Shown: piece after piece, positions 1 through 64,000 of the stretch
How the letters are laid out: each line of letters begins with the position of its first letter
How positions within the stretch are numbered: position 1 is the first letter of the stretch
IMG/VR virus record: IMGVR_UViG_3300028833_000002
From: a virus
Lineage: Duplodnaviria; Heunggongvirae; Uroviricota; Caudoviricetes
Length of the DNA stretch: 64,000 nt
Strand: one strand, 5' to 3'
The notes under the pieces: model-generated
Seen by the model: only the letters and a program-made list of their open reading frames with translations
What the model was told of the DNA's origin: nothing
The model's database searches: none
Position numbers and translations under genes: made by a program

Positions 1-1
1 T

Positions 2-1432
2 TTTGAAGCCGCTGTTGAGGAAGGTGCTACATACACATTCGACTGCGGAAACTATACATGGGTTGGTGTTCAGATGAAAAACGCATCTGGAGGCAACACT
101 CGTGCAGAATTAGGTCATGGACCTGACACTAGGTCAGTTACATTCACAGCAGCAGCAGGTGAAACACAGGCTGTAATGCGTTTCTATCCGGGCGGTGGCG
201 TTGAATTTGACCAAATTGATTGGACTAAGATTTCATACACTAAAGACGGGGAAACTGCTGGTGAATGTGCGGGCCGCAATGCCGCTGACATCGAACGACT
301 TGATGGGTCAGCAATAATACCACCGCTTGTTTCAACAAATATCGTAGATATACTTGCTAAGGGCACTCGTAATGACCCAATTTACTTAACTCTTATGGGA
401 GATTCAATTACCTATGGTTACTCAGCGAGCGATGGAAAGTCATGGGCAGCACGTCTTGCTTCTTATCTTTCTGAAAGATATTTGGCGGGGGTTGTTGTTC
501 AGAACACTGGTGTTTCAGGCTGGGTATCAACAGATGCTGTAAGAGATATTGAAACAGCAATGCCATCAAATTCAAATATCGTTATTGCAATGTTTGGTAC
601 AAATAACCGTAGAGGTTCAACAGAATTAAATGCTCTTTACGATGATTATACAACATTCTATAATCGTGCTCAGAGCATTGGCGCAAAATTCATTCCGGCT
701 TGTTGTACAGCAGAAACATTAGTTAACGAATCTCTTGGTCCTGCTGGTCCGGGCAAATACGTTACTGACATGAGTGAAATTCATAGAATCCTTTCAAGAT
801 GGGCGAAAGACCACAACCTTGAATTACTTGATTTGTATGAAGGATTACTTAAGTATTGTAATTATGACACAGATGCTTTTGATAAGCTCTTTAATCAAAC
901 TGAAACAACAAATGTGGGTGGTCAGAGCTACCCATTCCACATCCATCCTAACGATGATGGACATTACTTAATGTATAGACTTTTCTGTGAGAAGTTAGGA
1001 ATCGCGGCACCTGTTGAATACTTTTCTGCTCCTGTTGGCGGCGGCGGTGCAACAAAATACTTACACCGTATTTACCTTTATAGAAAAGGTTATTATTACA
1101 TTGGATTCGATTTGTTCACAAACTCAGATACATCGTTCCAAGGTGATACTTAGGAAGTATTCAATGCACTTGCAGCAGAATTCACAGCTCAAAACTTTAC
1201 CAACTTCTCATGGAGAAGTATTCCTCATGCAACTGGTTGGTATAGAGAAACATCTGATAGTACGGCTATTACAATCGGAGCAATATACTACGATGGTACT
1301 GACTTTGTTGGTATTCGTGAGGGTGTTTCATTATCAACATTTGCCGATGCAACGATTAAACTCACCAACATGAAGGCGTTCAGTTCTTCACCAAAGGGCA
1401 CAATATTTGACAACAACATCCAAGCTATTTAA
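2..1432 (+). CDS. SGNH/GDSL hydrolase-domain structural protein (5' partial; fibre or esterase); in-frame TAG at 1151-1153 read through to TAA at 1430
   Basis: The frame is open from the window edge. The GDSL block I motif MGDSITYGY and block III FGTNN are present. The ORF continues in the same frame past the TAG and ends at TAA. Confidence 0.6.
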
Positions 1433-1442
1433 ACATAATAAT

Positions 1443-1476
1443 GGGAGGGAGGAACCACCCTCTCTCCTTTTATTTT
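1443..1476 (+). terminator. rho-independent terminator
   Basis: Hairpin gggaggg/ccctctc followed by a T-run. Confidence 0.5.
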
Positions 1477-1514
1477 ATATTAAAGATTTCTACAAAATAA
1501 AAGAGGTGATTAAA

Positions 1515-1775
1515 ATGGCATGGCATACTTATGAATCCTCTGGTAATAGTATTATTGGCGCGAACGTTGAAGAATGTCCGATAACTCCAGACTTCTTAGG
1601 TCATAATACTATTGCTGTAAAGGCTAATGTTAATATAGAAGTCAATGGCAAAGTTTATCATTTAGATGGTATAGAGGGTAGCACAGACATAGATGTTGTC
1701 GGCCCATCTCTTAAAACTAATGATGACTTATATATATTAACCTACGACCAAAAATTTATTAATGTAAGGAGGTAA
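1515..1775 (+). CDS. hypothetical protein (87 aa)
   Basis: An AAAGAGGTGA ribosome-binding site lies 5 nt before the ATG. It follows a terminator. Confidence 0.5.
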   Translation: MAWHTYESSGNSIIGANVEECPITPDFLGHNTIAVKANVNIEVNGKVYHLDGIEGSTDIDVVGPSLKTNDDLYILTYDQKFINVRR

Positions 1776-4700
1776 TGTTAATGACATATGGTAGTGCACA
1801 TTATTGGGCTTCTGAAGACCTTAACACCACAGGTGAAAATGTCGGCATAACCCTTGATAGTATGTGTGATATTATCGCGGCGAATGACGTTACAAATGGT
1901 AATGCTGTTGTATTCATTCCGGGCGATATTGAACACGGACAGAAAGGACATTTTCGCCTTGGTGAAGGCGGTGGAAGTGGCGCAAACATTGATGCTAGTG
2001 CTTATTAGCTTGTTGTCGGTGACGGCGAAGGTAATGGTATTGGCGCACAAGGCGGTGCTGAAGCTTAGGAAGCCAATAAAATTTATTTAAAAAACAAGAG
2101 ATTAGGTCCAAATATTCCAACTCATGAAGATGATGGAACTCCATTGGAAAACGTTGATACTGGTTCTTTTACCATTTCTTCAAATGGTTTAGGTCATACT
2201 CATACTGAAACAGTTCATGATGAAGAACTTGATGAAGATGTAGAGGTATAGGTAGAGGATGATGGCTGGAAAGCTACGATTGAAGATTTAGCTAAAGTGC
2301 TTGCTACTGGTAAGAGTAAGGTTGAGATTGGTGAAAAGGATGCAGATTATAATTTAACTTTCTGGGGAGATACACTCAATGGTCCAGATATAAAAATTAA
2401 AGGTGCCGCAAAAATTGAAATGCTCGAAAAAGCAGTTGAAACTGACAATCCTGGCATTACAGCGATTTCAATGAGAGGTAATTCTCTTATTGATATGTCG
2501 AATGAGAAGGTCTATAATTATGACTGGAAAAATAGATATTTTCCAAATGGTAGTTCAGAACGACAAAATTATAGAAGATTAAGTCCTTTTATTAATAAAG
2601 ATGATGGCCCTATACTTCAACTTAAAGGTTCTCCGACTGTTATGTTTTAGGATGACGCCATCGTTAAAGTTGAAAATGGCTCTCTTGTTGAAGTGGGCGG
2701 TAACGCAAGAGTTCATATTGTTGGTGGCGAATGGATTAATAATGCAGCCCCAAATGCAATAAACGGACTCGAAGAGAAAAAAATAGTTAATATTATGGCT
2801 GGACCAGGTTTTTGGTCTGAGTTATATGGAAAAGATGATTTTTATAGTGTTTTAAACATGAATCCGGGTACACTAATATTAACAACGCAACTTCTAAAAA
2901 ATCAAATTCCAACATCTGGTGGCAGTGGTATTTATAGTTATCAATCATGTTTTTACGATACGGGCTATAGAGACACATATACACCGGGTTATTGTTTTGA
3001 TGCTTCAGATTGGAATGTTTTCCATCTTCGTAGAATAGCTCCGAAAAACTATGCTTCAAGCTCTGCCACAAAATATGATAATCAAAGGTTAAGAAGTAGA
3101 TTAGCTTCCCCAACTTTCAGTATGTCAAATGCAACTATGCTTAGCGTGACAGCAAGAGACGAGTCAGCAATTTGTTTAAATATTGGTGCTGCAGAGCACG
3201 GAACAATTGTAACAGATATAACTACAAATGGACATATCAATATCAAAGCCGGAATGGAACAGGGCGCTTCGTTCGTATACGATTTTGGTTCATAGCCAAA
3301 TGCAGATGCTGCGGTAAAGGTTGGATTTAGTGGTTGTTCAAGAATAGTTTTTCAGCCACAAGATGGCACAAGCATAAACTTTTCTCCAAGAGGGCCTTTT
3401 GGTTTTTTCATTAATGCAAAACATACAGAAATGAACTGGGAATGGGAAAAATTTTATGGTTTATTTGGCGGCCATGATGTTTTTGCTTAGGTTGACGGAA
3501 ATAGCCACTTTGAATCATGGAGCGGAACAGTTATTTTAAGAAACTCTAATAATTTAAGAGCTTATAATGGTTCTGATAACCCTAGATATGAATATTATCC
3601 TTACTTCCCATCTCCTGAAAAAAATCGTTCAGTTAATGGAACAATAACAGTAAATGCAGATTTGTCTGATACATCTATTGCTGATATTGAAAGTACATAT
3701 GGTAATCAGTTAAAGAGTGCAACTGCCTTAAATGCAGCAATAGCAAATGATTATACATGGACTGGTTTTTCTGGAACATCAAAATCAAAATTACCGGCAA
3801 TATATTATGAGACATTATCATGCTCTTCTTGTACTTGTGTGGGAACTATACCAAGTATAGTTCTTTATGGAGAATATGATACTTGGGATGAAATATATAA
3901 CTCGGAAGAATTTAAGCAGTGGGTAAAAACAAATTTAGGTTGCACTAATACTCCAACTTATAATTCTGTAACTGGAGGAGAGATTACTGGGAAATCCCAA
4001 TATAGCGATGGACGTTGGAGTTATAATGGCACTTTCCCTATAAATATAACTAATATTACTATAACAATTAGAAGTGGTAATTCAACAACTCCAATTGATG
4101 AGGCATATTCAAACTTTAAGATTATTTATAATGGTAGTAGTTCATATCCTGGCACAGTTGAAATGAGAAACAAAATTGTAAAAGACTTCTTAGATACTAA
4201 AGACTACTACCTAAGAAAAATCTTTAAACTTCCATCAAGCCCATATTTCTCTTATTCATCACTTACAGAAAATCAATATGAAGAATCAATTTCTTTAGAA
4301 GATATTACTTTTGACCAAACCGGTGGATATTATAATTATTATATAACTATTACAACTTCTACATATATAAATTTAAACAACACAACTGTAGAGCAGTTTT
4401 TACAAAATTCTTAGGTATTAGCTTCTTTAAGAAGTTCTTTTGGTAATTTTACATCAGTAGAGCCTTTGGAAAATGTAGACTTACAATATAGTCGTTATCA
4501 GTATAGCAGATATTACTATGCTATTAAAGGTATTAGGGTTCATTATGACAGCTGGCCATTAACTAATACATTCTACAGTAATAGCCCTAGCAGCGGCGGA
4601 ATGCTAAATTATCCGGGTGAAGATTTAAGTAGTTTAGACCCAGTAACACAGAATACTATAAAAAATAAAATTGAAACATCTTATACATCTAGTTATTATG

Positions 4701-5365
4701 GTGTCTGGGACTGGTCAAATGCAACTTTTGCTAACGACTATGCGGTTACAGAAACAGTAAGATACAGTGTTTCAACAACTTCTAATTATACAGGCAACAC
4801 AGAAACTCATCTTGGAAAGAGCTGGTATGGACCAATTCAAACAGCCGATAGAGTTGGCGATAAGGATTGGGATAGGTCTCCTATTATTCAAGCATACGGT
4901 CCAATAAACATCTGTGTAAGAGAGAAATATCAACCAGGTGTTGAATATAATACCACAATAACTACTAGTGAAAACGAATTTGATTTAACAGATATGAATC
5001 AAGCAATAAGAGATTTCGTAGCATCTAGTCATTACCAAGAATTACTGGATTACATTAGTAATAATTACTCTGGAAAAGAGCTTTATTACATTAATCGTAT
5101 CAATACTACTGCTTCTTCTACACAGTATGTAGTTTATTTCTTCCTTAAAGAAGATGATTGGGACTTAGAAGTGGCTTCAACTACTAATGTGCCTGTAGTT
5201 GATGTGACTGAAGGTTCAGAACTTCGTATGTATGGCGGCGCTAAGATTAAGGCCGTAACCAAGTATGGTGAAACAGTTTACGAATTTAGTAGTGCTGATT
5301 CAGATGAAGAATCTGTATCATTCACTCTTGCGGAACTTAAAGCACTTAAAAACTTATTATCTTAA
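1775..5365 (+). CDS. large tail-fibre-like structural protein (~1196 aa) with at least 7 in-frame TAG codons
   Basis: Track ORFs 1775, 2297, 2693, 3662 and 4466 are all in frame 2 and are separated only by TAG. There is no TAA or TGA for 3.6 kb. An AGGAGG ribosome-binding site precedes the start, and the gene ends at TAA. Confidence 0.6.
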
Positions 5366-5372
5366 TGAGAAT

Positions 5373-5400
5373 GGGGTCTACACAGGCCCCTTTCTTTATC
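5373..5400 (+). terminator. rho-independent terminator
   Basis: Hairpin ggggtc-tacaca-ggcccc followed by TTTCTTT. Confidence 0.55.
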
Positions 5401-5402
5401 TC

Positions 5403-5431
5403 TTTACTTTTTCCTCAAATTATGTTATAAT
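5403..5431 (+). promoter_or_regulatory. sigma70/sigmaA-type promoter, family copy 1
   Basis: TTTACT, 17 nt, TATAAT with extended TG (TATGTTATAAT), ahead of gene 5456. Confidence 0.5.
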
Positions 5432-5455
5432 AAAAATAAAAAAGGAGGAATTAAA

Positions 5456-6580
5456 ATGAATTTTGATAACACACTAGCAACATTCGGCTCAGACGGTGGC
5501 GGTGAATTCAAACGTGATATTGACCGTGAAGAATCCATTGGTTATTCAGATGGCTCTTTCGCCGCGAAATGGGAACCTTTCGCAACAGCCGAAGAGCCAA
5601 TCGTGCCGCAAATTGATGACAAAATCCGTGGTATGTCTTATGGTTACTTTGCTAATCGCGGCGAAATAACATCGAAGAACGGTCTTGCTTCTCAGAGAAC
5701 AATGTTCAATGTGGGATTTAATTGGACTTGTTTAACAGTGGTAAACTACCAAGAATCCTACCATTCTACAAACATCTTCGCAGACCATTTGCGCACTCCG
5801 TCAGACCATGACATCGAATCATTTGTCAACGCCGCACATGAACGAGGGGTTAAGGTATGTTTAAAGCCAATGGTTCATTCTCAGGACAATGTATGGCGTG
5901 CTTTCATAAGTTTTCCATCACACAACATGGATGACGTGGATGCTTATTGGAAGCCGTGGTTTGAATCCTATAAGAACTTCATTCTCCACTATGCTGAACT
6001 GGCGCAGAAACTCGGTGTTGAAATGTTTTGTATTGGATGCGAAATGCTTGGCGCAGAATATCGTGAAGCTGACTGGAGATACATTATCTCCGAAGTTCGC
6101 AGAGTTTATACTGGTATCGTAATCTACAACACTAACCATGACCACGAAGATACTCAGGGATGGTTTGACAGTCTAGACTACATCGGCACATCAGCATACT
6201 ACCCAGTAGGCGACCCAGACAACTCCTATGATGGCATGGTTAAAGCATGGACTGATATACGTTATCGTCTTGACGCAATCGCGGCGAGCCGTAATAAACA
6301 GTTCATCTTCATGGAAATTGGTTGCCGTTCTGTCAAAGGTGCATCAGCACATCCATGGGACTTTAACTATGACCTTCCATACAGCGAATATGAACAACTC
6401 ACATTCTACCAGTCATGTATGGACGTATTCTATGATGACCCATATTTCGCCGGCGTATTCTGGTGGGATTGGCCAACATATCTCCCAACATCCGTAGGCC
6501 GCGATTTCTACATCCACAACAAACTAACTGAAAAATACTTGTATGATTTTAATACGGCAAAGGGTTAGACAAAAACTTAA
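5456..6580 (+). CDS. TIM-barrel glycoside-hydrolase-like protein (possible depolymerase); TAG at 6566 read through
   Basis: An AAGGAGG ribosome-binding site precedes the start. The sequence has clan GH-A-like features (FMEIGC, CIGCEM). The assignment is by motif only. Confidence 0.5.
5558..5568. repeat. exemplar of the palindromic 11-mer TTCGCSGCGAA (TTCGCCGCGAA)
   Basis: Perfect palindrome inside a CDS. Confidence 0.6.
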
Positions 6581-6635
6581 TATCACTACATAAATAGAGA
6601 GGATAGAAATATTCTCTCTATTTTTATTTTATGAG

Positions 6636-7181
6636 GTGATTAATATGACAAGAAACGAATTAGTAAAGTCATTAGAGGCCGACCTTGGTAAACAGCTTGG
6701 CTCTAATTACAATTATGATTGGTGCGCTGCATATGTATCAGATAAACTTTTAAGACCAATTGGAGAAAAGTGGTTTAGTTCATGTACTCAGATGCGTGAT
6801 TACTTCAACCAGAAAGGTAGAGTAAACCATGATTATAGAACCGCTGAAATTGGTGATATTATCGAGTTTGACTGGGATTTAAGCGGCGATTGCGACCATG
6901 TAGGAATCATCGTAGATGTAGACTATGCTAAGGGTATTATCACAACAATTGAAGGCAACACAGACGGAAATCACTGGAAACTTTCAAAGGTTGCAAAGCA
7001 TACTTACAGCATGGATTACAAATACTTCGCAAACATTATCGACATGAGTTCTGTTTTCATGAATGAAGCACAGGAAAACAAACCAGCCGGCGGAGAACAG
7101 ACAGATACAGTTCTTAAGGCTGTAAAACTCATTATCGACGGCGAAGTAGTTTATGATGGCTACGCAAGAATTAAGAAGTAA
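6636..7181 (+). CDS. CHAP-domain peptidoglycan hydrolase (endolysin candidate)
   Basis: There is a conserved Cys in DWCAAYVS and a His in CDHVGIIV, typical of CHAP/NlpC-P60. A GAGGTGA ribosome-binding site is present. Confidence 0.65.
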   Translation: MINMTRNELVKSLEADLGKQLGSNYNYDWCAAYVSDKLLRPIGEKWFSSCTQMRDYFNQKGRVNHDYRTAEIGDIIEFDWDLSGDCDHVGIIVDVDYAKGIITTIEGNTDGNHWKLSKVAKHTYSMDYKYFANIIDMSSVFMNEAQENKPAGGEQTDTVLKAVKLIIDGEVVYDGYARIKK

Positions 7182-7194
7182 TGAGGTGAATTAA

Positions 7195-7518
7195 ATGGCA
7201 GAAGAATTAGTTAAAGAAGAAGTTGTTGAGGAAGCTCCTAAGAAAAAGAGGGGGCGTCCGAAGAAATCTGAAACTGCCGCAGAAACAGCAGTAGTAGAAG
7301 AAACAACTCCAGAAGTAGTTGCAGAAGAACCTGTAGCCGAAGAAGTTGCCGAAGTTGCCGTTGAACCTACTGTAGAAGTTCCTGTTGAAATCGTTACAGC
7401 AGAACCTACAAAGGCAGAAGTTGTTATTCCTTTCGCGGCGAAAGAAGCACCAAACTTCTACGCTGCTCGTGCAAACTCACCATTTAACGGCACAACAATT
7501 TCTTGTGTATTTAGATAA
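7195..7518 (+). CDS. acidic Glu/Val/Pro-rich protein with an AT-hook-like KKKRGRPKK
   Basis: A ribosome-binding site is present. The sequence is low-complexity. Confidence 0.45.
   Translation: MAEELVKEEVVEEAPKKKRGRPKKSETAAETAVVEETTPEVVAEEPVAEEVAEVAVEPTVEVPVEIVTAEPTKAEVVIPFAAKEAPNFYAARANSPFNGTTISCVFR
7432..7442. repeat. exemplar TTCGCGGCGAA
   Basis: Perfect palindrome inside a CDS. Confidence 0.6.
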
Positions 7519-7538
7519 TAACAACAGGCGGTGAGATT

Positions 7539-9146
7539 ATGGCACTTGATTATTCTATTGTTGATGGAATAATCAAAACTCTTATCTCCGGTATTGACGG
7601 TGATAAAAAAGTCACCGCAGAAAATTTCTCAGGAAAGGACTTAAAACAATTCATAGACCACCAAGATGTGTTCTGGGATGGACTTGTATAGTTCATGCAG
7701 AATGAAGATGTAAAGATGGGCAAGTATGGATTGAAGCAAGCTGATTTTCTCAATGAGGAAAACGCGGCAAGTGTTGTTGAATTTATCAATGACCATGCTG
7801 ACCTCATTGAGAATTTTCTTGATGATTGTCTTGAAAGAAAGACCGAACACTGGAACAAGAGTTTTGATAAGTTAATTGAAACTTTTAATGATATGGTTGT
7901 GGAAGATAAATAGATTGGTGAATCTATTTTTACAATAAATGATATTACTGCCGCAAATGCTGGTAATAGTTTTCGCGGCGGAGAATGGGTAAAGCCTTGG
8001 TAGAATGTTGGTGGTTATGATTATGCAGAGGTAAGAGGTAATGATAAGAACAGAGAAATTCTTGATAATCCTTAGTTCTTACAATACACACATAGAATTT
8101 TTGATAAGTTTATTAGACTTCTTATGCCGAAATATGATAGAACACTTGCTGTAGAAGACCTGAACAGAAACTTCTGGGTTATTGGTTAGGTTTTGGCGGC
8201 AATATTGGAGTTCTTGTTTAATGATGATAACCCTTATAAAGATGTGTTTGATGGGATATTAGATGAGATTGCTTAGTTGTGGGAGAATTTGTTATACCTT
8301 TGGATTGGATTTATTGCTATTTCTTAGAAGAAATAGATTGAAGATGTTTAGTTTATTGTTATGAGAGCCCCGGCTGATGATATTAGGAACTTTGAGAAAA
8401 GGGATGGGGCAATGATAAATGCAGGGGGTTTTGATTCTTTTTAGCAATTCTCAAATCTATTAAATTCTTTTAAAAGTAAGGTTGATTTTTTAAAAGATAT
8501 ATATACTAATAGTACAATCGTTGTATTGTTAGAAATTCCTATTTATAAAGCGGGTTATAACGATTGGCATTTTGCAAATTGCTTCGGATTATATGTTTAT
8601 AATAGGAGAGTTAGTAATGTAGGAAATTTCTTAACTGTTATGTATACAGCAAAAGATTTTGCAGTAGATACTTCTGAGCCAGAGTGGTAGTGTTATCCAA
8701 TAACATGTATTGCTTCGGCAAGAACTCATTACCGTTCGCCAAATAGTAATTTGGAAATTATTGATGATTAGGAGTCGTTAGTCGAAAACCCACCACTCAC
8801 AACCTTTATAAAAAATGGCAAAGAATACTCAATAATCACAGAAGTCCGTCCAGATAGAACAATCTGCGCGGCAAGAACCAAATACAACCTATCAATTACT
8901 TTTAGTGGCAAAGACATTACAGACTTAGGAATTACAATGGATTTCTATGATGTTGCTTATGAGTTGTTTGGTGCAGCATCATCAAAAGTATTAACGGTTA
9001 ACCTTGTTTTAGATAATAATGAAATGGTATATGACAGTCACCAAAGCTATACATTACCTTAGCTATCGGGGACTGTTAAAGTTGAAAAAGGAATATATTG
9101 GGGGGAAGTTTTAGCAGACTTTAACCAAAATATTCACTTTAATTAA
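7539..9146 (+). CDS. structural protein, paralogue A (~535 aa), about 13 in-frame TAG codons
   Basis: Frame 0 is open from ATG 7539 to TAA 9144 and is interrupted only by TAG. The region 7914-9146 has no track ORF because of TAG density. It aligns to 11188-13356 and 15246-15803 (LMP...VEDLNRNFWVIx[Q/TAG]). Confidence 0.55.
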
Positions 9147-9160
9147 AGAGGTGATAGAAA

Positions 9161-10153
9161 ATGGCAATAACAGGAACAGGAACATAGGGAGACCCTTTCG
9201 TAGTGCATAGTTACGAGGAATTTATATCGTTGTCTGGTCACGAACCAATAACTGGCACTAAGGCAGTTTATATCCAGTTTTTTGATACTCCAAATCGAAC
9301 CATAGATTGTAACGATTACGGTTCTGAATTTAAATGGGGTGAATTTACTGGTAATGCTCGTCTCTATGGAAACTGCACATATTATATAGACTTAAACGGA
9401 TGTACAATTAAGAACTTTTTAATTGAAGATGGGAAAACAATGTTTTTTGGAGAAGATCAGCATGAGTGGAATGGTTCATATACACGGATTGAAATTAGTA
9501 ACGGTGCAATAAGAAACGTATTCATGGGCTCAGCAACATCAAAGGTGTGCGGCGACTATGTAGAGTTTCATGATGTGTCGCTGTCAGTTAACGCTTCAGG
9601 AAGCACTGTTGTTCCGTTTGATGGCAATGGTCACATAATTATCGACAACACGGCTTTATATTTAGTCGCAAGCACTCTTAATACGTCGCTCATGAAAGGT
9701 GCCCGAATAACAGATACAGATATTGAACTGCATATAGCCAATCAGAATGAGAAAAATATATTCGATGCCACTCTTACGGATTGTCGTATACAGGGAAAAA
9801 TTAGTGGTAAAGGTATGCCTACAGGTCTGAATGCCGATACTTGCGTCTTGGACCACTGCGGTTTAAATTCAAAATCTCTTAATTACACAAATTGTGTAAT
9901 CGATTTGGATTTAACCGATAGTCGCATAATAAACTATGGCTTTGGCGGGTCAAGATACGATGTGTTCATCAACTATAATGGTTATGACTTCAACACAAAC
10001 GTAATTTGCAACTCGCATCATCCTAACGACACCGGACATGAATCATTTTATGGCTACCAGTCAGACTGGAACTTCATCTCACACACTCTCATGCGAAATG
10101 GGGCGTATTTAAACTCAAAAGGCTTTACAGTAGTTGAAGTGGTTGAAGGGTGA
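9161..10153 (+). CDS. hypothetical structural protein; TAG at 9185
   Basis: An AAAGAGGTGA ribosome-binding site precedes ATG 9161. The gene ends at TGA. Confidence 0.5.
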
Positions 10154-10158
10154 CCTGA

Positions 10159-10716
10159 ATGGCTGATTGGAAAATAGTAGACGGTAATCTACCGTTTAAA
10201 GACGGCTTTGCTGTAAGACCTACCGAGTTTGATGATTATCCTAACTGGATATGGCATAATGTAGCAGACGAGTTACCATACAAGGTTGTATTTCCTACTC
10301 TGTTTGCTATAGATGATGCGCCTAAAGCATTGTGGAAGATAAGCGATGATTTACCTTTTAAGTCATCGTTTGCTCCACGATTTATAATTGACGATGCACC
10401 AGCTTCGTTGTGGAAAATCATTGATGGGGATTTACCATTTAAAAGTTTGTTTCCAAAAAACTATGGAATTACAGATGTCCCTCTCGGCATTTGGGCAATA
10501 AAAGACGGGGACCTACCATATCGTAGAAACTTTCCACCAATGCCGGGGCCTCCAACAATGTGGGGTACCATCACAGAACTTACCCTTTCTCAAATGCACA
10601 ACTCCCCAATACTTCTCAAAACCCAAAAGTCCCAAGACGTACAAATTGGTGACACAACAATCCCACATCAAATCACAAAGCGCTTATTCGAAGGCATAGA
10701 TTGGGAATTAATATAA
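10159..10716 (+). CDS. tandem-repeat protein (5 copies of ~22-aa DDAPxxLWKIxDGDLPFKSxF)
   Basis: Internal repeats are visible in the translation. The gene ends at TAA. Confidence 0.55.
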   Translation: MADWKIVDGNLPFKDGFAVRPTEFDDYPNWIWHNVADELPYKVVFPTLFAIDDAPKALWKISDDLPFKSSFAPRFIIDDAPASLWKIIDGDLPFKSLFPKNYGITDVPLGIWAIKDGDLPYRRNFPPMPGPPTMWGTITELTLSQMHNSPILLKTQKSQDVQIGDTTIPHQITKRLFEGIDWELI

Positions 10717-10728
10717 GGAGGTAGTAGT

Positions 10729-13700
10729 ATGAACTACGGACAAGACAAGTTCTTTAATGGCGACAAAGGCCTTTATACTACCCTCATATCAGACCTACTT
10801 AACAAATATAAATCAGACAACGATTTCCGGAAGGACGTCCAAGTGGACTCCTTCTGGAACGAGTCTTTAGCCAGACTTTTAGAATTACTTAACCAAAAGA
10901 TTGACCCTAATGGTATTCGTAATTATGAATCGTCTGGCTTATTAGTAGAACTGATAGACGGTACAATAGATGATTCTGTGTTAAGAGCCGCACTTACCAC
11001 AAAGGATTCAAATGATAGATATGCCGCAATCCGCTTAATGGATGTTATGGACGCGGATGCTGGTGCTAATTTTTGCGGCGAAGACGACTTATATGAACAG
11101 ATGCGCTTTTATGAAACCATTACTATCAATGGTGCAGTTGGTAAAAACGTTTTATTTGATAGTTAGGCTTTTGGACCATTAGATAAATTGTTAGCTGGGG
11201 AAGACATTCTTCATGGCGCCTTTACCTATATAATAAGGGGAATTCGTTCAGGCGTAGATGCCGAAACTGGAAAAGCCTACTGGCCACCTTATGCTGAAGG
11301 TGAAAATTCAGCAACGGCTTCAACTCCAACAACTTATCGGGTAGTCAAGAAACCATGGGTAATTCCTTGGTTCAATCTCGATATGGAAAGTTATTCTAAG
11401 GTTCGCGGCGAAGACAAGAAACTCAGTGTTCTCGCAGACCCATCAGACTTAGGCTTTACCTGTATGCAAAGAGATGGACTTGCAGACGACATGGAATTTA
11501 GAATCCAAGCTATGCAAATCTATAACATATTAGTTGAAATTGGTCTTGAAAAAAATAAAGGAGAAACAGAGTTTGACAAATACAGAGCTTACGGCAAACA
11601 AATCGACTATACATCTCATAGCTTTGAAAATATTAACATGGACAAACGTCAAGTTCTCGAAGTAGACGATACTGTAGAAACTGTTCTCGGAAGTTCAATG
11701 GCTATACGTATAGGTGATGTAATACCACCGGAATCTACCGTAGACTTTAGTAGTATTGAAGACATGTATGTTTCAATCTGTTATAGCCCATTAGAACAAA
11801 CAGAAGGCATCTATCCAATACAACTAACCAACGAAGAAGTAACGCAATACTTCTCAGACATAATCTACAATATACTTGAACAAAGCACAACAGCTCCAGA
11901 CCCATCGGATATAGTATTTAAAGTTAAAAACACAGATAGGGCCGCTAAGAACTTACTCGCCGCCATTGAGGTCGTAGACGAAGACCACGTAGATGACAAT
12001 GCTCCAGTTGCCCTTGGTAGTTGCTTACACTATTGCGGCAAGTTCGGTTCAATCCAACTCATGGAAAAAGAAGCCACAAAAGTCGCAGAAAGAATTGGTG
12101 TGACCTACGAAAAATTTGAAAACATGGAATTTGACGACTTCTGCTCTCTATGGGCGCAAAAAGCAAATCGTTGGATTCGTCTTATCATGCCGCAAAATAA
12201 ACGCAGAGTTGAAGTTGAAGACCTTAATAGAAACTTTTGGGTTATCGCTCAGGTAATTGCCGGCGTTAGTGCTTACTTATTTGACGGGGACGGTCCAATC
12301 AGTGAGTTCCTTAAAGGCATGATTAAAGAAATTGGTCAACTTTGGGAGAATGTTATTTACCTTTGGATGACGCAAAGTTTAATTGGAGAGCCTCCACTTA
12401 TAACAGATACACACTGTGAAGTGCTTATGCCGAACGCAGCTCACGGGAAAGTTTCAATGACCTATGATGATTTCGTTTGCTCTCCAGAACTCAATTATCT
12501 CTTACAAAAATATCCAGACAAAAACCTTTGCATTTTGCCTTACATGAGAAAAAATAATTATGAGAACGATTATTACTCTAAGGTATCGTTCCCAGGTGTT
12601 TATATCTATGATAGAAACATGGATAACCCTTCCTGGGAGGTCTTACCACTAAATACCACAGGGTTGGAAATAGATTTGGGAGATTATGCCGACCATATAT
12701 ATGGTCTGATTAAATTACCGGAATACAACATCTCAACTGGCAAATACATGGTAGACGATTTCACAGCAGAAATGTTCCCTGAGCACTACAGAAATTACTT
12801 AACTTTCGCGCCGCTTAGTTCAGCACCATACATTGGTCTTGACCTTAAGAGATACTATGGTCTTGCAAGAGATATTATAGATTTTGACGGAAAACTCTAC
12901 AAGAAAAATTCTGAAGGTATTTGGGAAAAGAATCCACAAATTGACATTCACATTATCTTTAGAGATACAGTAAGAGAAATGATGACAGATAGGGTAGCTA
13001 ACCTTATGGAGTATAAGGGTGAGTATGAGGAAGGAGTAATCACAACAAAGAAATATAAAACAGCTCTTGACAATGGCCCTCTTGGTGAAGTAGCGCCTAC
13101 ATTAACACCTATTAAAAAGGGCTACTATCAGGGCGAAATGTTAAGCACATATGTTGATGTTGATGACCCTATGTACTCAATTATGGTTTTACCTACCATG
13201 AAAACAGAGCCATATTACGAAACTGAAGCACACTTCAAATCTCATTACAATTACACAGATTTACCTGACCTTGTGGCTTCTGATAAACAAATCTTACTTG
13301 CATATGCAAAGGCAAGCGAAGATTATTCAAATAACCCAGCGGCATTTAAGATGTAGAACTATAATGCATTAAAGGCTTTATACACAACAGAAGAAGTTAT
13401 GTATAAGAATACAGCCGCGGTTTATGATAAAACCACAAGAAGTGCATTAGCAAGTGATACGTCAGGTGAGGAACCAGTTCTTGTATATCCTACATTTGCG
13501 GATTATTTAGCAGAGCTTGTGTCGGTAATCAACAAAGACAAGTATATTTCTCCTTACTGCTTAATATTTGCAGAAGGCGAAAAGAACTTCAACTATCGCG
13601 CCGATACAGAAGAACCACATAAAATGATTAAGTATTTAGCATCAAAAGATGGTTTAGTTTCTCAGTATTATGAGTCAACACATCCGACCGACTTCACCAA

Positions 13701-14769
13701 TGCTAATGCTGTTATTTATTGCGGCAAAGAACATATTGCATCAGATTATCCGGGCCATCGCACAATAAAACCAACTAATGGACATAGTTTCCTAAGTGGT
13801 GTACTTTCTGTTCAGAGAGACGGCGAAAAGTTCAAATTTGGCTATGGTAATTACACTTGCGAGGAAGCACTACAACTCCCTATTGATACAACTGGTGAGG
13901 GACGCACTACAACTTCAATAATGGCCGGACAGCATGAACAATGGTTAACTTGTAAACAGACTGGTTAGGATTTCGGCCCATCAACATGGCTCGTAGTAAA
14001 GGTTGAAGCTCCATATGCTGTTAATACTAAGTTGATTAATGGTAGTAACGACACTATGGAAAAATATTGTTGGGGCACACTGAGAGATGAAATAGACCTA
14101 AATAGATAGTTCGCAAGAAATATCGCGGTGCAATGGTCTACTCGTGAAGAAGCAGACACTTATATAGATACATGGGGAGATGCTGTAAATGCTATCAAAG
14201 AGGCTTTCGCGGCGGAAGAAATGGATATATATGAGGATTCATGGTATTTAGAGCAGGCAATTATAGGTATATCAAATTCACCTTACTATGATGAATGGTA
14301 TATAGAACAGTGTGGCCTTTATGATGACGACCCTCAATGGGATACTAAGGTAAGGGCATGGCTACAAGATAAAGGCATCACGCCGCAGACATACACATCT
14401 CATGGTTTTGATACATGGACTGGTGAACGTATTTTCATCAACACTTCAATGCGTTCTGAAATAAGAGTTTATATGTTCGGTCCGAATGGTATGTATGGTC
14501 AAAAGATTTACAGTAGAAATGCCGATGGTGAATTTGACCAAACTCACATTGAAACGGGCGGCACACATGATGTAGACACAGTTCGTGCTGGCTACGAAGT
14601 TATTAACAACTCTAGCCGCAATCGCAACTATGAAAAATATAAAGACTTCGGTCATAAAACGGACACAACATACTATGACCCAGACCAGATGGATGATACT
14701 GTAGAAGGCCCGGCATGGTATGAACAACACATTACTTGGGTAGACCAAAACCCTCCGTGGGATAATTAA
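10729..14769 (+). CDS. giant structural protein, paralogue B (~1346 aa), 4 in-frame TAG
   Basis: Track ORFs 10729, 11188, 13399 and 14128 share frame 1 and are separated only by TAG (11167, 13354, 13966, ~14107). An AGGAGG ribosome-binding site is present. Confidence 0.55.
11402..11412. repeat. exemplar TTCGCGGCGAA
   Basis: Perfect palindrome inside a CDS. Confidence 0.6.
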
Positions 14770-14780
14770 GAGGTGAGATA

Positions 14781-17708
14781 ATGGAACGTTGGTTAGAATT
14801 TTTAAAAACAATTACTAACTTAAAGGTTCTTGTTCAAATGCTCGGTCTTACTCCTGAAAACGAGGAACGATTCTGGAAAGACCTCCTGGCTTTACTTAAA
14901 AGTCAGGAGCATCCAGTCGTTTTTGATGATGGAGAACTTACTGGATTGGTTGGATAGGTAATTAGTTCAGCAGACTTTGAAGACAGAGATGAAGAACCTT
15001 TTACAAGTGAACTTTACAACACACTTAAAGAGCTGATTTATAATGATACTAATGATAGTTTTTGGAATGAGTCAGTTCAGCAATTAATTAAATATTTCAT
15101 CAAGAACATTGAAGAAAGACCGGAGGACAAGATACTGATTCCAATAGGTGATGATAATGAACATAGTATTAGAATCAGTGATTTAAAGGCCGCAGATGCC
15201 GGCAATGGTTTTGATTATACACCTATTAATGATGAAGACTATTGGGTGCGTCCAAGGTATAATATAGATGATAGGGCTTACGATGAAGTAAGAGGTCACG
15301 ATGCTCTTAATGATGATTTATCAAATGATACGGCTGTACAATTCACAAAAGAAAAAGATATTGAAACATGGATTAGACTCCTTATGCCGCAATATGGTAG
15401 AAGAGTTTTAGTTGAGGATTTAGATAGAAACTTTTGGGTTATTGCTTAGACTATTAGTGCTATTTGCGCATACTTATTTGGCGACGAAAATCCAATAAAT
15501 AAAATGTGTGAAGGTATCGCAAGAGAAGTTTCTGAGATATGGGAAAATGTGTTATACCTTTGGTTAGAAATCGCGGCAATAACACAGAAGAAACAGAAAG
15601 GTATTAGAGTAATGAGTTTGTATGTGCCGCCAAGAGATAATGAACATGGCAGAAAATATGATGACTTTGAAAGTAAAAACAGTGCTATGTCATGGGATAT
15701 TGATGAATATGGTAATATGGTTATCACAGTTGAAGATTGGAATAGTTATAAGAATGAGATTGTGGATAGAATCGGTTATTTAACTGAGGATTTCGCAAAT
15801 TAGGACTTATGTGTTCTTCCAATTGTTAGACTTGATAATTATACAGTTGACTTCTATTCTACAGAATACTATCCTATGGTTTTATTCTATTCTAAAGATA
15901 CTAAGGAATGGACTTACAAGCGTATTAAGGAATAGATTGGTGATACATTAAAGGATTCTTTACTTATTTCGCCGCGATTTGAAGATAAGACAGACGGTAA
16001 GAAACGCTTTACTGATTAGATTATGGGACAGTTTAGAGTTTGTGATGGCGATATGGTAGTGTGGCCTTTCTCAAAAGTTCCAAGTCAAAGTAATGGTGAA
16101 GAAAATCCAACCTTAAAGTATATTGGTTGTTTACGTGTTAAACCAAACATTACTTTAAAGGAGAATGAAACAGAGATAGAAAATCTTGAATTATCTGTTT
16201 ATGATACATTTGCTATGATTTCTACTTCACATGAGGGAGAAATGGTAGACCGAGACTATAGTTTTATAGGTAAATATAGTTTAGTTCCTAGCAATGATGA
16301 CAGCCTTGTGCTTACTTATCAGGCTGATTCAGAACAGGCTGAACAGAGAGAAGAAGAATATGAAGATGACGCTATTCCTTGGCGAGAGCTAAAGGCTTGG
16401 TACGGCGGCGAAGTGGCATCATGGATGTTAGAAACTGCTTCTATCATTTCTTCTGATAATCTGTTTAACAATCAGGCTTATGTTCTTAAAATAGGAAATT
16501 ATCTACCAGAAAATGGCGATGATTTTATTATGGCTTCTGTTGATGATAGTGGCACTTTCAAATACACATCTATGTATGGAAACGTCACAAGAAAATCAGG
16601 AACGGGCCGCAACACCAAATACTATAGACTTAGATGGGACACTTACCAACCGGAAAATGATGGCGGGCCAGATGAAGCTGTTAAAAACAATAAAATTTGT
16701 TATGCAAAAGACCCGGAAAAACGACCATGCACATATCCAACAAAAGCTCATATAGAATATGATGGACTTATCGCGGCGAAGAATTTCATCAAAGCAAATG
16801 CAGGAACTGTAGGTAAGAACCCATGCTTCATTGCGACAACAATTGGCTTAACTCCGTGGTCAGGTACGGGAAGAACAGGTAGCGACGTTTTCTGGGATGT
16901 ATCATTCTTGCCGGCACTATATTTCTATATTCCTACCATAGAGTCATTAACTGGTATGCCATAGGAAACAGAGGGCTATGATTTTTCTCCATACATCAAA
17001 ACCTATACAGAGAATGAAGCCATTTATTTGGTTAATGATTAGCTTAATGCTGATGAAAGACCAGACGGGGACGGCACAGTCTATACCGAAGAAAATGGTC
17101 AAAAGAAAGAAATCGGCAAAATTATCGCTTGCTTACCTATGAATAGATATGAAAGTTACTTTAGAAAGCTGGGTCTTGAAGCTGATGATGGAACTTATAT
17201 GGGTGACTCGCACTGGAGACAATTCTACATTACCAATAATGATGAAAACAACGTATGCTCCAAAGAAGATGTTAATGGTGGTGCAAAAGTGCCGGGCGGT
17301 ACAACAATTTACCAAGCGACTTTTACACCTCGTTTTTGCGGCATGGTAGAATACTTTGACGTACTTCGCCACAACGCATCAAACAGAACAGCATTACTTT
17401 GGGAAGACCAAATTGCAAAAGTTTCAGAAGCAGTAGTTTAGATAGACCAAGACGGCTACGAACAAACAGAAGAAGGCTCAATTAGGTCAGCAAAAAATGT
17501 TGCGTTACCATGGGAAGATAGAGAAGCCTATGAAACACAAAGGTCAACTATGGCAACTGGTTTCCAACAGTTGATGAAAGAAGAAGATGGAGAATGGCAC
17601 GAACGTCCGGAAGACATTTATGGTAATATAGAAAAATGCATCGGGAAAAATGCAGAATACTTCCATGGTAATACAAAACTTAATGGCGGCTTGTGTATAT
17701 ATAGTTAA
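14781..17708 (+). CDS. structural protein, paralogue C (~975 aa), about 8 in-frame TAG
   Basis: Frame 0 is open from 14781 to TAA 17706. Track ORFs 15246, 16023 and 17139 are in the same frame. A GAGGTGA ribosome-binding site is present. Confidence 0.55.
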
Positions 17709-17717
17709 GTAAAACCC

Positions 17718-17746
17718 TTTACTTTTCTACAAAACTATGCTATAAT
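17718..17746 (+). promoter_or_regulatory. promoter family copy
   Basis: TTTACT-17-TATAAT (tatgcTATAAT). Confidence 0.5.
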
Positions 17747-17883
17747 AGATAATGTTCTTAGGAAATACTTTGAACATTATCTATTTTTTTCTACATTATC
17801 TTTGATGCTTGCTTTTTGCGAGTACAACTTACAGTAAAATCTCCCTAAGCGGCGATACTTCGCCAAATAAGGAGGAATTTTTT

Positions 17884-18792
17884 ATGAATAAGAAGAACTT
17901 AAACATGATGTGTGGCATCGTTATTGGCCTAGCGATGTGTTTTACAGTTGCAAGTTGCGGCTAGAACACAAAAGTAGACCTAGTAAACACAGATACTATT
18001 TATGCAGATGTCGCAGAAAGCACAGCAGAAACGACCATTGAAACAACTGTAATAACAACAGTTGCTACATCTAATTCCACAACAACTTCTGCCGCAATCA
18101 CCACAGCAGAAACAACAGTGGAAACAACTAATGCAGAAACAGAAGCTCCGGCAACAGAAGCTGAAGTAGTAATAGTGCCAGAAACAGAAGCACCAGCAGA
18201 ATATGTAGAACCAACACCGGAAACAGAAACTGAACCAGCACCAGTGGTTGAGCCAGTAGAAGAATACTTAGTTTATAAGCCAAGTACATATTACATCCAT
18301 CGTAGCACTTGCAGATGGAACAAAGATGACGCTTATCGTATAGACTCGGCTAATGGACTTACAGCAAGACTTTGTACTGAATGTTGCCCGGAATGTGATG
18401 GATTTGAAGAATACGTTCCGCCAGTGGAAGAAGCTCCAAGTTCTGATGGTTTAACATATTTTGGTTATTTCGGAAGAGTAACATATTACCCAGCAACAGC
18501 ATATTATGATGGTGTTTGCGGCGGTTCAGGTAGAACTCTTATGGGTTATGGTGATTATGGTAATGGCATAAGAGGTTCTGTAGCAAGCAGAACTTTATAT
18601 GAGACATATGGATATAATAGAAATGGTAGAACAACAGTTTATCTCGAATTTCCGGGGTATCCGGAGATGAATGGAACGTACTATTGTGATGATTGCTGTA
18701 GAGATTATGGTGTAATTGACGTTTTCGTATGGAGTGATTATAGCTGTCCATTCTATAATGCCGGTGTAATTACAGCAGACTGTTACATTTAA
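17884..18792 (+). CDS. lipoprotein with Thr/Glu/Pro linker and RlpA-like DPBB (lytic-transglycosylase-like) domain
   Basis: The signal peptide ends in the lipobox VASC. A TAG follows the Cys. The C-terminus reads GRVTYY...GGSG...VASRTL...NGRTTVYLEF. An AAGGAGG ribosome-binding site is present. Confidence 0.55.
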
Positions 18793-18913
18793 TTTTATAT
18801 CAATATCAAGTTTATTTTGTTAATGAACTTGTGTTAAGTTAATTGAATTGGCAACTCAATTGCGAAGGATAAGAAGATAAACACAAGGGAAGATTTTTAC
18901 TGTAAAAATGAAG

Positions 18914-18946
18914 GGATGTTCACAGAGATTGTGAGCATCCTTTTCT
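18914..18946 (+). terminator. rho-independent terminator
   Basis: 11-bp hairpin ggatgttcaca/tgtgagcatcc followed by TTTTCT. Confidence 0.6.
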
Positions 18947-18947
18947 A

Positions 18948-18976
18948 TTTACTTTTTTGAAAGCTTGTGTTATAAT
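18948..18976 (+). promoter_or_regulatory. promoter family copy
   Basis: TTTACT-17-TGTGTTATAAT, ahead of the helicase gene. Confidence 0.55.
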
Positions 18977-19005
18977 AAAAGAAAAAGAATTGGAGGCAGC
19001 AATAA

Positions 19006-20094
19006 ATGAATTTAAGTGAACCACAAAAGAAAATAGTAAAAGCACCTGAAAAGAACATTTTATGCATGGCTGGGGCGGGCTCGGGCAAGACCACCATTCT
19101 CACTCAACGTATCGAATATTTAGTTGAAACCGGTGTAGACCCAACAAAGATTGTGGCTTTTACCTTTACCAATGAAGCCGCAAACGAAATGCGTAGACGT
19201 TTATCAGAAAAGTGTAAAGACGTATTCGTTGGCACTATCCATGGTTATGCCGCGATAATTTGCGGCAGAGCCGGTATAGATGTTGCCGCACTTGTATTAA
19301 AGGAAAAGTTTGATGACATCATTACCAAGGCCTATGAAGCAGATATGACTTATTACTTACCAGTTGAACATCTGCTTTTAGATGAAGTGCAAGACACATC
19401 AGAAAAACAATACAACTTCGTTAAGAAAATCCCGGCAATAAATCGTTTCTATGCTGGAGATTTTAGACAGCAGATTTATGGCTTTAGACTCAAAGACCCA
19501 GACTTCATTTTCAATGAACTGGAACACACTACCTTTAAGACTTATCATCTTATTGATAACTACAGAAGTCCTCAGAACATCATTGATTTCGGTGAAAGAT
19601 TTATTTGTGATTTCATGGTTGACCACGGTTTGCCAAAGTCAAAGGCGGCATCAGGTAGAAAGTCTGCATACATTAATGAAATGGTAGGCTTTAATCAGAT
19701 ACTCGATTATCTTGCATATGATGTGGATAAGGATGACTATGTTAACTGGTCTGTTCTTTGCCGCACAAACATTGAGGTTGAATATGTTGAGGAAAAATTT
19801 AAGGAAAACGGTATTCCATGCTGCATAGTCAAGAGAGATAAAGACCATTACGAACAGGCACAGGAAGATATGTTAACTAACAAGGTTAAGATTATGACAC
19901 AGCATTCTTCAAAGGGTCTTACCCTTCCAAAGGTTGTTGCTATGGACGTAAGAGTTTATAACGACGAGGAACGTAGACTTGCTTATGTTGCTTCAACAAG
20001 AGCACAGGAAGAATTATACATATGTTCGCCGCCAAAAGGCATTAAAAATTGGGATAAGGAACGTAAAAATGCTGGGATGGTGAGTTTTGGATAA
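19006..20094 (+). CDS. UvrD/PcrA-family SF1 helicase (compact)
   Basis: Motif I is AGAGSGKT. FTNEAANEM and VASTRAQEELYI are also present. Confidence 0.65.
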   Translation: MNLSEPQKKIVKAPEKNILCMAGAGSGKTTILTQRIEYLVETGVDPTKIVAFTFTNEAANEMRRRLSEKCKDVFVGTIHGYAAIICGRAGIDVAALVLKEKFDDIITKAYEADMTYYLPVEHLLLDEVQDTSEKQYNFVKKIPAINRFYAGDFRQQIYGFRLKDPDFIFNELEHTTFKTYHLIDNYRSPQNIIDFGERFICDFMVDHGLPKSKAASGRKSAYINEMVGFNQILDYLAYDVDKDDYVNWSVLCRTNIEVEYVEEKFKENGIPCCIVKRDKDHYEQAQEDMLTNKVKIMTQHSSKGLTLPKVVAMDVRVYNDEERRLAYVASTRAQEELYICSPPKGIKNWDKERKNAGMVSFG

Positions 20095-20618
20095 TGTTTA
20101 GGATGATTTATAAAGATGAAACGCAAGAGGTTTGGCTTCCTACGCCTCTTATTGAAATGATGAATGATGTCTACAATAAGGCTTATTTTGAAGACCATAA
20201 TAAACTTAATGAACTTACTCAGATTGCTATGAATTATCTAAGGACAAAACTCAACGGCTTGGGAAAACCTGTTATTTCGGCGCAAATATTTAGAATTAAT
20301 CGTGATGATTGTGATGAAATAACAATGACAGAAACTGGAAAATGCTTGACTGATGCTTTAGAAATGATTAGAATAGCTTTTGATAATACAGAGGGGGAAA
20401 TAGATAAAAAATGGGCTGATGATTTGGAACGGTCTATTTATGAACATTATTACAACGAATATGATGTAAATTGTTATGCTCACTTCTTAGAAGAGCCTAT
20501 TGATAATATTAATTATTTTATTGCCATAAATAAAGAAAAAGAAACCCTTATTCTATTTTTGGAATTAAATGAAGATGGAATATTCCATGACATAGTGGAG
20601 GAGAGTAAACATGAATAA
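20094..20618 (+). CDS. hypothetical protein
   Basis: ATG overlaps the preceding TAA (ATAATG). Confidence 0.5.
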   Translation: MFRMIYKDETQEVWLPTPLIEMMNDVYNKAYFEDHNKLNELTQIAMNYLRTKLNGLGKPVISAQIFRINRDDCDEITMTETGKCLTDALEMIRIAFDNTEGEIDKKWADDLERSIYEHYYNEYDVNCYAHFLEEPIDNINYFIAINKEKETLILFLELNEDGIFHDIVEESKHE

Positions 20619-21171
20619 AACATATGTTATAGCAAACCTTAATCTGTTTGAGCATGGCGACGACACCAAAAGCAGTATCGTTGAGAACTGGAATAAAGTG
20701 GTAAGTGAAGATGATGTTGTTATTGTCATGGGGCCTGTAGGAGTTGGTAGCTTTGATGAAATGAAAAGTGTAATTAGCCAACTCAACGGTGAAAAACTTT
20801 TATATGATTATAGCATTAATCAAATGTTTACCAAAGAGGAATGGAAGGAAATCGGTTTTAAATATTGTTGGAATACACCAATGTTCAATGAATTACCAAA
20901 TGGTGAACTTGTGTTCTATGTACTAGCAGATGATTCTGTACATACTAGAGAAGATTGTGCTTTGTTCGTGACGAGTACAAATCATAATGTTGGTGACATT
21001 AAAAATTACTTTATTCCTGACGCAGATACTTTTGATTTTTGTCCTATAGATGCGGATGAGGTTCTAAATGTTTATAATAATATGATGGCTTTTGAAAGTA
21101 TGCCGGACACTGTTGAAACTCATAGTGAGGTTAAAGAGCTTGAATGGGGTGATGTTAAATGGGATTCGTAA
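20611..21171 (+). CDS. metallophosphoesterase-like protein with degenerate motifs
   Basis: The layout resembles the protein at 33623, but the metal ligands are altered (FEHGDD, IVMGPVG). Confidence 0.4.
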   Translation: MNKTYVIANLNLFEHGDDTKSSIVENWNKVVSEDDVVIVMGPVGVGSFDEMKSVISQLNGEKLLYDYSINQMFTKEEWKEIGFKYCWNTPMFNELPNGELVFYVLADDSVHTREDCALFVTSTNHNVGDIKNYFIPDADTFDFCPIDADEVLNVYNNMMAFESMPDTVETHSEVKELEWGDVKWDS

Positions 21172-22196
21172 TAGGTGCTATTTTCGCGGCAGCAATAATA
21201 CTTGGTTATTGTTTTTTCCATAACAAGTAGGTTAGGCATAAAGAGGCTATCATAGAAGCTGAATATGCACAGAGATTAATAGCCGAGATTTCCAACAATG
21301 TAGTTGCCGAAAAGAACAGACTAATTGATGAACAGGTTTCGGAACACCTAAGACAAGCAACTGAGGACGTTTCCAAATAGCTAAAAACGGTAACAGATGA
21401 ATTTGAAGCTCGTAAGACTCAAATCTATCAACAATTACAGTGTTTGGAAAATGAACTAAGCACAGCGATTGCTAACAAAAACGCTCGTATAAGGGAAATA
21501 ACTGAGGAACTTTCTCGACAATCAGCCGTGGTTGCAACTGAAAATACTGAGAAACTTAATGAGTTAAAGCAACAGTTTCTTGCCGCGAAAGAACAGATAC
21601 AATCAGAGTTCACAACATTCTCTGATGACATCGCGGCGAAAAAGGAAACTCTTCAAAAGGAGCTTGCGGCGCAAGAAGCAAAACAAAAAGAAATTATAGA
21701 GCAATACAAGCGTGCCGAACAAATCAGAGAACAAGAAAACTTCTATCGTATTGTTCTCACTGACAATGAAAAAGAAGATGTTTGTAAACTCCGTAAAATG
21801 GCAGAGGACTTACATGACCCTACCGCCCTTTATAAACTTATCTATGAACAATATTACAAGCGTCCATTCAATGAACTTATGGGGCGCATCATTGGTGAAG
21901 ATACTAGCGTAGGTATCTATAAAATCACCAACATAGAAAACGGCAAATGCTACATAGGTCAAACTAAACAAGAATTTAAAACACGTTTTCTTCAGCACGT
22001 AAAGAGAGGTCTTAAGGTAGAACCATCTACTAAAAATAAACTCTATGCGGCAATGTGGGAAGATGGTGTGGAAAACTTTACCTTTGAAATCTTGGCGCAT
22101 TGTGAAGCAGAAGACCTTAATACTAAGGAAAAAGAATTTATAAACTTCTATAAAGCCAATGAGTGGGGATACAATTCCACTACCGGCGGCTCATAA
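21159..22196 (+). CDS. N-terminal TM helix, coiled coil and C-terminal GIY-YIG nuclease domain; 2 in-frame TAG
   Basis: ATG 21159 is in frame with track ORF 21444. GIYKITNIENGKCYIGQT, R and H are present. A TM helix lies at the N-terminus. Confidence 0.55.
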
Positions 22197-22281
22197 TCTT
22201 AGACACTTCATTATATTTTCTACAAATAATAGTAGAGGGACTTAACCCTCTGCTATTTTCTTTTTAAAGAGGTGAAAATAT

Positions 22282-22908
22282 ATGACACAGAAGAAAACAG
22301 GAATTGATGGTTATGATTATGCTTGGCCAATAAGACCAACTATTCTTCCATACCCATCAGCACCACCAATGCCTCCAATTAAGCCACCATGTCCAGTGCC
22401 GGTATATCCATTCTATCCACCAGTAGGACCAGGCCCAGTGCCAACTCCTTTCATTCCTGGATATATCCCACAGCCTCCAGTTCCTCCATGTCCTCCACCA
22501 CCTTACTTCCCACCAAAGCCAAGTAAGACTGATGCAAGACTTAAGAAGCTTCAGGCAGACATCAAGAGACTTGAACTTGTTCAGACTTTAATCACAAAGT
22601 TCGAGCAGAAGAATGAAGTGGCTATTCTTACAATTGGCGGCGAAAGCTATCAGTTTGGTACAGATAGAATTACAAACTCTGAAAAGGAAGTTGTGGATGG
22701 CACATATGCAAATGTAATTTGTGCTAACGAAGCAGTTCCTCCAACATCAGATTATTTCGATGTTGACCCTGAAGAACTTAGCGTTATACCTAAGAATCCA
22801 ACAGACCTTTTACAGACAGAAAAGAGCAGACTTTCTTTAGAAATTTAGATTATTACAAGTGCTCTTTATGATGATGAGGTGTCTCCCATATCAGAGTCCC
22901 TCGGATGA
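22282..22908 (+). CDS. Pro-rich N-terminal and coiled-coil protein; TAG at 22846 read through to TGA
   Basis: A ribosome-binding site is present. Confidence 0.5.
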
Positions 22909-22933
22909 CACAGTAACTAAATAATCTTATCTT

Positions 22934-22966
22934 GGAGGAATTACCTATGTGATTCCTCCTTTTCTC
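22934..22966 (+). terminator. rho-independent terminator
   Basis: Hairpin ggaggaat/attcctcc followed by TTTTCTCTTT. Confidence 0.6.
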
Positions 22967-22995
22967 TTTACTTTTTAGAAATTTTATGTTATAAT
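22967..22995 (+). promoter_or_regulatory. promoter family copy
   Basis: TTTACT-17-TATGTTATAAT, ahead of gene 23029. Confidence 0.55.
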
Positions 22996-23028
22996 ATAAA
23001 CATAAGATAAAGAAAGGAAGAAAGACGT

Positions 23029-23991
23029 ATGAAGCATAACTTCTCAATATATGATGAAAGACCAATTTTTACAATGCTTATGGGTTTACCGGGCAGTGGT
23101 AAGTCTACATTTGCAAATGAAGTAGTAACTGCTGACAGCCTTACATCTGTTCTTATATCTTCTGATTCTCTTAGAGAGGAATTGTTTGGAGATGTAAATG
23201 ACCAGACACATAACACAGAAGTATTTGAAGAAATGCATAGAAGAACTATTGTTGCACTTAAAGAAGGTAAGGACGTATTCTATGATGCGACAAATCTTTC
23301 CGGCAAGCGTAGAAAGGCTTTCCTTAATTCTCTTAATGGTTTAAAGAATAAGGTTCATAAGAGAATTATGGTATTTGCTACTCCAGTAGAACTTTGTATT
23401 GCAAGAAATCACCGTAGAGAACGTAAGGTTCCTACAGAAGTAATTGAAAGAATGTATAAAACACTTACAATGCCGCGATATACTGAAGGATGGGATAGTA
23501 TTGTTTACTGGAGAGATGATTCCGTAAATATTACACCAGACTTCTATTACGTAGACAGCATTGATAATGACCACGATAGCCACTGGCACCCAAGAAATAT
23601 CGCAGACCACATGGATGCTGTTTATGATTACGTAAGCAAGAATTGTGAGGAACGTGGTCTTAAATGTGATACAATTCTTAGAGCCGCAAAGTATCATGAC
23701 GTAGGTAAGCCTTACGTTAAGTCAAGAATCAACAATCGCGGCGAAGTTGATATAGAATCACACTATTACAACCACGAAAATGTAGGTGCATATATCCTTG
23801 CTTGTTGCGGCGAAAGCGACTACACAGTTGCTCTTGTTCAGTATCACATGGATATTATGCGTGAATCACATGATAAGAATGACTTCGACCCAAGAGCTAC
23901 AAAGGCTTATAAGGATTTCGTAGATGGCTATGGTGAAAAGATGGCTGAATGTTTAGTGCTTATCAATGAAGCAGATAGGAAAATGGCATAA
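23029..23991 (+). CDS. P-loop polynucleotide-kinase-like N-domain fused to an HD phosphohydrolase domain (Pnkp-like RNA/DNA end-healing enzyme)
   Basis: A Walker A motif GLPGSGKST is present. The C-terminal half carries an HD motif (KYHDVGKP) and additional His/Asp residues. Confidence 0.6.
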   Translation: MKHNFSIYDERPIFTMLMGLPGSGKSTFANEVVTADSLTSVLISSDSLREELFGDVNDQTHNTEVFEEMHRRTIVALKEGKDVFYDATNLSGKRRKAFLNSLNGLKNKVHKRIMVFATPVELCIARNHRRERKVPTEVIERMYKTLTMPRYTEGWDSIVYWRDDSVNITPDFYYVDSIDNDHDSHWHPRNIADHMDAVYDYVSKNCEERGLKCDTILRAAKYHDVGKPYVKSRINNRGEVDIESHYYNHENVGAYILACCGESDYTVALVQYHMDIMRESHDKNDFDPRATKAYKDFVDGYGEKMAECLVLINEADRKMA

Positions 23992-24004
23992 GAGGTGAAA
24001 GAAA

Positions 24005-24388
24005 ATGAAAGATGGACCAATAACGCTCAATCGAGCAATAAAATGTTATACTCCGCTGCGAAGTCATAATAAAAAGGCATCTGAGGATTTTCTTAAAAAG
24101 TGGAATTTCCATTATGAAGATGCTTGGAACTTAGACTATGAAATTGCATACTTTATTCTTGTGCGGCTAGTGTTATACAAAGAAAACAAGCATGGTATTC
24201 CGGGACGCCTTGGGGAGGGAGATTTTAGAGCCCTTGAAAGAAAATGGGACACTATATTAGACAAGATGATTCGAGCCTTCTATTTCTATATAGCTATAGA
24301 TGACTATGACCGCACTCCTCGAATGACAAAGGTTATTGAAAAAGGTTTTAAACTTTTTTCTGATTACTACTACAGTTTATGGGATTAA
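24005..24388 (+). CDS. hypothetical protein
   Basis: A ribosome-binding site is present. Confidence 0.5.
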   Translation: MKDGPITLNRAIKCYTPLRSHNKKASEDFLKKWNFHYEDAWNLDYEIAYFILVRLVLYKENKHGIPGRLGEGDFRALERKWDTILDKMIRAFYFYIAIDDYDRTPRMTKVIEKGFKLFSDYYYSLWD

Positions 24389-24397
24389 GTGAAACTC

Positions 24398-24426
24398 TTT
24401 ACTTTTAGTGAGAGATATGTTATAAT
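24398..24426 (+). promoter_or_regulatory. promoter family copy driving the suppressor tRNA (about 290-nt leader)
   Basis: TTTACT-17-TATGTTATAAT. Confidence 0.55.
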
Positions 24427-24713
24427 ATAAATATAGTAAAAAGCACGAGTCAGTCGTGTAACAGTTATATAGCGAAGGTTCAGACTTCAATAAGTAGGGC
24501 GTAAGCCGCGAAAACATTGGCTTCTGTTCAAAAAAGAGTCGCTGGTTGTACATACAAGATATGTACATGTAAGGGAAGAAGATGTTGGGTGCGCAGAGCA
24601 TGGGATACCTTCTCAACATCCAGACCTACTACAAGCTCTGTTTAGGCTGTCACTATCTTGCCCATGTGATAGCCGGTCGAAGGGATTCCGATGGCAATAG
24701 GAATTCCATATGC

Positions 24714-24788
24714 TTCCACGTCGTCAAGAGGCTCAAGACACCGCTCTCTAAAAGCGGCATTTCGAAGGTTCGAATCCTTCCGTGGAAA
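24714..24788 (+). tRNA. amber suppressor tRNA, anticodon CUA (reads UAG); Gln-like body with U1:A72
   Basis: The acceptor is ttccacg/cgtggaa. The anticodon arm is ccgct-ctCTAaa-agcgg. The T-arm is gaagg-ttcgaat-ccttc. It has its own promoter at 24398. Confidence 0.7.
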
Positions 24789-24834
24789 TCGCGGCAATCC
24801 GCAAATAAAATATTTTAAAAAGAGGTAATAATTT

Positions 24835-25191
24835 ATGTACAAATGTCCAGTATGCAATTTTTCAACAGATGATATTGTTGCTTACAGCGAACACATCGCA
24901 AAGGAAGCTGACAAGGAAGTAAAGGCTCAGAAGGATAAGGAGCTGAAGATTAAGGAAAAGGCAGAACAGGAAATCACAGATGGTATCAAGGCTATCAATG
25001 CTAAGATTAAGGCTTACAATGACAAGTATGGTAAGACCGACAACATTAAGGAACTTAGATTCTGTAAGGAAGGTAAAGTTGTTTTTCGCGGCGCAAGGTC
25101 TGATTGCCCTGTAGTAGAAGACCCACTTGCCGACATAAGCACAGAAGACTTTGAAAAGCTCATTAATAGCGTATTTGACCTTACAAACTAA
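24835..25191 (+). CDS. zinc-finger-like (CPVC) coiled-coil protein
   Basis: A GAGG ribosome-binding site is present. Confidence 0.5.
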   Translation: MYKCPVCNFSTDDIVAYSEHIAKEADKEVKAQKDKELKIKEKAEQEITDGIKAINAKIKAYNDKYGKTDNIKELRFCKEGKVVFRGARSDCPVVEDPLADISTEDFEKLINSVFDLTN

Positions 25192-25200
25192 GGAGCAGCC

Positions 25201-25365
25201 ATGAAAAGATATAAGGACTATTCAAAAGATTTTGACAAGGCTGAACCAATGGATGTCATACCAAACGAGTACAAGAAGAAGAAAGAAAAGGATTCAGAGC
25301 GCAGACGTTCTAAGCGCAAGAGAGATAATTATTACGATGATGATGACGAGGAGGACTACGAATGA
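25201..25365 (+). CDS. small highly charged protein (54 aa)
   Basis: An AAGGAG ribosome-binding site is present. It is not in the track because it is shorter than 60 aa. Confidence 0.35.
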   Translation: MKRYKDYSKDFDKAEPMDVIPNEYKKKKEKDSERRRSKRKRDNYYDDDDEEDYE

Positions 25366-25682
25366 TAGTTAACGGTAAAATTGGTGCAACAGCACTCGCA
25401 GGCAATGGCGGTGTAATTGCAGTAGCTACAAAGATTGATGGTAATAAGGCAGAAGCTCAGATTCCGGTTAAGCTGGAGGACATTGGCAAGGTTCTTGCAA
25501 TTGCAGAAGTTCCTGTTTGGGAAAACCTTGTTGGGGCTTCAATTAGAATTAATTATGTTCAGAATGAGGATGGCGATTATGCTATTACCAATATCCTGAA
25601 CTATCTTGAAGACAATGTGTCTATTGAGATTGATAATTCAGAACCAGAGCCGGAAGCTGTAGAAGCAGAACCAGCTGAATAA
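25362..25682 (+). CDS. hypothetical protein
   Basis: Overlapping stop and start. Confidence 0.5.
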   Translation: MIVNGKIGATALAGNGGVIAVATKIDGNKAEAQIPVKLEDIGKVLAIAEVPVWENLVGASIRINYVQNEDGDYAITNILNYLEDNVSIEIDNSEPEPEAVEAEPAE

Positions 25683-25698
25683 TTTCCATAAAATACCA

Positions 25699-25736
25699 AA
25701 AGTGTCAGTGTTTATAAAGCATTGACACTTTTTTTA
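25699..25736 (+). terminator. rho-independent terminator (overlaps the -35 of the next promoter)
   Basis: Hairpin aaagtgtca/tgacacttt followed by TTTTTTT. Confidence 0.55.
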
Positions 25737-25750
25737 ATTTGTGATATAAT
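25723..25750 (+). promoter_or_regulatory. promoter family copy
   Basis: TTGACA-16-TGTGATATAAT followed by TTATAGAAAGTTAAGAAAGGAG. Confidence 0.55.
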
Positions 25751-25781
25751 TATTATAGAAAGTTAAGAAAGGAGTAAGACA

Positions 25782-26072
25782 ATGGCAAGGATAACACAGG
25801 AACAAATTGAACAGATTAATGAACTTTATCTTATTCATAAGAATAAATCGTTGGTTGCAAGACTGGTTGGTGTATCTGTTGCTTCGGTAAATAAGTATTT
25901 AATACCCGGATATGCCGGCAAAGATAGCGTAGAAGTGAACACAGACTTTGATGAAAGCAAAATTACCGGCCCGGCAGAATATGAAACATGGCAGAGTTTT
26001 CTTGATGGCTGTAGACTTACACCGGAAGAATGGGCAATGCTTAAGGAATTACAGAATGAGGTGCTTATATGA
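25782..26072 (+). CDS. HTH DNA-binding protein (sigma-region-4/resolvase-like helix-turn-helix)
   Basis: The helix-turn-helix is SLVARLVGVSVASVNKYL. An AAGAAAGGAG ribosome-binding site is present. Confidence 0.5.
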   Translation: MARITQEQIEQINELYLIHKNKSLVARLVGVSVASVNKYLIPGYAGKDSVEVNTDFDESKITGPAEYETWQSFLDGCRLTPEEWAMLKELQNEVLI

Positions 26073-26377
26073 AGTACATACCAAGAGAAATGTTTACCGA
26101 CGGACAATATCTTGCCGCGATTGATAGCATTGATTTTATTTCTGACAATGGATTAATCTTTGATGGAAGTTTTCATGTTATCGGCGCAAGACTTATGGGT
26201 TTATCTTACCCAGACTATCTTAGGTATCTTCGTTCAAAGGGAGCTACCTTAAAAGGTAAGACTGGATATACTTATGCTTATTTTAAGGATAAAGATAAGT
26301 GTCAGAAGGTTTGTGATGTATTAAATACAAAGGCAATAGAATTAACTAATAAAATGAAGGGGAAGGCATATGTTTAA
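26069..26377 (+). CDS. hypothetical protein
   Basis: Overlapping stop and start. Confidence 0.5.
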   Translation: MKYIPREMFTDGQYLAAIDSIDFISDNGLIFDGSFHVIGARLMGLSYPDYLRYLRSKGATLKGKTGYTYAYFKDKDKCQKVCDVLNTKAIELTNKMKGKAYV

Positions 26378-26606
26378 GAAAATACCAAAATATTTTTATT
26401 TAGGCAAGGCATGGATTGTAGCAAAGGAAGGCGGCTATTGTGAAACTACTTTGGCTGTAGATTCGGGCGAAATTATTAACTGGGAAAATGAAGTCTTTGG
26501 TAGAAATGCCGAGGAAGTTATAATTGAATATTATGAACTGCTTGGCGGAAAGATGGTATATCAGGGCAAGGAAGTCATAACAAGAGAAACTTGGAGTGAG
26601 AGATAA
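26370..26606 (+). CDS. hypothetical protein Confidence 0.45.
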   Translation: MFKKIPKYFYLGKAWIVAKEGGYCETTLAVDSGEIINWENEVFGRNAEEVIIEYYELLGGKMVYQGKEVITRETWSER

Positions 26607-27178
26607 TGAAGCGTTTGTCTTTTTATATGTTGCTTGCCGCGTTCTTGTCCGGCTTATTCTATTCCGCATCGTATCCTTATATCTATGCAGAAACAGTAAA
26701 GGCGGTAACCCAAGGTTATATTAGCTTTGAGTCTGTTTTTGCTTGCTTGGGTAGCATTGTATTTTGCGGCTTATGGAATAAGTATAGTGATAAACTATTT
26801 CGCGGCTATCGAATCATACTTTGGTTGGAAGTTTTGTTTGACGTGATATTGTTTGTTGATGTGTTGATACGAGGTGATTTGAAATTTTACTTTGTGTTTA
26901 ATATTATTATCTATAGTATTATCACTAAGAACTTAGCTTGTGGCGGCACGAAGATGCGAGCAATTGTTAATCCAACAGAAAAGCAAAGAGAGTGGTATGA
27001 TAACTCATGTAATATTGTATGTTCCGCTGCGACCCTTATAGGCGTTGGTATGACAACGATTTTAAAGCCGAGTTTGACTATGCTTTTTGTATTGGCTCTT
27101 TGCGGCAATATAATAGATAATTTTATATATTTAGGTATCTATGGTAAGATTATAAAGGAGAGAAAATGTAATGTGTGA
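26606..27178 (+). CDS. multi-pass membrane protein
   Basis: Several hydrophobic segments are present. Confidence 0.5.
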   Translation: MKRLSFYMLLAAFLSGLFYSASYPYIYAETVKAVTQGYISFESVFACLGSIVFCGLWNKYSDKLFRGYRIILWLEVLFDVILFVDVLIRGDLKFYFVFNIIIYSIITKNLACGGTKMRAIVNPTEKQREWYDNSCNIVCSAATLIGVGMTTILKPSLTMLFVLALCGNIIDNFIYLGIYGKIIKERKCNV

Positions 27179-27419
27179 AGAAAAAATGAATGAGAAACTT
27201 GTATTCTCTTACTATGAAATAGTTAATAGTGTAAGTGAAATGCGGTCAAGAGTTTCGGGAAGGTATATTACGCTAGAAGATGCAGAAGAAGCATTAAAAG
27301 ACTGTTGTGACTGGTATCGCCCGAAAGGTACTGGTACAATTAATATAGTAGAGTTTTATCTTAATCCAAAAACAAATTGTATAAATAAGACTAAACGAAA
27401 AATTCTTAGTGTCTTTTAA
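27171..27419 (+). CDS. hypothetical protein Confidence 0.45.
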   Translation: MCEEKMNEKLVFSYYEIVNSVSEMRSRVSGRYITLEDAEEALKDCCDWYRPKGTGTINIVEFYLNPKTNCINKTKRKILSVF

Positions 27420-27432
27420 AGGAGAAATAATT

Positions 27433-27699
27433 ATGAATAAACTAAAGTGGAGTAAGAAAGAAGATTGTACGTGGATTCCGGGCTTTATAGCAACAGTTGC
27501 AATAATTTTGGTGCTTATTGCTGTGGGCATGAGAATTAACCAAGGTAAAAAAACTAATGCAATTATGTATTGCGGCGATAAAACTTATTATATTGATACA
27601 TATTCAATTCCGGGAATCTATATTATAGCCACTGATATATATGGTCAAAAATTATATCTTCCAGTAAACAATACAATAATTAAAAAAGTTAGCAATTAA
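27433..27699 (+). CDS. small membrane protein
   Basis: A GGAG ribosome-binding site precedes the ATG at 27433, which lies within the track ORF starting at 27409. Confidence 0.45.
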   Translation: MNKLKWSKKEDCTWIPGFIATVAIILVLIAVGMRINQGKKTNAIMYCGDKTYYIDTYSIPGIYIIATDIYGQKLYLPVNNTIIKKVSN

Positions 27700-27710
27700 G
27701 GAGTGACATT

Positions 27711-28052
27711 ATGGAAAAGCGTCAGGCTTTCTATCTCTATCTTGATGATATACGTGAGATAGACCCTATATGCAACCAATTTAAATATTACAAGCATTGT
27801 CATGTGGTTGATGAAGCAAAGTTTTTTGTTCAGTCAGCTATTAGTATTGGAGCGACTGAAATTTGGTTTGACCTTGACCACGACCTTGGCGACTATGCCC
27901 CATATGGTGGGGATGGTATTGAGTTAGTTAATTGGCTTGTTGAGATGTATCATGACAAGAACGTTGACTTCAAATTCCATTTCCATTCTATGAACCCTGT
28001 CGGCGTTCAGAATATGAGAAATGCAATTGAAAAGTATTGGGAGGAATTTTAA
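27711..28052 (+). CDS. hypothetical protein
   Basis: A ribosome-binding site is present. Confidence 0.5.
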   Translation: MEKRQAFYLYLDDIREIDPICNQFKYYKHCHVVDEAKFFVQSAISIGATEIWFDLDHDLGDYAPYGGDGIELVNWLVEMYHDKNVDFKFHFHSMNPVGVQNMRNAIEKYWEEF

Positions 28053-28534
28053 TGATTTATGTAAAAGGTAATCTTTTGGAATCACCTGTTCATATTATCG
28101 CCCATCAGGTAAACTGTCTGGGCATCATGGGTGGCGGCATTGCTCTTCAGATTAAGAATAAGTGGCCAAGGGTATTTGAGGACTATAAGGAATTTATTGA
28201 GGATTGGGAATACTGTAATGATGGAGAGCTTCCGCTCGGTCATTGTTTACCAGTAAGACTTAATAATGAACAAAGAACTGTTATTAATATCTTTGGTCAG
28301 AATGGAATTGGCGGCATGGCAACAGACTACGATGCTGTAAGAAAGGCTTTTATTGAACTTAAAGAATATCTCGTTACCGATAAAATATATAGGCATGACT
28401 CACAAATTCCAGTTGGTATCCCATACAAAATGGGTTGTGGACTTGGCGGCGGAGATTGGGACACTTATCGCAAAATGCTTCAGGAGCTTGAAGACGAATA
28501 CAATTTCCTTTTTATTGCTCACGTTTTGGGATAA
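28052..28534 (+). CDS. Macro domain protein (ADP-ribose / Appr-1''-p processing)
   Basis: The macro signature is HQVNCLGIMGGGIALQI. The start is at ATG 28052 after a GGGAGGA ribosome-binding site. Confidence 0.6.
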   Translation: MIYVKGNLLESPVHIIAHQVNCLGIMGGGIALQIKNKWPRVFEDYKEFIEDWEYCNDGELPLGHCLPVRLNNEQRTVINIFGQNGIGGMATDYDAVRKAFIELKEYLVTDKIYRHDSQIPVGIPYKMGCGLGGGDWDTYRKMLQELEDEYNFLFIAHVLG

Positions 28535-28545
28535 ACTGGTAGGTC

Positions 28546-28574
28546 TTTACTTTTATCTTAACTTGTGTTATAAT
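28546..28574 (+). promoter_or_regulatory. promoter family copy
   Basis: TTTACT-17-TGTGTTATAAT followed by ATATACAGAAAGTTAAGAGAGGAG. Confidence 0.6.
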
Positions 28575-28605
28575 ATATACAGAAAGTTAAGAGAGGAGAA
28601 AAGAA

Positions 28606-28902
28606 ATGTTTACTTGTAAAGAGTGCGATTTCTACCTTCAGAAATTTAAAGGACAATGCTCCGACCCTAGTGAAAACTGCGGACACAAGAGTGATTGCTA
28701 TGGTTGGTGCGATAAATATGACATAGATGTCTGTGGCTACGGTTCTCGTGATTGTGTTACAATAACATCTTGCGGCGAATGCAAGAACTTTAAACTCTAT
28801 GAGGACGGTCCTCATAATGAGTATGAAGGCTATTGTACAGTAGATGGTATGTGTAGACATGACGGAGCGGGAGCGGGGTGTGAAGATTTTGAAGAAAGAT
28901 GA
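28606..28902 (+). CDS. Cys-rich small protein
   Basis: Its own promoter copy lies upstream. Confidence 0.5.
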   Translation: MFTCKECDFYLQKFKGQCSDPSENCGHKSDCYGWCDKYDIDVCGYGSRDCVTITSCGECKNFKLYEDGPHNEYEGYCTVDGMCRHDGAGAGCEDFEER

Positions 28903-28906
28903 AAAT

Positions 28907-29113
28907 ATGCTTGATAATTGGAAAACCAATATACTTGACAATTGGAGAGCTGTAGATATAGAAGGTATTAAATCCGTAATAGCATATCGCGGTCATATTT
29001 TTCTCGACATTGAGGAATTACATCAATGGAAAATAGAAAATGAGTGGAATGGTATTGATATTGCTGTAACCAAAGAAGATATATTAAGAGAAGGAGAAAT
29101 ATATAATGACTAA
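28907..29113 (+). CDS. hypothetical protein Confidence 0.4.
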   Translation: MLDNWKTNILDNWRAVDIEGIKSVIAYRGHIFLDIEELHQWKIENEWNGIDIAVTKEDILREGEIYND

Positions 29114-29918
29114 AGATTCATTAGGTAATAGAATGAAAACTTATGAGGCTGTTCCAAAGAATTTCCTCATGAGAAAAAACCCTGTTATCATTAGGCTGGA
29201 TGGCAAGGCCTTTCATACGTTCACTCGTGGTTTTGAAAAGCCGTTCGATAAAATCATTGAAACAGCCATGACACAAACCATGCTTTATCTTTGTAAAAAC
29301 ATACAGGGTTGTGTTCTTGGCTACACCCAGTCTGACGAGATTACTCTTATTCTCTGTGACTATCAGAAAGTTGATACAGCCGCATGGTTTGATTACAATG
29401 TTCAGAAAATGGTTTCTATCTCTGCGGCCATGGCGACATATGCTTTTAACATGGTTCTTGAAAATATCGCGGCGGATTTATTTGCCGAAGCTGGTAATCA
29501 GACAACTGAGATGACCGACCTCCTCATGAGAAAGATAGACAAGGGCGCATTCTTTGATGCACGTGCGTTCTCACTTCCTCGTAATGAGGTAATAAATTGT
29601 CTTATCTGGCGCCAGCAGGATGCAACTCGCAACTCAATTCAAGGCCTTGCGCAGTCGCTCTATTCTCACAAGGAACTTCAGGGCATTAGTTGTAATGAAC
29701 TTCAGGACAAGATGTTTACTGAAAAGGGTGTAAACTGGAATGACCTTACGACTTATCAGAAGCGTGGAGCGTGTGCTGTTCGTAAGATGGTAAACAAAAT
29801 ATCACCTACAAATGCAGTTGTCCCAAGATGTGATTGGGTTATAGATGATGACATTCCTATATTCACGCAAAACAGGGACTATGTTGAAAGTAGGATTAAT
29901 TTTTCTGAAGGAGAATAA
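29106..29918 (+). CDS. Thg1-like protein (tRNA 3'-5' nucleotidyltransferase / tRNA-His guanylyltransferase family)
   Basis: The sequence reads RMKTYEAV...PVIIRLDGKAFHTFTRGFEKPFD...GYTQSDEITLIL. This matches Thg1/TLP signature motifs. Confidence 0.75.
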   Translation: MTKDSLGNRMKTYEAVPKNFLMRKNPVIIRLDGKAFHTFTRGFEKPFDKIIETAMTQTMLYLCKNIQGCVLGYTQSDEITLILCDYQKVDTAAWFDYNVQKMVSISAAMATYAFNMVLENIAADLFAEAGNQTTEMTDLLMRKIDKGAFFDARAFSLPRNEVINCLIWRQQDATRNSIQGLAQSLYSHKELQGISCNELQDKMFTEKGVNWNDLTTYQKRGACAVRKMVNKISPTNAVVPRCDWVIDDDIPIFTQNRDYVESRINFSEGE

Positions 29919-29923
29919 AATTC

Positions 29924-29952
29924 TTTACTTTCTTTTAAAATTATGTTATAAT
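29924..29952 (+). promoter_or_regulatory. promoter family copy
   Basis: TTTACT-17-TATGTTATAAT. Confidence 0.55.
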
Positions 29953-29984
29953 AATTATAGAAATTAAGAAAGGGAGAATGTCAA

Positions 29985-30311
29985 ATGGCTTTCAAAAAAG
30001 GACGTTGGCCGATTATACTTCGTCATAGAGAAGAAGACGGTTCAGAATCTATAATCGTAAAAGTAGTTGATGGTTATTTTTCTTCAGGTGATGTTTTCTA
30101 CCATAAAAACTACCCTAGCGAACGCTACTGGGTATTAACTGATAAAATGACTGGTAGAAGAATCTACGATGCTAAAACACGTAGAGATTGTGCCGACTGG
30201 TATGAATGGAACTATCAAAAGGTACTTGACAAAAGATTAACAGAAGAATATACAGAATGGTGTAATCAGTTCAACGAACTTGTGAAAGAAAGTGAGGTTC
30301 TCCATGAATAA
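29985..30311 (+). CDS. hypothetical protein
   Basis: Its own promoter copy lies upstream. Confidence 0.5.
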   Translation: MAFKKGRWPIILRHREEDGSESIIVKVVDGYFSSGDVFYHKNYPSERYWVLTDKMTGRRIYDAKTRRDCADWYEWNYQKVLDKRLTEEYTEWCNQFNELVKESEVLHE

Positions 30312-30447
30312 AAAGGATAAAAAGAAAATCCTTGAATCAGTTAAGGGTGGCGAGCGTAAGCCGCCAATGCCTTCACCTAAGAGATTCGTGGATAGAAAAC
30401 GTCAGGCAGATAAGGATAAGTGTAGAAAGAAAGGTGAAGATGAATGA
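30304..30447 (+). CDS. small basic protein (47 aa)
   Basis: An AGTGAGG ribosome-binding site is present. The ORF overlaps its neighbours. Confidence 0.3.
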   Translation: MNKKDKKKILESVKGGERKPPMPSPKRFVDRKRQADKDKCRKKGEDE

Positions 30448-30845
30448 GAACAAGGTTTTCGGCTAAAGAACTTACTGAATATGAAAGACTCACAGACGAA
30501 ATAAAAATCGCGGCAAGAGATATAACAAGGAAATTCCGTCCTAGTCTTCCTATGTATGAACCTTGGGCATTTGATTTATATGTTGGTGATTCAACCGTTA
30601 CGATAAAGTGGAGTGGAAGTTGCGATTGTGACCCCGATGAATTTGATGTTCGCTATGAGTGGTTTGACATGACAGATGAAGAACTCGATGAACTTATAGA
30701 TGAAGAAGAAAAGAGAAAAAAGCGGCTAGAAAAATATAAAGAACTCGATAAATTAAAGGTTGATTTAAAGATAAAAACAGCCGCGATTGCTAGAATGGAA
30801 GAACAGATTAAGGATTTACAGGAACAGTTAGGAGAGAGCGAATAA
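30444..30845 (+). CDS. coiled-coil protein Confidence 0.5.
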   Translation: MRTRFSAKELTEYERLTDEIKIAARDITRKFRPSLPMYEPWAFDLYVGDSTVTIKWSGSCDCDPDEFDVRYEWFDMTDEELDELIDEEEKRKKRLEKYKELDKLKVDLKIKTAAIARMEEQIKDLQEQLGESE

Positions 30846-31336
30846 TGGACGGAATGGATGAATGGAGATTTGCCGACGCAAATTGTGATGCAGATGAAGC
30901 CAGATATGAACAGCAGAGAAAAGTGGAAAAGAAAAACGCATACTGTAACATCATTCGTGATTATGGAAAGCTACGTGAAATCGCGGCGAAGATAATTAAT
31001 GCCTTGGATGTTAAGGATGAAGAAGCTGACGAGATAACACAGCATAACATAACAGCATTATATGTGGACAATTCTCATACTACAATTGATATAGAATGGA
31101 TGCAAGTATTTGACGGACGTAGGACAGCCACTGGTTATGTTGAAACAGTTCCAGCAGAGTGGTTTGCGTTAGATGACAGCAGTCTTCGAAGCGTAGTAAA
31201 ATCGTATAAAAAGCAGATACAAGAATTAGTTGAAGGCCTTAAAAAAGATTTAGACACTGCAATAGAAGCCAAAAAGGCGGCCGATGAACGCATTGCTGAG
31301 ATAAAAAGACAACTTTCAAATCTGGAGGGGTACTAA
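30845..31336 (+). CDS. hypothetical protein Confidence 0.5.
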   Translation: MDGMDEWRFADANCDADEARYEQQRKVEKKNAYCNIIRDYGKLREIAAKIINALDVKDEEADEITQHNITALYVDNSHTTIDIEWMQVFDGRRTATGYVETVPAEWFALDDSSLRSVVKSYKKQIQELVEGLKKDLDTAIEAKKAADERIAEIKRQLSNLEGY

Positions 31337-31539
31337 TGGACTATGGTCATGACACCATCCTAAAAATCCTCATGGAACGTGATGGATTATCAGAACTTAA
31401 TGCCGAAAATATTATCGAAGATGTTTCGCGGCAAATCGAGGAATGTATACACCACGGCGACCTAGACGTGCTCGAAGATATAATTGCAGATGAATTAGGT
31501 TTAGAGCCTGATTTCTTAGAATATTTTTTACCAATTTGA
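31336..31539 (+). CDS. hypothetical protein Confidence 0.45.
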   Translation: MDYGHDTILKILMERDGLSELNAENIIEDVSRQIEECIHHGDLDVLEDIIADELGLEPDFLEYFLPI

Positions 31540-31553
31540 GGAGGACATTTTAA

Positions 31554-32450
31554 ATGGGTTTTTTCACAAGAGAACTGAAGAACGGTTCAACAGAAGTAAG
31601 AGTAGGTAGAATTGTAGGCGTATCAATTGCCGGCATTGTCGGACTGATTACATTATTCTCGTCATTCACTAAGGTAAACACCGGTTATACTGGTGTAAGA
31701 GTAATCCTTGGTGCAGTACAGGAATCTACATTCGAGCCGGGCTTCCATCTTATGACACCTTACGTAGAAACAGTTGTTAAGATGGATAATAAGGTCAGAA
31801 AGATTGAGGTTAATGCGGCTTCAACATCAAAAGACCTTCAGGCGGTAAGTTCTACACTCGCAATCAACTATCATCTTTCAAAGGAAAAGTCTGTTGATAT
31901 GTTTAAGTCAGTAGGTCTTTCATATGAAGACACACTTCTCCAGCCGGCAATTCAGGAAGCTACAAAGTCTATTATGGCGCAGTATAAGGCTGAGGAACTT
32001 ATTAAGAACAGAGCCGAAGTTTCTGTTGCCATCATGGATGAGATTAGCCGCAAGATGAATGGCTATGGTATTATGATTGATGAATTCAACATCACAAACT
32101 TTGACTTCTCACAGGCGTTTAATGATGCTATTGAGCAGAAGCTCGTGGCAGAACAGAATAAGATTAAGGCGGCAACAGAAAATGAACAGAGAGTTGCAGC
32201 CGCTGAAGCTGATGCCGCAGAAGCAAAGGCTAGAGCAGAAGGTGAAGCCGAAGCCGCAAGAGTTAAGGCTGAAGGCGAAGCCGCAGCAATTAGGGCAAGG
32301 GCCGCTGCAGAAGCAGAAGCTAACGAACAGATTAGAAAGTCTATTACTAATGAACTTATTGATTATAATAGAATTGAAAAGTGGAACGGTGAACTTCCTA
32401 ATATTATGACTGGTTCAGACGGCAATGTAATTGTTAATGCTACAAAGTAA
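31554..32450 (+). CDS. SPFH/Band-7 (stomatin/HflC-like) membrane protein
   Basis: An N-terminal TM helix is followed by an SPFH core and an Ala/Glu-rich coiled coil. Confidence 0.65.
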   Translation: MGFFTRELKNGSTEVRVGRIVGVSIAGIVGLITLFSSFTKVNTGYTGVRVILGAVQESTFEPGFHLMTPYVETVVKMDNKVRKIEVNAASTSKDLQAVSSTLAINYHLSKEKSVDMFKSVGLSYEDTLLQPAIQEATKSIMAQYKAEELIKNRAEVSVAIMDEISRKMNGYGIMIDEFNITNFDFSQAFNDAIEQKLVAEQNKIKAATENEQRVAAAEADAAEAKARAEGEAEAARVKAEGEAAAIRARAAAEAEANEQIRKSITNELIDYNRIEKWNGELPNIMTGSDGNVIVNATK

Positions 32451-32462
32451 AGGAGTAATGAT

Positions 32463-32675
32463 ATGAGTTTAGGTTGGACTATTGTTTGTTTAGTTGTAAG
32501 TGTTGTATTTATGTTTTTAAATTATTTAAATTATTATGTTTATATTGATATGAATGATTTAGATAAAACAATATCAGAGAAAATCTTTAAAAAGGGACAG
32601 GTAAACGGCGTTATAATTACAATCATGTTTTGTCTTGTTATGTATTTATTTAAATTAACGGGGTTAACGATATGA
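32463..32675 (+). CDS. small membrane protein Confidence 0.4.
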   Translation: MSLGWTIVCLVVSVVFMFLNYLNYYVYIDMNDLDKTISEKIFKKGQVNGVIITIMFCLVMYLFKLTGLTI

Positions 32676-32848
32676 GTTTAGCACAAATTCTTTGGCTTAT
32701 ACTTTTAAATACTATTCTTCTCACCTATAACATCGCCATGCAATTAAACAACAAAGATTCAAGCGGAACAAGATGTTTTGGCAGAGGTTTCTGTGTTGGT
32801 GTAACAAGCCTAATGATTACGCTTCTTATTTCAGGTGTATTTAGATAA
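32672..32848 (+). CDS. small membrane protein (58 aa)
   Basis: Overlapping ATGA. It is followed by a terminator. Confidence 0.35.
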   Translation: MSLAQILWLILLNTILLTYNIAMQLNNKDSSGTRCFGRGFCVGVTSLMITLLISGVFR

Positions 32849-32853
32849 CATTC

Positions 32854-32883
32854 GAGCGACACAATACGTGTCGCTCTTTTTGT
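32854..32883 (+). terminator. rho-independent terminator
   Basis: Hairpin gagcgacac/gtgtcgctc followed by TTTTTG. Confidence 0.6.
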
Positions 32884-32902
32884 TGGAAAATTTTATAAAA
32901 CC

Positions 32903-32931
32903 TTGACTTTTTCATTAAACTATGTTATAAT
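32903..32931 (+). promoter_or_regulatory. promoter family copy
   Basis: TTGACT-17-TATGTTATAAT followed by ATATATAGAAAATGAAAGAGAGG. Confidence 0.6.
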
Positions 32932-32961
32932 ATATATAGAAAATGAAAGAGAGGTGTGAAT

Positions 32962-33630
32962 ATGTATTATTACTATACTGACCGTTATCCGGATAATCGG
33001 TTTCATGAATACAAGTATCCGATTAAACTCGATGAAGAAGGTTTAATTCATGTGCTTGCTAGGATACTTGATTTCAGCAGACCTGGTGTGGTAAATCCAT
33101 ACTATGATGTGGATTTTAGCGGCACAGATTTGAGAATAGAATCAGAAAAGTTTTATTGTTTTTGTGAATATTCTGTAGTCAATTATGTTCCAAAGCGCTA
33201 TATCTTTACTAATGAAAATGGCGGCATAGTAGATATTCGTCAGTTTGAAGATAGGGTTAGAAAATACAGACATAAAAATATACCTCTTTATTGGCAGCAC
33301 TTAGGCACACCAAATCGCGGCGAAAAATGTATAACAAGCTATAGAGAACCATTTCGTTTCAGAGAGGGGCCAGTGCCGGGCCGACACCACCATCGAGGAT
33401 GGAATTACACACCTACCACACACTACTTTCAGAATTTTAAAAACAAAGAAAATCTTAGACCTGGCACAGTTCCAAACTCATGGGATTCTGCTGACACTAG
33501 ATGGTATAGACATTGCGATAAGTCTTGGAAGTCAAGCTACAAGTGCCGCCATCAGTGGGAGAAACATTTAATCAGAAGAAATAAAACAAATAATGCATAT
33601 GTAGATATGGAGGAAGATATAGATGAATAA
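32962..33630 (+). CDS. hypothetical protein with a His/Arg-rich C-terminus
   Basis: ATG 32962 follows a GAGAGGTG ribosome-binding site. The track start at 32956 is a GTG. Confidence 0.5.
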   Translation: MYYYYTDRYPDNRFHEYKYPIKLDEEGLIHVLARILDFSRPGVVNPYYDVDFSGTDLRIESEKFYCFCEYSVVNYVPKRYIFTNENGGIVDIRQFEDRVRKYRHKNIPLYWQHLGTPNRGEKCITSYREPFRFREGPVPGRHHHRGWNYTPTTHYFQNFKNKENLRPGTVPNSWDSADTRWYRHCDKSWKSSYKCRHQWEKHLIRRNKTNNAYVDMEEDIDE

Positions 33631-34201
33631 GACATTTTTTATTAGTGATACACATTTTAATCACAATAAGCCTTTTGTTTATGCGGCAAGAGGTTTTAAG
33701 ACAATTGAAGATATGAATGAAGCGATTATCACCAACTGGAACAGAGTGGTTGAAGATGGTGATAAGGTGTTTGTGCTTGGAGATTTTGCTCTTGGGATGG
33801 ACCTTGCAAATATTGAGGATATTCTTCTTGAACTTCACGGCGAAAAGCACTTTATCAGAGGAAACCATGATACGGACAGTAAGTGGGAATTCTATAAGAA
33901 TATGGATAGCGATGCTAATGTCTATGTTCATGACTGGACTTACATTACTAAAATGGGTAAGAACATGGTTTACATGAGCCATTTTCCTACTATGGTAAAT
34001 GACCACAGCCTTAAACCACTTAACAAGGCTATCATTAACCTTTTCGGACATACTCACAGCAAGGATAAGTTCTTTAAGGTTGGTGGTTATACTAATTACT
34101 TTATGTATAATGTAGCATGTGATGCTCATGACTGTACTCCGGTAAGTTGGGAAGACATCTATGCTGACATTAAAGGAGCTTTGGAAAAAGGAGGGGATTA
34201 A
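33623..34201 (+). CDS. calcineurin-like metallophosphoesterase
   Basis: DTHFNH, GDFALG, GNHD and GHTH are present. Confidence 0.7.
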   Translation: MNKTFFISDTHFNHNKPFVYAARGFKTIEDMNEAIITNWNRVVEDGDKVFVLGDFALGMDLANIEDILLELHGEKHFIRGNHDTDSKWEFYKNMDSDANVYVHDWTYITKMGKNMVYMSHFPTMVNDHSLKPLNKAIINLFGHTHSKDKFFKVGGYTNYFMYNVACDAHDCTPVSWEDIYADIKGALEKGGD

Positions 34202-34879
34202 ATGTTTGAACATATCTATATTACGGGCGATACGCATCACGATGTTGATATAGGAAAATTCATACCTTTTATGGATAAATGTGACACCACGCCGGAAAAA
34301 GACCTTATGATTATATTGGGCGACTGGGGCGGTGTTTGGTATGGTGATAAAAGGGATGATGCTGCATTAAAGATGTATGATAATTTTCCTTGGACGACTT
34401 TTGCTACCGCCGGCAACCATGAAAATTTCGATGCCCTCAGAAAATATCCTTTTGTTGATTTTTGCGGCGGAAGAGCGCGTAAGATTGGTGAACGTTGTTA
34501 CGTTGGTGTGACAGGAGAAATATACGATTTTTGCGGCAAAACATTTCTTAATGTCAATGGCGCAGATTCAACAGATAAGGCTTTTCGTATAGAAGGTGAA
34601 TCTTGGTGGCCACAGGAAAGAATTAAACAAGGACAAGTAGATTGTGCAATAGAAAACCTTAAAAAGTATGACAGAAAGGTAGACACAATAATATCTCATA
34701 CGGGCGGCAGTTTTGTTGTGTCTTGTCTTGGTTTTGAGATTACTCCATCTGACAAAATGCTTGACCAAATACTTGATAACTGTGATTATACATATCATTT
34801 TTGCGGCCATTATCACGTAGACATGAGATTGTCTTCTCAGGAAAGAATTTTTTATAATGACATTGTGGAGTTAAGATAA
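34202..34879 (+). CDS. calcineurin-like metallophosphoesterase (second, tandem)
   Basis: GDTHHD, LGDWGG, GNHENF and GHYH are present. Confidence 0.7.
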   Translation: MFEHIYITGDTHHDVDIGKFIPFMDKCDTTPEKDLMIILGDWGGVWYGDKRDDAALKMYDNFPWTTFATAGNHENFDALRKYPFVDFCGGRARKIGERCYVGVTGEIYDFCGKTFLNVNGADSTDKAFRIEGESWWPQERIKQGQVDCAIENLKKYDRKVDTIISHTGGSFVVSCLGFEITPSDKMLDQILDNCDYTYHFCGHYHVDMRLSSQERIFYNDIVELR

Positions 34880-35097
34880 TGAGTTACGATAATACAAAAT
34901 ATTATATTGATGATTCCTTTGATGAATTTTGTTTTGGTGAAGCTATGAGCCTTACCTTAATTAAAAAAGGCATGAAATGGCACAGAAAAGATAAAGTCTT
35001 TGAAGATTACCGTGGTGTGTTTTGGTCTGAAGAGATTGTGTTTGGTTTAATAGACAAAATAATTCATCAGACAATATTAAAGGAAGATTCTATCTAG
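34879..35097 (+). CDS. hypothetical protein Confidence 0.45.
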   Translation: MSYDNTKYYIDDSFDEFCFGEAMSLTLIKKGMKWHRKDKVFEDYRGVFWSEEIVFGLIDKIIHQTILKEDSI

Positions 35098-35183
35098 ACA
35101 TGGCTAAAAGATTTAGCTTTTCGCCGTGAAAGTTTGCTGGAATCAGTCACCAAACCAAGATTAAATTTACGGAGGGAAAACTA

Positions 35184-35519
35184 ATGAATGATTTACATAT
35201 TCTAAAGTCGGGAAATCCCGACATCATCGACAAGAAATATGCGAAGTTTAGATGCCTATGCGGCTGTGAATGGGAAGCTAGCGAAAATGCATATTTAGAG
35301 GACTGGAGCCAACATTCAATACCAATATATTGTGCGTGTCCTACGTGTCACAGACTTGTTTATTGTGTAAGTGATGTAAAACCTCAGAACACTAATGGAT
35401 ATGTTGATTACACCGTTCGTGAAACATCGGGTTATAATACATATTGTGACCTGTTAGAAGCGTGGAATGAGCATTTTCCGAACAATCCAGCACTCGACGA
35501 ATGGGAGGGAAAAGAATGA
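35184..35519 (+). CDS. zinc-ribbon protein
   Basis: CLCGCEW...CACPTCH. Confidence 0.5.
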   Translation: MNDLHILKSGNPDIIDKKYAKFRCLCGCEWEASENAYLEDWSQHSIPIYCACPTCHRLVYCVSDVKPQNTNGYVDYTVRETSGYNTYCDLLEAWNEHFPNNPALDEWEGKE

Positions 35520-35737
35520 CATATAAAGGATTTTTAAAATGGGCAAATGACAGAGCTTGTGATGGACGATGGGGTCTTGATGTTGCAATGGCATGCACTC
35601 AGATGGCAACACTCTTATATTCTGTTCCATGGTTTCGGCGCAAGAAATTATGGCAAGAAATGCAAGGTGATGAATTTGTAGAACAAGTAGTTGTTCCTAC
35701 CAATACCAGATACCAAATAACTGACAAATATCGCTAA
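35516..35737 (+). CDS. hypothetical protein
   Basis: The ATG overlaps the preceding stop. Confidence 0.45.
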   Translation: MTYKGFLKWANDRACDGRWGLDVAMACTQMATLLYSVPWFRRKKLWQEMQGDEFVEQVVVPTNTRYQITDKYR

Positions 35738-35757
35738 CTGGAAATATCTGGTAGGCA

Positions 35758-35786
35758 TTTACAAAAACCTAATTTTATGATATAAT
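35758..35786 (+). promoter_or_regulatory. promoter family copy
   Basis: TTTACA-17-TATGATATAAT followed by ATATATAGAAAGTTAAGAGAAAGGA. Confidence 0.6.
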
Positions 35787-35819
35787 ATATATAGAAAGTT
35801 AAGAGAAAGGATGTTATTT

Positions 35820-36383
35820 ATGGGACTTGACCAGTACATATATTTTAAAAGAAAGATTACTGACCCGATTAAGGTAAGTGTGTCAATAGCAAAAGACATT
35901 AAGGAGCTTATCGAATTTAAAAAGGAACTTATAGATAGTATAGAGGACGATGCTACAAGAGGTTTTCGCGCGGAAAAGGCACTCAATGATTTTATTAAGA
36001 TGACTGGGAAAAAAGTAGAAACGTGCTCTATGGAGGAAAGCGAAGAGGTAATGTATTGGCGCAAAGGCTACGAATTTCAGGAGTGGTTTGTAAATAACAC
36101 TAATTATCCGTCAGGCGCTAACCTCTACGAACACCCAATCACAAGAGAAGACCTTGAACAGTTAGTAGACAACTGCAAAGAAGTTTCTAATGTCTATGCA
36201 GATGTTGTGGACGACAAGTTGGGAGTTACTGAGTTTATACAGAATTACTTCCCAAGCTATCGTGAAAGAGATTTAGGTTTTTTCATTGACGTAGATAGAA
36301 CGATAGAAACTCTAGAGAGCGTTCTTGGTGACGAAAATTATAGTGCAGATAAAGGAGAGTTTGTTTACTATGAGTGGTGGTAA
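35820..36383 (+). CDS. hypothetical protein
   Basis: The second ATG is used. The first ATG, 3 codons upstream, lies inside the conserved leader. Confidence 0.5.
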   Translation: MGLDQYIYFKRKITDPIKVSVSIAKDIKELIEFKKELIDSIEDDATRGFRAEKALNDFIKMTGKKVETCSMEESEEVMYWRKGYEFQEWFVNNTNYPSGANLYEHPITREDLEQLVDNCKEVSNVYADVVDDKLGVTEFIQNYFPSYRERDLGFFIDVDRTIETLESVLGDENYSADKGEFVYYEWW

Positions 36384-36633
36384 TAAAAAGCGTAGCAAAG
36401 AGGACTTAATAAAAGATATTAAAAATGGTATTGTAGTTCCACTTGAAGGCGCAGATATTATACAGTATGATGACCTTGGTAAGAAATTTGTAAACCCCGG
36501 CCTTGTTGAGCTTCTTCAGAACAATGGCTTCTATGTTTGTTCAGCGGAGTTGGCAAACCGCTTTATGAAAGAAAGTCTTGAACTTGCTCAGTTAAAGGCA
36601 ACTTATGCAACAACAGTATCGAAGGGAGACTAA
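36370..36633 (+). CDS. hypothetical protein Confidence 0.45.
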   Translation: MSGGNKKRSKEDLIKDIKNGIVVPLEGADIIQYDDLGKKFVNPGLVELLQNNGFYVCSAELANRFMKESLELAQLKATYATTVSKGD

Positions 36634-36634
36634 T

Positions 36635-37024
36635 ATGACCGGACGTGAGTTCTTTGAATATATACGTTTTTTATTTAACAATTACGGCAACTCTATAAGA
36701 ATTTGGATAGATGAAGATAACTGGGAAGAGGAAGTGAAAGAACGCTTCCCAGAGATTGCTGAAATTCTCATTGCCGCGATTTTAGGTAAATGTCCATGTT
36801 CTCCGAATTATAAAGACGAAGACTATGCTGATTTCTATATTAGCGGACTGGCAAACTATCTTGCTTTTATTTATCACATTGGCGTAGAGTTCCTTAACAT
36901 AAAGGAAATTGAAGTAGGGTTCGGCTCATGGGATAAGTATATATATGTACTTTCTATGTGTGTATTTGATGGCGACGAAAGCTATATAACCATAAACGAA
37001 GTAAATGATTCTTTAGATTCTTAA
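36635..37024 (+). CDS. hypothetical protein
   Basis: An AAGGGAG ribosome-binding site is present. Confidence 0.5.
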   Translation: MTGREFFEYIRFLFNNYGNSIRIWIDEDNWEEEVKERFPEIAEILIAAILGKCPCSPNYKDEDYADFYISGLANYLAFIYHIGVEFLNIKEIEVGFGSWDKYIYVLSMCVFDGDESYITINEVNDSLDS

Positions 37025-37041
37025 TGAAATGGAGGCTAACA

Positions 37042-37272
37042 ATGAGTAGACTTGAAACCGCAAAGAAGATTATTAAGGAACATATGGACACAATTATGTG
37101 GGGCATTTTCGATACTCGTAACATATTGGGAGATTTTACGAGAACCGTTTTTAATGAAAATGGTTTAACAATAGATATTTGTGATGATTGGCGCTACTTT
37201 GAAGTTTTTGGCTTAACAGATGAGGAATTTCTTGAACTCAAAAAGTTTTATGAAAGTTTGGGTGGTATCTAA
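37042..37272 (+). CDS. hypothetical protein
   Basis: A GGAGG ribosome-binding site is present. Confidence 0.45.
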   Translation: MSRLETAKKIIKEHMDTIMWGIFDTRNILGDFTRTVFNENGLTIDICDDWRYFEVFGLTDEEFLELKKFYESLGGI

Positions 37273-37275
37273 TAA

Positions 37276-37488
37276 ATGAAAGTATTACGAAGCGGCATTG
37301 ACCTTTATGTGCAGAAATGTAGTTGCGGTTGTATCTTTGCTTATAGTAAAACTGACACTACATCTGTTCAGAGCGGCATACAAGAATGGGACACGGAAGT
37401 TGAATGCCCGGAATGTCATTTAGCAGAACACGCGTTCTTTTTCACTAGGAATAAGTTTAAAGAGGAATTGGAACCAGAGCAAAATTGA
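37276..37488 (+). CDS. zinc-ribbon protein
   Basis: CSCGC...CPEC. Confidence 0.45.
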   Translation: MKVLRSGIDLYVQKCSCGCIFAYSKTDTTSVQSGIQEWDTEVECPECHLAEHAFFFTRNKFKEELEPEQN

Positions 37489-37509
37489 TTTACCAGAATA
37501 TGGTAGGTG

Positions 37510-37538
37510 TTGACTTTCTCTTAAAAATATGCTATAAT
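37510..37538 (+). promoter_or_regulatory. promoter family copy
   Basis: TGGTAGGTGTTGACT-17-TATGCTATAAT followed by the conserved leader. Confidence 0.6.
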
Positions 37539-37572
37539 ATATATAGAAAGTTAAGAGAAAGGACATCATAAC

Positions 37573-37905
37573 ATGAGAGTAAAAACTCACTTAATAGTTA
37601 CCGACCAATGGGATGAATATGGTGTAAAATGGTGCGGCAAGATAGCTGACAGCAATCCTCTTTTCAAAAACAATCTTCCTGTTTTTGTTATCATAACAAA
37701 ACAGGGACGAGTTGAGTTAAACACGCTTAATCTTAAAGAGGTTGAAAAAGTGGCAAAACGAATGGCTTTTCCGAGAGGAAGAGGTTCAATCACAACAGAT
37801 AAGGCTTATATCTATATTAAAGAAGAAAATGGCGGCGAAAAGATTATGGGAGTGGTTGAACGCTGTCACGTAAGAAAATATGCTCCAATGTTTGATGAGG
37901 TGTAA
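37573..37905 (+). CDS. hypothetical protein
   Basis: A promoter copy lies upstream. Confidence 0.5.
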   Translation: MRVKTHLIVTDQWDEYGVKWCGKIADSNPLFKNNLPVFVIITKQGRVELNTLNLKEVEKVAKRMAFPRGRGSITTDKAYIYIKEENGGEKIMGVVERCHVRKYAPMFDEV

Positions 37906-37908
37906 AAT

Positions 37909-38502
37909 ATGAAGAATAAAAAGTGGGGAACAATCAGTTCCGATGCTCCGGTTTACGTTATTTTATTTGTTTCAAGAAATAAAGATAACGCAGATGTTGA
38001 AGGCTTTACTGAACGCCGCAAATCATTTATTTCTCAGCAGTCTGCTGAGGAACTTATGCCGGCTTTCCGTGATTTTGTTGAAAAAGGTGTAGCCGGTGAA
38101 TTTTGCCGCTTCTATAGAAGTGTAAACGCAAGAGATATGGGCGTTATCAGGAAAAAGCTCCTTCATTTCTTAATTGAGGAGGATGATTTTAACCTTTGTT
38201 GCATTAGGTCTAAGGTTGCTGGTTTCGCGGCTCAGAAGGAATGTGCCGCAGAGAAGAAGTGGCTGATTGATTTTGATACTACAGACTCCGTGAAACTTAA
38301 TGAGTTCTTAGAGTACATTTCAGAAAAGGATGAAACCATTGAAGCGACAGTAAACGATACTCCACATGGGCGTGCAATCGTTCTTAGTCATGGTTTCAAC
38401 TCTCAGGACTTTGCTCAGAAGTGGGGAGAGATTGCTACAATCAAGAAAGATGATTTACTTTTCATTGATGGACGTGCAAAACCGGAATTTGTACCATGGT
38501 AA
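37909..38502 (+). CDS. hypothetical protein Confidence 0.5.
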   Translation: MKNKKWGTISSDAPVYVILFVSRNKDNADVEGFTERRKSFISQQSAEELMPAFRDFVEKGVAGEFCRFYRSVNARDMGVIRKKLLHFLIEEDDFNLCCIRSKVAGFAAQKECAAEKKWLIDFDTTDSVKLNEFLEYISEKDETIEATVNDTPHGRAIVLSHGFNSQDFAQKWGEIATIKKDDLLFIDGRAKPEFVPW

Positions 38503-38515
38503 AATATGGTAGGTG

Positions 38516-38544
38516 TTGACTTTTAGAGAAAACTGTGTTATAAT
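38516..38544 (+). promoter_or_regulatory. promoter family copy
   Basis: TGGTAGGTGTTGACT-17-TGTGTTATAAT followed by the leader. Confidence 0.6.
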
Positions 38545-38575
38545 ATATATAGAAAGTTAAGAGAGAGGTAAATAT

Positions 38576-38815
38576 ATGTCAGAATCTAAGAAGGGAAAAT
38601 GGATATATTCAAGAGACCCTTATACCGATGATTTGAGGATTACTTGTGAATGTTGTGGATTTTTTCTCGAAGGTGATAACTTACCAAAGAAATTTAAAAG
38701 AGAAGTTCAACATTATTCTGATGGTTTTGGAGCGTTTGAACAGCATAGGGTAAGGATTATATATGAACCACCATGTCAGTGCCCTTCTTGTGGAGCAGAA
38801 TTAGAAAGGAAGTAA
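38576..38815 (+). CDS. zinc-ribbon protein
   Basis: CECCGF...CQCPSCG. Confidence 0.45.
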   Translation: MSESKKGKWIYSRDPYTDDLRITCECCGFFLEGDNLPKKFKREVQHYSDGFGAFEQHRVRIIYEPPCQCPSCGAELERK

Positions 38816-38819
38816 GAAT

Positions 38820-39710
38820 ATGGAATTCAAGAAATATATTGATATTGAACGCTTAAAAGAAAAATATGCTATGGCTTTTAAGCCTGGTGAAATGATTACA
38901 GTTTCCGAGAAAATTGATGGCAGCAATGCCTCGTTTGACGGTAATCTTAATGCCTTCTCTCGTCGTAAGGTATTAGACGAAACAAATACCCTTAATGGCT
39001 TTTATGATTTTGTGAAAACACTTGATGCCACAAAGGTTATGGAGGTTCTTGGTGAGAACTTTATTGTCTTTGGTGAATGGTTGTGCAAGCATACTGTAAA
39101 ATACCCAGAAGATAAGATGCATAAGTTCTACGCCTTTGACGTATGGAATAAGGAAACAGCACAATACCTTCCTTGGAGTGAAGCAAAAAAGATTATCGCA
39201 GAACTTGGTCTTAACACAGTACCAATTTTTTATGAAGGCCCATTCACATCTTGGGATGACATTAATAAATTGGTTGGACAGACAAAAATGGGGGCTTCTC
39301 CTTGCGGGGAAGGACAGGTCGTAAAATCACAGGACAGACTTGACAACAAGTCCTCAAACACCCCGGCATATGTAAAAATTGTTGATGCACGTTTCTCTGA
39401 GGTAAAGGGTCAGAAGGAACAGAAGATGGTTGACCCTGAAAAAATTGCTGCAAAGCATGCTCAGGAAGCTCTTGCTGCAACTATCGTAACAGAAAGACGA
39501 GTAGAAAAACTCATACAGAAAATAATAGAAGACGGTCTTATTCCAGCAGAATGGGATGAAAAGGACCTTGGTACAATTGCAAAGCATCTTCCAAAGGCTG
39601 TATATGCGGACTGCGTAAAGGAAGAACCGGAAACAGTTGCTCAGATTGAAAACTTTGGTAAGATTGCGGCTGGCATTGCAATGAAGCTTGCAAGAGGACT
39701 GGTAAAATGA
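38820..39710 (+). CDS. ATP-dependent RNA ligase, Rnl2-like
   Basis: Nucleotidyltransferase motifs are present: I EKIDGSN, III FGEWL, IV EGQVVK, V YVKIV. Confidence 0.65.
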   Translation: MEFKKYIDIERLKEKYAMAFKPGEMITVSEKIDGSNASFDGNLNAFSRRKVLDETNTLNGFYDFVKTLDATKVMEVLGENFIVFGEWLCKHTVKYPEDKMHKFYAFDVWNKETAQYLPWSEAKKIIAELGLNTVPIFYEGPFTSWDDINKLVGQTKMGASPCGEGQVVKSQDRLDNKSSNTPAYVKIVDARFSEVKGQKEQKMVDPEKIAAKHAQEALAATIVTERRVEKLIQKIIEDGLIPAEWDEKDLGTIAKHLPKAVYADCVKEEPETVAQIENFGKIAAGIAMKLARGLVK

Positions 39711-39907
39711 AATTTTTAAAAGGAATAATTTTCGCGGCGAAAGTAGTGGGGGCATTAGCGGTAATAGCTATGGGATTGTTTGTATTATATATTACCTTTA
39801 TATTCTTAGGAATTTTATGGACCGAATGTGGTCCCGTTCCTACGATTCTTGCCGCGATTTACATAATTTCTTTTGTTGTTTTTATAAGCGATACGAACAA
39901 ATCTTGA
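39707..39907 (+). CDS. small membrane protein Confidence 0.4.
   Translation: MKFLKGIIFAAKVVGALAVIAMGLFVLYITFIFLGILWTECGPVPTILAAIYIISFVVFISDTNKS
39721..39731. repeat. exemplar TTCGCGGCGAA
   Basis: Perfect palindrome inside a CDS. Confidence 0.6.
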
Positions 39908-39929
39908 CTTTTTTAAAGTTGTGTTATAA
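39903..39929 (+). promoter_or_regulatory. promoter family copy (15-nt spacer)
   Basis: TTGACT-15-TGTGTTATAAT. Confidence 0.5.
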
Positions 39930-39965
39930 TTAATATATAATAAAAATTCTAAGGAGGAATTTCTA

Positions 39966-40568
39966 ATGGAAATGGGTAATTTTATGAAGGGTATGTTTGG
40001 ACCGGTTAAGGGTGGTCTTTGTCGTCTGACTATTGATGGCAATATCGCAGTAAAGGTTAATGGTGGTTATAAGGCTTATAATCCAACCGAGAAGGCTTTT
40101 GTTAACTGTGACAACTTCGTATTTGATGTTGGTGATGAAATGTTCTTCGTTATTCCTACAAATACTGTTACGGCTGGTGATATTATCCTTGCTGGCGGAA
40201 GTGAACCGGCTCCTCGTTACGTTCTCAAAGTTGCAGATGACATGATTACTTGCATTAACTACAAGAACGGTACAGTTGAGAACATCATGCCTGAACGTCA
40301 TATGTTTATGGGCAATACTTATTTCTATGGAAAGATTACAAGCCTGTTTGGCAACATGGGCGGTATGTTCGGTGCAAGCGCTGATGGCGCACAGAACGTT
40401 ATGAAGTTCATGATGATGAAGCAGTTAATGGGTGGCATGACTGGCACAGACGGTGGCAATCCGATGCTCATGATGATGATGATGAACGGTGGCGGTATGA
40501 ATATGTTTGATAATCTTTTCAAGGCTGTAAATCCTGTTGCACCAGCAGAAACAAAGGAGGGTGAATAA
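39966..40568 (+). CDS. hypothetical protein with a Met/Gly-rich C-terminus
   Basis: An AAGGAGG ribosome-binding site is present. Confidence 0.5.
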   Translation: MEMGNFMKGMFGPVKGGLCRLTIDGNIAVKVNGGYKAYNPTEKAFVNCDNFVFDVGDEMFFVIPTNTVTAGDIILAGGSEPAPRYVLKVADDMITCINYKNGTVENIMPERHMFMGNTYFYGKITSLFGNMGGMFGASADGAQNVMKFMMMKQLMGGMTGTDGGNPMLMMMMMNGGGMNMFDNLFKAVNPVAPAETKEGE

Positions 40569-40571
40569 TCT

Positions 40572-41453
40572 ATGGGAGGGGGCTCATGGACGACTGAAAA
40601 GTTTAAGAGTTATTCTACATCAATGAGCAGAGGGGTTGACTCTACAGGTAGAGCCCTTCTTAGCGATGATGTAACCCAGAACTATACTCAGCGTGGTCTG
40701 GCAAAGGAACTTAATCCTTTTAATGTAAAGAGAGAATGTAGGGACAGTGAGGAACACCCAAATACTGTTCCTGTAATCCTCGCCCTTGACGTTACTGGTT
40801 CTATGGGTAAGGCGGCCAACGAAGTTGCCGCAGAACTTAATAACATCATGACTGAACTTTATGAAAAGGTAGCAGACGTTGAGTTTATGATTGCGGCTAT
40901 TGGTGACTTCTCTTATGATGATGCACCACTTCAGGTATCGCAGTTTGAATCTGATATTCGTATCGCTGAACAGCTTGATAAGGTTTATTTTGAACGTGGC
41001 GGCGGTCCGAATGATTGGGAATCTTATTCAGCCATTTGGAAGTTCGCGGCGGAAAGAACTGAACTTGACTGTTGGAAGAGGGGCAAGAAGGGTATTATCA
41101 TAACAATGGGTGATGAAATTCTTAATCCTTATATTGATAGTGATAAGTATGAAGAAGTAGTTAATCAGGGTTCTTTAGCTTGTGGCTTTGATACAAAGAA
41201 GATTTATGAAGCCGTAAAGGATAAGTATGACCTCTATCATATAAACGTTGACCACAGAAGCTATAAGCCAAGCCTGTCTACTTGGTATAAGACTCTTGGT
41301 AAGGACCATGTATTTGATTGCTCAGTAAAGGAAATTGCTCAGATTATTCCTCAGATTATTACTACCCATGAAAGCGAAGGCTTTATAGTTGGTGTAGACG
41401 TGGCGCCAAAGCCAGATAGTATAATCGAATTTACAAACGAAATTTCTTGGTAA
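40572..41453 (+). CDS. von Willebrand factor A domain protein
   Basis: The MIDAS motif is DVTGSMG. Confidence 0.6.
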   Translation: MGGGSWTTEKFKSYSTSMSRGVDSTGRALLSDDVTQNYTQRGLAKELNPFNVKRECRDSEEHPNTVPVILALDVTGSMGKAANEVAAELNNIMTELYEKVADVEFMIAAIGDFSYDDAPLQVSQFESDIRIAEQLDKVYFERGGGPNDWESYSAIWKFAAERTELDCWKRGKKGIIITMGDEILNPYIDSDKYEEVVNQGSLACGFDTKKIYEAVKDKYDLYHINVDHRSYKPSLSTWYKTLGKDHVFDCSVKEIAQIIPQIITTHESEGFIVGVDVAPKPDSIIEFTNEISW

Positions 41454-41465
41454 AAGGAGAGCAAA

Positions 41466-42602
41466 ATGACGGACGTAAAAATTGTAACTGGATTAAATTA
41501 TGGTGATGAGTCAAAAGGACTCGTTGCCAATGCAGTAAGCACACCTACTTGCCTGAATATCTTACCATCTAATTCTTGTCAGAGAGCACACACAGTAGTT
41601 GAAAATGGAGTGAGAAAAGTGTTCCGTCATTTTGGTAGTGGTACACTTAAAGGAGCGGCTACCTATTTCACAGATAAGTTTCTTGTAAATCCTGCTATGT
41701 TTAGACAGGAATGGGAAGAACTTGCTGCAATGGGTATCACTCCGAAGGTGTATGTACGTTTAGGGGCTATGTGTGTAACTCCTATTGATATGTTTGCAAA
41801 TGTGAATGTTGAGGAACGTCGCGGCGAAAAATCTCATTCATCTACTGGTTGCGGTGTTTGGGAAACTATATGCCGTCATAAGACTTTAGCATTTTCACAG
41901 GGTATGTATGCGTGTGAAGATATAGTTGCATATTATGAAGAAGTCTTAAAAGATAAAAATGGCATTCTGCCGGAAAATGTAAAAGAGTTCTTGCATGGTG
42001 ATTGTCTTAAAGATAATATAAATGAAGACTTTACGTGGTTCTATGAACACGTTACCGTAATTAAAGACCAGTGGGAAGAAACACAACTTCTCCACTCTTA
42101 TCCACTTCTTGTGTTTGAGAATGGTCAGGGATTACTTCTTGATGATAGATATAGCTGCGATATTAACCATAATACCCCGGCATGTGTTGGCATGATAGAA
42201 GCTGAAAGAATACTTAATCAGAATTTTCTTAGAACAGAAGTTAATGTTGAAGCACTTTATGTAACACGTTCATATTACACTCGTCATGGTAAGGGACAGA
42301 TAGGCCTATGGAGTAATTGTGAATGTGATAAGGACGAAATTAATCCATGTATGTTTGATGCCACAAATGTGCCGAACCCAAATCAGGGCACTCTACGTTA
42401 TGGTAAAATTGATGAACTTGAAGCCAAGACAATCGCGGCGAGAGCGGTCAATGATAGTATAAGTCCATTCTTTGATGTTACCACTTCTATGGTGGTTACT
42501 CATTGTAATGAATATATGAATAATTATTTAATTGATGCCGCAAACGACCAGAAATTAAATCTTTATGTTTCTTATGACGAAACTAATATTCGTAAAGTTT
42601 AA
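41466..42602 (+). CDS. adenylosuccinate synthetase family protein (PurA/PurZ-like)
   Basis: GLNYGDESKG, QRAHTV, FENGQGLLLDDRYSCDINHNTP and YYTRHGKGQ match PurA blocks. The protein is short (378 aa). Confidence 0.7.
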   Translation: MTDVKIVTGLNYGDESKGLVANAVSTPTCLNILPSNSCQRAHTVVENGVRKVFRHFGSGTLKGAATYFTDKFLVNPAMFRQEWEELAAMGITPKVYVRLGAMCVTPIDMFANVNVEERRGEKSHSSTGCGVWETICRHKTLAFSQGMYACEDIVAYYEEVLKDKNGILPENVKEFLHGDCLKDNINEDFTWFYEHVTVIKDQWEETQLLHSYPLLVFENGQGLLLDDRYSCDINHNTPACVGMIEAERILNQNFLRTEVNVEALYVTRSYYTRHGKGQIGLWSNCECDKDEINPCMFDATNVPNPNQGTLRYGKIDELEAKTIAARAVNDSISPFFDVTTSMVVTHCNEYMNNYLIDAANDQKLNLYVSYDETNIRKV

Positions 42603-42604
42603 AT

Positions 42605-42634
42605 CTTTACTTTTTTTGAAAAAAGTGATATAAT
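42605..42634 (+). promoter_or_regulatory. promoter family copy driving the tRNA-Leu/His/UAA operon
   Basis: TTTACT-18-GTGATATAAT. Confidence 0.5.
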
Positions 42635-42677
42635 ATATACATAATATGAAAGAGAAATAAAAATCTCTTTCAGTTAT

Positions 42678-42757
42678 GCTCTCGTGGTGGAATTGGTAGA
42701 CACGTATGCCTTAGGAGCATATGTTAATTCGTGTGGGTTCGAGTCCCACCGGGAGCA
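42678..42757 (+). tRNA. tRNA-Leu(UAG), type II
   Basis: The loop is ctTAGga, the variable arm is long, and the T-loop is GTTCGAGTC. Confidence 0.7.
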
Positions 42758-42759
42758 CT

Positions 42760-42831
42760 GTGTACGTAGTGTAATGGTTAACATGGAAGGATGTGGCCCT
42801 TCCGATGTGGGTCCAATTCCCGCCGTACACC
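42760..42831 (+). tRNA. tRNA-His(GUG); CCA encoded at 42832-42834
   Basis: The acceptor is gtgtacg/cgtacac. The loop is atGTGgc. Confidence 0.6.
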
Positions 42832-42835
42832 CCAC

Positions 42836-42909
42836 CCCCCTGTAATCCAACCGGCAGAGATAGCGCTCTTAAACAGCGTCCAGTACCAGTTCAAATCTGG
42901 TCAGGGGGA
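42836..42909 (+). tRNA. type-I (short variable arm) tRNA with anticodon UAA; Gln-like D-arm
   Basis: The acceptor is ccccctg/caggggg. The anticodon arm is gcgct-ctTAAac-agcgt. The T-arm is accag-ttcaaat-ctggt. Confidence 0.5.
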
Positions 42910-43249
42910 CTTTGATATGACAATGTATGCGAAACATGGACTCGATTAATATAGGCGTTAATTCCTCCGCGGGAGCTGCTTCTCCATGTGCTGTAGGCTC
43001 CTCATTGTCACACAAACGCTCCACAGCGAAAGGTGGCGTAATTCATTCTAGGCAACGTCAAAGCCAAATCAGGAGCTTGGTGAATGTCATTAGAGGACAA
43101 GAAAAGAGCATACCTTTTCTATCCCATTCTTAGCCGAATCTTAAACCAAGGCGTGGATGTGGAAGGGCTTGGCCCGGATGGCAACGCAGACCAACTCACG
43201 AGTGTCTAGGCGTTGAGTAGGTTTAACTTCGGTGAAAATGATTATAACG

Positions 43250-43277
43250 GGGCGAGAATTTATCTCGTCCTTTTTTA
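43250..43277 (+). terminator. rho-independent terminator
   Basis: Hairpin gggcgaga/tctcgtcc followed by TTTTTTATTTT. Confidence 0.55.
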
Positions 43278-43299
43278 TTTTGGAAAATTTTAGTTTCTA

Positions 43300-43328
43300 T
43301 TGACTTTTACTTTAAATTGTGTTATAAT
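43300..43328 (+). promoter_or_regulatory. promoter family copy
   Basis: TTGACT-17-TGTGTTATAAT followed by the leader. Confidence 0.6.
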
Positions 43329-43377
43329 ATATATAGAAAGTTAAGAGAAAGATAAAAACAGAAAGGACGTATCGCTT

Positions 43378-43746
43378 ATGTTAGAATACTTTAACTACGA
43401 AAACTTAGAATTCAAGGGTTTAATCTACAGCCAGAACGTTCCACTTGCCGCAGTTAATGAAGATGAACACATCTGTTGCGGTAGACTTACAGCGTTTGTT
43501 AAGGCTTTTAACAGCAAGGGTAGTTTATCAATTGAATACGGTTTCAGCGATGATGACGACTGGGAACAGTTCCGTGGTTTCAGATGCGAAAACGAAGTAG
43601 AACAGAAGCGTATGTTCGAGGAAATCGTTAGAATTACAAAAGACTTTTGTTCGTTCTACAAGGTAGGTTTTATTCCGGACTTCTACGAAGACTGGTCAAA
43701 GGTCGTAGATTCTACTCTCGGTAAGGCTTCAAAGTATGATTATTAA
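43378..43746 (+). CDS. hypothetical protein
   Basis: A promoter copy lies upstream. Confidence 0.5.
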   Translation: MLEYFNYENLEFKGLIYSQNVPLAAVNEDEHICCGRLTAFVKAFNSKGSLSIEYGFSDDDDWEQFRGFRCENEVEQKRMFEEIVRITKDFCSFYKVGFIPDFYEDWSKVVDSTLGKASKYDY

Positions 43747-43765
43747 TTGAAAGGAATATGAAATT

Positions 43766-44053
43766 ATGAAAATGTGTAAGAATTGCAGAAAAGAATATGG
43801 TTGGAGCAGATATGATGAATATTGCTGCAAGGAATGTTGGGAAGCCAATTATTGGGAGAAGGCTCTTGATAGCAAGGCTATTATAATTGGCGGTCATTGT
43901 TATCATGCTTATGGCGGCAAGTTTGATAAGTCAAAGAAGATTAAGATTAGAATGAATGATGGTACGCTTATTGAAACCTATGAACTGTTCGATGGCGGCA
44001 AGATACCGAGAAAGTTCCATATGAAAGATAATGCAAAGTTTGTTAAGTGGTGA
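43766..44053 (+). CDS. Cys-rich protein Confidence 0.45.
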   Translation: MKMCKNCRKEYGWSRYDEYCCKECWEANYWEKALDSKAIIIGGHCYHAYGGKFDKSKKIKIRMNDGTLIETYELFDGGKIPRKFHMKDNAKFVKW

Positions 44054-44068
44054 GCAATCACCACATAT

Positions 44069-44142
44069 GCTCTCGTAGTCCAATGGCAGTAGACAGTGCA
44101 CTCAAAATGCATCCAGTGTGGGTTCGAATCCCATCGAGAGCA
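44069..44142 (+). tRNA. type-I tRNA with anticodon CAA; Gln-like D-arm (paralogue of 42836)
   Basis: The acceptor is gctctcg/cgagagc. The anticodon arm is gtgca-ctCAAaa-tgcat. The T-arm is gtggg-ttcgaat-cccat. Confidence 0.5.
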
Positions 44143-44163
44143 CTTGGAAAAATCTGGTAGGTG

Positions 44164-44192
44164 TTGACTTTTACTTTAGATTGTGTTATAAT
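44164..44192 (+). promoter_or_regulatory. promoter family copy
   Basis: CTGGTAGGTGTTGACT-17-TGTGTTATAAT followed by the leader. Confidence 0.6.
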
Positions 44193-44203
44193 ATATATAG
44201 AAA

Positions 44204-44410
44204 ATGAGAAAGGAAGTAAAAAATATGTTTATTATGAATAATGGCGACCCAAAGAAGAACGCGGCCTCATATCTTTTTTCTTGTAAGAATTGTGGATGTG
44301 AATGGATGGCAGAACGAAAAGAGGTTTCAATTACACCGCCTTGTTTACCATATGCGATTTATATGAAGTGTCCGAATTGTAGAAAGACGGTAGAAGCAAA
44401 GGAGAGATAA
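44204..44410 (+). CDS. zinc-ribbon protein
   Basis: CKNCGC...CPNCRK. Confidence 0.45.
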   Translation: MRKEVKNMFIMNNGDPKKNAASYLFSCKNCGCEWMAERKEVSITPPCLPYAIYMKCPNCRKTVEAKER

Positions 44411-44412
44411 AA

Positions 44413-45534
44413 ATGTTAAAGATTCAGGAGTTTATTTTTGCACATGAAAATTGGCGTGAACTTTTGTCTGCCGCACCATATAATCTTAAAATTACAGAAG
44501 ATGATGGTTTCGTTATCTTTAAGTATAATCAGATAGATTCTGACTTTAACGAAGAAATTTGCAAAGAAGCTCGTGGTCTTATTCTTGACTCTACTGACAA
44601 CTTTAAGGCTGTTAGAATGGCGTTTAAAAAGTTCTTTAATCTCGGGGAATCTCATGCCGCAAAAATTGATTGGAATACTGCGACAGCCGGAGAAAAACTT
44701 GACGGTAGCCTTATGTCTGTATGGTATGCTCGCGGCGAATGGCATTTAAGCACCAATGGTACCATTGATGCCTTTAAAGCTCCACTTAACGGTGTTGGTC
44801 CATACAAGAACTTCGGTGAGTTATTTACTTCTGTAATGCCATTAGATTTCTTCGAAGGTGAACACTTCGGTAAGAACTGGGCAGACTTAAACTTATGTTT
44901 CACTTTCGAGTTAGTTTCTCCTTATAACAAGGTTGTTATAGACTACCCTGAAACAAAGGTATACTTACTTTCTATGCGTGAGATGGACACACTTCACGAA
45001 ATTAGCGGTGATGTAGTTAGAACTTTTGGTAAGATTAACGGCCTCAACCTTCCACAAGAATACAAACTCAGTAATGAAAAGGAATTTTGTGAGCTTGTAG
45101 AGTCTATGCCGGACGGCCATGAAGGTATCGTAGTTCGTGATATGTACAATGAACGTGTAAAGATAAAGACAAAGAGATACTTTGAACTTCATCGTATGGT
45201 TAACAATGGTGTAATTACTATTGAAAGAATTGTAGAATTAATCAAAGCAAATGACTATGAAGAGCTTTTAGCCTACTATCCGGAGATGACAGAAAAATTC
45301 ACAAAAATTATGTATCAGATACAATCCGCTGATGCTTACATCAAAAGAGTAAAGGCAGAAGTTAACACTTGTAAGAAATTTCAGGCCAACCGTAAAGATT
45401 TTGCCGAGTTCGCAAAACAGCAGAAAATCCCGGCATTATACTTCGCCGCGCTGGATGGAAAGATAGACAATTTTGTTGAGAAATTAACCACAAATCAGTT
45501 CATTAAGATGTTTAAGATAGGAGAAGACATATGA
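44413..45534 (+). CDS. RNA-ligase-like nucleotidyltransferase (Rnl1-like)
   Basis: Motif I is GEKLDGS, motif IV EGIVVRD, motif V VKIKTKR. Confidence 0.6.
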   Translation: MLKIQEFIFAHENWRELLSAAPYNLKITEDDGFVIFKYNQIDSDFNEEICKEARGLILDSTDNFKAVRMAFKKFFNLGESHAAKIDWNTATAGEKLDGSLMSVWYARGEWHLSTNGTIDAFKAPLNGVGPYKNFGELFTSVMPLDFFEGEHFGKNWADLNLCFTFELVSPYNKVVIDYPETKVYLLSMREMDTLHEISGDVVRTFGKINGLNLPQEYKLSNEKEFCELVESMPDGHEGIVVRDMYNERVKIKTKRYFELHRMVNNGVITIERIVELIKANDYEELLAYYPEMTEKFTKIMYQIQSADAYIKRVKAEVNTCKKFQANRKDFAEFAKQQKIPALYFAALDGKIDNFVEKLTTNQFIKMFKIGEDI

Positions 45535-45773
45535 CAAAAACAGAATATTACATTTCACTCATTTGCTCGACATTTCTATTAAGCCTTAAAACAATTGGTA
45601 TTCCTTTTATTATCGCCGCGATATGCTTCTTTATCTTCGGCTTTAAGGAATTTCCAATGTGGATTTGGTTTTTAAGTTATGGATTAATGGAGAATTGGAA
45701 AAGCTGTAGGTCAGCATTGAATTTGATGCTGGTTGGTATGAGTAGGATGGATGATAAGGATGGGAAAAATTAA
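45531..45773 (+). CDS. small membrane protein Confidence 0.45.
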   Translation: MTKTEYYISLICSTFLLSLKTIGIPFIIAAICFFIFGFKEFPMWIWFLSYGLMENWKSCRSALNLMLVGMSRMDDKDGKN

Positions 45774-45779
45774 CACCAC

Positions 45780-45808
45780 TTTACAAAAACCTTAATTTAT
45801 GCTATAAT
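45780..45808 (+). promoter_or_regulatory. promoter family copy
   Basis: TTTACA-17-TATGCTATAAT followed by the leader. Confidence 0.55.
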
Positions 45809-45840
45809 ATATATAGAAAATCAGGAAGGAACTAAAAACT

Positions 45841-46146
45841 ATGATGTCATTTGAAAATTTCGACAATTTTATGAACAAACTTATTGATAAGTTTCAGACA
45901 GCAGAAGATTTCTACAATAAAATTGATGCGGCACTTGGTAATTGTGCTTGTGAGCCGATTATCGAGCATAGTGGTCTTTATCTTGCAGTTCAGATTCTTG
46001 CGGCAGCCGTTGGTGATAAGAATGAATGGGTTGAATATTTCTTTTATGAAGCAAACATGAAGCCATTCACGGCCGAGGTAGATGATAGGAAAATTGTAAT
46101 TTGCAATAATCAAGACCTTTATCAGTTAATTTTGGGAGTGATTTAA
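45841..46146 (+). CDS. hypothetical protein Confidence 0.5.
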   Translation: MMSFENFDNFMNKLIDKFQTAEDFYNKIDAALGNCACEPIIEHSGLYLAVQILAAAVGDKNEWVEYFFYEANMKPFTAEVDDRKIVICNNQDLYQLILGVI

Positions 46147-46214
46147 TGAATACGCCGCGATTTCCTTTATATGAATTTATTTCATTTCATTTCATTTAAT
46201 ATTTCTCCTATAAA

Positions 46215-46350
46215 TTTTTTCCAAAGTTGGAAATTTTTTTCCAAGGTATTGAGGAATCATATGGTAATTTTTTTCCAAGGTTGGAAATTTTTTTCCAAGG
46301 TCTTGAAAAATCATATGGAAAATTTTTTCCAAGGTTGGAAATTTTTTTCC
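46215..46350. repeat. iteron array: about 2.5 direct repeats of a ~54-bp unit, each with the inverted repeat TTTCCAAGGTTGGAAA (candidate replication origin)
   Basis: Units run 46215-46267, 46268-46322 and 46323-46350. They are flanked by (ATTTC)x3 and a further TTGGAA...TTCCAA inverted repeat at 46384-46401. Confidence 0.55.
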
Positions 46351-46425
46351 TGTAGTATTTTTATTCCAAAACTACATTATTTTTGGAAGAAAATTTCCAA
46401 ATGATTTTTCGAGAGAGGTGATATA

Positions 46426-46965
46426 ATGACCTACCCAAATCAATTTGAAATGAAAATTATCAAAAAGAGAGAAGAGGAGGTTTTTCTTATGATAGATTGG
46501 AAAGATATTACAACGGCGGGAAATGTTCTATCTGCTTCTGCCTTTAAGTTATTTCTGTATTTATCAAAAAATAAGGACGGATATAACTTTTATTTTAGCC
46601 CTAAAGACTTTATAAATAACTTTGAAATGAGTGACAAGACGTATCGAAACGCACGTTTGGAACTTATAGAAAAAGGATATTTGGTTCAGAATGGAAATAC
46701 GCTGACATTTAATTCTAAAGGGGGATTAAATATAGACCCGGAAAGATTGCGTGAACAAATTCTTGAATTGGATAAAGAATTGGAAGCTATAGATATGCAA
46801 GCGGAAATGGAATATAAAGAATATTTAACCAAAAAGAACCTTAAACAGTTTAAAGAAGATAATATTCCAATCTCTTTATATATCGCGGCATTAAAGGAAG
46901 CCTTAAACCACGGTTATGAAATTAAAAACAAATATAGTTCTGTTGAATTAAAGGATATTATTTAA
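46426..46965 (+). CDS. candidate replication initiator / replisome-organiser N-domain protein
   Basis: It lies immediately downstream of the iteron array. A winged-helix-like segment reads FKLFLYLSKNKDGY...TYRNARLELIEKGYL. Confidence 0.5.
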   Translation: MTYPNQFEMKIIKKREEEVFLMIDWKDITTAGNVLSASAFKLFLYLSKNKDGYNFYFSPKDFINNFEMSDKTYRNARLELIEKGYLVQNGNTLTFNSKGGLNIDPERLREQILELDKELEAIDMQAEMEYKEYLTKKNLKQFKEDNIPISLYIAALKEALNHGYEIKNKYSSVELKDII

Positions 46966-46977
46966 GGGAGGTAAGTA

Positions 46978-47541
46978 ATGATAATTGGGATAGACATCGA
47001 CAACGTTCTAGTCAACACCACAGAGTGTGTGCTGGAATACCTAAACGAACGAACGGGACTTAATCTTAAACTGGAAGACATCAAGACCTACAGCATCGAA
47101 GATTATGTTCCGCCCGAAAACAGATTGCTTGTTCCCGAAGCCTTTGAATCAAAACATATGTGGAAAAAGGTTGACTTCATCGAGGGCGCAACAGAAGCAA
47201 TAAAGAAACTGGTTGAAGATGGTCATGAGATTTATTTTGCTACGGCTACCTTGCCGGAAAACCTTAAAAAGAAAATGAACCATCTTTCAAGGAATCTCGA
47301 TTTTCTTGGACTCGATTACATCAAAAGCCACACAATATGTATCACCAATAAACAGTTGCTTAGGTTTGATGTGATGATAGATGATTTTCTTGGTAATCTT
47401 CGCGGCGAAAGAACGTATGAATCTATTTGTTTGGCTTATCCGTGGAATGAGTTTACAGAAGAAGATGATAAAGATGAACGTCTTTATAGGGTAGATAATT
47501 GGCGTGAAATTTATTTGTTAATAAAGATATTTTTAGGTTAA
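46978..47541 (+). CDS. HAD-family 5'(3')-deoxyribonucleotidase-like
   Basis: The N-terminal motif is GIDIDNVL (DxD). Confidence 0.55.
   Translation: MIIGIDIDNVLVNTTECVLEYLNERTGLNLKLEDIKTYSIEDYVPPENRLLVPEAFESKHMWKKVDFIEGATEAIKKLVEDGHEIYFATATLPENLKKKMNHLSRNLDFLGLDYIKSHTICITNKQLLRFDVMIDDFLGNLRGERTYESICLAYPWNEFTEEDDKDERLYRVDNWREIYLLIKIFLG
47399..47409. repeat. exemplar TTCGCGGCGAA
   Basis: Perfect palindrome inside a CDS. Confidence 0.6.
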
Positions 47542-47553
47542 AGGAGTATTAAT

Positions 47554-48069
47554 ATGTTTGAATATAAAGGCAAAACTTACAAAGGTGCACAGGAATTACT
47601 TGACAACTATCGCAAACTTGATGAGGAGTTTTGGGACTATCATGAAGAAGAAGGCCTTGAAGAAAAACGGCAAAAAGCAGAAGAAGCATGGGACGCTGTG
47701 TTTGCATATTGGATGAAACTTCTTAAAGATGCCACAGTTGGTATGAAGGATGTTTCAGAAGATGAGTATGATGAGGTTTACTACGGTCTGCTTGATGAAA
47801 TTGAGATTCTGGTAGAAGATATAATTGAAGCAGATAGTGCTACTGATTATAAAGTTACATATCGTGATTTGGAAAAGACTTATGAAAATCGCACTTATTA
47901 CTTTGAAGATTTTGCACCTAGTAAGCTCATTTTTGGTATTGATGCTACTTATTCTCCATATTACGGCTGTGAGTTTGATAGATTAAACCCAAAAGCATAC
48001 CTTAAAGTACCAGTAACAAAATATGAATACAGACCAATAGGCACAATGGAGAGTGATGAAGATGAGTGA
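47554..48069 (+). CDS. hypothetical protein Confidence 0.5.
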   Translation: MFEYKGKTYKGAQELLDNYRKLDEEFWDYHEEEGLEEKRQKAEEAWDAVFAYWMKLLKDATVGMKDVSEDEYDEVYYGLLDEIEILVEDIIEADSATDYKVTYRDLEKTYENRTYYFEDFAPSKLIFGIDATYSPYYGCEFDRLNPKAYLKVPVTKYEYRPIGTMESDEDE

Positions 48070-48553
48070 TGAAATTCGTATACCAAAAGCTCTAAAGAGT
48101 CCGGATTATTATATGCATCTTAAAGAAAAGCTAAAGGAACAGCAAGCTAAGATAAAAAACGAAGAAGCGATTGCATATGAAATTCGCGGCGAAATAGAAA
48201 CATATCAGCAAGAAAGATTAAAGTCGCTTGTTGGTAGATATTTTAAGACCAAAGATGGTGATGTATTTGTTGTTGTTGGAGTTCCAAAAGTAAGCTATAC
48301 AATGACAAGTAAACTCTTTAATCCTTATCAGATACCGGTTTTAATAGCCACTTTAGGTCAGAAAAGAGGTATCGTTGTCGGAACAGAAATGTATGTTGAA
48401 GCTGAAACCGTTTTTAGTAGGGCGGTTGATGCAGAAGACCCAGAAGCTAAATTTCTTTCAGAATATACCGAGATAACCAAAGATGAGTTTTTCGCCGCGA
48501 TAATTGATAACTTAACCGGCATTGTTGACGCACTGGAGGAAGACCATGGATAA
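48053..48553 (+). CDS. hypothetical protein Confidence 0.5.
   Translation: MMKMSDEIRIPKALKSPDYYMHLKEKLKEQQAKIKNEEAIAYEIRGEIETYQQERLKSLVGRYFKTKDGDVFVVVGVPKVSYTMTSKLFNPYQIPVLIATLGQKRGIVVGTEMYVEAETVFSRAVDAEDPEAKFLSEYTEITKDEFFAAIIDNLTGIVDALEEDHG
48183..48193. repeat. exemplar TTCGCGGCGAA
   Basis: Perfect palindrome inside a CDS. Confidence 0.6.
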
Positions 48554-48926
48554 ACTAACACATTGCGATAAGATGTTTTATTGTTGTTTAGGCGCAGTAG
48601 CAGATAAAAATAGTTATCGCTTATACAAAGAATATCTTAAATCAAAAGGCGGCACATTAGACCATAAATATGGACACACCTTTGCATACCTAAACATATC
48701 AACAGCCACCGATGATATGTCCTTTGTAAATTCATTTATCAATATGTGCGGAGGCCTACTCCATGATGGACTCATAGTAATGGAAATCCACATTGACGGA
48801 GATTTCTCTGATGCAGTCCACGAATCTATTGTAGACTTTGCTGAATATTGGCTTGGTGAATTTATGGACTATATCGGCACAATTCACAATTCTATTATTT
48901 TTGGTTTGAAGCCTGAAAATATTTGA
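48546..48926 (+). CDS. hypothetical protein
   Basis: ATG 48546 follows a GGAGGA ribosome-binding site. Confidence 0.5.
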   Translation: MDKLTHCDKMFYCCLGAVADKNSYRLYKEYLKSKGGTLDHKYGHTFAYLNISTATDDMSFVNSFINMCGGLLHDGLIVMEIHIDGDFSDAVHESIVDFAEYWLGEFMDYIGTIHNSIIFGLKPENI

Positions 48927-48997
48927 GGGCTTTTCAAAATAAATTACATATTAGTATCGCGGCGAAAACCGTGAAATAAAAATCGAGGTGAATTTGA

Positions 48998-49246
48998 ATG
49001 AAGAAGATTGCACTTGCTGCACTTGTTGCTGTAATGGCAGTTGCTTGCTTCGCTTGCACCGCTCCTGGTTCTGAATCAAGCGATAAGGTAGAAGAAACAA
49101 CTGTAGTATCTGAAACTGTTCTCGAAACAGAAGCAGAAACAACTGTTGAATCTACTGAAGCTGAAACAGAAGCAGAAACAACAGAAGCTGAGACAGTTCT
49201 CGAAACAGAAGCAGAAGTATCTGAATCTGTTCTCGAAACAGAATAA
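48998..49246 (+). CDS. small lipoprotein with Glu/Thr repeats
   Basis: The lipobox is AVAC. ETEAETT repeats are shared with the protein at 17884. Confidence 0.5.
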   Translation: MKKIALAALVAVMAVACFACTAPGSESSDKVEETTVVSETVLETEAETTVESTEAETEAETTEAETVLETEAEVSESVLETE

Positions 49247-49444
49247 TAGCCTAAGAAGGACAACTTTACTCAACTAAACCCCACGTGGAAGTGGTGAAAC
49301 TCCCCGATTGGGATGGTATGGCATCCTAGGAGTGTTGGCTCCACCATACATATTTTGCGGCTTGGTGAAAATAGTTATCACATATCCCTCATAAGGATAA
49401 GTTCAGGGCGCACTTCCCTGAGCCGCGATTTCGAGGTGTATTAT

Positions 49445-49615
49445 ATGAAACAAGACCTTATTGAAATTGAAGCATTTTGTCAAGTAGAAGACTGTTGTTT
49501 TGGCTGTCCTTATGAAGATGAATGTTTTGACCAATTTCTCATGTATGGTTTTATACACGCAAAGGATTGGATGGAACACTTTACCTGTATATTCTATGCG
49601 GAAGGAGAAGTCTAA
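49445..49615 (+). CDS. small Cys-rich protein (56 aa)
   Basis: An internal ATG with a GAGGTG ribosome-binding site. The upstream part of track ORF 49313 looks non-coding. Confidence 0.35.
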   Translation: MKQDLIEIEAFCQVEDCCFGCPYEDECFDQFLMYGFIHAKDWMEHFTCIFYAEGEV

Positions 49616-49635
49616 TTGGAAAAATTTATAAAATA

Positions 49636-49664
49636 TTGACTTTTTCTTAATTTTATGATATAAT
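49636..49664 (+). promoter_or_regulatory. promoter family copy
   Basis: TTGACT-17-TATGATATAAT. The 20 nt upstream are identical to the copy at 54792. Confidence 0.6.
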
Positions 49665-49698
49665 ATATATAGAAAGTTAAGAGAAAGGACTTGAAAGT

Positions 49699-50469
49699 AT
49701 GACACTTAAAGAAAAAGCTACAAGATTTCTTAATGAAAAGGCATTTGACCTCTTTGAAATGCTCAAAACTACAGAGCTTACAAATGATGAACAGATTGGT
49801 TTAGTTGAATCATTTCAGTTCGAGAAAGCTGGTTATCACCCAGTTTGTGGTATGACTAAGGTTTGCTTTGTTTTTGATGATTTTGTAATCAAGACAAGTT
49901 TTGACTATAAGGTTATGTATCCACTTACTGGCGATGGTGTTTCAAAGAAAGTTATAGAACTCGAAGATGCTTGCGAAACAGAATATCTTGCATACAAAAA
50001 GGCTGTTGAGGAAGGTCTTGGCGACTTCTTCTTTGAAACAGATTATCTTGGTTGTGGTATCTACGTTCAGGAAAGATGTGAAGAATCACTTCAGGACGCT
50101 AGATATTCTAGAGATGAATTTGATTCTGCTACAAAAGAGTATAACGAATATGAAAAAGAGTGCGCAATTGATGCACTTGTAGATTCCATCCCAGAAGAAG
50201 AAGCTGAGATAGATGTTGACGAGTATACAACAGTTGGCGATTCTGTAAGATACGTTGACTCTTATCTTAAAGAAGACTGCGTGACAAACTTCATTCAGAC
50301 ATATGACAGTGGTTCAATGGTTAAACTTGCAAGATTCCTTTTTAATTATGACATCACTGACATTCACGATGGAAACGTTGGCTTCGATAAGGTTGGTAGA
50401 CTTAGAATTTTTGATTTTAGCGGTTTCTGCTCTTCTACAAGAGAGCTGGTGAAAGGAGTAAAGGCATGA
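49699..50469 (+). CDS. hypothetical protein
   Basis: A promoter copy lies upstream. Confidence 0.5.
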   Translation: MTLKEKATRFLNEKAFDLFEMLKTTELTNDEQIGLVESFQFEKAGYHPVCGMTKVCFVFDDFVIKTSFDYKVMYPLTGDGVSKKVIELEDACETEYLAYKKAVEEGLGDFFFETDYLGCGIYVQERCEESLQDARYSRDEFDSATKEYNEYEKECAIDALVDSIPEEEAEIDVDEYTTVGDSVRYVDSYLKEDCVTNFIQTYDSGSMVKLARFLFNYDITDIHDGNVGFDKVGRLRIFDFSGFCSSTRELVKGVKA

Positions 50470-50831
50470 TTTGGTTGATTTTAATGGGTATTACGATTGT
50501 GATAATGATTATTAGTTGTATCAAAACCAAATATTTATGGGCTTTTGTTCTAATATTGTTTGGTTTTGAACTTATAATAGCCGGACATGTTAGATATGAT
50601 GATAAGCCATCTGACATGAATGTGGTAGAAATAACGGCTAAACTTGAATGTGATTCGGATTATCTTAACGTTATGGGTTATACAGAAGCTGTTGAATATA
50701 ATAAACGAGTTGAAATGACACAGAAACTTAGTGATTCTGTATGGTTCGGCGCGATTGTTAGAGGAAAAGATAAAATGGCAGACCCAATACCTCTTGAAAA
50801 CTATAAAATTACCAAAAATTGTAAGGATTAA
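50466..50831 (+). CDS. membrane protein Confidence 0.45.
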   Translation: MIWLILMGITIVIMIISCIKTKYLWAFVLILFGFELIIAGHVRYDDKPSDMNVVEITAKLECDSDYLNVMGYTEAVEYNKRVEMTQKLSDSVWFGAIVRGKDKMADPIPLENYKITKNCKD

Positions 50832-50843
50832 GTTTCTTAACTC

Positions 50844-50872
50844 TTTACAAAATCTGAAATCTATGTTATAAT
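50844..50872 (+). promoter_or_regulatory. promoter family copy
   Basis: TTTACA-17-TATGTTATAAT. Confidence 0.55.
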
Positions 50873-50903
50873 AAATATAGAAAATAAAGAAAGGATGTTG
50901 TTT

Positions 50904-51449
50904 ATGGGACAGGAATTAATAGTTAACTTAGAATTTAAATCCGAAAAAACAAATAAGGTTAATGAGTTTCTTGTTTGCTATTGGAGAAAAGGTTGGAGCA
51001 TGACAGATAAAATCATGAGCACCTTTAAGAAGAGTAAACATAAGATTAGCGAAAGTGAAGATGGTCAGGAGATTGTTCTTCGTGCGAATAGCATTTATGA
51101 CCTTAGAGATTTGCTTTATAAGGAACTCGGTGATACCGAAGCTGATAGTTTCCAGCACTCTTTTTGGGGCGCATATAGATGTTATCAGCAGACCATTTCT
51201 CAGTTCGGAAATGTAAGTGCATGGATTCAGTTTTGGGAAAATCGTTTTAATGTGCTTGATGAACTTGAAAATGCTCAGGCCGATGGCGAATCTCCATGTT
51301 TTGATGGATGTTTTGACCCGGATGCCCTTAATGATATGTTTACACTTTATACAGATAGTGAAGCGACAGATAAGGAAAAGGAATTCATTTGGGTTCTTCA
51401 TCACCTTGATGAAATGGAAGTAACTTTAAAAATTGGAAATTATTTTTAA
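50904..51449 (+). CDS. hypothetical protein
   Basis: The second ATG is used. The first ATG lies inside the conserved leader. Confidence 0.5.
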   Translation: MGQELIVNLEFKSEKTNKVNEFLVCYWRKGWSMTDKIMSTFKKSKHKISESEDGQEIVLRANSIYDLRDLLYKELGDTEADSFQHSFWGAYRCYQQTISQFGNVSAWIQFWENRFNVLDELENAQADGESPCFDGCFDPDALNDMFTLYTDSEATDKEKEFIWVLHHLDEMEVTLKIGNYF

Positions 51450-51452
51450 GTC

Positions 51453-51481
51453 TTTACAAAAACAAAAAATTATGGTATAAT
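51453..51481 (+). promoter_or_regulatory. promoter family copy driving tRNA-Gln(UUG)
   Basis: TTTACA-17-TATGGTATAAT. Confidence 0.55.
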
Positions 51482-51518
51482 AGATATAGAAAGTGAGAGA
51501 GAAATCTCTCACAGATAC

Positions 51519-51591
51519 TGCTCCATAGTGGCAATTGGTAAAACAGCGGAATTTGACTCCGTATTTCCAGGTTCGAATCCTGGTGGGGCAA
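51519..51591 (+). tRNA. tRNA-Gln(UUG)
   Basis: The loop is atTTGac. U1:A72 is present. It has its own promoter at 51453. Confidence 0.65.
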
Positions 51592-51624
51592 TCGAATTTT
51601 TTAATTCAGAAAGGATTTTTAATT

Positions 51625-52035
51625 ATGGGTTATTACACAAATTTTCATATGACAGTAGCAAAGGTTATAGACGGAAGAACAGTAATTCTTGATAAAGAAG
51701 ATGCCGATTATGACAAAATCGCTTGTGCCTTTTATGACATTTGGGAATGTCCAAGTGAAGATGTTCGCAAATCAGAATGGTATCTTGATGAAGCAAGAGA
51801 ACTCTTTGAGGAAATTACCGTTGACGATAAGGAAGGCAAGTGGTATGAATATGAAGAAGATATGATTCGTCTTTCTAAGGAATTCCCGGACTTCACTTTT
51901 GTACTTGAAGGTCGTGGCGAAGAGCGTCCAGACTGGTGGGTAGGAAGTTGGGAAAATGGAATTGGTTCAGTTCACTATGCTAAAATTGTTGAGCCAGAGT
52001 GCCCAATTTGGTATAACCTCCATCCGGATTTCTAA
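51625..52035 (+). CDS. hypothetical protein
   Basis: ATG 51625 follows an AAAGGA ribosome-binding site. The track ORF start at 51535 lies inside tRNA-Gln. Confidence 0.5.
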   Translation: MGYYTNFHMTVAKVIDGRTVILDKEDADYDKIACAFYDIWECPSEDVRKSEWYLDEARELFEEITVDDKEGKWYEYEEDMIRLSKEFPDFTFVLEGRGEERPDWWVGSWENGIGSVHYAKIVEPECPIWYNLHPDF

Positions 52036-52048
52036 GAAACCTTAATTC

Positions 52049-52077
52049 TTTACAAATTCTAAAAATTATGTTATAAT
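52049..52077 (+). promoter_or_regulatory. promoter family copy
   Basis: TTTACA-17-TATGTTATAAT. Confidence 0.55.
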
Positions 52078-52101
52078 AATTATAGAAAATGAGAAAGGAA
52101 C

Positions 52102-52284
52102 TTGATTATGACAAGATGGAATGTAGTTAGAATAAATCCTGAAACAAAGGAAAGAATTCCTCTTCCTGCTTCTTACTCTGATAAGAAATATGCTGAGGAT
52201 TTAGCTAGAGCATTTAATTATGAATGGAAGCATCCTGAAACTGGTTTAGTTTTTAAACTTGAAGTTGAGAGCCGTGAAGTTTAA
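52102..52284 (+). CDS. small protein Confidence 0.4.
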   Translation: MIMTRWNVVRINPETKERIPLPASYSDKKYAEDLARAFNYEWKHPETGLVFKLEVESREV

Positions 52285-52287
52285 TTC

Positions 52288-52316
52288 TTTACAAATTCTA
52301 AATTTTATGGTATAAT
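52288..52316 (+). promoter_or_regulatory. promoter family copy driving the 52.4-53.6 kb tRNA island
   Basis: TTTACA-17-TATGGTATAAT. Confidence 0.55.
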
Positions 52317-52440
52317 AAATATAGAAATTGAGAAAAGAGTATTTCAAAACATTTGTGAAACTTCGGTCCGATTCCGGGGTAGAGTCGCTCTAAGGGGCGA
52401 ACTGCTGGTTGCAATACCAAAGTCAATTTCTTAAATATAT

Positions 52441-52512
52441 AGGTCTTTGGTGTAACGGGAGCATATTCGCCTCCAAAGCGATAAGGTGTGGGTTCAAATC
52501 CTACAGGACCTG
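52441..52512 (+). tRNA. tRNA-Trp(CCA)
   Basis: The loop is ctCCAaa. Confidence 0.6.
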
Positions 52513-52835
52513 TTAATCGTCGTAGGTTCAAGTCCTACCCCCAAAGAATAAAATCTCTGAGGGGACAATCGGAGAGACGAGAGGAGATAACCTCTATAAA
52601 AGAACCATGTTTGCCGACTACACGTTAATATAAGCCGGGAAATTCGCCATCAGCACCACCCATTAAGGTGGATGGACGTGGAAGTAATGGTCCACCTTGG
52701 CACCCAACGTGTCAAGTAGCCGAGAGAATAAATGGCGGAGTAACTCAGACGGCTCTGAGCACTATCTTGAAAATAGTTGGTACCGTGAAGAGCGGTATGG
52801 GGCTCGACACCTCACCTCACTTCGCCGCCAAATAA

Positions 52836-52906
52836 TGCTCCTTAGTGAAGCGGTAACACAGTAGGCCCTGACCCTATAATCGAAGGTTCGAATCCTTCAG
52901 GAGCAA
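52836..52906 (+). tRNA. tRNA-Gln(CUG)
   Basis: The loop is ccCTGac. U1:A72 is present. Confidence 0.6.
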
Positions 52907-52912
52907 TTAAAT

Positions 52913-52986
52913 GCCGTTGTAGCTCAGTTAGTAGTAGCGCGTGTCTGAAGAACACGAGGTCGAAGGTGCAATCCCTTCCGGCGGCA
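52913..52986 (+). tRNA. tRNA-Phe(GAA)
   Basis: The loop is ctGAAga. Confidence 0.65.
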
Positions 52987-53086
52987 CTTAAAGTAATTAT
53001 AAGGATAACCTAGAGTCCTCAGAGTGCGCACCAAGTTCAGAATAAGGTTTCGGTGAAGTCTGAATGTCCTTTGTAATTACTTAGTA

Positions 53087-53159
53087 TGCGACAGTGGCCT
53101 AATGGATAGGGCAGCATCCTTCTAAGATGTTTGGTGAAGGTTCGATTCCTTCCTGTCGC
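53087..53159 (+). tRNA. tRNA-Arg(UCU)
   Basis: The loop is ctTCTaa. Confidence 0.65.
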
Positions 53160-53165
53160 GTTTGA

Positions 53166-53255
53166 TGGTCACATAAGCCTAATGGTAAGGCAGTTGTTTG
53201 CTAAACAATGAGTAATCGGTTATTCCGGTGTTTAGGTTCAAGTCCTAATGTGACC
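53166..53255 (+). tRNA. tRNA-Ser(GCU), type II
   Basis: The loop is ttGCTaa. The variable arm is long. Confidence 0.65.
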
Positions 53256-53265
53256 GCTTTATAAA

Positions 53266-53339
53266 TGACGGTGTGGTGAAGTGGTTTAACGCGGCCGGCC
53301 GCAACCCGGTTATTCGTAGGTTCAAATCCTACCACCGCC
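53266..53339 (+). tRNA. tRNA-Cys(GCA) (tentative)
   Basis: The loop is ccGCAac. There is one acceptor mismatch. Confidence 0.5.
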
Positions 53340-53534
53340 TTATGGGTTCCTTATGATATACAGAGCTATATAGCTATTCATAAGGTTGGATAAAGTGTTA
53401 GATTATTAGCACCGAAAATAAAATTCGATATAAGCCGAAATGTATAATACTAGTCAAAGATTTCGGTGTGCCAGTTTCCAAAGAATTTTGTTAAGTCTTC
53501 GGACGGAACTTTTTAGGGTGAGGGGCACAATTAT

Positions 53535-53618
53535 CGGCGTGTGGCGGAATTGGCAGACGCGCCAGCCTAAGGAGCTGGTGTCCTTCGGGACGTGTGGGTT
53601 CGAGTCCCACCACGCCGA
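53535..53618 (+). tRNA. tRNA-Leu, type II, anticodon AAG as folded (A34 is unusual)
   Basis: The loop is ctAAGga. The variable arm is long. Confidence 0.55.
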
Positions 53619-53639
53619 CTTTATCTTGAAAACTTAATA

Positions 53640-54236
53640 AAAAGTATGTTGTAACCATGTGTTAAAATGAGGGACTAATCATCTCTGCATGGGCGCGGCG
53701 GAACGGCTGAGAGGTCGGGTCAAGGGATACCTTGACAGGGTTTCTTTTCTGATGTTGAAAGGCTGAGGAACAAGATGGTATACCAGCCATCAAGAGAGAA
53801 GTCGCGGCACAAGGACAACGTGAGTAATGGCACACCTAACCTGGTTGCTCCAACAATAGACGCTCTCTGTGAGAGAATAACCCCGTAGACCACATCCGCA
53901 AGATGTGAGTAAATGCTGGGAACGCAAAATAATGGAGTTGAGCCGAGAACGGCTTGAAAAAGCTGGAATAAACCCGATGGTGGTGCGAGTAGCCCAAGGC
54001 TTAGACTGGTTATTAGATTTCTATAATTTAAGGAAAATCTGAACGATGGGTGAAAGTTGGAGGTAAACAAATCCTCTCAGTGCTTTAGGTTCTTCGGAAC
54101 TGCGGTAAGAAGTTTTAGAGCGACGGCTTTAAGGCTCAGACTTATCGTCACTGTGGCTGAATAATACGTAGCGTTGTTTAAGTATGGCGAACAAAAACCA
54201 GCAATGTATTTTTTATTAGGTTTTCAAGATAGATAT
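53640..54236 (+). ncRNA. ~600-nt non-coding, GC-enriched, structured region inside the tRNA island (unknown RNA; candidate group-I-intron-like or Y-RNA-like element)
   Basis: Stops are dense in all three + frames. Many complementary segments are present (for example gggatacc...ggtataccagcc). The only ORF is a minus-strand one (53720-54070) with no ribosome-binding site. Confidence 0.3.
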
Positions 54237-54309
54237 GCCCTCATAGCTCAGTTGGCAGAGCACCGTCTTGATAAGGCGGGTGTCGAAGGTTCAATCCCTT
54301 CTGAGGGCA
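54237..54309 (+). tRNA. tRNA-Ile(GAU)
   Basis: The loop is ttGATaa. Confidence 0.7.
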
Positions 54310-54312
54310 CTG

Positions 54313-54393
54313 TGCCGGAGGCCGAATAGTGTAGTGGTTAGCACGCCAAGAGATACAGACTTGGAAACAGCGGTTCAAATCCGCTTTGGGTGG
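54313..54393 (+). ncRNA. tRNA-like element with canonical D- and T-arms, unpaired acceptor and a 9-nt anticodon-position loop
   Basis: tagtgtagtggttagcac and agcgg-ttcaaat-ccgct are present. I could not close an acceptor helix. Confidence 0.3.
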
Positions 54394-54791
54394 ACCGGAC
54401 TTAAAAGCGCTAGTCCAGTAAGTGCATTGCTGCCATATTAATGCTTAATATGGTTCGAGCCATAGAAATATGGTGAAAGTCCCTTTGATGATACAGCCAG
54501 AAGGGCGGAGAGCGAGTAAGTCTTATAGGTCGCGGCCTATAAGTACCGAGGACATGCAAAACTGATGTTATGGAATATCCCGGCACCGTGTTGTCGTTAG
54601 AGATGCATCAGGCTCACACACGGATATGTGCCTATAATTCAATGGTAGAATAGCGGTCTTTGTGAAAATAGTTTAATGTAAAACTTTGAACCGAATGGTT
54701 TGAAATATGAGTTCGATTCTCATTTTTCGCGCTAAACCGTCTATCCCAGTTCAACTCTGGGTGGGCGCACTTTGGAAAAATTTATAAAATA

Positions 54792-54820
54792 TTGACTTTT
54801 ACTAAAAACTATGTTATAAT
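54792..54820 (+). promoter_or_regulatory. promoter family copy (ahead of the candidate R-M pair)
   Basis: TTGACT-17-TATGTTATAAT followed by the leader. Confidence 0.6.
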
Positions 54821-54851
54821 ATATATAGAAAATCAAGAAAGGAAGATTTTA

Positions 54852-55382
54852 ATGGAAAGGCAAGCGCACGGATTCTCTTTTGAACAATATGCCACAAAGA
54901 AATATGGAATTGAATTAAACAGTGATTATACTGGAAAATGGGATGGCTTATATTGTGGAGAACCAATCTCAATTAAAATTGAGAAAAAGGGTAGCGATAT
55001 AGAAATGGCAGATATATTTAGAAACATGGATATAGATAGCAATTTCTATTTACTTGTTGGGTTTTGGGACGGAACAAAAGATAATGTCACTGATGAATTT
55101 TTGCTTCACGTTGACTGCAATGAATATGCAAGTTTGTTTAATAAGGAAATGAGTTATAAATTTAAAACCTTACTTAATAGTATTACCAATGACCACGGCG
55201 ATGATGAAAAATGGAAAAAAGAAATTTCAATCTTAAAAAGAGAATGGAAAGACTCTACTCCAAATCTTATTCGTCCACGTTTTAAGCGTGACCACAAGAC
55301 TCAAAAAAGAATACAGTGTGCGATTAATAATAAAGACTTTTATAATTATTTTATTCCAAAATATGAGGTGAACCAAATATGA
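54852..55382 (+). CDS. small PD-(D/E)xK-like protein (candidate restriction or nicking nuclease)
   Basis: ATG 54852 follows an AAAGGAAG ribosome-binding site. The segment WDGLY...IEKK fits D...ExK. It overlaps the MTase gene by 4 nt. Confidence 0.4.
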   Translation: MERQAHGFSFEQYATKKYGIELNSDYTGKWDGLYCGEPISIKIEKKGSDIEMADIFRNMDIDSNFYLLVGFWDGTKDNVTDEFLLHVDCNEYASLFNKEMSYKFKTLLNSITNDHGDDEKWKKEISILKREWKDSTPNLIRPRFKRDHKTQKRIQCAINNKDFYNYFIPKYEVNQI

Positions 55383-56200
55383 GTGGAGAGACCAAAAGTC
55401 TTGGTCAAAAAGATTTAGCAGACCGCTTTTATACGAAAGATTCAGTAGCCAAACAGTGTGTAGATTATTTAAACACATTGGTTGATACAACAAATGCCCA
55501 TTTTATAGAACCAAGTGCAGGGGCGGGAGCATTTTTACCTTATCTTAATAAATATGATGCTTTTGATATTCTTCCAGCCTCTGATAATATAATTAAGGCT
55601 GATTGGCTTAAACTTGATAAGACAAAATTGTATAGCGATGATTATCTAAACATAATCATTGGCAATCCGCCTTTTGGAGTCCAAGGCAATATGGCGATTA
55701 AATTTTTTAATGCGTCAAAAGAAGCGGACTATATTGCTTTTATACTTCCAAAATCTTTTAGAAAGCCTTCTATTCAAAATCAACTTGACCCTTATTTCAA
55801 GTTAATTGGAGAAATTGACATTCCCGAAAAAAGCTTTATCTTTAATGGAAAAGATTATGGTGTCAATTGCACTTTTCAAGTCTGGAAAAAGGAAGAGGTT
55901 CCTCGTAAAAAAGTAAAGGGGAAAATTGTTTCTAAATACTTTGATTTTACAAAAGACAAAAGTAAAGCAACTTGTTCAGTAAGAAGGGTTGGAGCTTCAG
56001 CCGGGAAAGCAAGTAAAAACTTAGAATATTCAGAACAAAGTAATTATTTTATAATCAATAAAACTTCAATGAATGATGAGGACTTCATTGATTTTCTTAA
56101 TAATCTTGCACACGAAAGGGCAGAAAATGCTGTTGGCCCCAAATCATTATCAAAAACTGAATTTATTGAAGACTTTGAAGCTTCTTATAACGGTTCGTAA
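55379..56200 (+). CDS. DNA N6-adenine (amino) methyltransferase
   Basis: Motif I is EPSAGAGAF. Motif IV is GNPPF. Confidence 0.65.
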   Translation: MSGETKSLGQKDLADRFYTKDSVAKQCVDYLNTLVDTTNAHFIEPSAGAGAFLPYLNKYDAFDILPASDNIIKADWLKLDKTKLYSDDYLNIIIGNPPFGVQGNMAIKFFNASKEADYIAFILPKSFRKPSIQNQLDPYFKLIGEIDIPEKSFIFNGKDYGVNCTFQVWKKEEVPRKKVKGKIVSKYFDFTKDKSKATCSVRRVGASAGKASKNLEYSEQSNYFIINKTSMNDEDFIDFLNNLAHERAENAVGPKSLSKTEFIEDFEASYNGS

Positions 56201-56229
56201 AAATTGCTTTTCCAAAAAATTAGGAAAAC

Positions 56230-56258
56230 TTGACTTTTTCCAAAACTTATGTTATAAT
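56230..56258 (+). promoter_or_regulatory. promoter family copy
   Basis: TTGACT-17-TATGTTATAAT. The leader is identical to the 54792 copy. Confidence 0.6.
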
Positions 56259-56289
56259 ATATATAGAAAATCAAGAAAGGAAGATTTTA

Positions 56290-56541
56290 ATGTATATTTC
56301 AGTACAGTTTAGAAACAAATTCAATGATTTTTCCGGCAAAGAGTATGATTTTGAAGTTGTCGGTGGCGTTCCTAAAATGGGTTCAGTTATCCGAATGGTT
56401 TCAGAAGACATGACTAAAAAGGTATGTAATGGCACGAGAGTTAAGGTTGTCGGTGTTAAAACCGTTTCTTCAACTTCTCAGGAAAGGGTAAGATGTATTT
56501 TGGCATCAATGAATGAGCCATCTATTAGTAAGGAGAGATAA
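56290..56541 (+). CDS. hypothetical protein
   Basis: ATG 56290 follows the leader. The track start lies inside the promoter. Confidence 0.45.
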   Translation: MYISVQFRNKFNDFSGKEYDFEVVGGVPKMGSVIRMVSEDMTKKVCNGTRVKVVGVKTVSSTSQERVRCILASMNEPSISKER

Positions 56542-56542
56542 T

Positions 56543-56872
56543 ATGTATTTAATAACTCTTGAATATATTGATTCTATTGGTTCTCCATTAGAAACTTATC
56601 TTTTCAGAAATCGCGGCGAAGCATGGAGATTTTTTAAGGATAAAATGCTTGAAATACTTACCGAGGAAATTCTCTATGGAGATACCGCAAACGATTGTGA
56701 CGGCGTTCGATTAAAGGATAATCTTGATGATGAAGTTTATTACCTTATTGGTAAGGATGGCGCAAGATTAGATATGTTACCAAAAGAGCTTGATGAAGAC
56801 TTTGGTTATATTGAATTCTATGTTTCAAATTACATTTCTATAATTATTAGAGATATAGAGTTTGAAGATTGA
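56543..56872 (+). CDS. hypothetical protein
   Basis: An AAGGAG ribosome-binding site is present. Confidence 0.45.
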   Translation: MYLITLEYIDSIGSPLETYLFRNRGEAWRFFKDKMLEILTEEILYGDTANDCDGVRLKDNLDDEVYYLIGKDGARLDMLPKELDEDFGYIEFYVSNYISIIIRDIEFED

Positions 56873-56885
56873 AAAAGTGAAAGAC

Positions 56886-56914
56886 TTTACAAAATCTGAA
56901 ATTTATGTTATAAT
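56886..56914 (+). promoter_or_regulatory. promoter family copy
   Basis: TTTACA-17-TATGTTATAAT followed by the leader. Confidence 0.55.
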
Positions 56915-56945
56915 AAATATAGAAAGTTAAGAGAGGAGAAAACAA

Positions 56946-57149
56946 ATGGAACAGATTTCTTGGGAAAAGGCAAAAGAGATTGTTGATGAAGTTTACGGTA
57001 GTGGCTGGAGTTTGGTTGATGAAGATGAGGACGAATTCATTTGTCCGGAATGCGAAGACCCAATTCTCAGAGAAGATTATCCAATCTTAGATTTTTGCCG
57101 CGAAAATAAGACATTCATTTGTCCGGTTTGTGAAAATGAAATCGGTTAA
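56946..57149 (+). CDS. zinc-ribbon protein
   Basis: CPECEDP...CPVCENE. Confidence 0.45.
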   Translation: MEQISWEKAKEIVDEVYGSGWSLVDEDEDEFICPECEDPILREDYPILDFCRENKTFICPVCENEIG

Positions 57150-57159
57150 AGTGAAAGGC

Positions 57160-57188
57160 TTGACTTTTCTTGAAAGTTATGTTATAAT
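57160..57188 (+). promoter_or_regulatory. promoter family copy (first of a tandem pair)
   Basis: TTGACT-17-TATGTTATAAT. Confidence 0.55.
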
Positions 57189-57243
57189 TAATACATAATA
57201 AATACAAAGAAAGTTCAAATCGAAAACTTAAAAAGTGAAAGGC

Positions 57244-57272
57244 TTGACTTTCTTTGAAGATTATGTTATAAT
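57244..57272 (+). promoter_or_regulatory. promoter family copy (second of the tandem pair; ahead of the GIY-YIG gene)
   Basis: TTGACT-17-TATGTTATAAT. Confidence 0.55.
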
Positions 57273-57320
57273 TAATACATAATAAATACAAAACAATAAA
57301 TAAAAAGGAGCTGATTAGTT

Positions 57321-57950
57321 TTGGCATACATTTATAAAATCACAAATCTTATCAATGGCAAACTTTATATAGGTAAAACTTATAATTCTATTTAGGAAAG
57401 ATTTAAAGAGCATTGTAAAGATAGTCAAAGAGAACGATGCGAAAAAAGACCTTTATATAGTGCCATGAGAAAATATGGAACTGAAAATTTCACAATAGAA
57501 TTAATTGAGGAAACTTCTGTTCCAGAGGAGAGAGAAAAATATTGGATTGAATATTATGGTTCTTTCAAAAATGGTTATAATGCAACAATAGGCGGTGACG
57601 GGAAACCTTATATAGATAGAGATTTGGTAGTTGCCACTTATAAAGCTACATTAAATCAGGCAGAGGTTGCAAGAATTATGAATATTTCTACTGATAGCGT
57701 TAGTTTAATTCTTAAAGAAAAAGATGTAGACACAATTCCCTCTACTCTAGTTAGCCAAAGAGTTAATGGTAAAGTTGTAAATCAATATTCTCTTGATGGT
57801 GAATATATACAATCTTTTCCGTCAGCTTTAGCGGCGGCAAGAGCTTTAGGGAAAATAACTCCAACATCTAAAGGTGCTTCTTCTCAAATCTCTTCAGTTT
57901 GTAGAGGTAAAAGGAAAAGTGCTTATGGATACAAGTGGAGTTGGGGATAA
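57321..57950 (+). CDS. GIY-YIG homing-endonuclease-like protein; TTG start; 1 in-frame TAG
   Basis: YIYKITNLINGKLYIGKT...R...E...N are present. An AAGGAG ribosome-binding site lies 11 nt before TTG 57321. The gene is next to the tRNA island. Confidence 0.55.
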
Positions 57951-58092
57951 ATTATTCCCAACAAATATACGGGGCGCGGGACTGCAAGGGGTGGTCATCT
58001 GTCTTGCAAACAGAAAATCAGCTGGATTCGATTTCCAGGCGCTCCACTTATCATCCGGCTTGGTGAAGCCTTTGAATTCACCGTCCTTTCTT

Positions 58093-58164
58093 GGCCCTAT
58101 CGTCTAGCGGTTAGGACGTCAGCTTTTCACGCTGAAAACCCCAGTTCGATTCTGGGTAGGGTCA
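58093..58164 (+). tRNA. tRNA-Glu(UUC)
   Basis: The loop is ttTTCac. Confidence 0.7.
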
Positions 58165-58253
58165 TCAGATTGAAGCAGACTTGACGCTTACTTCGTAAGT
58201 TTTTGGGTACTTATACAGAAAAAATCAGCGTCATACATATTCTCAATCTTTAT

Positions 58254-58327
58254 GGGAGATTAGCTCAGCTGGTCAGAGCGGAACCCTGTTAAGGTTACGG
58301 TCATAGGTTCAAATCCTATATCTCCCG
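58254..58327 (+). tRNA. tRNA-Asn(GUU)
   Basis: The loop is ctGTTaa. Confidence 0.6.
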
Positions 58328-58331
58328 CTAT

Positions 58332-58402
58332 GGTCTATTCGTTCAACGGTAGGACGGCCGACTGTCTATCGGCAGATAGGGGTTCGATTCCCCTATGGAC
58401 CG
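58332..58402 (+). tRNA. tRNA-Asp(GUC)
   Basis: The loop is ctGTCta. Confidence 0.65.
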
Positions 58403-58493
58403 CTTAGTATCCGATTCGTTACTTGGACGTATTCCAAGCCAATTCCACAAATTACGACGGACGGCTCTACTAATCCATTAATTTAATTTATAT

Positions 58494-58564
58494 AGAGGAT
58501 GTGGTGTAATGGGAGCATACTTCATTTGGGGTGAAGGGGAGCAGTTCAAATCTGACATCTTCTA
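58494..58564 (+). tRNA. tRNA-Pro(UGG)
   Basis: The loop is ttTGGgg. Confidence 0.6.
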
Positions 58565-58570
58565 TCGTAT

Positions 58571-58639
58571 GAAGTGAGGGCAAATGGTAAGTCATTTAGT
58601 TACAAACTAAAAGGAGTGGGTTCGATTCCCATCGCTTCT
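58571..58639 (+). tRNA. atypical tRNA, anticodon ACA as folded (3-bp D-stem)
   Basis: The acceptor is gaagtga/tcgcttc. The loop is ttACAaa. Confidence 0.35.
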
Positions 58640-58642
58640 TTC

Positions 58643-58712
58643 GCGGCGAGGACAAATGGAAAGTCGCCGTCCTCATAAGTCGGAGATAGTAGGTTCGATT
58701 CCTACCGCCGCA
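58643..58712 (+). tRNA. tRNA-Met/fMet/Ile2 (CAU)
   Basis: The loop is ctCATaa. The 5' acceptor is formed by a copy of the TCGCGGCGA motif. Confidence 0.6.
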
Positions 58713-59014
58713 ATCGGTCGTCGCAGACCAAGTATTGGTTGCTATTAACCAATTTAGAGTGTAGATGGTGAATGGTCTTCTACATAGTCCATCATACTCT
58801 ACCAGACACAGTAGAAGAGTGGGTTGGAAGTTTTTTATCATGTTTCTTACAAAAATACATGGTTGACAGGTAGACCAAAGAGAGCCTACTGCTGAACGAG
58901 GAGAGAGGACGTTCCGGTTTTCCCACTAGCACCGTAACGTTAGTAGGGAGCGGAGCACTGCTCAGTGTGTGGTCGTTGGCGGGATGGAGTCATCGTGAAC
59001 AAGAATTCCATCCA

Positions 59015-59098
59015 AATTTATGGACAAGTGTGGAAAGCGGCGAAACCAGCGGACTGTAAATCCGTGACATTAGAAACACCGAAGGTTCGAGTCCTTCC
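59015..59098 (+). tRNA. tRNA-Tyr(GUA), type II
   Basis: The loop is ctGTAaa. Confidence 0.7.
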
Positions 59099-59342
59099 TT
59101 GTCCATTATGTTGAAGCAGTTTAATGAGATACTTCATAACAGAATTTAAGGATGACACATTCTATTATATTTGATTTCTCGTCAAGAAATCGCGGCTAGC
59201 CCAAGGCAGAAATTGGGCATTTACTTCTCATTAAGACATTCTCAACAGTTATTTTTTAAAATTGACAGAAGCAGTATGAACACTTACTTCATTAGACATG
59301 CAATCTGATTTTTAGTCGTGTTCGTTATATTCTCTGTCCTCA

Positions 59343-59413
59343 GCAGATGTAGTTTAATGGTAAAACCTCCGGCCTCCACCCGGAAAATATGAGTCCGATT
59401 CTCATTATCTGCT
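59343..59413 (+). tRNA. tRNA-Gly(UCC)
   Basis: The loop is ccTCCac. Confidence 0.65.
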
Positions 59414-59429
59414 TTAGCCGAAGCATTAG

Positions 59430-59507
59430 AAAACGGTTACTTCAATTGGTTTGAAAATTTCTTTGCTCAGAAATAGTGCGGTTCGAGTCCGTTTAACCCG
59501 TTTTCAC
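59430..59507 (+). ncRNA. tRNA-like element: perfect 7-bp acceptor (gaaaacg/cgttttc), T-arm-like GGTTCGAGTCC, non-canonical anticodon region (6-bp stem with 6-nt loop, or 8-nt loop)
   Basis: Hand fold. Confidence 0.3.
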
Positions 59508-59604
59508 CTTTCTCGGTCATTAGTTTTAAGTCGATGCAATATATACGGTTACTTCGACAGCCTGTTAACCTGTAATTGATACCTTCCGTATATAATTTTC
59601 TCGA

Positions 59605-59677
59605 CTATATGCTCCTGTAGCACAATTGGTAGTGCGCGAAACTTGTAATTTCGAGGTTCTCGGTCCGAGTCCGAGTG
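59605..59677 (+). tRNA. tRNA-Thr(UGU)
   Basis: The loop is ctTGTaa. Confidence 0.7.
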
Positions 59678-59685
59678 GGAGCTTA

Positions 59686-59716
59686 AATAATGACCGGATA
59701 GTTTAACTGTCCGGTC
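59686..59716 (+). terminator. rho-independent terminator closing the tRNA island
   Basis: Hairpin gaccgga/tccggtc followed by TTTTTT. Confidence 0.6.
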
Positions 59717-59726
59717 TTTTTTATTC

Positions 59727-59755
59727 TTTACTTTTAAAAGAAATTATGTTATAAT
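59727..59755 (+). promoter_or_regulatory. promoter family copy (ahead of 59788 and Ro60)
   Basis: TTTACT-17-TATGTTATAAT followed by TTATAGAAAGTTAAGAGAGGAAAAG. Confidence 0.55.
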
Positions 59756-59787
59756 AATTATAGAAAGTTAAGAGAGGAAAAGTGAGT

Positions 59788-60081
59788 ATGACAACACCAC
59801 AATGTTTTGAAATAATCTCAGAAGAAAAACTCAGATTAATGCCCACGAAAAATCTTATAGACCTTATGAGAGTTTATGATTATATTCGCCCCGATTACAC
59901 ATATGACTGCTATTGGAGCAATTGCAGATGCCAAAAGGCTTGTAAGGCTCTTCGCCGCGAAATGGCAATGAGAATTTACACAATTCTCAAAACAAGACCT
60001 CACATCCCAAATAAGGCAGAAGCTAAGAAAATAAGACAAGAACGTGCGGCAAAGAGATTTAAGACAACATCCGCAAGATAA
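59788..60081 (+). CDS. basic Cys-containing protein immediately upstream of the Ro60 gene
   Basis: A ribosome-binding site and a promoter copy are present. Confidence 0.45.
   Translation: MTTPQCFEIISEEKLRLMPTKNLIDLMRVYDYIRPDYTYDCYWSNCRCQKACKALRREMAMRIYTILKTRPHIPNKAEAKKIRQERAAKRFKTTSAR
59951..59961. repeat. exemplar TTCGCCGCGAA
   Basis: Perfect palindrome inside a CDS. Confidence 0.6.
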
Positions 60082-60098
60082 TTAAGGAGGACGATATT

Positions 60099-61754
60099 AT
60101 GAGCAGAATAGCAAGAGAAATTAAGGCAGAAAACAAGACAAAGAACACAGTAACAAACTTTATGGGCGGCAAGTCTTATACAATTAATCCGATTGATACG
60201 CTTAAATTAGTTGCGGCTTCATCAATCTTTGGTGAACCATCTTATTACCGTTCAAATGTAAGAGAAGCAAGATACCGTTGCGACAGACTGGTTGAAAACT
60301 TCTTTCCAGATTACATTGGTAAGACAACAACAGAAATCTTTGAAGATGTAATTGACAATGCTCTTTCTTATGATTTCGGCGCAACACTCGAATTTGCCGC
60401 AGAACTTAGAAATACCTATAATATGAGATTAAACCCACAGGTAATCATGGTTCGTGCCGCAATCCACGAGGGTAGAGCAAAGTTCACATCTGAAAACCCT
60501 GGTCTTTTCGCGGCAATAAATGATAAGGTAATGGCAAGAGCAGATGAACCAGCAACTCAGCTTGCATATTACATCTACAAGAACGGCGGCAAGTCAAAGC
60601 TCCCATCTGTATTAAAGAGAAGCATTGCTGATAAGCTCTCAAAGCTCGATGCATATGCGGTTAATAAGTATAAAAATGCTGAAATCGGCATGATAAATGC
60701 CGTTCGTCTTACACACGCAAATTCTCCAGTGTTAGATGACCTCTTAAATGACAATTTAAAGGTTTCAGATGCCGACGAAACATGGGAACAGAAGCGCTCA
60801 CGCGGCATGGGTTGGAAGGAAATCTTCAACTCAACAAACATGGGACACATGGCACTTTTAAGAAACCTTAGAAACGTTTTCGAGGAAGTTGAAGATATTA
60901 ACTTCGCTAAGAAATACCTTAAGAAGTTAAAGGATGGTGTACTTCGCGGCAAGCAGTTCCCATTCAGATACTACACAGCAATGGGTGTTATCGAAGCATC
61001 AAGAGTTAACTACAAGTCCCTTATCCTCGATACTCTTGAAGAATGTATGGATATTGCTATCGACAATATGCCAAAGTTAAAGGGTAAGACAATGTGCTTA
61101 TCTGATAACAGTGGTTCTGCTTGGGGCGGTATCACATCAGAGTATGGTAGCGTTGTAGTCGCCGAAATCGACAACCTTTCTTCTGTAATTGCTGGAAAGC
61201 TCTCAGACGAAGGTTATGTTGGTAAGTTCGGTGATAAGTTAAAGGTCTTCCCAGTTTCCAAGAGAAATGGATGCTTAATTCAGGCAAAGGAAATCAGCAG
61301 AGATAAGTCTCACGATGTTGGTGGTTCTACTGAAGGCGGCATTTGGGAGTTCCTTATCAACGCAATCAATGATGGTGAGTTCTACGATAATATCTTTATC
61401 TTCTCTGATATGCAGGCTGGACACGGTGGCCTTTACGGCACATCGGTTCAGATGAGCAGATACAGCAGCAAGTATGGTGTTGATGGTGGACGTTATATCG
61501 ACGTTTACAAGTTAGTTAAGGAATACCGTCAGAAGGTAAACCCAAAGGTCAATGTCTTCATGGTGCAGACTGCCGGCTACAACAACGTAATCTTACCAGA
61601 ATACTCTTACAGAACTGCTATCCTCTCCGGATGGACAGGTAAGGAAGTTAGCTTCGCGGCAGACTTCATTAAGAGATGGGATGATATTGAGGACAGACAG
61701 AACGCCCCAAGGCAGAAGTCAAGGTCAAATCTTCCACCAGTAAGATATAGATAA
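60099..61754 (+). CDS. rsr: Ro60/Rsr orthologue (TROVE domain plus vWA/MIDAS)
   Basis: The TROVE signature is GGKSYTINPIDTLKLVAASSIFGEPSYY. The C-terminal MIDAS is DNSGSAW. The size is about 551 aa. An AAGGAGG ribosome-binding site is present. Confidence 0.75.
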   Translation: MSRIAREIKAENKTKNTVTNFMGGKSYTINPIDTLKLVAASSIFGEPSYYRSNVREARYRCDRLVENFFPDYIGKTTTEIFEDVIDNALSYDFGATLEFAAELRNTYNMRLNPQVIMVRAAIHEGRAKFTSENPGLFAAINDKVMARADEPATQLAYYIYKNGGKSKLPSVLKRSIADKLSKLDAYAVNKYKNAEIGMINAVRLTHANSPVLDDLLNDNLKVSDADETWEQKRSRGMGWKEIFNSTNMGHMALLRNLRNVFEEVEDINFAKKYLKKLKDGVLRGKQFPFRYYTAMGVIEASRVNYKSLILDTLEECMDIAIDNMPKLKGKTMCLSDNSGSAWGGITSEYGSVVVAEIDNLSSVIAGKLSDEGYVGKFGDKLKVFPVSKRNGCLIQAKEISRDKSHDVGGSTEGGIWEFLINAINDGEFYDNIFIFSDMQAGHGGLYGTSVQMSRYSSKYGVDGGRYIDVYKLVKEYRQKVNPKVNVFMVQTAGYNNVILPEYSYRTAILSGWTGKEVSFAADFIKRWDDIEDRQNAPRQKSRSNLPPVRYR

Positions 61755-61761
61755 TATAAAG

Positions 61762-61791
61762 GGAGTAGGAAAAATTTTCCTACTCCTTTTT
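61762..61791 (+). terminator. rho-independent terminator after Ro60
   Basis: Hairpin ggagtagga/tcctactcc followed by TTTTT. Confidence 0.6.
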
Positions 61792-61828
61792 CATTTTTTC
61801 AAAAAAATTTTTTGAGATTCGACTAAAA

Positions 61829-61839
61829 TTCGCCGCGAA
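61829..61839. repeat. exemplar TTCGCCGCGAA (intergenic)
   Basis: Perfect palindrome. Confidence 0.6.
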
Positions 61840-61953
61840 AAGAGGGTGATTTTTCTCCTCTAGGTAATTTTTAAGATAAGGTTATTAAAAAAAGTTAGAG
61901 GATTTAGGAAGGCATAATTTGCCTTCTGAGATTGTCATACAAATGAATAGATT

Positions 61954-61964
61954 TTCGCGGCGAA
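61954..61964. repeat. exemplar TTCGCGGCGAA (intergenic, just upstream of a promoter)
   Basis: Perfect palindrome. Confidence 0.6.
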
Positions 61965-61983
61965 AGGAAATATCTGGTAGACA

Positions 61984-62012
61984 TTTACTTTTCTTAAAAA
62001 GTATGATATAAT
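61984..62012 (+). promoter_or_regulatory. promoter family copy
   Basis: CTGGTAGACATTTACT-17-TATGATATAAT followed by the leader. Confidence 0.6.
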
Positions 62013-62058
62013 ATATATAGAAAGTTAAGAGAGAGATAAGATAGAAAGGACTAAAATT

Positions 62059-62481
62059 ATGAACGCTATTGTTTTTGAGAGAGTTAAAGAATATTACGGT
62101 GGTATTCCAAGTTGTAATGTACATATTTTAAGTGAAAAGGATTTCATTGATTGCGTTTATCCAAACCCTGACACTCTTGGTTATGAACCATGCTATGAAC
62201 GTCATTACTTCATAGATGGTAAAGACAGTGGAGTTAGTGAAGAAGCTCAGATTCGATTTGCAAATTGGTGCGATATGACTATTGTTCTTACCTTAAAGAA
62301 CATAGATGAGCACATTGCTAACTTTGAGGAGAAGGTGGGATTTATCAGAGAAACACTTGAAAAGGGTAATTTCCCTCGTATAGTTATAGTTTATTGGGAT
62401 AGACCGGAATACTGGGAAGAAGAACTGAAATTCTTCACAATGGTAGTTGATACTCTTAAAGAGATTAAGGAGGCATTATAA
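62059..62481 (+). CDS. hypothetical protein
   Basis: A promoter copy lies upstream. Confidence 0.5.
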   Translation: MNAIVFERVKEYYGGIPSCNVHILSEKDFIDCVYPNPDTLGYEPCYERHYFIDGKDSGVSEEAQIRFANWCDMTIVLTLKNIDEHIANFEEKVGFIRETLEKGNFPRIVIVYWDRPEYWEEELKFFTMVVDTLKEIKEAL

Positions 62482-62804
62482 TGGGAATACCTAAATACAC
62501 TTATATAGTTAGTTTAAGGGGCGGCAACGAGAAATCCTTTGATAATTATTATGAAGCCTTTGAATATGTGCTTTCTATAAGCACGATTGATTTTGTTGTG
62601 GATTGTTTAAATACTGTAATGGGAAAATGTATTTTTACTCGTGAAACAGTTGGTAGTATGTTCGATTCAAAGAATGTGGCAGATGAACTTACTGAGAAAA
62701 CCTTTGACTATCTTGTAATGAGTTATTGTAGAGATAAGTTTCAACTTCTTACCGAAAATATGTGGTATTTGGGTCATGGCTGGACATTAAGAAAGAAGGC
62801 ATAG
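62481..62804 (+). CDS. hypothetical protein Confidence 0.5.
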   Translation: MGIPKYTYIVSLRGGNEKSFDNYYEAFEYVLSISTIDFVVDCLNTVMGKCIFTRETVGSMFDSKNVADELTEKTFDYLVMSYCRDKFQLLTENMWYLGHGWTLRKKA

Positions 62805-62805
62805 T

Positions 62806-63267
62806 ATGAATGAGATAAAAAGGCTAAAGGCTTGGTATAAGAAGAGAATAGAAGATTGGGAAAATACAGTTTGTGCATTGGGTTTTATCAGTATGATTTT
62901 AAATTTTCTTCTCATGACATTTTTCCTTGTAACAAAAGGGAAAATAGGTTTACTGTTTTTACTTAGTGTGGTAGTACAAGGATTTGGTATTACTTTTCTG
63001 ACTCATGAATATGAGATTGAGAGTGAAGAGGAAAATCTTAAAATCTTTATGAAAAGAGTTGGCGAGTGTTATAAAATGATGGATACTTTTGGCGCGGCAA
63101 TAGAAATTAGTTCTCATAATTATCAGAAAATTTCTTATGATGTGTTAATGAAGGCTTTAGGTGACTATGGTTTTTGTGCAACAAATTCGTCTTCAAACCC
63201 TTTTACATTAAAAGACTATGAGATGAGTAAGATACTTTATTTAACACGTTCTCACGGTAATGTTTAA
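62806..63267 (+). CDS. membrane protein Confidence 0.5.
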   Translation: MNEIKRLKAWYKKRIEDWENTVCALGFISMILNFLLMTFFLVTKGKIGLLFLLSVVVQGFGITFLTHEYEIESEEENLKIFMKRVGECYKMMDTFGAAIEISSHNYQKISYDVLMKALGDYGFCATNSSSNPFTLKDYEMSKILYLTRSHGNV

Positions 63268-63284
63268 TAAAAGGAGAGATTAGT

Positions 63285-63614
63285 ATGGCAGTAATACTTG
63301 CAAGTTTTGAGAAAGCTAAATGGGATTTTACAGAGGGAGATTCTGGCAACATTGATGTCTTTCTTAACGACAACAGTGATATAGATTTTAATTCAAAACT
63401 TATATTAAGTGAAATGCCCAAGAGCCGCGAAAGTCGTTATGACTTTGATATAGAGGGTAGTCCAAGAGGTAAATTCTTTAGTGCTTAGGTTTACATAGAC
63501 ATTGATGATTTGACTGTGGGTGATGGCTTGATTACAGGTGATATTACTGGTGTTTTTGAAAGATGTTTTAATAATTTTGCGGCGGATGAAGACCCTCATA
63601 TTAATCTATACGTA
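63285..63614 (+). CDS. hypothetical protein; TAG at 63486 read through to TAA
   Basis: An AAGGAGAG ribosome-binding site is present. Confidence 0.45.
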
Positions 63615-63627
63615 AGGAGGACAAAGT

Positions 63628-64000
63628 AATGAAAAATTTTTTCTTGTATGATAACTTAAAAACAGAAGATGAAATAAGAAAATATATAAAAGATACTGTT
63701 GAATGGGATGATGTGGCAATAAAAATGGGCGAGCCTTATACCCAAACCAGAGAAGATAATTTCTGTAGAGATTATGAAGAAGCAAGAACTGATTTAACTC
63801 TCTCAGAAATGGAAGAGTGCTTTGAAGAATATGTGGATGACATAGTAGAAGCTGTTAAAATGGGAGAAGAAAAATTCAGTATTACCTACAAAGAAGTAAA
63901 ACATAAACTTATATTGGAAGACTCCGAGGCATTTATTCAAAACTCCAAAATTCTGTTAATTACCGACTGGACGAAAGTTCATGAGGAAAAAATTGGTGCG
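63628..64000 (+). CDS. hypothetical protein (3' partial, runs off the window)
   Basis: An AGGAGG ribosome-binding site is present. The frame is open to the window end. Confidence 0.4.

What the first reader, a model, noticed from the sequence alone, without database searches (positions are those of the whole stretch)
1..64000. Over-represented 11-bp GC-rich palindrome TTCGCSGCGAA (core TCGCSGCGA), roughly once per kb, inside genes in every reading frame
I find more than 60 matches to the core (CGCGGCG, CGCCGCG or GCGGCGAA) in 64 kb of about 35 percent GC DNA. At least 12 of them are the perfect 11-mer (for example 5558, 7432, 11402, 39721, 47399, 48183, 59951, 61829, 61954). Because the site is a palindrome with a central S, both spellings are the same site.

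The motif falls in different codon phases. Examples are F-A-A-K, N-R-G-E and A-I-A-A-S. Selection therefore appears to act on the DNA, not on the protein. The motif also occurs in intergenic DNA and forms the acceptor stem of the tRNA-Met gene.

Such a dense, symmetric, GC-only site in an AT-rich phage suggests a dimeric protein-binding site or an enzymatic target. Possibilities include packaging or nucleoid organisation, a nicking or modification site (compare the site-specific nicks of phage T5), or a recombination hotspot. The window encodes an N6-adenine methyltransferase and a small nuclease-like protein, and the site has symmetric terminal A/T bases that could be methylated.
Basis: seen in the sequence. 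Interest (0 to 1): 0.85.

Follow-up and report, generated by a model that had tools for sequence, protein, structure and literature searches.

The report
Iterated GC-rich palindrome in rumen phage
A ~180 kb phage from ruminant guts carries the 9-base near-palindrome TCGCSGCGA about once per kilobase, kept by selection on the DNA itself; it resembles the unexplained "highly iterated palindromes" of cyanobacteria, which I have not seen described in a virus.

Summary
TCGCSGCGA occurs 26 times in 64 kb (0.06 expected), and 61 sites lie within one mismatch (~2.6 expected). It is the top outlier in an unbiased k-mer scan.

The signal is at DNA level. It survives shuffles that keep every protein and each gene's codon usage (7-mer 11x and 6x on the two strands; 10-mer 29-37x). 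It has shifted amino-acid usage. Its sites are conserved between strains (22/26 against ~12 expected).

The core is a true pseudo-palindrome, T-y-GCSGC-r-A. The centre is strict, tolerance is mirror-symmetric at positions 2 and 8, and only the flank is polar (a 3' A). Strand bias is no greater than background.

The motif is not a by-product of restriction avoidance. It is confined to this phage's species-level group. It does not co-occur with the window's EDM2-type methyltransferase.

Classical Chi, recombination-breakpoint and RNA-level readings got no support, and no reader protein was found.

Best reading (about 0.3): a phage counterpart of methylation-linked highly iterated palindromes. 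Main rival: loading sites for a dimeric KorB/ParB-like binder. The host genome could not be tested.

The parts
1875..1883 (+). perfect 9-mer TCGCGGCGA
   Evidence: in TAG-read-through ORF 1775-5365
5559..5567 (-). perfect 9-mer (11-mer TTCGCCGCGAA on + strand)
   Evidence: GH113 gene, F-A-A-K
5656..5664 (+). perfect 9-mer
   Evidence: GH113 gene, N-R-G-E
6279..6287 (+). perfect 9-mer
   Evidence: GH113 gene, I-A-A-S
7433..7441 (+). perfect 9-mer, full 13-mer TTTCGCGGCGAAA
7973..7981 (+). one-mismatch site (pos 9)
11073..11081 (+). one-mismatch site (pos 2)
11403..11411 (+). perfect 9-mer
11957..11965 (-). one-mismatch site (pos 2)
13596..13604 (+). one-mismatch site (pos 6)
14207..14215 (+). 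one-mismatch site (pos 9)
15571..15579 (+). one-mismatch site (pos 8)
   Evidence: conserved in L137, L130
15969..15977 (-). perfect 9-mer
16771..16779 (+). perfect 9-mer
20026..20034 (-). one-mismatch site (pos 2)
21580..21588 (-). one-mismatch site (pos 8)
21631..21639 (+). perfect 9-mer
22635..22643 (+). one-mismatch site (pos 2)
23736..23744 (+). perfect 9-mer
23805..23813 (+). one-mismatch site (pos 2)
24789..24797 (+). one-mismatch site (pos 8), directly after tRNA(CUA)
25086..25094 (+). one-mismatch site (pos 9)
26112..26120 (-). one-mismatch site (pos 8)
26800..26808 (+). one-mismatch site (pos 8)
27570..27578 (+). one-mismatch site (pos 2)
28770..28778 (+). one-mismatch site (pos 2)
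29467..29475 (+). one-mismatch site (pos 9)
30508..30516 (+). one-mismatch site (pos 8)
30981..30989 (+). perfect 9-mer
31426..31434 (+). one-mismatch site (pos 8)
33315..33323 (+). perfect 9-mer
33835..33843 (+). one-mismatch site (pos 3)
35121..35129 (-). one-mismatch site (pos 3)
36771..36779 (-). one-mismatch site (pos 8)
37830..37838 (+). one-mismatch site (pos 2)
39732..39740 (+). perfect 9-mer, full 13-mer
39849..39857 (-). one-mismatch site (pos 8)
41044..41052 (+). one-mismatch site (pos 9)
41819..41827 (+). perfect 9-mer
42433..42441 (+). perfect 9-mer
44730..44738 (+). perfect 9-mer
45443..45451 (-). one-mismatch site (pos 1)
45613..45621 (-). perfect 9-mer
46152..46160 (-). one-mismatch site (pos 9)
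47400..47408 (+). perfect 9-mer
48184..48192 (+). perfect 9-mer
48492..48500 (-). perfect 9-mer
48957..48965 (+). perfect 9-mer, intergenic
50746..50754 (-). one-mismatch site (pos 6)
51912..51920 (+). one-mismatch site (pos 4)
52822..52830 (-). one-mismatch site (pos 2)
56611..56619 (+). perfect 9-mer
57095..57103 (-). one-mismatch site (pos 8)
58641..58649 (+). perfect 9-mer overlapping 5' acceptor strand of tRNA-Met 58642-58713
59190..59198 (+). one-mismatch site (pos 8)
59886..59894 (-). one-mismatch site (pos 4)
59952..59960 (-). perfect 9-mer
60508..60516 (+). one-mismatch site (pos 8)
60944..60952 (+). one-mismatch site (pos 8)
61830..61838 (-). perfect 9-mer, intergenic; pairs with 61955 copy in a structured element
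61955..61963 (+). perfect 9-mer, full 13-mer, intergenic
1002..1008 (+). 7-mer TCGCGGC only (positions 8 and 9 both differ)
6498..6504 (-). 7-mer only
19249..19255 (-). 7-mer only
21184..21190 (+). 7-mer only
23472..23478 (-). 7-mer only
24505..24511 (-). 7-mer only
30780..30786 (-). 7-mer only
38225..38231 (+). 7-mer only
46883..46889 (+). 7-mer only
49422..49428 (-). 7-mer only, in 3' acceptor strand of tRNA-Met 49355-49429
53802..53808 (+). 7-mer only, inside ROOL RNA
54530..54536 (+). 7-mer only
61654..61660 (+). 7-mer only
63424..63430 (-). 7-mer only

Best explanation
The word is a recognition site on double-stranded DNA for a protein with two-fold symmetry, and the phage keeps it at about one copy per kb.

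Shown:
- The site is the pseudo-palindrome T-y-GCSGC-r-A with a polar 3' A.
- Copies arise by base substitution inside genes, through both synonymous and amino-acid-changing changes.
- Copies are retained between strains.
- Both orientations are enriched alike.
- Spacing is random, and coding and non-coding DNA have similar density.

Inferred (my commitment): this is a phage counterpart of the 'highly iterated palindromes' (HIPs) of cyanobacteria. In that model a methyltransferase, from the host or from a part of the phage genome I could not see, marks the GC-only core. A repair, recombination or nuclease system that reads the mark profits from a mark every ~1 kb, and may itself bias repair towards creating new sites. 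The word therefore accumulates until it saturates near 1 per kb.

Which protein writes the mark, which protein reads it, and whether the host genome carries the same word are all unknown.
For: Enrichment: 26 against 0.06 expected. It is the top word in an unbiased k-mer scan.

DNA-level signal:
- Shuffles that keep protein sequence and codon usage still leave TCGCGGC at 31 against 2.8, GCCGCGA at 15 against 2.6, and TCGCGGCGAA at 14 against 0.38.
- 9 of 10 R-G-E tripeptides are spelled CGC-GGC-GAA, and [IF]AAK occurs 7 times against 0.6 expected.
- In the GH113 gene, motif copies coincide with amino-acid changes relative to a homologue (RRE to RGE, IAKD to IAAS).

Constraint: the 7-mer is conserved in 22 of 26 strain comparisons against ~12 expected, P = 8e-5.

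Symmetry:
- One-mismatch variants number 14 with a left-half mismatch and 21 with a right-half mismatch, each against ~1.3 expected.
- Inner positions 3, 4, 6 and 7 almost never vary. The mirror pair of positions 2 and 8 absorbs 9 and 13 of the mismatches.
- Strand bias is 44:23, P = 0.45 against the Markov-3 background.

HIP parallels from Elhai 2015 (PMC4390886):
- HIPs are GC-rich palindromes at 0.5-2.5 per kb.
- Their one-nucleotide deviations concentrate at outer positions.
- An alternate HIP with the same centre, GCsGC, exists in Cyanothece PCC 7822 together with a cognate methyltransferase.
- Elhai proposes that a methyl-directed repair ratchet saturates at about 1 site per kb.

Not an avoidance artefact: relatives L009 and L271 also have zero GATC but lack the word.
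Against: - No methyltransferase able to act on the GC-only core was found in 72 kb. About 80 window proteins were scanned directly, and the 7.7 kb extension was covered only by the database's precomputed Pfam calls.
- The one methyltransferase-like gene is an N6-adenine EDM2-type, and it does not co-occur with the word.
- No methylation data exist.
- The host genome could not be examined, so a host-imposed ratchet is untested. Four phages of Lachnospiraceae, the best guess for the host family, lack the word.
- The function of HIPs is itself unresolved, so the analogy names a phenomenon more than a mechanism.
- The significant flank polarity (A after the site in 22/26 against T before it in 10/26, P = 0.0014) is not expected for a purely symmetric reader.
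- My literature searches turned up no HIP in a virus; Elhai 2015 itself does not mention phages.
Confidence: 0.3

Rival explanations
1. The sites are an array of binding or loading sites for a phage-encoded dimeric DNA-binding protein, for example a ParB/KorB/Noc-type clamp or another helix-turn-helix dimer. That protein would coat, organise, silence or help package the 180 kb genome.
For: - The core is mirror-symmetric.
- The best sites read TTTCGCSGCGAAA. That has the same frame as the KorB operator TTTAGCGGCTAAA, which I verified in PMC11790492.
- The sites are conserved between strains.
- The word is restricted to one species-level lineage, as expected if a new reader gene was acquired.
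- Two HTH_36 proteins are encoded, at 46426-46965 and just beyond the window.
Against: - No ParB/KorB-like protein appears among about 80 window proteins scanned with Pfam or PHROGs, nor in the database's precomputed Pfam calls for the 7.7 kb extension.
- Only 4 of 61 sites carry the full 13-bp arms.
- The density, about 1 per kb and mostly inside genes, is about five times that of KorB operators (12 in 60 kb, from memory) and far above parS or Noc site densities as I recall them.
- The left flank is A as often as T, so the outer arms are not symmetric.
Confidence: 0.25
2. The word is a Chi-like signal. The phage copies the sequence that tames the host's AddAB/RecBCD helicase-nuclease, so that its linear or rolling-circle DNA is protected or recombined.
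For: - Chi-rich phages exist at similar densities, for example LLS with one site per 1.86 kb (PMC12315714).
- Known Firmicute Chi words are short and GC-rich and share GCGG or CGCG with this word (AGCGG, GAAGCGG, GCGCGTG).
- The ~9 independent sites in the L001/L002 relatives all lie on one strand.
- The assembly closes on itself (about 11 kb of end overlap). If that reflects circularly permuted virion DNA (an inference), both orientations would be useful.
Against: - Chi is asymmetric and is read on one strand. Here mismatch tolerance is mirror-symmetric.
- Orientation bias (44:23) is no larger than background. Chi-rich phages show 20:3 or 32:0 with clustering near one end.
- There is no clustering here.
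- None of the known Chi words is enriched in the window.
- Four Lachnospiraceae phages lack the word.
Confidence: 0.12
3. The sites are targets of a phage nicking or cutting enzyme, or of a primase. They would start recombination-dependent replication or Okazaki fragments about every kb, comparable to the site-specific nicks of phage T5.
For: - The spacing of about 1 kb is of the order of Okazaki fragment lengths (my recollection).
- GIY-YIG and other homing-type nucleases are encoded.
- The flank polarity gives the site a direction.
Against: - Both orientations are enriched alike, so nicks would fall on both strands, with pairs as close as 49-123 bp.
- Primase and nickase sites are usually asymmetric, and this core is symmetric.
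- The conserved GIY-YIG protein has a membrane helix and a long coiled coil, which makes it an unlikely sequence reader.
- Motif sites show no excess of strain breakpoints.
Confidence: 0.08
4. The word has no function. It is a by-product of codon usage, GC-rich codon pairs, or escape from the many restriction sites this phage avoids.
For: - Restriction avoidance is extreme: GATC 1 against 120 expected, GCWGC 28 against 76, TCGCGA 0 against 5.5.
- Avoiding GCWGC forces Ala-Ala codon pairs to GCS-GCN in 75 of 94 cases, which explains about half of the generic GCSGC excess.
- GCSGC and TGCSGCA are mildly enriched across the whole phage group.
Against: - The specific TC...GA flanks are 17-37x above a null that keeps proteins and codon usage.
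- The phase-2 copies (R-G-E) have nothing to do with Ala-Ala pairs.
- Amino-acid sequences have shifted towards the word.
- The sites are conserved between strains.
- Relatives with the same GC content and zero GATC (L271, L009) lack the word.
Confidence: 0.06

Closest known systems
Highly iterated palindromes of cyanobacteria (HIP1 GCGATCGC, and the alternate HIP GCsGC of Cyanothece PCC 7822)
   Same: - GC-rich palindrome at 0.5-2.5 per kb.
- Sits inside genes in several frames as well as between genes.
- Propagates by substitution.
- One-nucleotide deviations concentrate at the outer positions.
- One alternate HIP has the identical centre, GCSGC (PMC4390886).
   Different: - The carrier is a lytic-looking phage, not a bacterial chromosome.
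- The word is 9 bp with an odd centre and a polar flank.
- No cognate methyltransferase was found.
- It is unknown whether the host shares the word.
- The function of HIPs is itself unsettled.
KorB (ParB-family) operator OB of IncP plasmid RK2, TTTAGCGGCTAAA
   Same: Same frame, TTT-x-GCSGC-x'-AAA, with a central S. The best sites here differ only at the mirror pair next to the centre.
   Different: - RK2 has 12 operators (from memory), many near promoters. Here there are 61 sites in 64 kb, mostly intragenic.
- Most sites lack the TTT/AAA arms.
- No ParB/KorB-like protein was found in 72 kb.
Chi sites accumulated by phages (LLS, MD8, P1)
   Same: A short GC-rich word accumulated by a phage to about 1 per 1-2 kb, beyond what codon usage explains (PMC12315714).
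   Different: Chi is asymmetric, strongly oriented and often clustered near one end. This word is symmetric, weakly oriented and evenly spread.
DNA uptake sequences (USS/DUS) of Pasteurellaceae and Neisseriaceae
   Same: About 1 per kb, in both orientations, embedded in genes in preferred frames (from my own knowledge, not tested here).
   Different: Uptake sequences are asymmetric and belong to naturally competent Gram-negative hosts. Nothing links a lytic phage of a probable Gram-positive host to DNA uptake.
Stoperators of cluster A mycobacteriophages
   Same: Many copies of one short protein-binding word spread along a phage genome (from my own knowledge).
   Different: Stoperators are asymmetric, lie almost all in one orientation relative to transcription, and sit mostly at gene boundaries.

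Membership tests
Highly iterated palindrome (HIP) | GC-rich palindromic word grossly over-represented genome-wide | tested here: met
   26 against 0.06 expected; 61 within one mismatch against ~2.6 expected; top word in the k-mer scan. Only 72 of ~180 kb were seen.
Highly iterated palindrome (HIP) | Density of roughly 0.5-2.5 sites per kb, inside genes in several frames and between genes | tested here: met
   0.95 per kb within one mismatch and 0.41 per kb perfect. 53 of 61 lie in ORFs, across two main phases per orientation.
Highly iterated palindrome (HIP) | One-nucleotide deviations concentrated at outer positions | tested here: met
   Positions 1, 2, 8 and 9 take 29 of 35 mismatches. Positions 3, 4, 6 and 7 take 6.
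Highly iterated palindrome (HIP) | A methyltransferase recognising the word or its core is encoded in the same genome | tested here: inconclusive
   The only methyltransferase-like gene in 72 kb is an EDM2-type N6-adenine enzyme that does not co-occur with the word. About 108 kb of the phage and the whole host are unseen.
Highly iterated palindrome (HIP) | The site is methylated in vivo | not testable with these tools
   Needs PacBio or Nanopore kinetics, or bisulfite or enzymatic sequencing.
KorB/ParB-type operator or parS array | Extended perfect palindrome (13-16 bp) in most sites | tested here: not met
   Only 4 of 61 sites carry TTTCGCSGCGAAA. The base before the site is A as often as T.
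KorB/ParB-type operator or parS array | A cognate ParB-family protein is encoded by the element | tested here: inconclusive
   None found among about 80 window proteins or in the precomputed Pfam calls for the extension. The rest of the genome was not seen.
KorB/ParB-type operator or parS array | Few sites per replicon, placed at promoters or a centromere | tested here: not met
   61 sites in 64 kb, spread evenly, mostly intragenic.
Chi (RecBCD/AddAB regulatory sequence) | Asymmetric word read on one strand | tested here: not met
   Mismatch tolerance is mirror-symmetric around a central S.
Chi (RecBCD/AddAB regulatory sequence) | Strong orientation bias, with end clustering in Chi-rich phages | tested here: not met
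   44:23, P = 0.45 against the Markov-3 background. Per-8-kb counts are even. For comparison, LLS shows 20:3 and MD8 32:0.
Chi (RecBCD/AddAB regulatory sequence) | Same word is over-represented and skewed in the host chromosome and recognised by the host enzyme | not testable with these tools
   The host is unknown. The genome-collection scan returned only the phage contig, binned in a MAG. Four Lachnospiraceae phages lack the word.
Restriction-avoidance or codon-usage by-product | Enrichment disappears under a null that keeps proteins and codon usage, and tracks the avoidance profile among relatives | tested here: not met
   6-37x above the synonymous-shuffle null, depending on word and strand. 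Relatives L271 and L009 have zero GATC yet lack the word.
T5-type site-specific nick sites | Sites confined to one strand | tested here: not met
   Both orientations are enriched 6-11x.
T5-type site-specific nick sites | Physical nicks in virion DNA at the word | not testable with these tools
   Needs virion DNA.

The most novel reading that the evidence does not exclude
This would be the first highly iterated palindrome described in a virus, and it would be a phage-autonomous genome-marking system. An as yet unseen phage-encoded symmetric reader or writer would recognise about 170 copies of TCGCSGCGA per genome. It could be a methyltransferase paired with a mark-sensing nuclease or repair factor, or a KorB/ParB-like CTP clamp. 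It would use the copies to tell phage DNA from host DNA or to organise the chromosome. The word's absence from a ~74%-identical relative would then date a recent gain of that system.
Probability: 0.25. Interest if true: 0.8.

Novelty: new variant of a known kind. Interest (0 to 1): 0.6.

Why it matters
Highly iterated palindromes have been known in cyanobacteria for about thirty years without an agreed function.

This phage packs the same kind of signal into 180 kb. Close strains retain it, and a relative at ~74% identity lacks it.

If the host shares the word, it would show that a host repair or recombination signature can be imprinted on a lytic phage strongly enough to change protein sequences.

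If the host does not share it, a new phage-encoded system for marking or organising DNA would be implied.

The result also shows that a genome under extreme palindrome avoidance (GATC 1 against 120 expected) can at the same time positively select one palindrome.

Tried and rejected
1. Strictly asymmetric 7-mer. I first read the motif as TCGCGGC plus a 3' GAA. A fair table of all one-mismatch variants showed this was partly an artefact of defining sites by an exact left half. The core is symmetric and only the flank is polar.

2. Strand bias. The raw 40:19 looked like co-orientation with transcription. Against codon-aware and Markov-3 nulls it is weak or absent.

3. By-product of GCWGC avoidance. 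This explains about half of the generic GCSGC excess but not the specific word.

4. Host identification, all without result:
- Megablast against phage records found nothing.
- IMG/VR protein scans were mostly empty.
- The single genome-collection scan returned only the phage contig, binned as 'Eubacterium sp.'.
- A 14-mer scan of viral contigs gave mostly single chance hits. After correcting for ascertainment only L029 remained enriched, and it may be a relative.
- A paired-site scan of metagenome contigs returned 120 hits with a median GC of 65% and no dense low-GC contig.

5. Host-family word. Phages of Butyrivibrio, Dorea, Coprococcus and Agathobacter show no enrichment.

6. The co-occurrence test was negative.

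7. It has a membrane helix and a coiled coil, so it is unlikely. CCGCGG is not avoided, so there is no link to Eco29kI-type enzymes.

8. Gene presence/absence in the syntenic 20 kb. Coverage was too thin to nominate a reader.

9. Recombination hotspot. There is no excess of divergence breakpoints at motif sites.

10. Second signal. No extra conserved position lies within 60 nt of the sites.

11. Literature search on the word itself returned nothing relevant.

Full report
**What the window is**

The 64 kb window has 37.6% GC. Nearly all genes and all 26 tRNA genes lie on the + strand.

The window is identical to part of a 191,580-bp metagenome contig (L128, L143). That contig overlaps itself by about 11 kb, so the genome is about 180.4 kb. 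Several other assemblies of about 180 kb agree with this size. One of them is a contig binned into a yak-reticulum MAG labelled 'Eubacterium sp.'. The samples come from ruminant guts.

Evidence bearing on the host:
- The lysins (CHAP here, GH25 and CW_7 in relatives) are closest to those of Lachnospiraceae phages.
- The promoters have the TTGACT-17-TGTTATAAT form.
- Together these suggest a Gram-positive clostridial host. The host is not identified.

TAG is read through in the large genes of the first 18 kb.

Yes.
- TCGCSGCGA occurs 26 times against 0.06 expected from dinucleotide shuffles. The 11-mer occurs 9 times against 0.02 expected.
- An unbiased scan of all 6- to 11-mers puts this word and its sub-words first.

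**Is it DNA-level?**

Yes, on four lines of evidence.
1. Shuffling synonymous codons within each gene keeps every protein and each gene's codon usage. It still leaves TCGCGGC at 31 against 2.8, its complement at 15 against 2.6, and the 10-mer at 14 against 0.38.
2. The word sits mainly in two codon phases that encode unrelated peptides, [IF]-A-A-[KR] and x-R-G-E.
3. Amino-acid usage has been pulled towards the word. 9 of 10 R-G-E tripeptides are spelled CGC-GGC-GAA. RGE occurs 10 times against 3.3 expected, and [IF]AAK 7 times against 0.6. In the GH113 gene, copies correspond to RRE-to-RGE and IAKD-to-IAAS differences from a homologue.
4. In strains at 89% and 93% nucleotide identity, the 7-mer is intact at 9/12 and 13/14 sites. 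GC-rich control 7-mers are intact at rates of 0.40 and 0.54, giving P = 8e-5. The variation falls in the flanks and at position 8.

**Anatomy**

I first took the core to be an asymmetric 7-mer. That was partly an artefact of selecting sites by an exact left half.

A table of every one-mismatch variant of the 9-mer corrects this:
- 14 variants have a left-half mismatch and 21 a right-half mismatch, each against ~1.3 expected. The difference is not significant (P = 0.31).
- The inner GCSGC is almost invariant.
- The mirror pair of positions 2 and 8 absorbs most of the change.

The site is therefore the pseudo-palindrome T-y-GCSGC-r-A. There are 61 sites within one mismatch, or 0.95 per kb.

The only real polarity is in the flank. 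On the strand with G at the centre, A follows the site in 22/26 perfect copies, while T precedes it in 10/26 (P = 0.0014).

Other features:
- No further signal lies within 60 nt.
- Spacing is close to random (coefficient of variation 0.92).
- Density is even along the window and similar in coding and non-coding DNA.
- Density continues at 8 sites in the 7.7 kb beyond the window.
- Strand bias is 44:23, no more than the Markov-3 background predicts.

**What it is not**

The genome shows extreme restriction-site avoidance: GATC 1 against 120 expected, GCWGC 28 against 76, and GTAC, CCWGG, AAGCTT, GATATC, ATCGAT and TCGCGA all depleted. Avoiding GCWGC pushes Ala-Ala pairs to GCS-GCN in 75 of 94 cases, which explains about half of the generic GCSGC excess.

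The specific word is not such a by-product:
- The phase-2 copies are unrelated to Ala-Ala pairs.
- Relatives with the same GC content and zero GATC (L271, L009) lack the word.
- The mild GCSGC and TGCSGCA excess is shared by the whole phage group.

The word is confined to this phage's species-level group:

| Locus | Copies of TCGCGGCGA |
|---|---|
| Window (64 kb) | 26 |
| L137 (~21 kb) | 6 |
| L142 (~21 kb) | 7 |
| L001, L002 (each) | ~2 |
| Other relatives, including L271 (~74% identity) | 0-1 |

**Tests of specific mechanisms**

*Chi.* Chi-rich phages show 20:3 or 32:0 orientation and clustering near one end (PMC12315714). Here symmetry, weak orientation bias and even spread argue against Chi. 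Known Chi words are not enriched.

*Host-family word.* Four Lachnospiraceae phages lack the word.

*The window's methyltransferase.* The protein at 55379-56200 carries EPSAGAGAF and GNPPF. It belongs to Pfam Mtase_EDM2 and always follows a conserved ~180-aa partner gene. Contigs carrying homologues at 74, 59, 49 and 45% identity have 0, 0, 0 and 1 copies of the 9-mer. This gene therefore does not predict the word.

*Recombination hotspot.* There is no excess of divergence breakpoints at the sites (low power).

*Reader protein.* About 80 window proteins, scanned with Pfam, PHROGs or NCBIfam, and the precomputed Pfam calls for the extension contain no ParB/KorB-like protein and no cytosine methyltransferase.

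**Comparison with known systems**

The closest phenomenon is the highly iterated palindrome of cyanobacteria (PMC4390886):
- HIPs are GC-rich palindromes at 0.5-2.5 per kb, inside genes.
- Their one-nucleotide deviations fall at the outer positions.
- They are linked to cognate methyltransferases.
- One alternate HIP, GCsGC, is exactly the centre of this word.
- Elhai proposes that methyl-directed repair creates and maintains such sites until they saturate near 1 per kb.

The closest individual site is the KorB operator TTTAGCGGCTAAA (PMC11790492). It shares the frame TTT-x-GCSGC-x'-AAA. However, only 4 of 61 sites here have those arms, and no ParB-family protein was found.

**Verdict**

I am about 80% confident that this is a selected recognition site on duplex DNA for a symmetric protein. 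This is my own judgement, not a computed value.

Which protein reads it is open. I favour a HIP-type, methylation-linked mark (0.3) over the rivals:

| Explanation | Confidence |
|---|---|
| HIP-type methylation-linked mark | 0.30 |
| Array of binding sites for a dimeric phage protein | 0.25 |
| Chi-like signal | 0.12 |
| Nicking or priming sites | 0.08 |
| Functionless by-product | 0.06 |

The decisive missing data are the host genome, the other ~108 kb of the phage, and methylation calls.

Noticed in passing
window 53631-54219 (+): Full-length ROOL RNA (Rfam RF03087, 285 bits) embedded in the tRNA cluster.
   Followed up: no
window 61755-62058, with motif copies at 61829-61839 and 61954-61964: The two inverted motif copies pair as the closing stem of a ~140-nt strongly structured element (MFE -51.8 kcal/mol against -32.2 for shuffles, z = -5.5). 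It lies directly downstream of the Ro60/TROVE-like gene 60099-61754. It is a candidate Y-RNA-like partner of Ro, with no Rfam match at gathering score.
   Followed up: partly
window 74-18792, and tRNA at 24714-24788: Amber (TAG) read-through. In-frame TAGs are concentrated in the large genes of the first 18 kb (up to 14 in 7503-9146) and almost absent from 19-64 kb. A tRNA with anticodon CUA is encoded. Database gene calls of 1346 and 975 aa agree with read-through.
   Followed up: partly
whole window: Extreme restriction-site avoidance: GATC 1 against 120 expected. GTAC, GCWGC, CCWGG, AAGCTT, GATATC, ATCGAT and TCGCGA (0 against 5.5) are also depleted.
   Followed up: partly
19 sites on the + strand, e.g. 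5423, 18968, 38536, 43320, 59747: Canonical TTGACT/TTTACT - 17 bp - TGTTATAAT promoters, all on the + strand. Many are followed by a conserved leader, ATATATAGAAAGTTAAGAGAGG, just upstream of the start codon.
   Followed up: partly
window 54792-55382 and 55379-56200: A conserved two-gene module: an unknown ~180-196 aa protein overlapping the start of an EDM2-type (PF26055) N6-adenine methyltransferase-like protein. The same pair occurs in many 118-173 kb phage contigs. Whether the substrate is DNA or RNA is unknown.
   Followed up: partly
window 41466-42602: Highly divergent adenylosuccinate-synthetase-family protein. It matches PHROG 1211, the family PHROGs annotates as a 2-aminooxy adenylosuccinate synthetase and which I take to be PurZ-like. 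It scores only 34.7 bits against a PurA cutoff of 402. PurZ versus PurA is not resolved. The strong GATC avoidance argues against adenine replacement in the DNA.
   Followed up: partly
window 23029-45534 and 60099-61754: Dense set of RNA repair and processing genes: two RNA ligases (38820-39710, 44413-45534), polynucleotide kinase (23029-23991), Thg1 (29106-29918), cREC_REC (27711-28052), a weak sub-threshold Macro-domain match (28037-28534) and Ro60-like (60099-61754). They lie alongside the tRNA genes.
   Followed up: no
window 21159-22196: GIY-YIG nuclease domain fused to an N-terminal membrane helix and a ~200-residue coiled coil. It is conserved at 48-56% identity in the L001/L002 clade and not detected in the L006-L010 loci.
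   Followed up: partly
window 54320-54393: Rfam calls an extra tRNA here that ARAGORN did not list. ARAGORN's entry at 54662-54732 has an undetermined anticodon.
   Followed up: no
L272 (164 kb relative, 28% GC): This relative carries its own, weaker over-represented GC-rich word, TTGCGGCC (GGCCGCAA 10 against 1.0 expected). It fits the same T-N-GCGGC-N frame.
   Followed up: partly
L146 (Butyrivibrio virus Bo-Finn); L147-L149 (Dorea, Coprococcus and Agathobacter phages): Bo-Finn has a strongly over-represented word, CTGATCTC/GAGATCAG (23 against 1.0 expected). The three human-gut Lachnospiraceae phages share enriched GGGCGGT/GGCGGTG (12-16 against 2-3) and are depleted in GCSGC.
   Followed up: no
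L130, L132 against window 17458-18869: Strain-specific insertion of a NUMOD3 homing-endonuclease gene upstream of the helicase gene.
   Followed up: no

What the first reader, a model, noticed from the sequence alone, without database searches (positions are those of the whole stretch)
1775..17708. TAG (amber) is a sense codon: the late genes are long single-frame ORFs interrupted only by TAG
The standard-code ORF track breaks the structural module into fragments. Adjacent fragments always share a frame and are separated only by TAG. Every gene finally ends at TAA or TGA.

This gives ORFs of 3.6 kb, 1.6 kb, 4.0 kb and 2.9 kb with no TAA or TGA, which is implausible by chance at this AT content.

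Three paralogous proteins align so that TAG sits opposite Gln. The conserved segment in 11188-13356 reads NRNFWVIAQVIAG and EIGQLWENV. The other two paralogues read WVIG[TAG]VLAA, EIA[TAG]LWENL and WVIA[TAG]TISA. This points to TAG decoded as Gln.
Basis: seen in the sequence. Interest (0 to 1): 0.8.

Follow-up and report, generated by a model that had tools for sequence, protein, structure and literature searches.

The report
Phage reads amber stop as glutamine

Summary
Four ORFs (1775-5365, 7539-9146, 10729-14769, 14781-17708) have no in-frame TAA or TGA but 7, 13, 4 and 8 in-frame TAGs. The chance of that is 1e-13 to 1e-32 per ORF. Codon-usage signal generally stays in the same frame across the TAGs. 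Reading TAG as sense raises coding density in 1-23 kb from 78% to 97%.

DNA-level alignments with syntenic metagenomic relatives put CAA or CAG opposite TAG in 48 of 93 changed columns. Tyr and Trp never appear. The Gln substitution profile beats the next best (Glu) by 143 log-likelihood units.

A tRNA with anticodon CTA lies at 24714-24788. A sister lineage keeps it with compensatory stem changes, and its acceptor end (U1:A72, A73) matches the phage tRNA-Gln type.

TAG is enriched in the first 18 kb (36 of 168 Gln-type codons against 7 of 203 elsewhere, p = 5e-8). All ORFs called with TAG as sense end in TAA or TGA, but two or three early-region genes may really stop at TAG.

This is a standard case of code-15 stop-codon recoding (Borges et al.; Peters et al.). 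The lineage itself is absent from GenBank phages. Verdict: interpretation supported; a new member of a known kind; modest interest.

The parts
2..1432 (+). C-terminal part of a giant protein (about 1950 aa in the relative L001) with an SGNH/GDSL esterase domain; one in-frame TAG at 1151
   Evidence: Pfam Lipase_GDSL_2 at 1.4e-22. The L001 orthologue aligns across the TAG over residues 2-452 at 72% identity. The 276 nt after the TAG keep an in-frame coding score of 0.47.
1775..5365 (+). 1196-aa protein of unknown family; in-frame TAGs at 2006, 2066, 2249, 2648, 3293, 3488 and 4412; ends in TAA
   Evidence: Orthologues in L002 (85%) and L004 (67%) align collinearly. No Pfam or PHROG match.
5456..6580 (+). 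GH113 glycoside hydrolase; a TAG at 6566 lies 4 codons before the TAA, so it could be sense or stop
   Evidence: Pfam GH113 at 3.9e-94. The C-terminal tail is not conserved in L002 or L005.
6645..7181 (+). CHAP-domain endolysin; no TAG
   Evidence: Pfam CHAP at 1.3e-8 and PHROG endolysin at 1.2e-16.
7539..9146 (+). Paralogue A (535 aa), the most heavily recoded gene: 13 TAG against 8 CAA/CAG
   Evidence: Orthologues stay TAG-rich (10, 10, 7, 6) although the positions change. The AF2 model of a 95%-identical homologue (pLDDT 74) has no fold match.
9161..10153 (+). 330-aa protein; TAG at 9185 (codon 9); ends in TGA
   Evidence: Orthologues align from residue 1.
10729..14769 (+). Paralogue B (1346 aa); TAGs at 11164, 13354, 13966 and 14107
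   Evidence: The L001 orthologue aligns over 1-1346 at 92% identity.
14781..17708 (+). Paralogue C (975 aa); 8 in-frame TAGs (14955, 15447, 15801, 15933, 16017, 16962, 17040, 17439)
   Evidence: The L001 orthologue is 93% identical over 975 aa.
17884..18792 (+). Predicted lipoprotein; TAG at 17962, directly after the signal peptide and lipobox (..FTVASCG[TAG]NTK)
   Evidence: Translation. The L001 orthologue has the same N-terminus with Lys at the TAG position. A table-11 start downstream of the TAG would lose the signal peptide.
21159..22196 (+). GIY-YIG homing-endonuclease-like gene with TAGs at 21228 and 21378
   Evidence: Pfam GIY-YIG. In the relative L046 a TAG sits opposite the window's Gln in KCYIGQTK[Q]EFKTRF, inside the catalytic domain.
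22282..22908 (+). Pro-rich 208-aa protein; TAG at 22846
   Evidence: The public gene call on the near-identical contig L039 has the same 208 aa.
24714..24788 (+). Suppressor tRNA with anticodon CTA, which reads UAG; the adaptor for the recoding
   Evidence: ARAGORN and the Rfam tRNA model at 54.5 bits. It has a normal cloverleaf with U1:A72 and A73. An identical copy is present in 6 other contigs. The sister-lineage copy has compensatory stem changes.
51519..51591 (+). Phage tRNA-Gln (TTG), used for comparison with the suppressor
52836..52906 (+). Phage tRNA-Gln (CTG); it shares a 19-nt stretch covering the T arm with the suppressor (TCGAAGGTTCGAATCCTTC)
63285..63629 (+). Small gene in the early-type region with a probable sense TAG at 63486
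   Evidence: The 46 codons after the TAG keep an in-frame coding score of 0.49.

Best explanation
The window belongs to a roughly 190 kb tailed phage that uses genetic code 15. UAG is decoded as glutamine by a phage-encoded suppressor tRNA (anticodon CUA, 24714-24788). TAA and TGA remain the terminators.

TAG codons are concentrated in the host-recognition and lysis block (about 1-23 kb) and are almost absent from the block of small genes and tRNAs (23-64 kb). The likely working, following the published model, is this. Genes free of TAG are translated with the host's standard code. The TAG-bearing genes, above all paralogue A with 13 TAGs, yield only truncated products until the suppressor tRNA has accumulated and competes with release factor 1. 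Recoding would therefore act as a translational timer for late functions.

Shown here: the in-frame TAGs, the Gln equivalence, the tRNA and its conservation, and the uneven distribution of TAG. Inferred: charging of the tRNA with Gln, the temporal switch, and the 'late' class of these genes.
For: ORF structure and chance.

Coding signal continues in frame across the TAGs. Coding density rises from 78% to 97%.

Collinear orthologues.

TAG against codon at the DNA level, with TAG masked as X in both sequences so the alignment is not biased: 48 Gln, 14 Glu, 7 Asp, 5 Ala, 4 Ser, 4 Lys, 0 Tyr, 0 Trp out of 93 columns. TAG is the partner in 17.8% of changed Gln columns, against 2.5% or less for any other residue. 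Log-likelihood is -191.5 for Gln, -334.4 for Glu and -377.7 for Lys; 32 columns conserve TAG in both sequences.

TAG pairs with Gln in paralogues and inside a GIY-YIG catalytic motif.

Suppressor tRNA. Compensatory changes in the acceptor, anticodon and T stems of the L011 copy. CTA tRNAs in three further relatives. U1:A72 with A73 occurs in 4 of 4 CTA tRNAs; U1:A72 occurs in 8 of 11 tRNA-Gln and 8 of 66 other tRNAs.

Uneven use: 36 of 168 against 7 of 203 Gln-type codons, Fisher p = 5e-8.

TGA is not recoded.

The gene calls held in the public protein collection only make sense with TAG read as Gln ('translates_to_query: no' under table 11).

Published precedent: bioRxiv 10.1101/2021.08.26.457843; proteomic proof in crAss-like phages, PMC9523058.
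Against: There is no peptide evidence for this phage.

The aminoacylation identity of the tRNA is not established. Overall similarity to tRNA-Gln (62-68%) is no higher than to tRNA-Ile or tRNA-Phe; only the acceptor end and the T arm point to Gln.

No release factor 2 or GlnRS gene was found among the window ORFs scanned.

The temporal class of the genes is inferred, not measured. All genes are on one strand and no late promoter is defined.

The CHAP endolysin itself has no TAG.

Two early-region ORFs (34879-35097, 42927-43133) have no coding signal after their TAG and may use it as a stop.
Confidence: 0.93

Rival explanations
1. TAG is a sense codon but is decoded as an amino acid other than Gln (Glu, Lys, Tyr, Trp, Leu, Ser, or pyrrolysine as ARAGORN labels the tRNA).
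For: ARAGORN names every CTA tRNA 'Pyl'. Glu is the second commonest partner of TAG, in 14 of 93 columns. One relative (L013) carries a 94-nt CTA tRNA with a long variable arm, which is the Ser/Leu/Tyr type. The overall sequence of the tRNA does not identify its isotype.
Against: The Gln profile beats Glu by 143 and Lys by 186 log-likelihood units. There are no Tyr or Trp partners, 2 Leu and 4 Ser. The window tRNA is a normal 75-nt type I cloverleaf with a 5-bp anticodon stem and a GG-containing D loop, not the atypical tRNA-Pyl architecture. No pylS-like hit appeared in the scanned ORFs. The Glu, Asp and Lys partners are the usual substitution neighbours of Gln.
Confidence: 0.04
2. The host itself reads TAG as Gln, and the phage merely follows the host code. 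In that case there is no phage-driven switch and no regulatory role.
For: TAG is hardly used as a terminator anywhere in the window. The host is unknown.
Against: TAG use is strongly uneven between gene blocks (p = 5e-8), whereas phages matched to recoded hosts carry the codon in about 90% of genes. The phage carries its own CTA tRNA. No bacterium with TAG read as Gln is known (my own knowledge). [quoted passage not shown]
Confidence: 0.03
3. The standard code applies. The TAG-separated pieces are separate genes or decaying pseudogenes, or the breaks are frameshifts or assembly errors.
For: None beyond the table-11 ORF track.
Against: The chance of a TAA/TGA-free frame is 1e-13 to 1e-32 per ORF. 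Pieces as short as 2-4 codons exist. Orthologues from independent assemblies are collinear and carry TAGs at different positions. A near-identical sequence was recovered in several samples. All breaks are in frame.
Confidence: 0.005

Closest known systems
Code-15 (TAG to Gln) alternatively coded gut and rumen phages: the clades of Borges et al. (Agate, Sapphire, Jade, Garnet, Amethyst, Topaz), bioRxiv 10.1101/2021.08.26.457843
   Same: In-frame TAG aligned with Gln; a phage CTA suppressor tRNA; recoding concentrated in modules next to lysis genes; TAG-poor remainder of the genome; a recoded homing endonuclease; a large genome (Agate 154 +/- 27 kb, Sapphire about 200 kb); Firmicutes-type affinities.
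   Different: Clade membership is defined by the large terminase tree, and no terminase lies in the window, so it could not be tested. No RF2 was seen here. The TAG-rich proteins (family A/B/C) have no annotated relatives.
TAG-recoded crAss-like phages with proteomic validation (Peters et al., PMC9523058)
   Same: The same reassignment, the same suppressor tRNA logic, and recoded late virion proteins.
   Different: Those phages have about 100 kb genomes and infect Bacteroidota. There is no sequence similarity to this window. No proteomics exists for this phage.
Lak megaphages (Devoto et al., bioRxiv 10.1101/356790)
   Same: TAG recoding, a CTA suppressor tRNA, many tRNAs, and short unexplained introns in phage tRNAs.
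   Different: Lak genomes are about 540 kb, infect Prevotella, and always encode RF2. Here the intron-like insert is in the suppressor tRNA of a sister lineage, not in the window.
phAss-1 / proposed Phassvirus (Babkin et al., PMC10607447)
   Same: A 136 kb gut phage with TAG in 41 ORFs and suppressor tRNA genes.
   Different: No detectable DNA or protein similarity between GenBank phage records and the window's late module.
E. coli supE-type amber suppressor (tRNA-Gln with anticodon CUA)
   Same: A tRNA with anticodon CUA and a tRNA-Gln-like acceptor end (U1:A72) that inserts Gln at UAG. This comparison rests on my own knowledge.
   Different: supE is a chromosomal point mutant giving partial suppression. 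Here the tRNA is a dedicated phage gene serving dozens of obligatory sense TAGs.

Membership tests
Genetic code 15 (TAG to Gln) recoded phage | In-frame TAG codons in otherwise intact, conserved ORFs that lack in-frame TAA and TGA | tested here: met
Genetic code 15 (TAG to Gln) recoded phage | TAG positions align with Gln in homologues | tested here: met
   48 of 93 changed columns are CAA or CAG. Log-likelihood is -191.5 for Gln against -334.4 for Glu. Also seen in paralogues and in the GIY-YIG motif.
Genetic code 15 (TAG to Gln) recoded phage | Phage-encoded suppressor tRNA with anticodon CUA | tested here: met
   24714-24788. Conserved with compensatory changes. Present in relatives.
Genetic code 15 (TAG to Gln) recoded phage | TAG is not used, or hardly used, as a terminator; genes end in TAA or TGA | tested here: inconclusive
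   The 87 ORFs called with TAG as sense end in 67 TAA and 20 TGA. However, 34879-35097 and 42927-43133 show no coding signal after their TAG, and 62481-62804 is ambiguous.
Genetic code 15 (TAG to Gln) recoded phage | Recoding concentrated in late (structural and lysis) genes, with early genes compatible with the standard code | tested here: met
   36 of 168 against 7 of 203 Gln-type codons, p = 5e-8. The TAG-rich block contains GH113, a CHAP endolysin and an SGNH esterase. The 'late' timing itself is inferred.
Genetic code 15 (TAG to Gln) recoded phage | Peptides with Gln at TAG positions | not testable with these tools
   This needs LC-MS/MS of virions or infected cells, as in PMC9523058.
Genetic code 15 (TAG to Gln) recoded phage | Accessory code-change genes (RF2, GlnRS). 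These are frequent but not obligatory. | tested here: not met
   None among the 38 window ORFs or ORF segments scanned against Pfam. Only 64 kb of about 190 kb is available.
Agate or Sapphire clade of Borges et al. | Position in the large terminase phylogeny | not testable with these tools
   No terminase gene was recognised in the window. Genome size (a 191,580 bp contig) is compatible with either clade.
tRNA-Pyl (ARAGORN's label) | The atypical tRNA-Pyl architecture (short D loop, 3-nt variable loop, 6-bp anticodon stem) together with pylS and pylBCD genes | tested here: not met
   The tRNA is a canonical 75-nt cloverleaf with a 5-bp anticodon stem and a TTCGAAT T loop. No pyl genes appeared in the Pfam scans.
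tRNA-Gln-derived amber suppressor | Acceptor-end identity elements of tRNA-Gln (U1:A72) and descent from a tRNA-Gln gene | tested here: inconclusive
   U1:A72 with A73 occurs in all 4 CTA tRNAs and in the phage tRNA-Gln type. A 19-nt stretch covering the T arm is identical to tRNA-Gln(CTG). Whole-sequence identity does not discriminate between isotypes.

The most novel reading that the evidence does not exclude
The code switch may be controlled at the level of suppressor-tRNA maturation.

In a sister lineage (L011/L045 and L046, about 85-92% DNA identity over aligned blocks), the orthologous CTA tRNA gene carries a 49-nt structured insertion inside the anticodon loop, next to the anticodon. 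That phage still has an in-frame TAG opposite Gln in its GIY-YIG catalytic motif. So either the insert is removed as an intron or another suppressor exists.

The tRNA gene sits beside a PNK-HD end-healing enzyme. The phage also encodes a Thg1-like enzyme, two RNA ligases, a Ro60/TROVE protein and a ROOL RNA.

If these enzymes process or splice the suppressor, the switch in genetic code would be timed by a phage RNA-processing pathway.
Probability: 0.08. Interest if true: 0.7.

Novelty: new member of a known kind. Interest (0 to 1): 0.3.

Why it matters
For annotation: with table 11 the first 23 kb breaks into 28 fragments and gains spurious minus-strand ORFs. With table 15 it gives 17 genes, including proteins of 1196, 1346 and 975 aa. 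Any functional or taxonomic analysis of this phage has to use code 15.

For biology: this adds a large Firmicutes-type lineage that is absent from GenBank phages to the set of TAG-to-Gln recoded phages. One gene (paralogue A, next to the endolysin) stays TAG-rich across relatives although the TAG positions change. That fits the idea that recoding is selected as a translational block on late genes.

It does not change what is known about recoding.

Tried and rejected
- PHROGs scan of the eight late-module proteins: only the CHAP endolysin matched.
- Megablast of 1-25000 and 39001-64000 against GenBank phages: no match.
- tblastn of paralogue B against GenBank phages: no match.
- tblastn of the UvrD helicase: only distant Firmicutes-phage hits of 36% identity or less over most of the protein.
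- AF2 model of a paralogue A homologue (pLDDT 74), searched by Foldseek against PDB and BFVD: nothing at E <= 0.001, so the function of the A/B/C family stays unknown.
- 'Q' residues in database homologues were rejected as evidence. Those proteins do not translate from their contigs under table 11, so they were called with TAG read as Gln. I used the DNA codons instead.
- Whole-sequence nearest-neighbour typing of the suppressor tRNA: not discriminating.
- Scan of 185,579 bacterial and archaeal genomes for the 3' half of the suppressor tRNA: no match, so no host or donor tRNA was identified.
- Pfam scan of the extra 361-aa ORF beside the interrupted tRNA in L046: no splicing enzyme, only a sub-threshold pentapeptide hit.
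- TGA as a second recoded codon: rejected.
- PurZ identity of the PurA-like gene: the best PDB hits are cellular PurA at 1e-7, so this is unresolved.

Full report
**The observation**

The window has 37.6% G+C, and nearly all long ORFs lie on the + strand. With only TAA and TGA treated as stops, four very long frames appear:
- 1763-5365: 3603 nt, 7 in-frame TAG
- 7488-9146: 1659 nt, 14 in-frame TAG
- 10717-14769: 4053 nt, 4 in-frame TAG
- 14766-17708: 2943 nt, 8 in-frame TAG

From their first ATG they encode 1196, 535, 1346 and 975 residues.

In the coding frame there is not one TAA or TGA. Each of the other five frames of the same DNA carries 15-57 TAA and 3-73 TGA. From base composition, the probability of such TAA/TGA-free frames is 9e-29, 3e-13, 3e-32 and 1e-23.

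All interruptions are in-frame TAGs. Some inter-TAG pieces are only two or four codons long, so they cannot be genes.

**Coding-potential tests**

I trained a codon log-odds model on 22 TAG-free genes from 23-64 kb. It scores highest in the same frame on both sides of the TAGs, for every inter-TAG segment of 50 nt or more except one 84-nt piece of ORF A.

| Region | Table 11 | TAG as sense |
|---|---|---|
| 1-23 kb | 28 ORFs, 78.4% coding, 3 on the minus strand | 17 ORFs, 96.7% coding, none on the minus strand |
| 23-64 kb | 82.8% coding | 86.3% coding |

TGA is not recoded: it is absent in frame from the large ORFs, and the extensions past TGA stops carry no coding signal.

**Which amino acid**

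A search with paralogue A, with TAG masked as X, found 96 homologues. All are metagenomic and many are full length. Their contigs do not translate to the database proteins under table 11. The 'Q' in those proteins was therefore put there by a gene caller that used code 15, so it is not independent evidence. I compared codons directly instead.

I translated window and locus ORFs with TAG as X, aligned them by BLASTP, and kept columns with at least 50% local identity. This gave 93 columns in which TAG faces a different codon:

| Partner of TAG | Columns |
|---|---|
| Gln (CAG 26, CAA 22) | 48 |
| Glu | 14 |
| Asp | 7 |
| Ala | 5 |
| Ser | 4 |
| Lys | 4 |
| Leu | 2 |
| Tyr | 0 |
| Trp | 0 |

TAG is the partner in 17.8% of changed Gln columns, against at most 2.5% for any other residue. 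The residues opposite TAG fit the empirical substitution profile of Gln (log-likelihood -191.5) far better than Glu (-334.4) or Lys (-377.7). Another 32 columns conserve TAG in both sequences.

Two further cases support read-through:
- A TAG follows directly after the signal peptide and lipobox of the lipoprotein at 17884. The orthologue has Lys there.
- In the relative L046, a TAG lies opposite Gln in the GIY-YIG catalytic motif.

**The adaptor**

ARAGORN finds 26 tRNAs. One has anticodon CTA, at 24714-24788, and the Rfam tRNA model scores it at 54.5 bits. ARAGORN labels it 'Pyl' only because of the anticodon. It is an ordinary 75-nt cloverleaf.

An identical copy occurs in six other contigs. 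The copy in a sister lineage (L011) has compensatory substitutions in the acceptor, anticodon and T stems, which marks it as a functional RNA under selection. CTA tRNAs also occur in three more distant relatives.

All four distinct CTA tRNAs have U1:A72 and A73. U1:A72 occurs in 8 of 11 phage tRNA-Gln and in 8 of 66 other tRNAs. The window suppressor shares a 19-nt stretch covering the T arm with the phage tRNA-Gln(CTG). Whole-sequence similarity does not discriminate between isotypes, so Gln charging is supported but not shown.

From my own knowledge: U1:A72 is an identity element for both GlnRS and GatCAB, and CUA-anticodon tRNAs are readily accepted by GlnRS.

**Distribution of TAG**

In genes before 18 kb, TAG makes up 36 of 168 Gln-type codons. 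After 18 kb it makes up 7 of 203 (Fisher p = 5e-8).

Paralogue A lies two genes downstream of the CHAP endolysin. It uses TAG for 13 of its 21 Gln positions. Its orthologues stay TAG-rich (10, 10, 7, 6) while the positions change.

All 87 ORFs called with TAG as sense end in TAA (67) or TGA (20). Two or three early-region genes may nonetheless really stop at TAG.

Pfam identifies these genes in the TAG-rich block: an SGNH esterase domain, GH113, a CHAP endolysin and a GIY-YIG endonuclease. In the TAG-poor block it finds a PNK-HD enzyme, a Thg1-like enzyme, two RNA ligases, a Macro domain, NT5C, a PurA-like enzyme and a TROVE protein.

The big TAG-rich proteins have no Pfam, PHROG or fold match. 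'Structural' is therefore an inference from context.

**Origin**

Window 13029-32953 is 99.995% identical to part of a 191,580 bp ENA metagenome contig. Related contigs are 148-186 kb long.

Nothing similar is in GenBank phages at the DNA level, or for paralogue B at the protein level. The helicase has only distant relatives, mostly in phages of Firmicutes, and a relative encodes a dockerin protein. The host is probably a gut or rumen Clostridia-type bacterium. That is an inference.

**Comparison with the literature**

Stop-codon recoding of TAG to Gln, driven by phage suppressor tRNAs and concentrated in structural and lysis genes, is described for eight clades of gut phages. These include large Firmicutes-infecting ones (Agate, 154 +/- 27 kb; Sapphire, about 200 kb). 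The proposed role is to delay late-gene translation (bioRxiv 10.1101/2021.08.26.457843).

Gln at TAG was proven by metaproteomics in crAss-like phages (PMC9523058). Further cases are the Lak megaphages and phAss-1.

The window meets every sequence-level criterion of this class. Clade membership needs the terminase, and amino-acid identity needs proteomics. Neither was available.

**Verdict**

The window is a new member of a known kind, from a lineage not yet in GenBank phages. Interest is modest, at 0.3.

The most unusual side observation concerns the sister lineage. Its suppressor tRNA gene is interrupted by a 49-nt structured insert in the anticodon loop, yet that phage still carries sense TAGs.

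Noticed in passing
L011 2762-2885 (same contig as L045) and L046 about 4180-4303; orthologous to window 24714-24788: In a sister lineage the suppressor tRNA(CTA) gene has a 49-nt insertion inside the anticodon loop..ACCGGTCTC[GTGGGATGTGATAGTTCACGTAACATAGGGGCAGAACCTGTATCTCGCT]TAAAACCGG... The stems carry compensatory changes. The fold keeps the cloverleaf, with the insert as an extended hairpin. ARAGORN calls no tRNA there. The same phage (L046) has a TAG opposite Gln in its GIY-YIG motif, so it still needs suppression. The insert is too short for a group I intron. Short unexplained tRNA introns were reported in Lak phages..
   Followed up: partly
window 53631-54219 (+): A full-length ROOL RNA (Rfam RF03087, 285 bits, E = 2.7e-64) embedded in the tRNA array.
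   Followed up: no
window 60099-61754 (+): A 551-aa protein with a TROVE (Ro60-like) domain, Pfam 2.5e-8. It lies just downstream of the tRNA clusters and about 6 kb from the ROOL RNA.
   Followed up: no
window 23029-23991, 28052-28534, 29106-29918, 38763-39710, 44302-45534 (+): A tRNA/RNA repair toolkit: a PNK (AAA_33) plus HD protein directly upstream of the suppressor tRNA, a Macro domain, a Thg1-like tRNA-His guanylyltransferase, an Rnl2-type RNA ligase (PF09414) and a T4 Rnl1-type RNA ligase (PF09511).
   Followed up: no
window 41466-42602 (+): A short (378 aa), divergent adenylosuccinate-synthetase-like protein (PF00709, 1.8e-14). The best PDB hits are cellular PurA at only 1e-7. Whether it is a PurZ-type enzyme of 2-aminoadenine phages was not resolved.
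   Followed up: partly
window 42678-59683 (+): 25 further tRNAs lie in clusters, and some are odd: tRNA-Cys(ACA), tRNA-Leu(AAG), and a tRNA-like gene with a 2-nt 'anticodon' at 54662-54732. Rfam also scores a tRNA at 54320-54393 (38.8 bits) that ARAGORN does not call.
   Followed up: no
window 7539-9146, 10729-14769, 14781-17708 (+): Three tandem paralogues share a core, (L)MPxYxRxVxVEDLNRNFWVI...LWEN..YLW, with 22 invariant residues across 42 homologues. There is no Pfam, PHROG, PDB or BFVD match. This is an uncharacterised family restricted to these metagenomic phages.
   Followed up: partly
window 10159-10716 (+): A 185-aa protein built from about five repeats of a W(K/A)I.DG.LP(F/Y)(K/R) motif. 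No family match.
   Followed up: no
L013 9537-9630: A more distant relative carries a 94-nt CTA tRNA with a long variable arm (type II, like Ser, Leu or Tyr tRNAs) and an encoded CCA. In that lineage the suppressor may have a different origin or identity.
   Followed up: no
window, genes before 18 kb against genes after 18 kb: Gln codon choice flips between the two blocks: CAA 81 / CAG 51 in the TAG-rich block against CAA 61 / CAG 135 in the rest. CAG is over-represented opposite TAG (26 of 48), which fits single C/T transitions.
   Followed up: partly
window 34879-35184, 42927-43226, 62481-62813 (+): Early-region ORFs whose TAG (35095, 43131, 62802) may be a real stop. The first two have no coding signal in the read-through extension, and the third extension is only 2 codons long.
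   Followed up: partly
L011 993-2038 and L046 2411-3496, against window 23991/23990: The sister lineage has an extra insertion of about 1 kb, holding a 361-aa ORF, between the PNK-HD gene and the next gene just upstream of the interrupted tRNA. Pfam gives only a sub-threshold pentapeptide hit.
   Followed up: partly

What the first reader, a model, noticed from the sequence alone, without database searches (positions are those of the whole stretch)
7539..9146. Steep TAG-density gradient: about 13 TAGs in one 535-aa late gene, few or none in early genes
The structural genes between 1.7 and 17.7 kb carry 4 to 13 in-frame TAGs each. Most of the ~80 small early and middle genes carry none. Four of them (the lipoprotein gene at 17884, 21159, 57321, 63285) carry 1-2.

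This is the pattern expected if suppressor-tRNA availability gates late-protein synthesis. It also explains why 7914-9146 shows no ORF at all in the standard-code track.
Basis: partly seen in the sequence, partly recalled or inferred. Interest (0 to 1): 0.6.

Follow-up and report, generated by a model that had tools for sequence, protein, structure and literature searches.

The report
Amber-to-glutamine recoding of late phage genes
This is part of a large uncultured rumen phage that reads the stop codon TAG as glutamine in its tail-fibre-like late genes but keeps TAG out of its early genes; the pattern is real, but it has already been described for other gut phages.

Summary
Gene 7539-9146 has exactly 13 in-frame TAGs in 535 codons and no TAA or TGA. 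No ORF of 60 aa or more exists on either strand between 7914 and 9202.

In my curated gene set, the block 1-18.8 kb carries 36 TAGs in 6093 codons. The block 19-64 kb carries at most 8 in 12067 codons (odds ratio 9, p = 6e-11). Out-of-frame TAG frequency is about equal in the two blocks.

Codon alignments with four related metagenomic phages show that TAG exchanges mainly with CAG and CAA, so TAG encodes glutamine. A tRNA with anticodon CUA lies at 24714-24788, behind a host-type promoter.

That promoter motif occurs 27 times. Twenty-five copies are in the TAG-poor block, and one heads a TAG-poor island inside the late block.

Refinements:
- The late block is not uniformly TAG-rich.
- Three more downstream genes carry a TAG.
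- GIY-YIG homing endonucleases carry TAGs.
- One "early" TAG replaces an invariant Trp.
- Individual TAG sites turn over like synonymous codons.

This is partial code-15 recoding as described by Borges et al. It is a new lineage of a known kind. The timing role is inferred, not shown.

The parts
7539..9146 (+). The TAG-richest gene: 535 codons with 13 TAG, 1 CAG and 7 CAA. Lineage-specific protein of unknown fold, paralogous to 10729 and 14781.
   Evidence: Orthologs at 38-98% identity are full length and also carry TAGs. This family has the highest TAG density in all 5 genomes compared. No fold or family match.
1775..5365 (+). Large late gene, 1196 codons, 7 in-frame TAG.
10729..14769 (+). 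Large paralog, 1346 codons, 4 TAG. It shares the conserved core 'RLIMP..VEDLNRNFWVIAQ' with 7539 and 14781.
14781..17708 (+). Large paralog, 975 codons, 8 TAG.
9161..10153 (+). 330-codon gene with a TAG at codon 9 (index 8 counting from 0), in the conserved N-terminal motif MAITGTGTQGDP.
   Evidence: The same codon is TAG in L001, CAG in L002 and GAA in L010.
2..1432 (+). C-terminal 476 codons of a giant protein of about 1950 aa, SGNH/GDSL esterase and tail-fibre-like. It has 1 TAG here. The whole gene on L010 has 2 TAG against 40 CAA/CAG.
5456..6580 (+). GH113-like glycoside hydrolase. It forms its own unit between promoter 5403 and terminator 6592. Its only TAG is 4 codons before the TAA stop.
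6636..7181 (+). CHAP-domain lysin with 0 TAG; all 5 of its Gln codons are CAG.
24714..24788 (+). Suppressor tRNA with anticodon CUA. Canonical cloverleaf with U1-A72 and A73. Its T-arm is identical to that of the phage tRNA-Gln(CUG).
   Evidence: ARAGORN; Rfam tRNA 54.5 bits; the same gene is present in relative L005.
24398..24426 (+). Sigma-70/sigma-A-type extended -10 promoter (TTTACT-N14-TGTTATAAT), about 290 nt upstream of the suppressor tRNA.
5403..5431 (+). The only copy of that promoter motif inside the structural block. It heads the GH113 unit and is conserved in L001, L002 and L010.
17718..17746 (+). The same promoter motif upstream of the lipoprotein gene; conserved in L001.
18910..18976 (+). 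Strong terminator (18910-18944) followed by a promoter (18948-18976). This marks the boundary between the TAG-rich module and the TAG-poor block that starts with the UvrD helicase gene.
17884..18792 (+). Lipoprotein gene with a TAG at codon 27, two residues after the lipobox Cys.
   Evidence: The relative L001 has AAG (Lys) at that codon.
57321..57950 (+). GIY-YIG/NUMOD1 homing endonuclease with a TAG at codon 25 (index 24 from 0), inside the catalytic domain.
   Evidence: Pfam GIY-YIG covers residues 1-87. The database gene call starts after the TAG and loses the motif.
21159..22196 (+). 345-codon gene with a C-terminal GIY-YIG domain and 2 TAGs in its N-terminal transmembrane/coiled-coil part.
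62481..62813 (+). Small gene with a TAG 3 codons before its TGA stop.
   Evidence: Relatives have CAG there, and the C-terminus KKAQYE is conserved.
63285..63629 (+). Small gene whose TAG at codon 68 replaces an invariant Trp (TGG) in relatives. The 46 residues after it are conserved as protein.
51519..51591 (+). Phage tRNA-Gln(UUG).
52836..52906 (+). Phage tRNA-Gln(CUG).

Best explanation
The window is about one third of an uncultured rumen phage genome of about 180-190 kb. The host is probably a Clostridia-type Firmicute. The phage uses genetic code 15 in part of its genome.

Proposed mechanism:
1. A phage tRNA with anticodon CUA (24714-24788) is transcribed from a host-RNA-polymerase-type promoter.
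2. It is charged with glutamine, presumably by the host pathway.
3. It competes with release factor 1 at UAG.
4. Genes that must work before the suppressor is available are kept free of internal TAG by purifying selection. These are the promoter-dense block of helicase, RNA-repair, tRNA and small genes from 19 kb onward, and the GH113 unit.
5. In the promoter-less tail-fibre-like module (about 1.8-17.7 kb), TAG behaves as a third glutamine codon, fed mainly by CAG-to-TAG changes.
6. Full-length late proteins, above all the 7539 product with 13 TAGs, can therefore be made only once the suppressor is active.

Shown: the recoding, the amino acid, the tRNA, the gradient and the promoter map.

Inferred: the timing, the host's standard code, and whether the dependence is a selected timer or a by-product of tolerance.
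For: - **The TAG-containing ORFs are real genes.** Orthologs at 38-98% identity are full length and free of TAA/TGA. The chance of such an ORF is 7e-13.
- **TAG encodes Gln.** Partners of TAG in codon alignments are CAG 28, CAA 20, GAA 21, then a long tail. TAG sits opposite Q in the conserved core of the paralogs. In the exchange matrix, TAG-CAG is 46 and TAG-CAA is 28, and TAG's non-synonymous exchange rate (33%) matches CAG (28%) and CAA (30%). The CAG share of CAA+CAG is 39% in the late block against 64% in the downstream block.
- **Suppressor tRNA(CUA)**.
- **Gradient.** Odds ratio 9, p = 6e-11, with equal out-of-frame TAG. It is reproduced in independent gene calls on relatives.
- **Promoters.** 27 copies of an extended -10 promoter motif where 0.07 are expected by chance, all on the + strand. 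25 lie in 18.9-62 kb, including one before the suppressor. One lies before the TAG-poor GH113 unit and one before the lipoprotein gene. The motif is conserved in relatives.
- **Terminators.** No gene needs TAG as its terminator: 67 end in TAA and 22 in TGA.
- **Gene-specific enrichment.** Gene 7539 has TAG:CAG of 13:1, against 19:30 in the other three big genes (p = 5e-4). It has the highest TAG density in all five genomes, including the 38%-identical one.
- **Published model.** Borges et al., bioRxiv 10.1101/2021.08.26.457843; proteomic proof of code 15 in crAss-like phages, PMC9523058.
Against: - No expression or proteomic data exist for this phage. The temporal classes rest on gene function and promoter motifs only.
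- The function of the TAG-rich paralogs is unknown, so 'structural' is a contextual inference.
- The suppressor is behind an early-type promoter, so no hard switch is evident.
- Some late-block genes are TAG-poor: the giant protein (2 TAG in 1946 codons) and the CHAP lysin (0 TAG). Borges et al. stress recoding of lysis genes, so the lysin result differs from their emphasis.
- A few promoter-driven genes do carry internal TAGs: the lipoprotein gene, 63285 and 34879.
- No release factor or aminoacyl-tRNA synthetase gene is in the window. No ORF of suitable size is left unannotated, and the precomputed Pfam hits for the related loci L005/L007 list none.
- Only about 40% of the genome was examined.
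Confidence: 0.8

Rival explanations
1. Permissive drift only. Once the phage had a suppressor, CAG-to-TAG changes became nearly neutral in genes translated late, and they stay deleterious in genes translated early. The gradient is then a passive signature of constraint, and TAG has no regulatory or timing function.
For: - Individual TAG sites are retained no better than synonymous Gln codons: 0.40 against 0.29 for CAG and 0.54 for CAA.
- The base after TAG shows no bias.
- TAG load is lumpy within the late block.
- Some TAGs are recent one-base accidents at non-Gln codons: AAG to TAG in the lipoprotein gene, and TGG to TAG at an invariant Trp in 63285.
Against: - The 7539 family is the TAG-richest gene in all five genomes, including one that shares almost no TAG positions with the others, and TAG has nearly replaced CAG in it.
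- Mobile nuclease genes inside early regions carry TAGs: three GIY-YIG genes, two of them with the TAG inside the catalytic domain, plus a sub-threshold DUF2726-like ORF. This matches the gene-specific enrichment reported by Borges et al..
Confidence: 0.35
2. The TAG-interrupted regions are pseudogenes, non-coding DNA or assembly errors, and TAG is an ordinary stop.
For: Under the standard code the region 7914-9146 has no ORF. NCBI's table-11 annotation of a related contig splits these genes into fragments.
Against: - Full-length conservation at 38-98% protein identity in independent assemblies from several sources.
- No TAA or TGA in 535-1346 codons (p about 1e-12).
- TAG exchanges with CAG and CAA.
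- A cognate suppressor tRNA is present.
Confidence: 0.01
3. TAG encodes something other than glutamine. Pyrrolysine is one candidate, because ARAGORN labels the tRNA 'Pyl'. Trp or Tyr are others.
For: - The ARAGORN label.
- One TAG aligns with an invariant Trp.
- Four columns pair TAG with TAT or TAC.
Against: - The tRNA has a normal D-loop, a 5-bp anticodon stem, a 5-nt variable loop and a GTTCGAATC T-loop. From established knowledge, tRNA-Pyl has none of these.
- CAG and CAA are by far the commonest partners of TAG, and TGG appears once among about 180 partners in the late genes.
- The TGG, TAT and AAG cases are each a single-base change away from TAG.
Confidence: 0.02
4. The host itself reads TAG as sense, so the phage simply shares its host's code and nothing is gated.
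For: The host is unknown, so this cannot be excluded directly.
Against: - TAG is almost absent from about 77 downstream genes, although they hold 277 CAA/CAG codons. About 60 TAGs would be expected at the late-gene rate, and at most 8 are seen.
- The phage carries its own suppressor.
- Phages of recoded hosts have in-frame recoded codons in about 90% of their genes (Borges et al.).
Confidence: 0.03

Closest known systems
Alternatively coded (code 15, TAG to Gln) gut phages described by Borges et al. [quoted passage not shown]
   Same: - In-frame TAG that aligns with Gln.
- A phage-encoded tRNA(CUA).
- TAG not used as a terminator.
- Recoded codons concentrated in late modules, while replication-type genes stay compatible with the standard code.
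- A homing endonuclease inside an early region is recoded, as reported for Agate (there with TGA).
- One gene next to the lysin is preferentially recoded.
- Large genome with many tRNAs, from an animal gut.
   Different: - No close DNA or protein relative exists in GenBank phage records or in IMG/VR by peptide scan.
- Clade membership was not tested, because the terminase lies outside the window.
- The CHAP lysin itself is not recoded.
- No RF2 or aaRS 'code-change module' is in the window.
- The suppressor stands alone behind a host-type promoter, 18 kb from the main tRNA array.
Block-wise dual coding in divergent crAss-like phages (Mgcod, bioRxiv 10.1101/2022.06.29.495998) and phAss-1 (PMC10607447)
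   Same: The genome is divided into a standard-code part and a TAG-recoded part.
   Different: I know these from titles and abstracts only. They are Bacteroidota phages with smaller genomes, and I did not test any sequence relationship.
Theta (HDV-like) ribozymes next to suppressor tRNAs (Kienbeck et al. 2024, PMC10879173)
   Same: A phage suppressor tRNA in a recoded gut phage.
   Different: No HDV-like or other ribozyme hit at E <= 1 in 24300-24900. Only 46 nt separate the tRNA from the next gene.
Late-gene codon usage matched to phage tRNA arrays in T4-like phages (as discussed by Borges et al.)
   Same: A phage tRNA set, and codon usage that differs between temporal classes.
   Different: Here the codon is a stop codon, so the effect is all-or-none per ribosome and not a change in rate.

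Membership tests
Code-15 (TAG to Gln) alternatively coded phage | In-frame TAG codons inside conserved protein-coding ORFs | tested here: met
   13, 7, 4 and 8 TAGs in four large ORFs. Orthologs at 38-98% identity are full length with no TAA or TGA.
Code-15 (TAG to Gln) alternatively coded phage | TAG positions align with glutamine in homologs | tested here: met
   CAG and CAA are the commonest partners (48 of about 180). TAG sits opposite Q in the conserved core of the paralogs. The exchange matrix looks like that of a synonymous Gln codon.
Code-15 (TAG to Gln) alternatively coded phage | Phage-encoded suppressor tRNA with anticodon CUA | tested here: met
   24714-24788: ARAGORN, and Rfam at 54.5 bits. 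Also present in relative L005.
Code-15 (TAG to Gln) alternatively coded phage | TAG is not needed as a terminator | tested here: met
   All 89 curated genes end in TAA (67) or TGA (22) when TAG is read through. For 62481 the read-through is confirmed by CAG in relatives. For 22282 and 34879 the read-through is unverified.
Code-15 (TAG to Gln) alternatively coded phage | Recoded codons enriched in structural and lysis genes, with early genes compatible with the standard code | tested here: inconclusive
   Strong enrichment in the tail-fibre-like module. However, the TAG-rich proteins have no assignable function, the CHAP lysin has 0 TAG, the giant tail-fibre-like protein has few, and the capsid, portal and terminase genes were not seen.
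Code-15 (TAG to Gln) alternatively coded phage | The host uses the standard code | not testable with these tools
   The host is unknown. Hints of a Clostridia-type host: a related contig binned as 'Eubacterium sp.', a dockerin domain in a relative, a CHAP lysin, and sigma-A-type promoters. The TAG-free early genes argue indirectly for a standard-code host.
Code-15 (TAG to Gln) alternatively coded phage | Gln detected at TAG positions in the protein | not testable with these tools
   This needs metaproteomics, as in PMC9523058.
Named recoded clades (crAss-like, Lak, Jade, Sapphire, Agate and others) | Placement in the large-terminase phylogeny | not tested
   The terminase gene is not in the window or in any fetched locus.
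tRNA-Pyl (ARAGORN's label for the CUA tRNA) | Atypical tRNA-Pyl architecture: short D-loop, 6-bp anticodon stem, 3-nt variable loop and no GTPsiC consensus (from established knowledge) | tested here: not met
   The tRNA has an 11-nt D-loop, a 5-bp anticodon stem, a 5-nt variable loop and a GTTCGAATC T-loop.
Theta-ribozyme-associated suppressor tRNA | An HDV-like ribozyme that abuts the tRNA | tested here: not met
   No ribozyme family at E <= 1 in 24300-24900, and none at gathering score anywhere in the window.

The most novel reading that the evidence does not exclude
TAG load is tuned gene by gene as a translational threshold, and is not just tolerated block by block. The 7539 family, where TAG has almost replaced CAG in five genomes, would be the most suppressor-dependent product: a 'last-made' or deliberately scarce tail component. 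Host-promoter units embedded in the late block stay TAG-free. Homing endonucleases, and even conserved codons of some early genes (TGG to TAG in 63285), would be put under suppressor control as conditional alleles.
Probability: 0.2. Interest if true: 0.5.

Novelty: new member of a known kind. Interest (0 to 1): 0.3.

Why it matters
It adds a well-documented Firmicute-type rumen lineage to the set of partly amber-recoded phages. It also adds a sequence-only marker of temporal class, a very regular host-type promoter motif, which lines up with the absence of TAG. With that marker the 'early genes stay in standard code' idea can be tested here without transcriptomics.

There is a practical point too. 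Standard-code annotation breaks these genes up, as in the NCBI MAG record where a related phage contig of 180,054 bp is filed under Eubacterium sp. The conceptual content, suppressor-dependent late translation, is already published.

Tried and rejected
- **Deposited relatives.** Megablast of 1-20000 against GenBank phages found nothing. tblastn of the lineage-specific core found nothing. A peptide-pattern scan of IMG/VR found nothing. So I could not read a whole annotated relative.
- **Isotype of the suppressor tRNA.** Similarity to the other window tRNAs was uninformative, at 63-69% to Ile, Phe and Gln.
- **Ribozyme or structured element near the suppressor.** Rfam found none. The 281-nt leader folds with z = -1.7, which is not convincing.
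- **Base after in-frame TAG.** No bias.
- **First promoter pattern.** It had a spacer one base too long and found nothing; corrected.
- **TAG as the true stop of early genes.** I considered that TAGs near the C-terminus of early genes are their real stops. For 62481 this is rejected, because relatives have CAG and the tail is conserved. For 22282, 34879 and GH113 it remains open.
Full report
**What is in the window**

Almost every ORF worth calling lies on the + strand, and GC content is about 0.38. ARAGORN finds 26 tRNAs, among them one with anticodon CUA at 24714-24788. Rfam adds one more tRNA and a ROOL RNA.

The window divides into two parts.
- **1 to about 18.8 kb.** This part encodes the C-terminus of a giant SGNH-esterase, tail-fibre-like protein, then several very large proteins with no family match. 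It also encodes a GH113-like hydrolase, a CHAP lysin and a lipoprotein.
- **19 kb onward.** This part encodes a UvrD helicase, a PNK/HD protein, Thg1, two RNA ligases, a PurZ-like enzyme, a Ro60-like protein, tRNA arrays and many small ORFs.

Exact or near-exact proteins occur on metagenomic contigs of 180-191 kb from cattle rumen and other samples. On one of these, the window-equivalent region wraps around the contig ends. The window is therefore about a third of a circular or circularly permuted phage genome.

**Check of the observation**

Gene 7539-9146:
- With TAG read as sense, it is a single ORF of 535 codons with exactly 13 TAGs and a TAA stop.
- At the window's frequency of TAA and TGA (5% of trinucleotides), the chance of 547 codons without either is about 7e-13.
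- Under the standard code, no ORF of 60 aa or more exists on either strand between 7914 and 9202.

In-frame TAG counts in the other late-block genes:

| Gene | In-frame TAG |
|---|---|
| 1775 | 7 |
| 10729 | 4 |
| 14781 | 8 |
| 9161, GH113, the lipoprotein gene, the giant gene's C-terminus | 1 each |
| CHAP lysin, the 86-aa, 107-aa and 185-aa genes | 0 |

Block comparison in my curated gene set:

| Measure | 1-18.8 kb | 19-64 kb |
|---|---|---|
| Genes | 12 | 77 |
| In-frame TAG / codons | 36 / 6093 | at most 8 / 12067 |
| TAG per Gln-equivalent codon | 0.21 | 0.03 |
| Out-of-frame TAG | 2.07% | 1.76% |

- Fisher's test gives an odds ratio of 9 (p = 6e-11).
- Because out-of-frame TAG is about equal, base composition does not explain the difference.
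- At the late-block rate, about 60 TAGs would be expected in the downstream block.
- The database's own gene calls on related contigs give the same contrast: 7.9 and 3.5 TAG per 1000 codons in late loci, against 1.3 and 0.8 in early loci.

**What TAG means**

- The three big proteins 7539, 10729 and 14781 are paralogs with a conserved core. In that core, TAG in one paralog sits opposite Q in another.
- I aligned five late genes codon by codon across the window and three relatives (L001, L002, L003), at 38-94% protein identity. TAG pairs with CAG 28 times, CAA 20, GAA 21, AAA 9 and TAT 8, followed by a long tail.
- A separate pairwise exchange matrix over four late genes in the window and the closer relatives L001, L002 and L010 shows TAG-CAG at 46 and TAG-CAA at 28. 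TAG is retained at 0.40, between CAG (0.29) and CAA (0.54). Its exchange with non-Gln codons (33%) matches CAG (28%) and CAA (30%).
- CAG is depleted relative to CAA in the late block: 39% of CAA+CAG, against 64% downstream. This is expected if TAG arises from CAG by C-to-T change.

TAG is therefore a glutamine codon here.

The CUA tRNA is a canonical cloverleaf with U1-A72, and its T-arm is identical to that of the phage tRNA-Gln(CUG). It lacks the peculiar architecture of tRNA-Pyl, so ARAGORN's 'Pyl' label is only a naming convention.

**An independent handle on temporal class**

A very regular extended -10 promoter, TT[T/G]AC[T/A]-N14-TGnTATAAT, occurs 27 times on the + strand and never on the - strand. 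By chance 0.07 copies are expected.

Where the copies lie:
- Twenty-five lie between 18.9 and 62 kb, about one per 1.8 kb. One of them (24398) is 290 nt upstream of the suppressor tRNA, and several precede the tRNA arrays.
- One copy (5403) lies inside the 1-17.7 kb block. It heads the GH113 gene, which is bracketed by terminators at 5373 and 6592. GH113's single TAG is 4 codons from its stop.
- One copy (17718) heads the lipoprotein gene.
- The GH113 site is conserved in relatives L001, L002 and L010, and the lipoprotein site in L001.
- A strong terminator followed by a promoter at 18910-18976 marks the boundary between the two blocks.

The motif is what a host sigma-70/sigma-A holoenzyme would recognise. 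I therefore read promoter-rich as early or middle, and promoter-less as late. This is an inference, but it lines up well with the absence of TAG.

**The exceptions**

Mobile nuclease genes inside early regions carry TAGs.
- **Window 57321.** Its GIY-YIG catalytic domain spans residues 1-87, and the TAG lies inside it. The database gene call wrongly starts after the TAG.
- **Window 21159.** It has a C-terminal GIY-YIG domain and two TAGs in its N-terminal part.
- **A GIY-YIG gene on L005.** It has two TAGs, one of them inside the domain.
- **A DUF2726-like ORF on L010.** It has three TAGs, and its Pfam score is just below the cut-off.

This matches the recoded intron endonuclease that Borges et al. 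reported in Agate phages.

Other downstream TAGs:
- **62481.** The TAG is 3 codons from the end. Relatives have CAG there, so truncation would be harmless.
- **63285.** The TAG replaces an invariant TGG (Trp). The 46 downstream residues are conserved in 20 relatives, and the TAG allele occurs on at least 4 contigs.
- **Lipoprotein gene.** Its TAG is AAG in a relative.
- **22282 and 34879.** These could not be resolved for lack of divergent relatives.
- **42927.** This is probably not a gene.

**Within the late block**

- The 7539 family stands out. TAG:CAG is 13:1, against 19:30 in the other three big genes (p = 5e-4).
- It has the highest TAG density in all five genomes compared: 24, 19, 19, 17 and 9 per 1000 codons. 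That includes the 38%-identical relative, which shares almost none of the TAG positions.
- It lies two genes downstream of the CHAP lysin, which itself has no TAG in four of five genomes.
- The giant 1946-aa protein has only 2 TAGs.
- The fold and function of the 7539 family could not be assigned.

**Mechanism**

The best-supported reading is partial code-15 recoding.
1. A phage tRNA(CUA) is made from a host-type promoter.
2. It inserts Gln at UAG in competition with release factor 1.
3. Genes translated before it is available are kept TAG-free.
4. Promoter-less late genes use TAG as a third Gln codon, so their full-length products depend on the suppressor.

The data do not decide whether this dependence is a selected timer or merely tolerated.
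- **For tolerance:** site turnover like that of synonymous codons, no bias in the base after TAG, and accidental-looking TAGs at Lys and Trp codons.
- **For gene-specific selection:** the consistent excess in 7539 and in the homing endonuclease genes.

No release factor or aminoacyl-tRNA synthetase gene is present in the window: no unannotated ORF is of suitable size, and the precomputed Pfam hits for related loci L005/L007 list none. No ribozyme abuts the suppressor.

**Comparison with what is known**

- Borges et al. (bioRxiv 10.1101/2021.08.26.457843) describe the same pattern and the same model in eight clades of gut phages, including large phages of Firmicutes from animal guts.
- Code 15 has been confirmed by proteomics in crAss-like phages (PMC9523058).
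- A 2026 survey reports that recoding in large rumen phages is confined to parts of the genome (PMC13037316).
- The present lineage has no relative in GenBank phage records. A related contig of 180,054 bp sits in an NCBI MAG labelled Eubacterium sp. and is annotated with table 11, which fragments the genes.

**Verdict**

- Novelty: a new member of a known kind.
- Interest: about 0.3.
- The promoter map, the TAG-free island, the TAG-bearing homing endonucleases and the Trp-to-TAG allele are useful details. They are not new principles.

Noticed in passing
window 53631-54219 (+): Full-length ROOL RNA (Rfam RF03087, 285 bits, model positions 1-574 of 574), embedded in the phage tRNA array between tRNA-Leu(AAG) and tRNA-Ile(GAU).
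   Followed up: no
window 41466-42602 (+): Adenylosuccinate-synthetase-like gene. Its best match is the PHROG family of PurZ-type enzymes (phrog_1211, E = 5.5e-34). This hints that the phage might make 2-aminoadenine (Z) DNA. I did not examine its neighbours 39966-41453 for DatZ- or MazZ-like functions.
   Followed up: no
window 17718-61984 (+), 27 sites: A strikingly uniform extended -10 promoter motif, TT[T/G]AC[T/A]-N14-TGnTATAAT. There are 27 copies, all on the + strand, where 0.07 are expected by chance. It is conserved in relatives L001, L002, L005, L007 and L010.
   Followed up: yes
window 23029-23991, 29106-29918, 38820-39710, 44413-45534, 60099-61754: A large RNA-repair and tRNA-maintenance toolkit: a PNK/HD protein, a Thg1-like tRNA-His guanylyltransferase, two RNA ligases and a Ro60/TROVE protein (54% identical to gp540 of Bacillus phage G). 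It sits alongside 27 tRNA genes.
   Followed up: partly
window 54662-54732, 58569-58642, 54320-54393: Odd tRNAs. ARAGORN reports one with a 2-base 'anticodon' (Rfam 39.9 bits) and a tRNA-Cys with anticodon ACA. Rfam finds one further tRNA at 54320-54393 that ARAGORN missed.
   Followed up: no
window 63285-63629 (TAG at 63486-63488): The TAG replaces an invariant Trp codon (TGG) that is conserved in 13 aligned relatives. The downstream 46 residues remain conserved, and the TAG allele is found on at least 4 contigs from different sources. It could be a suppressor-dependent conditional or hypomorphic allele.
   Followed up: yes
window 7539-9146, 10729-14769, 14781-17708: Three paralogous large proteins share an invariant core (R..MP.Y.R...VEDLNRNFWVI...LWEN..YLW) and have variable C-terminal parts. 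The family has 156 homologs in metagenomes, no Pfam or PHROG family, and no structural match. They may be receptor-binding or tail-fibre proteins built on a new anchor domain.
   Followed up: partly
window 24433-24713 (+): A leader of about 280 nt, relatively GC-rich and with no called gene, lies between the promoter and the suppressor tRNA. It has no Rfam hit, and its fold z-score is only -1.7.
   Followed up: partly
L010 (NCBI GCA_017965495.1, JAGCPW010000095.1, 180,054 bp): A related, near-complete phage genome is deposited inside a MAG labelled Eubacterium sp. It is annotated with the standard code, so its recoded genes appear as fragments; for example, the giant gene is split into pieces of 1209 and 547 aa. 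Upstream of the late module lies a minus-strand block with NrdD and a DNA ligase.
   Followed up: partly
L003 21022-21947: In the more distant relative (148 kb contig), a gene just after the helicase carries Dockerin_1 and Hydrolase_2 domains. This hints at a cellulosome-producing Clostridia host.
   Followed up: no
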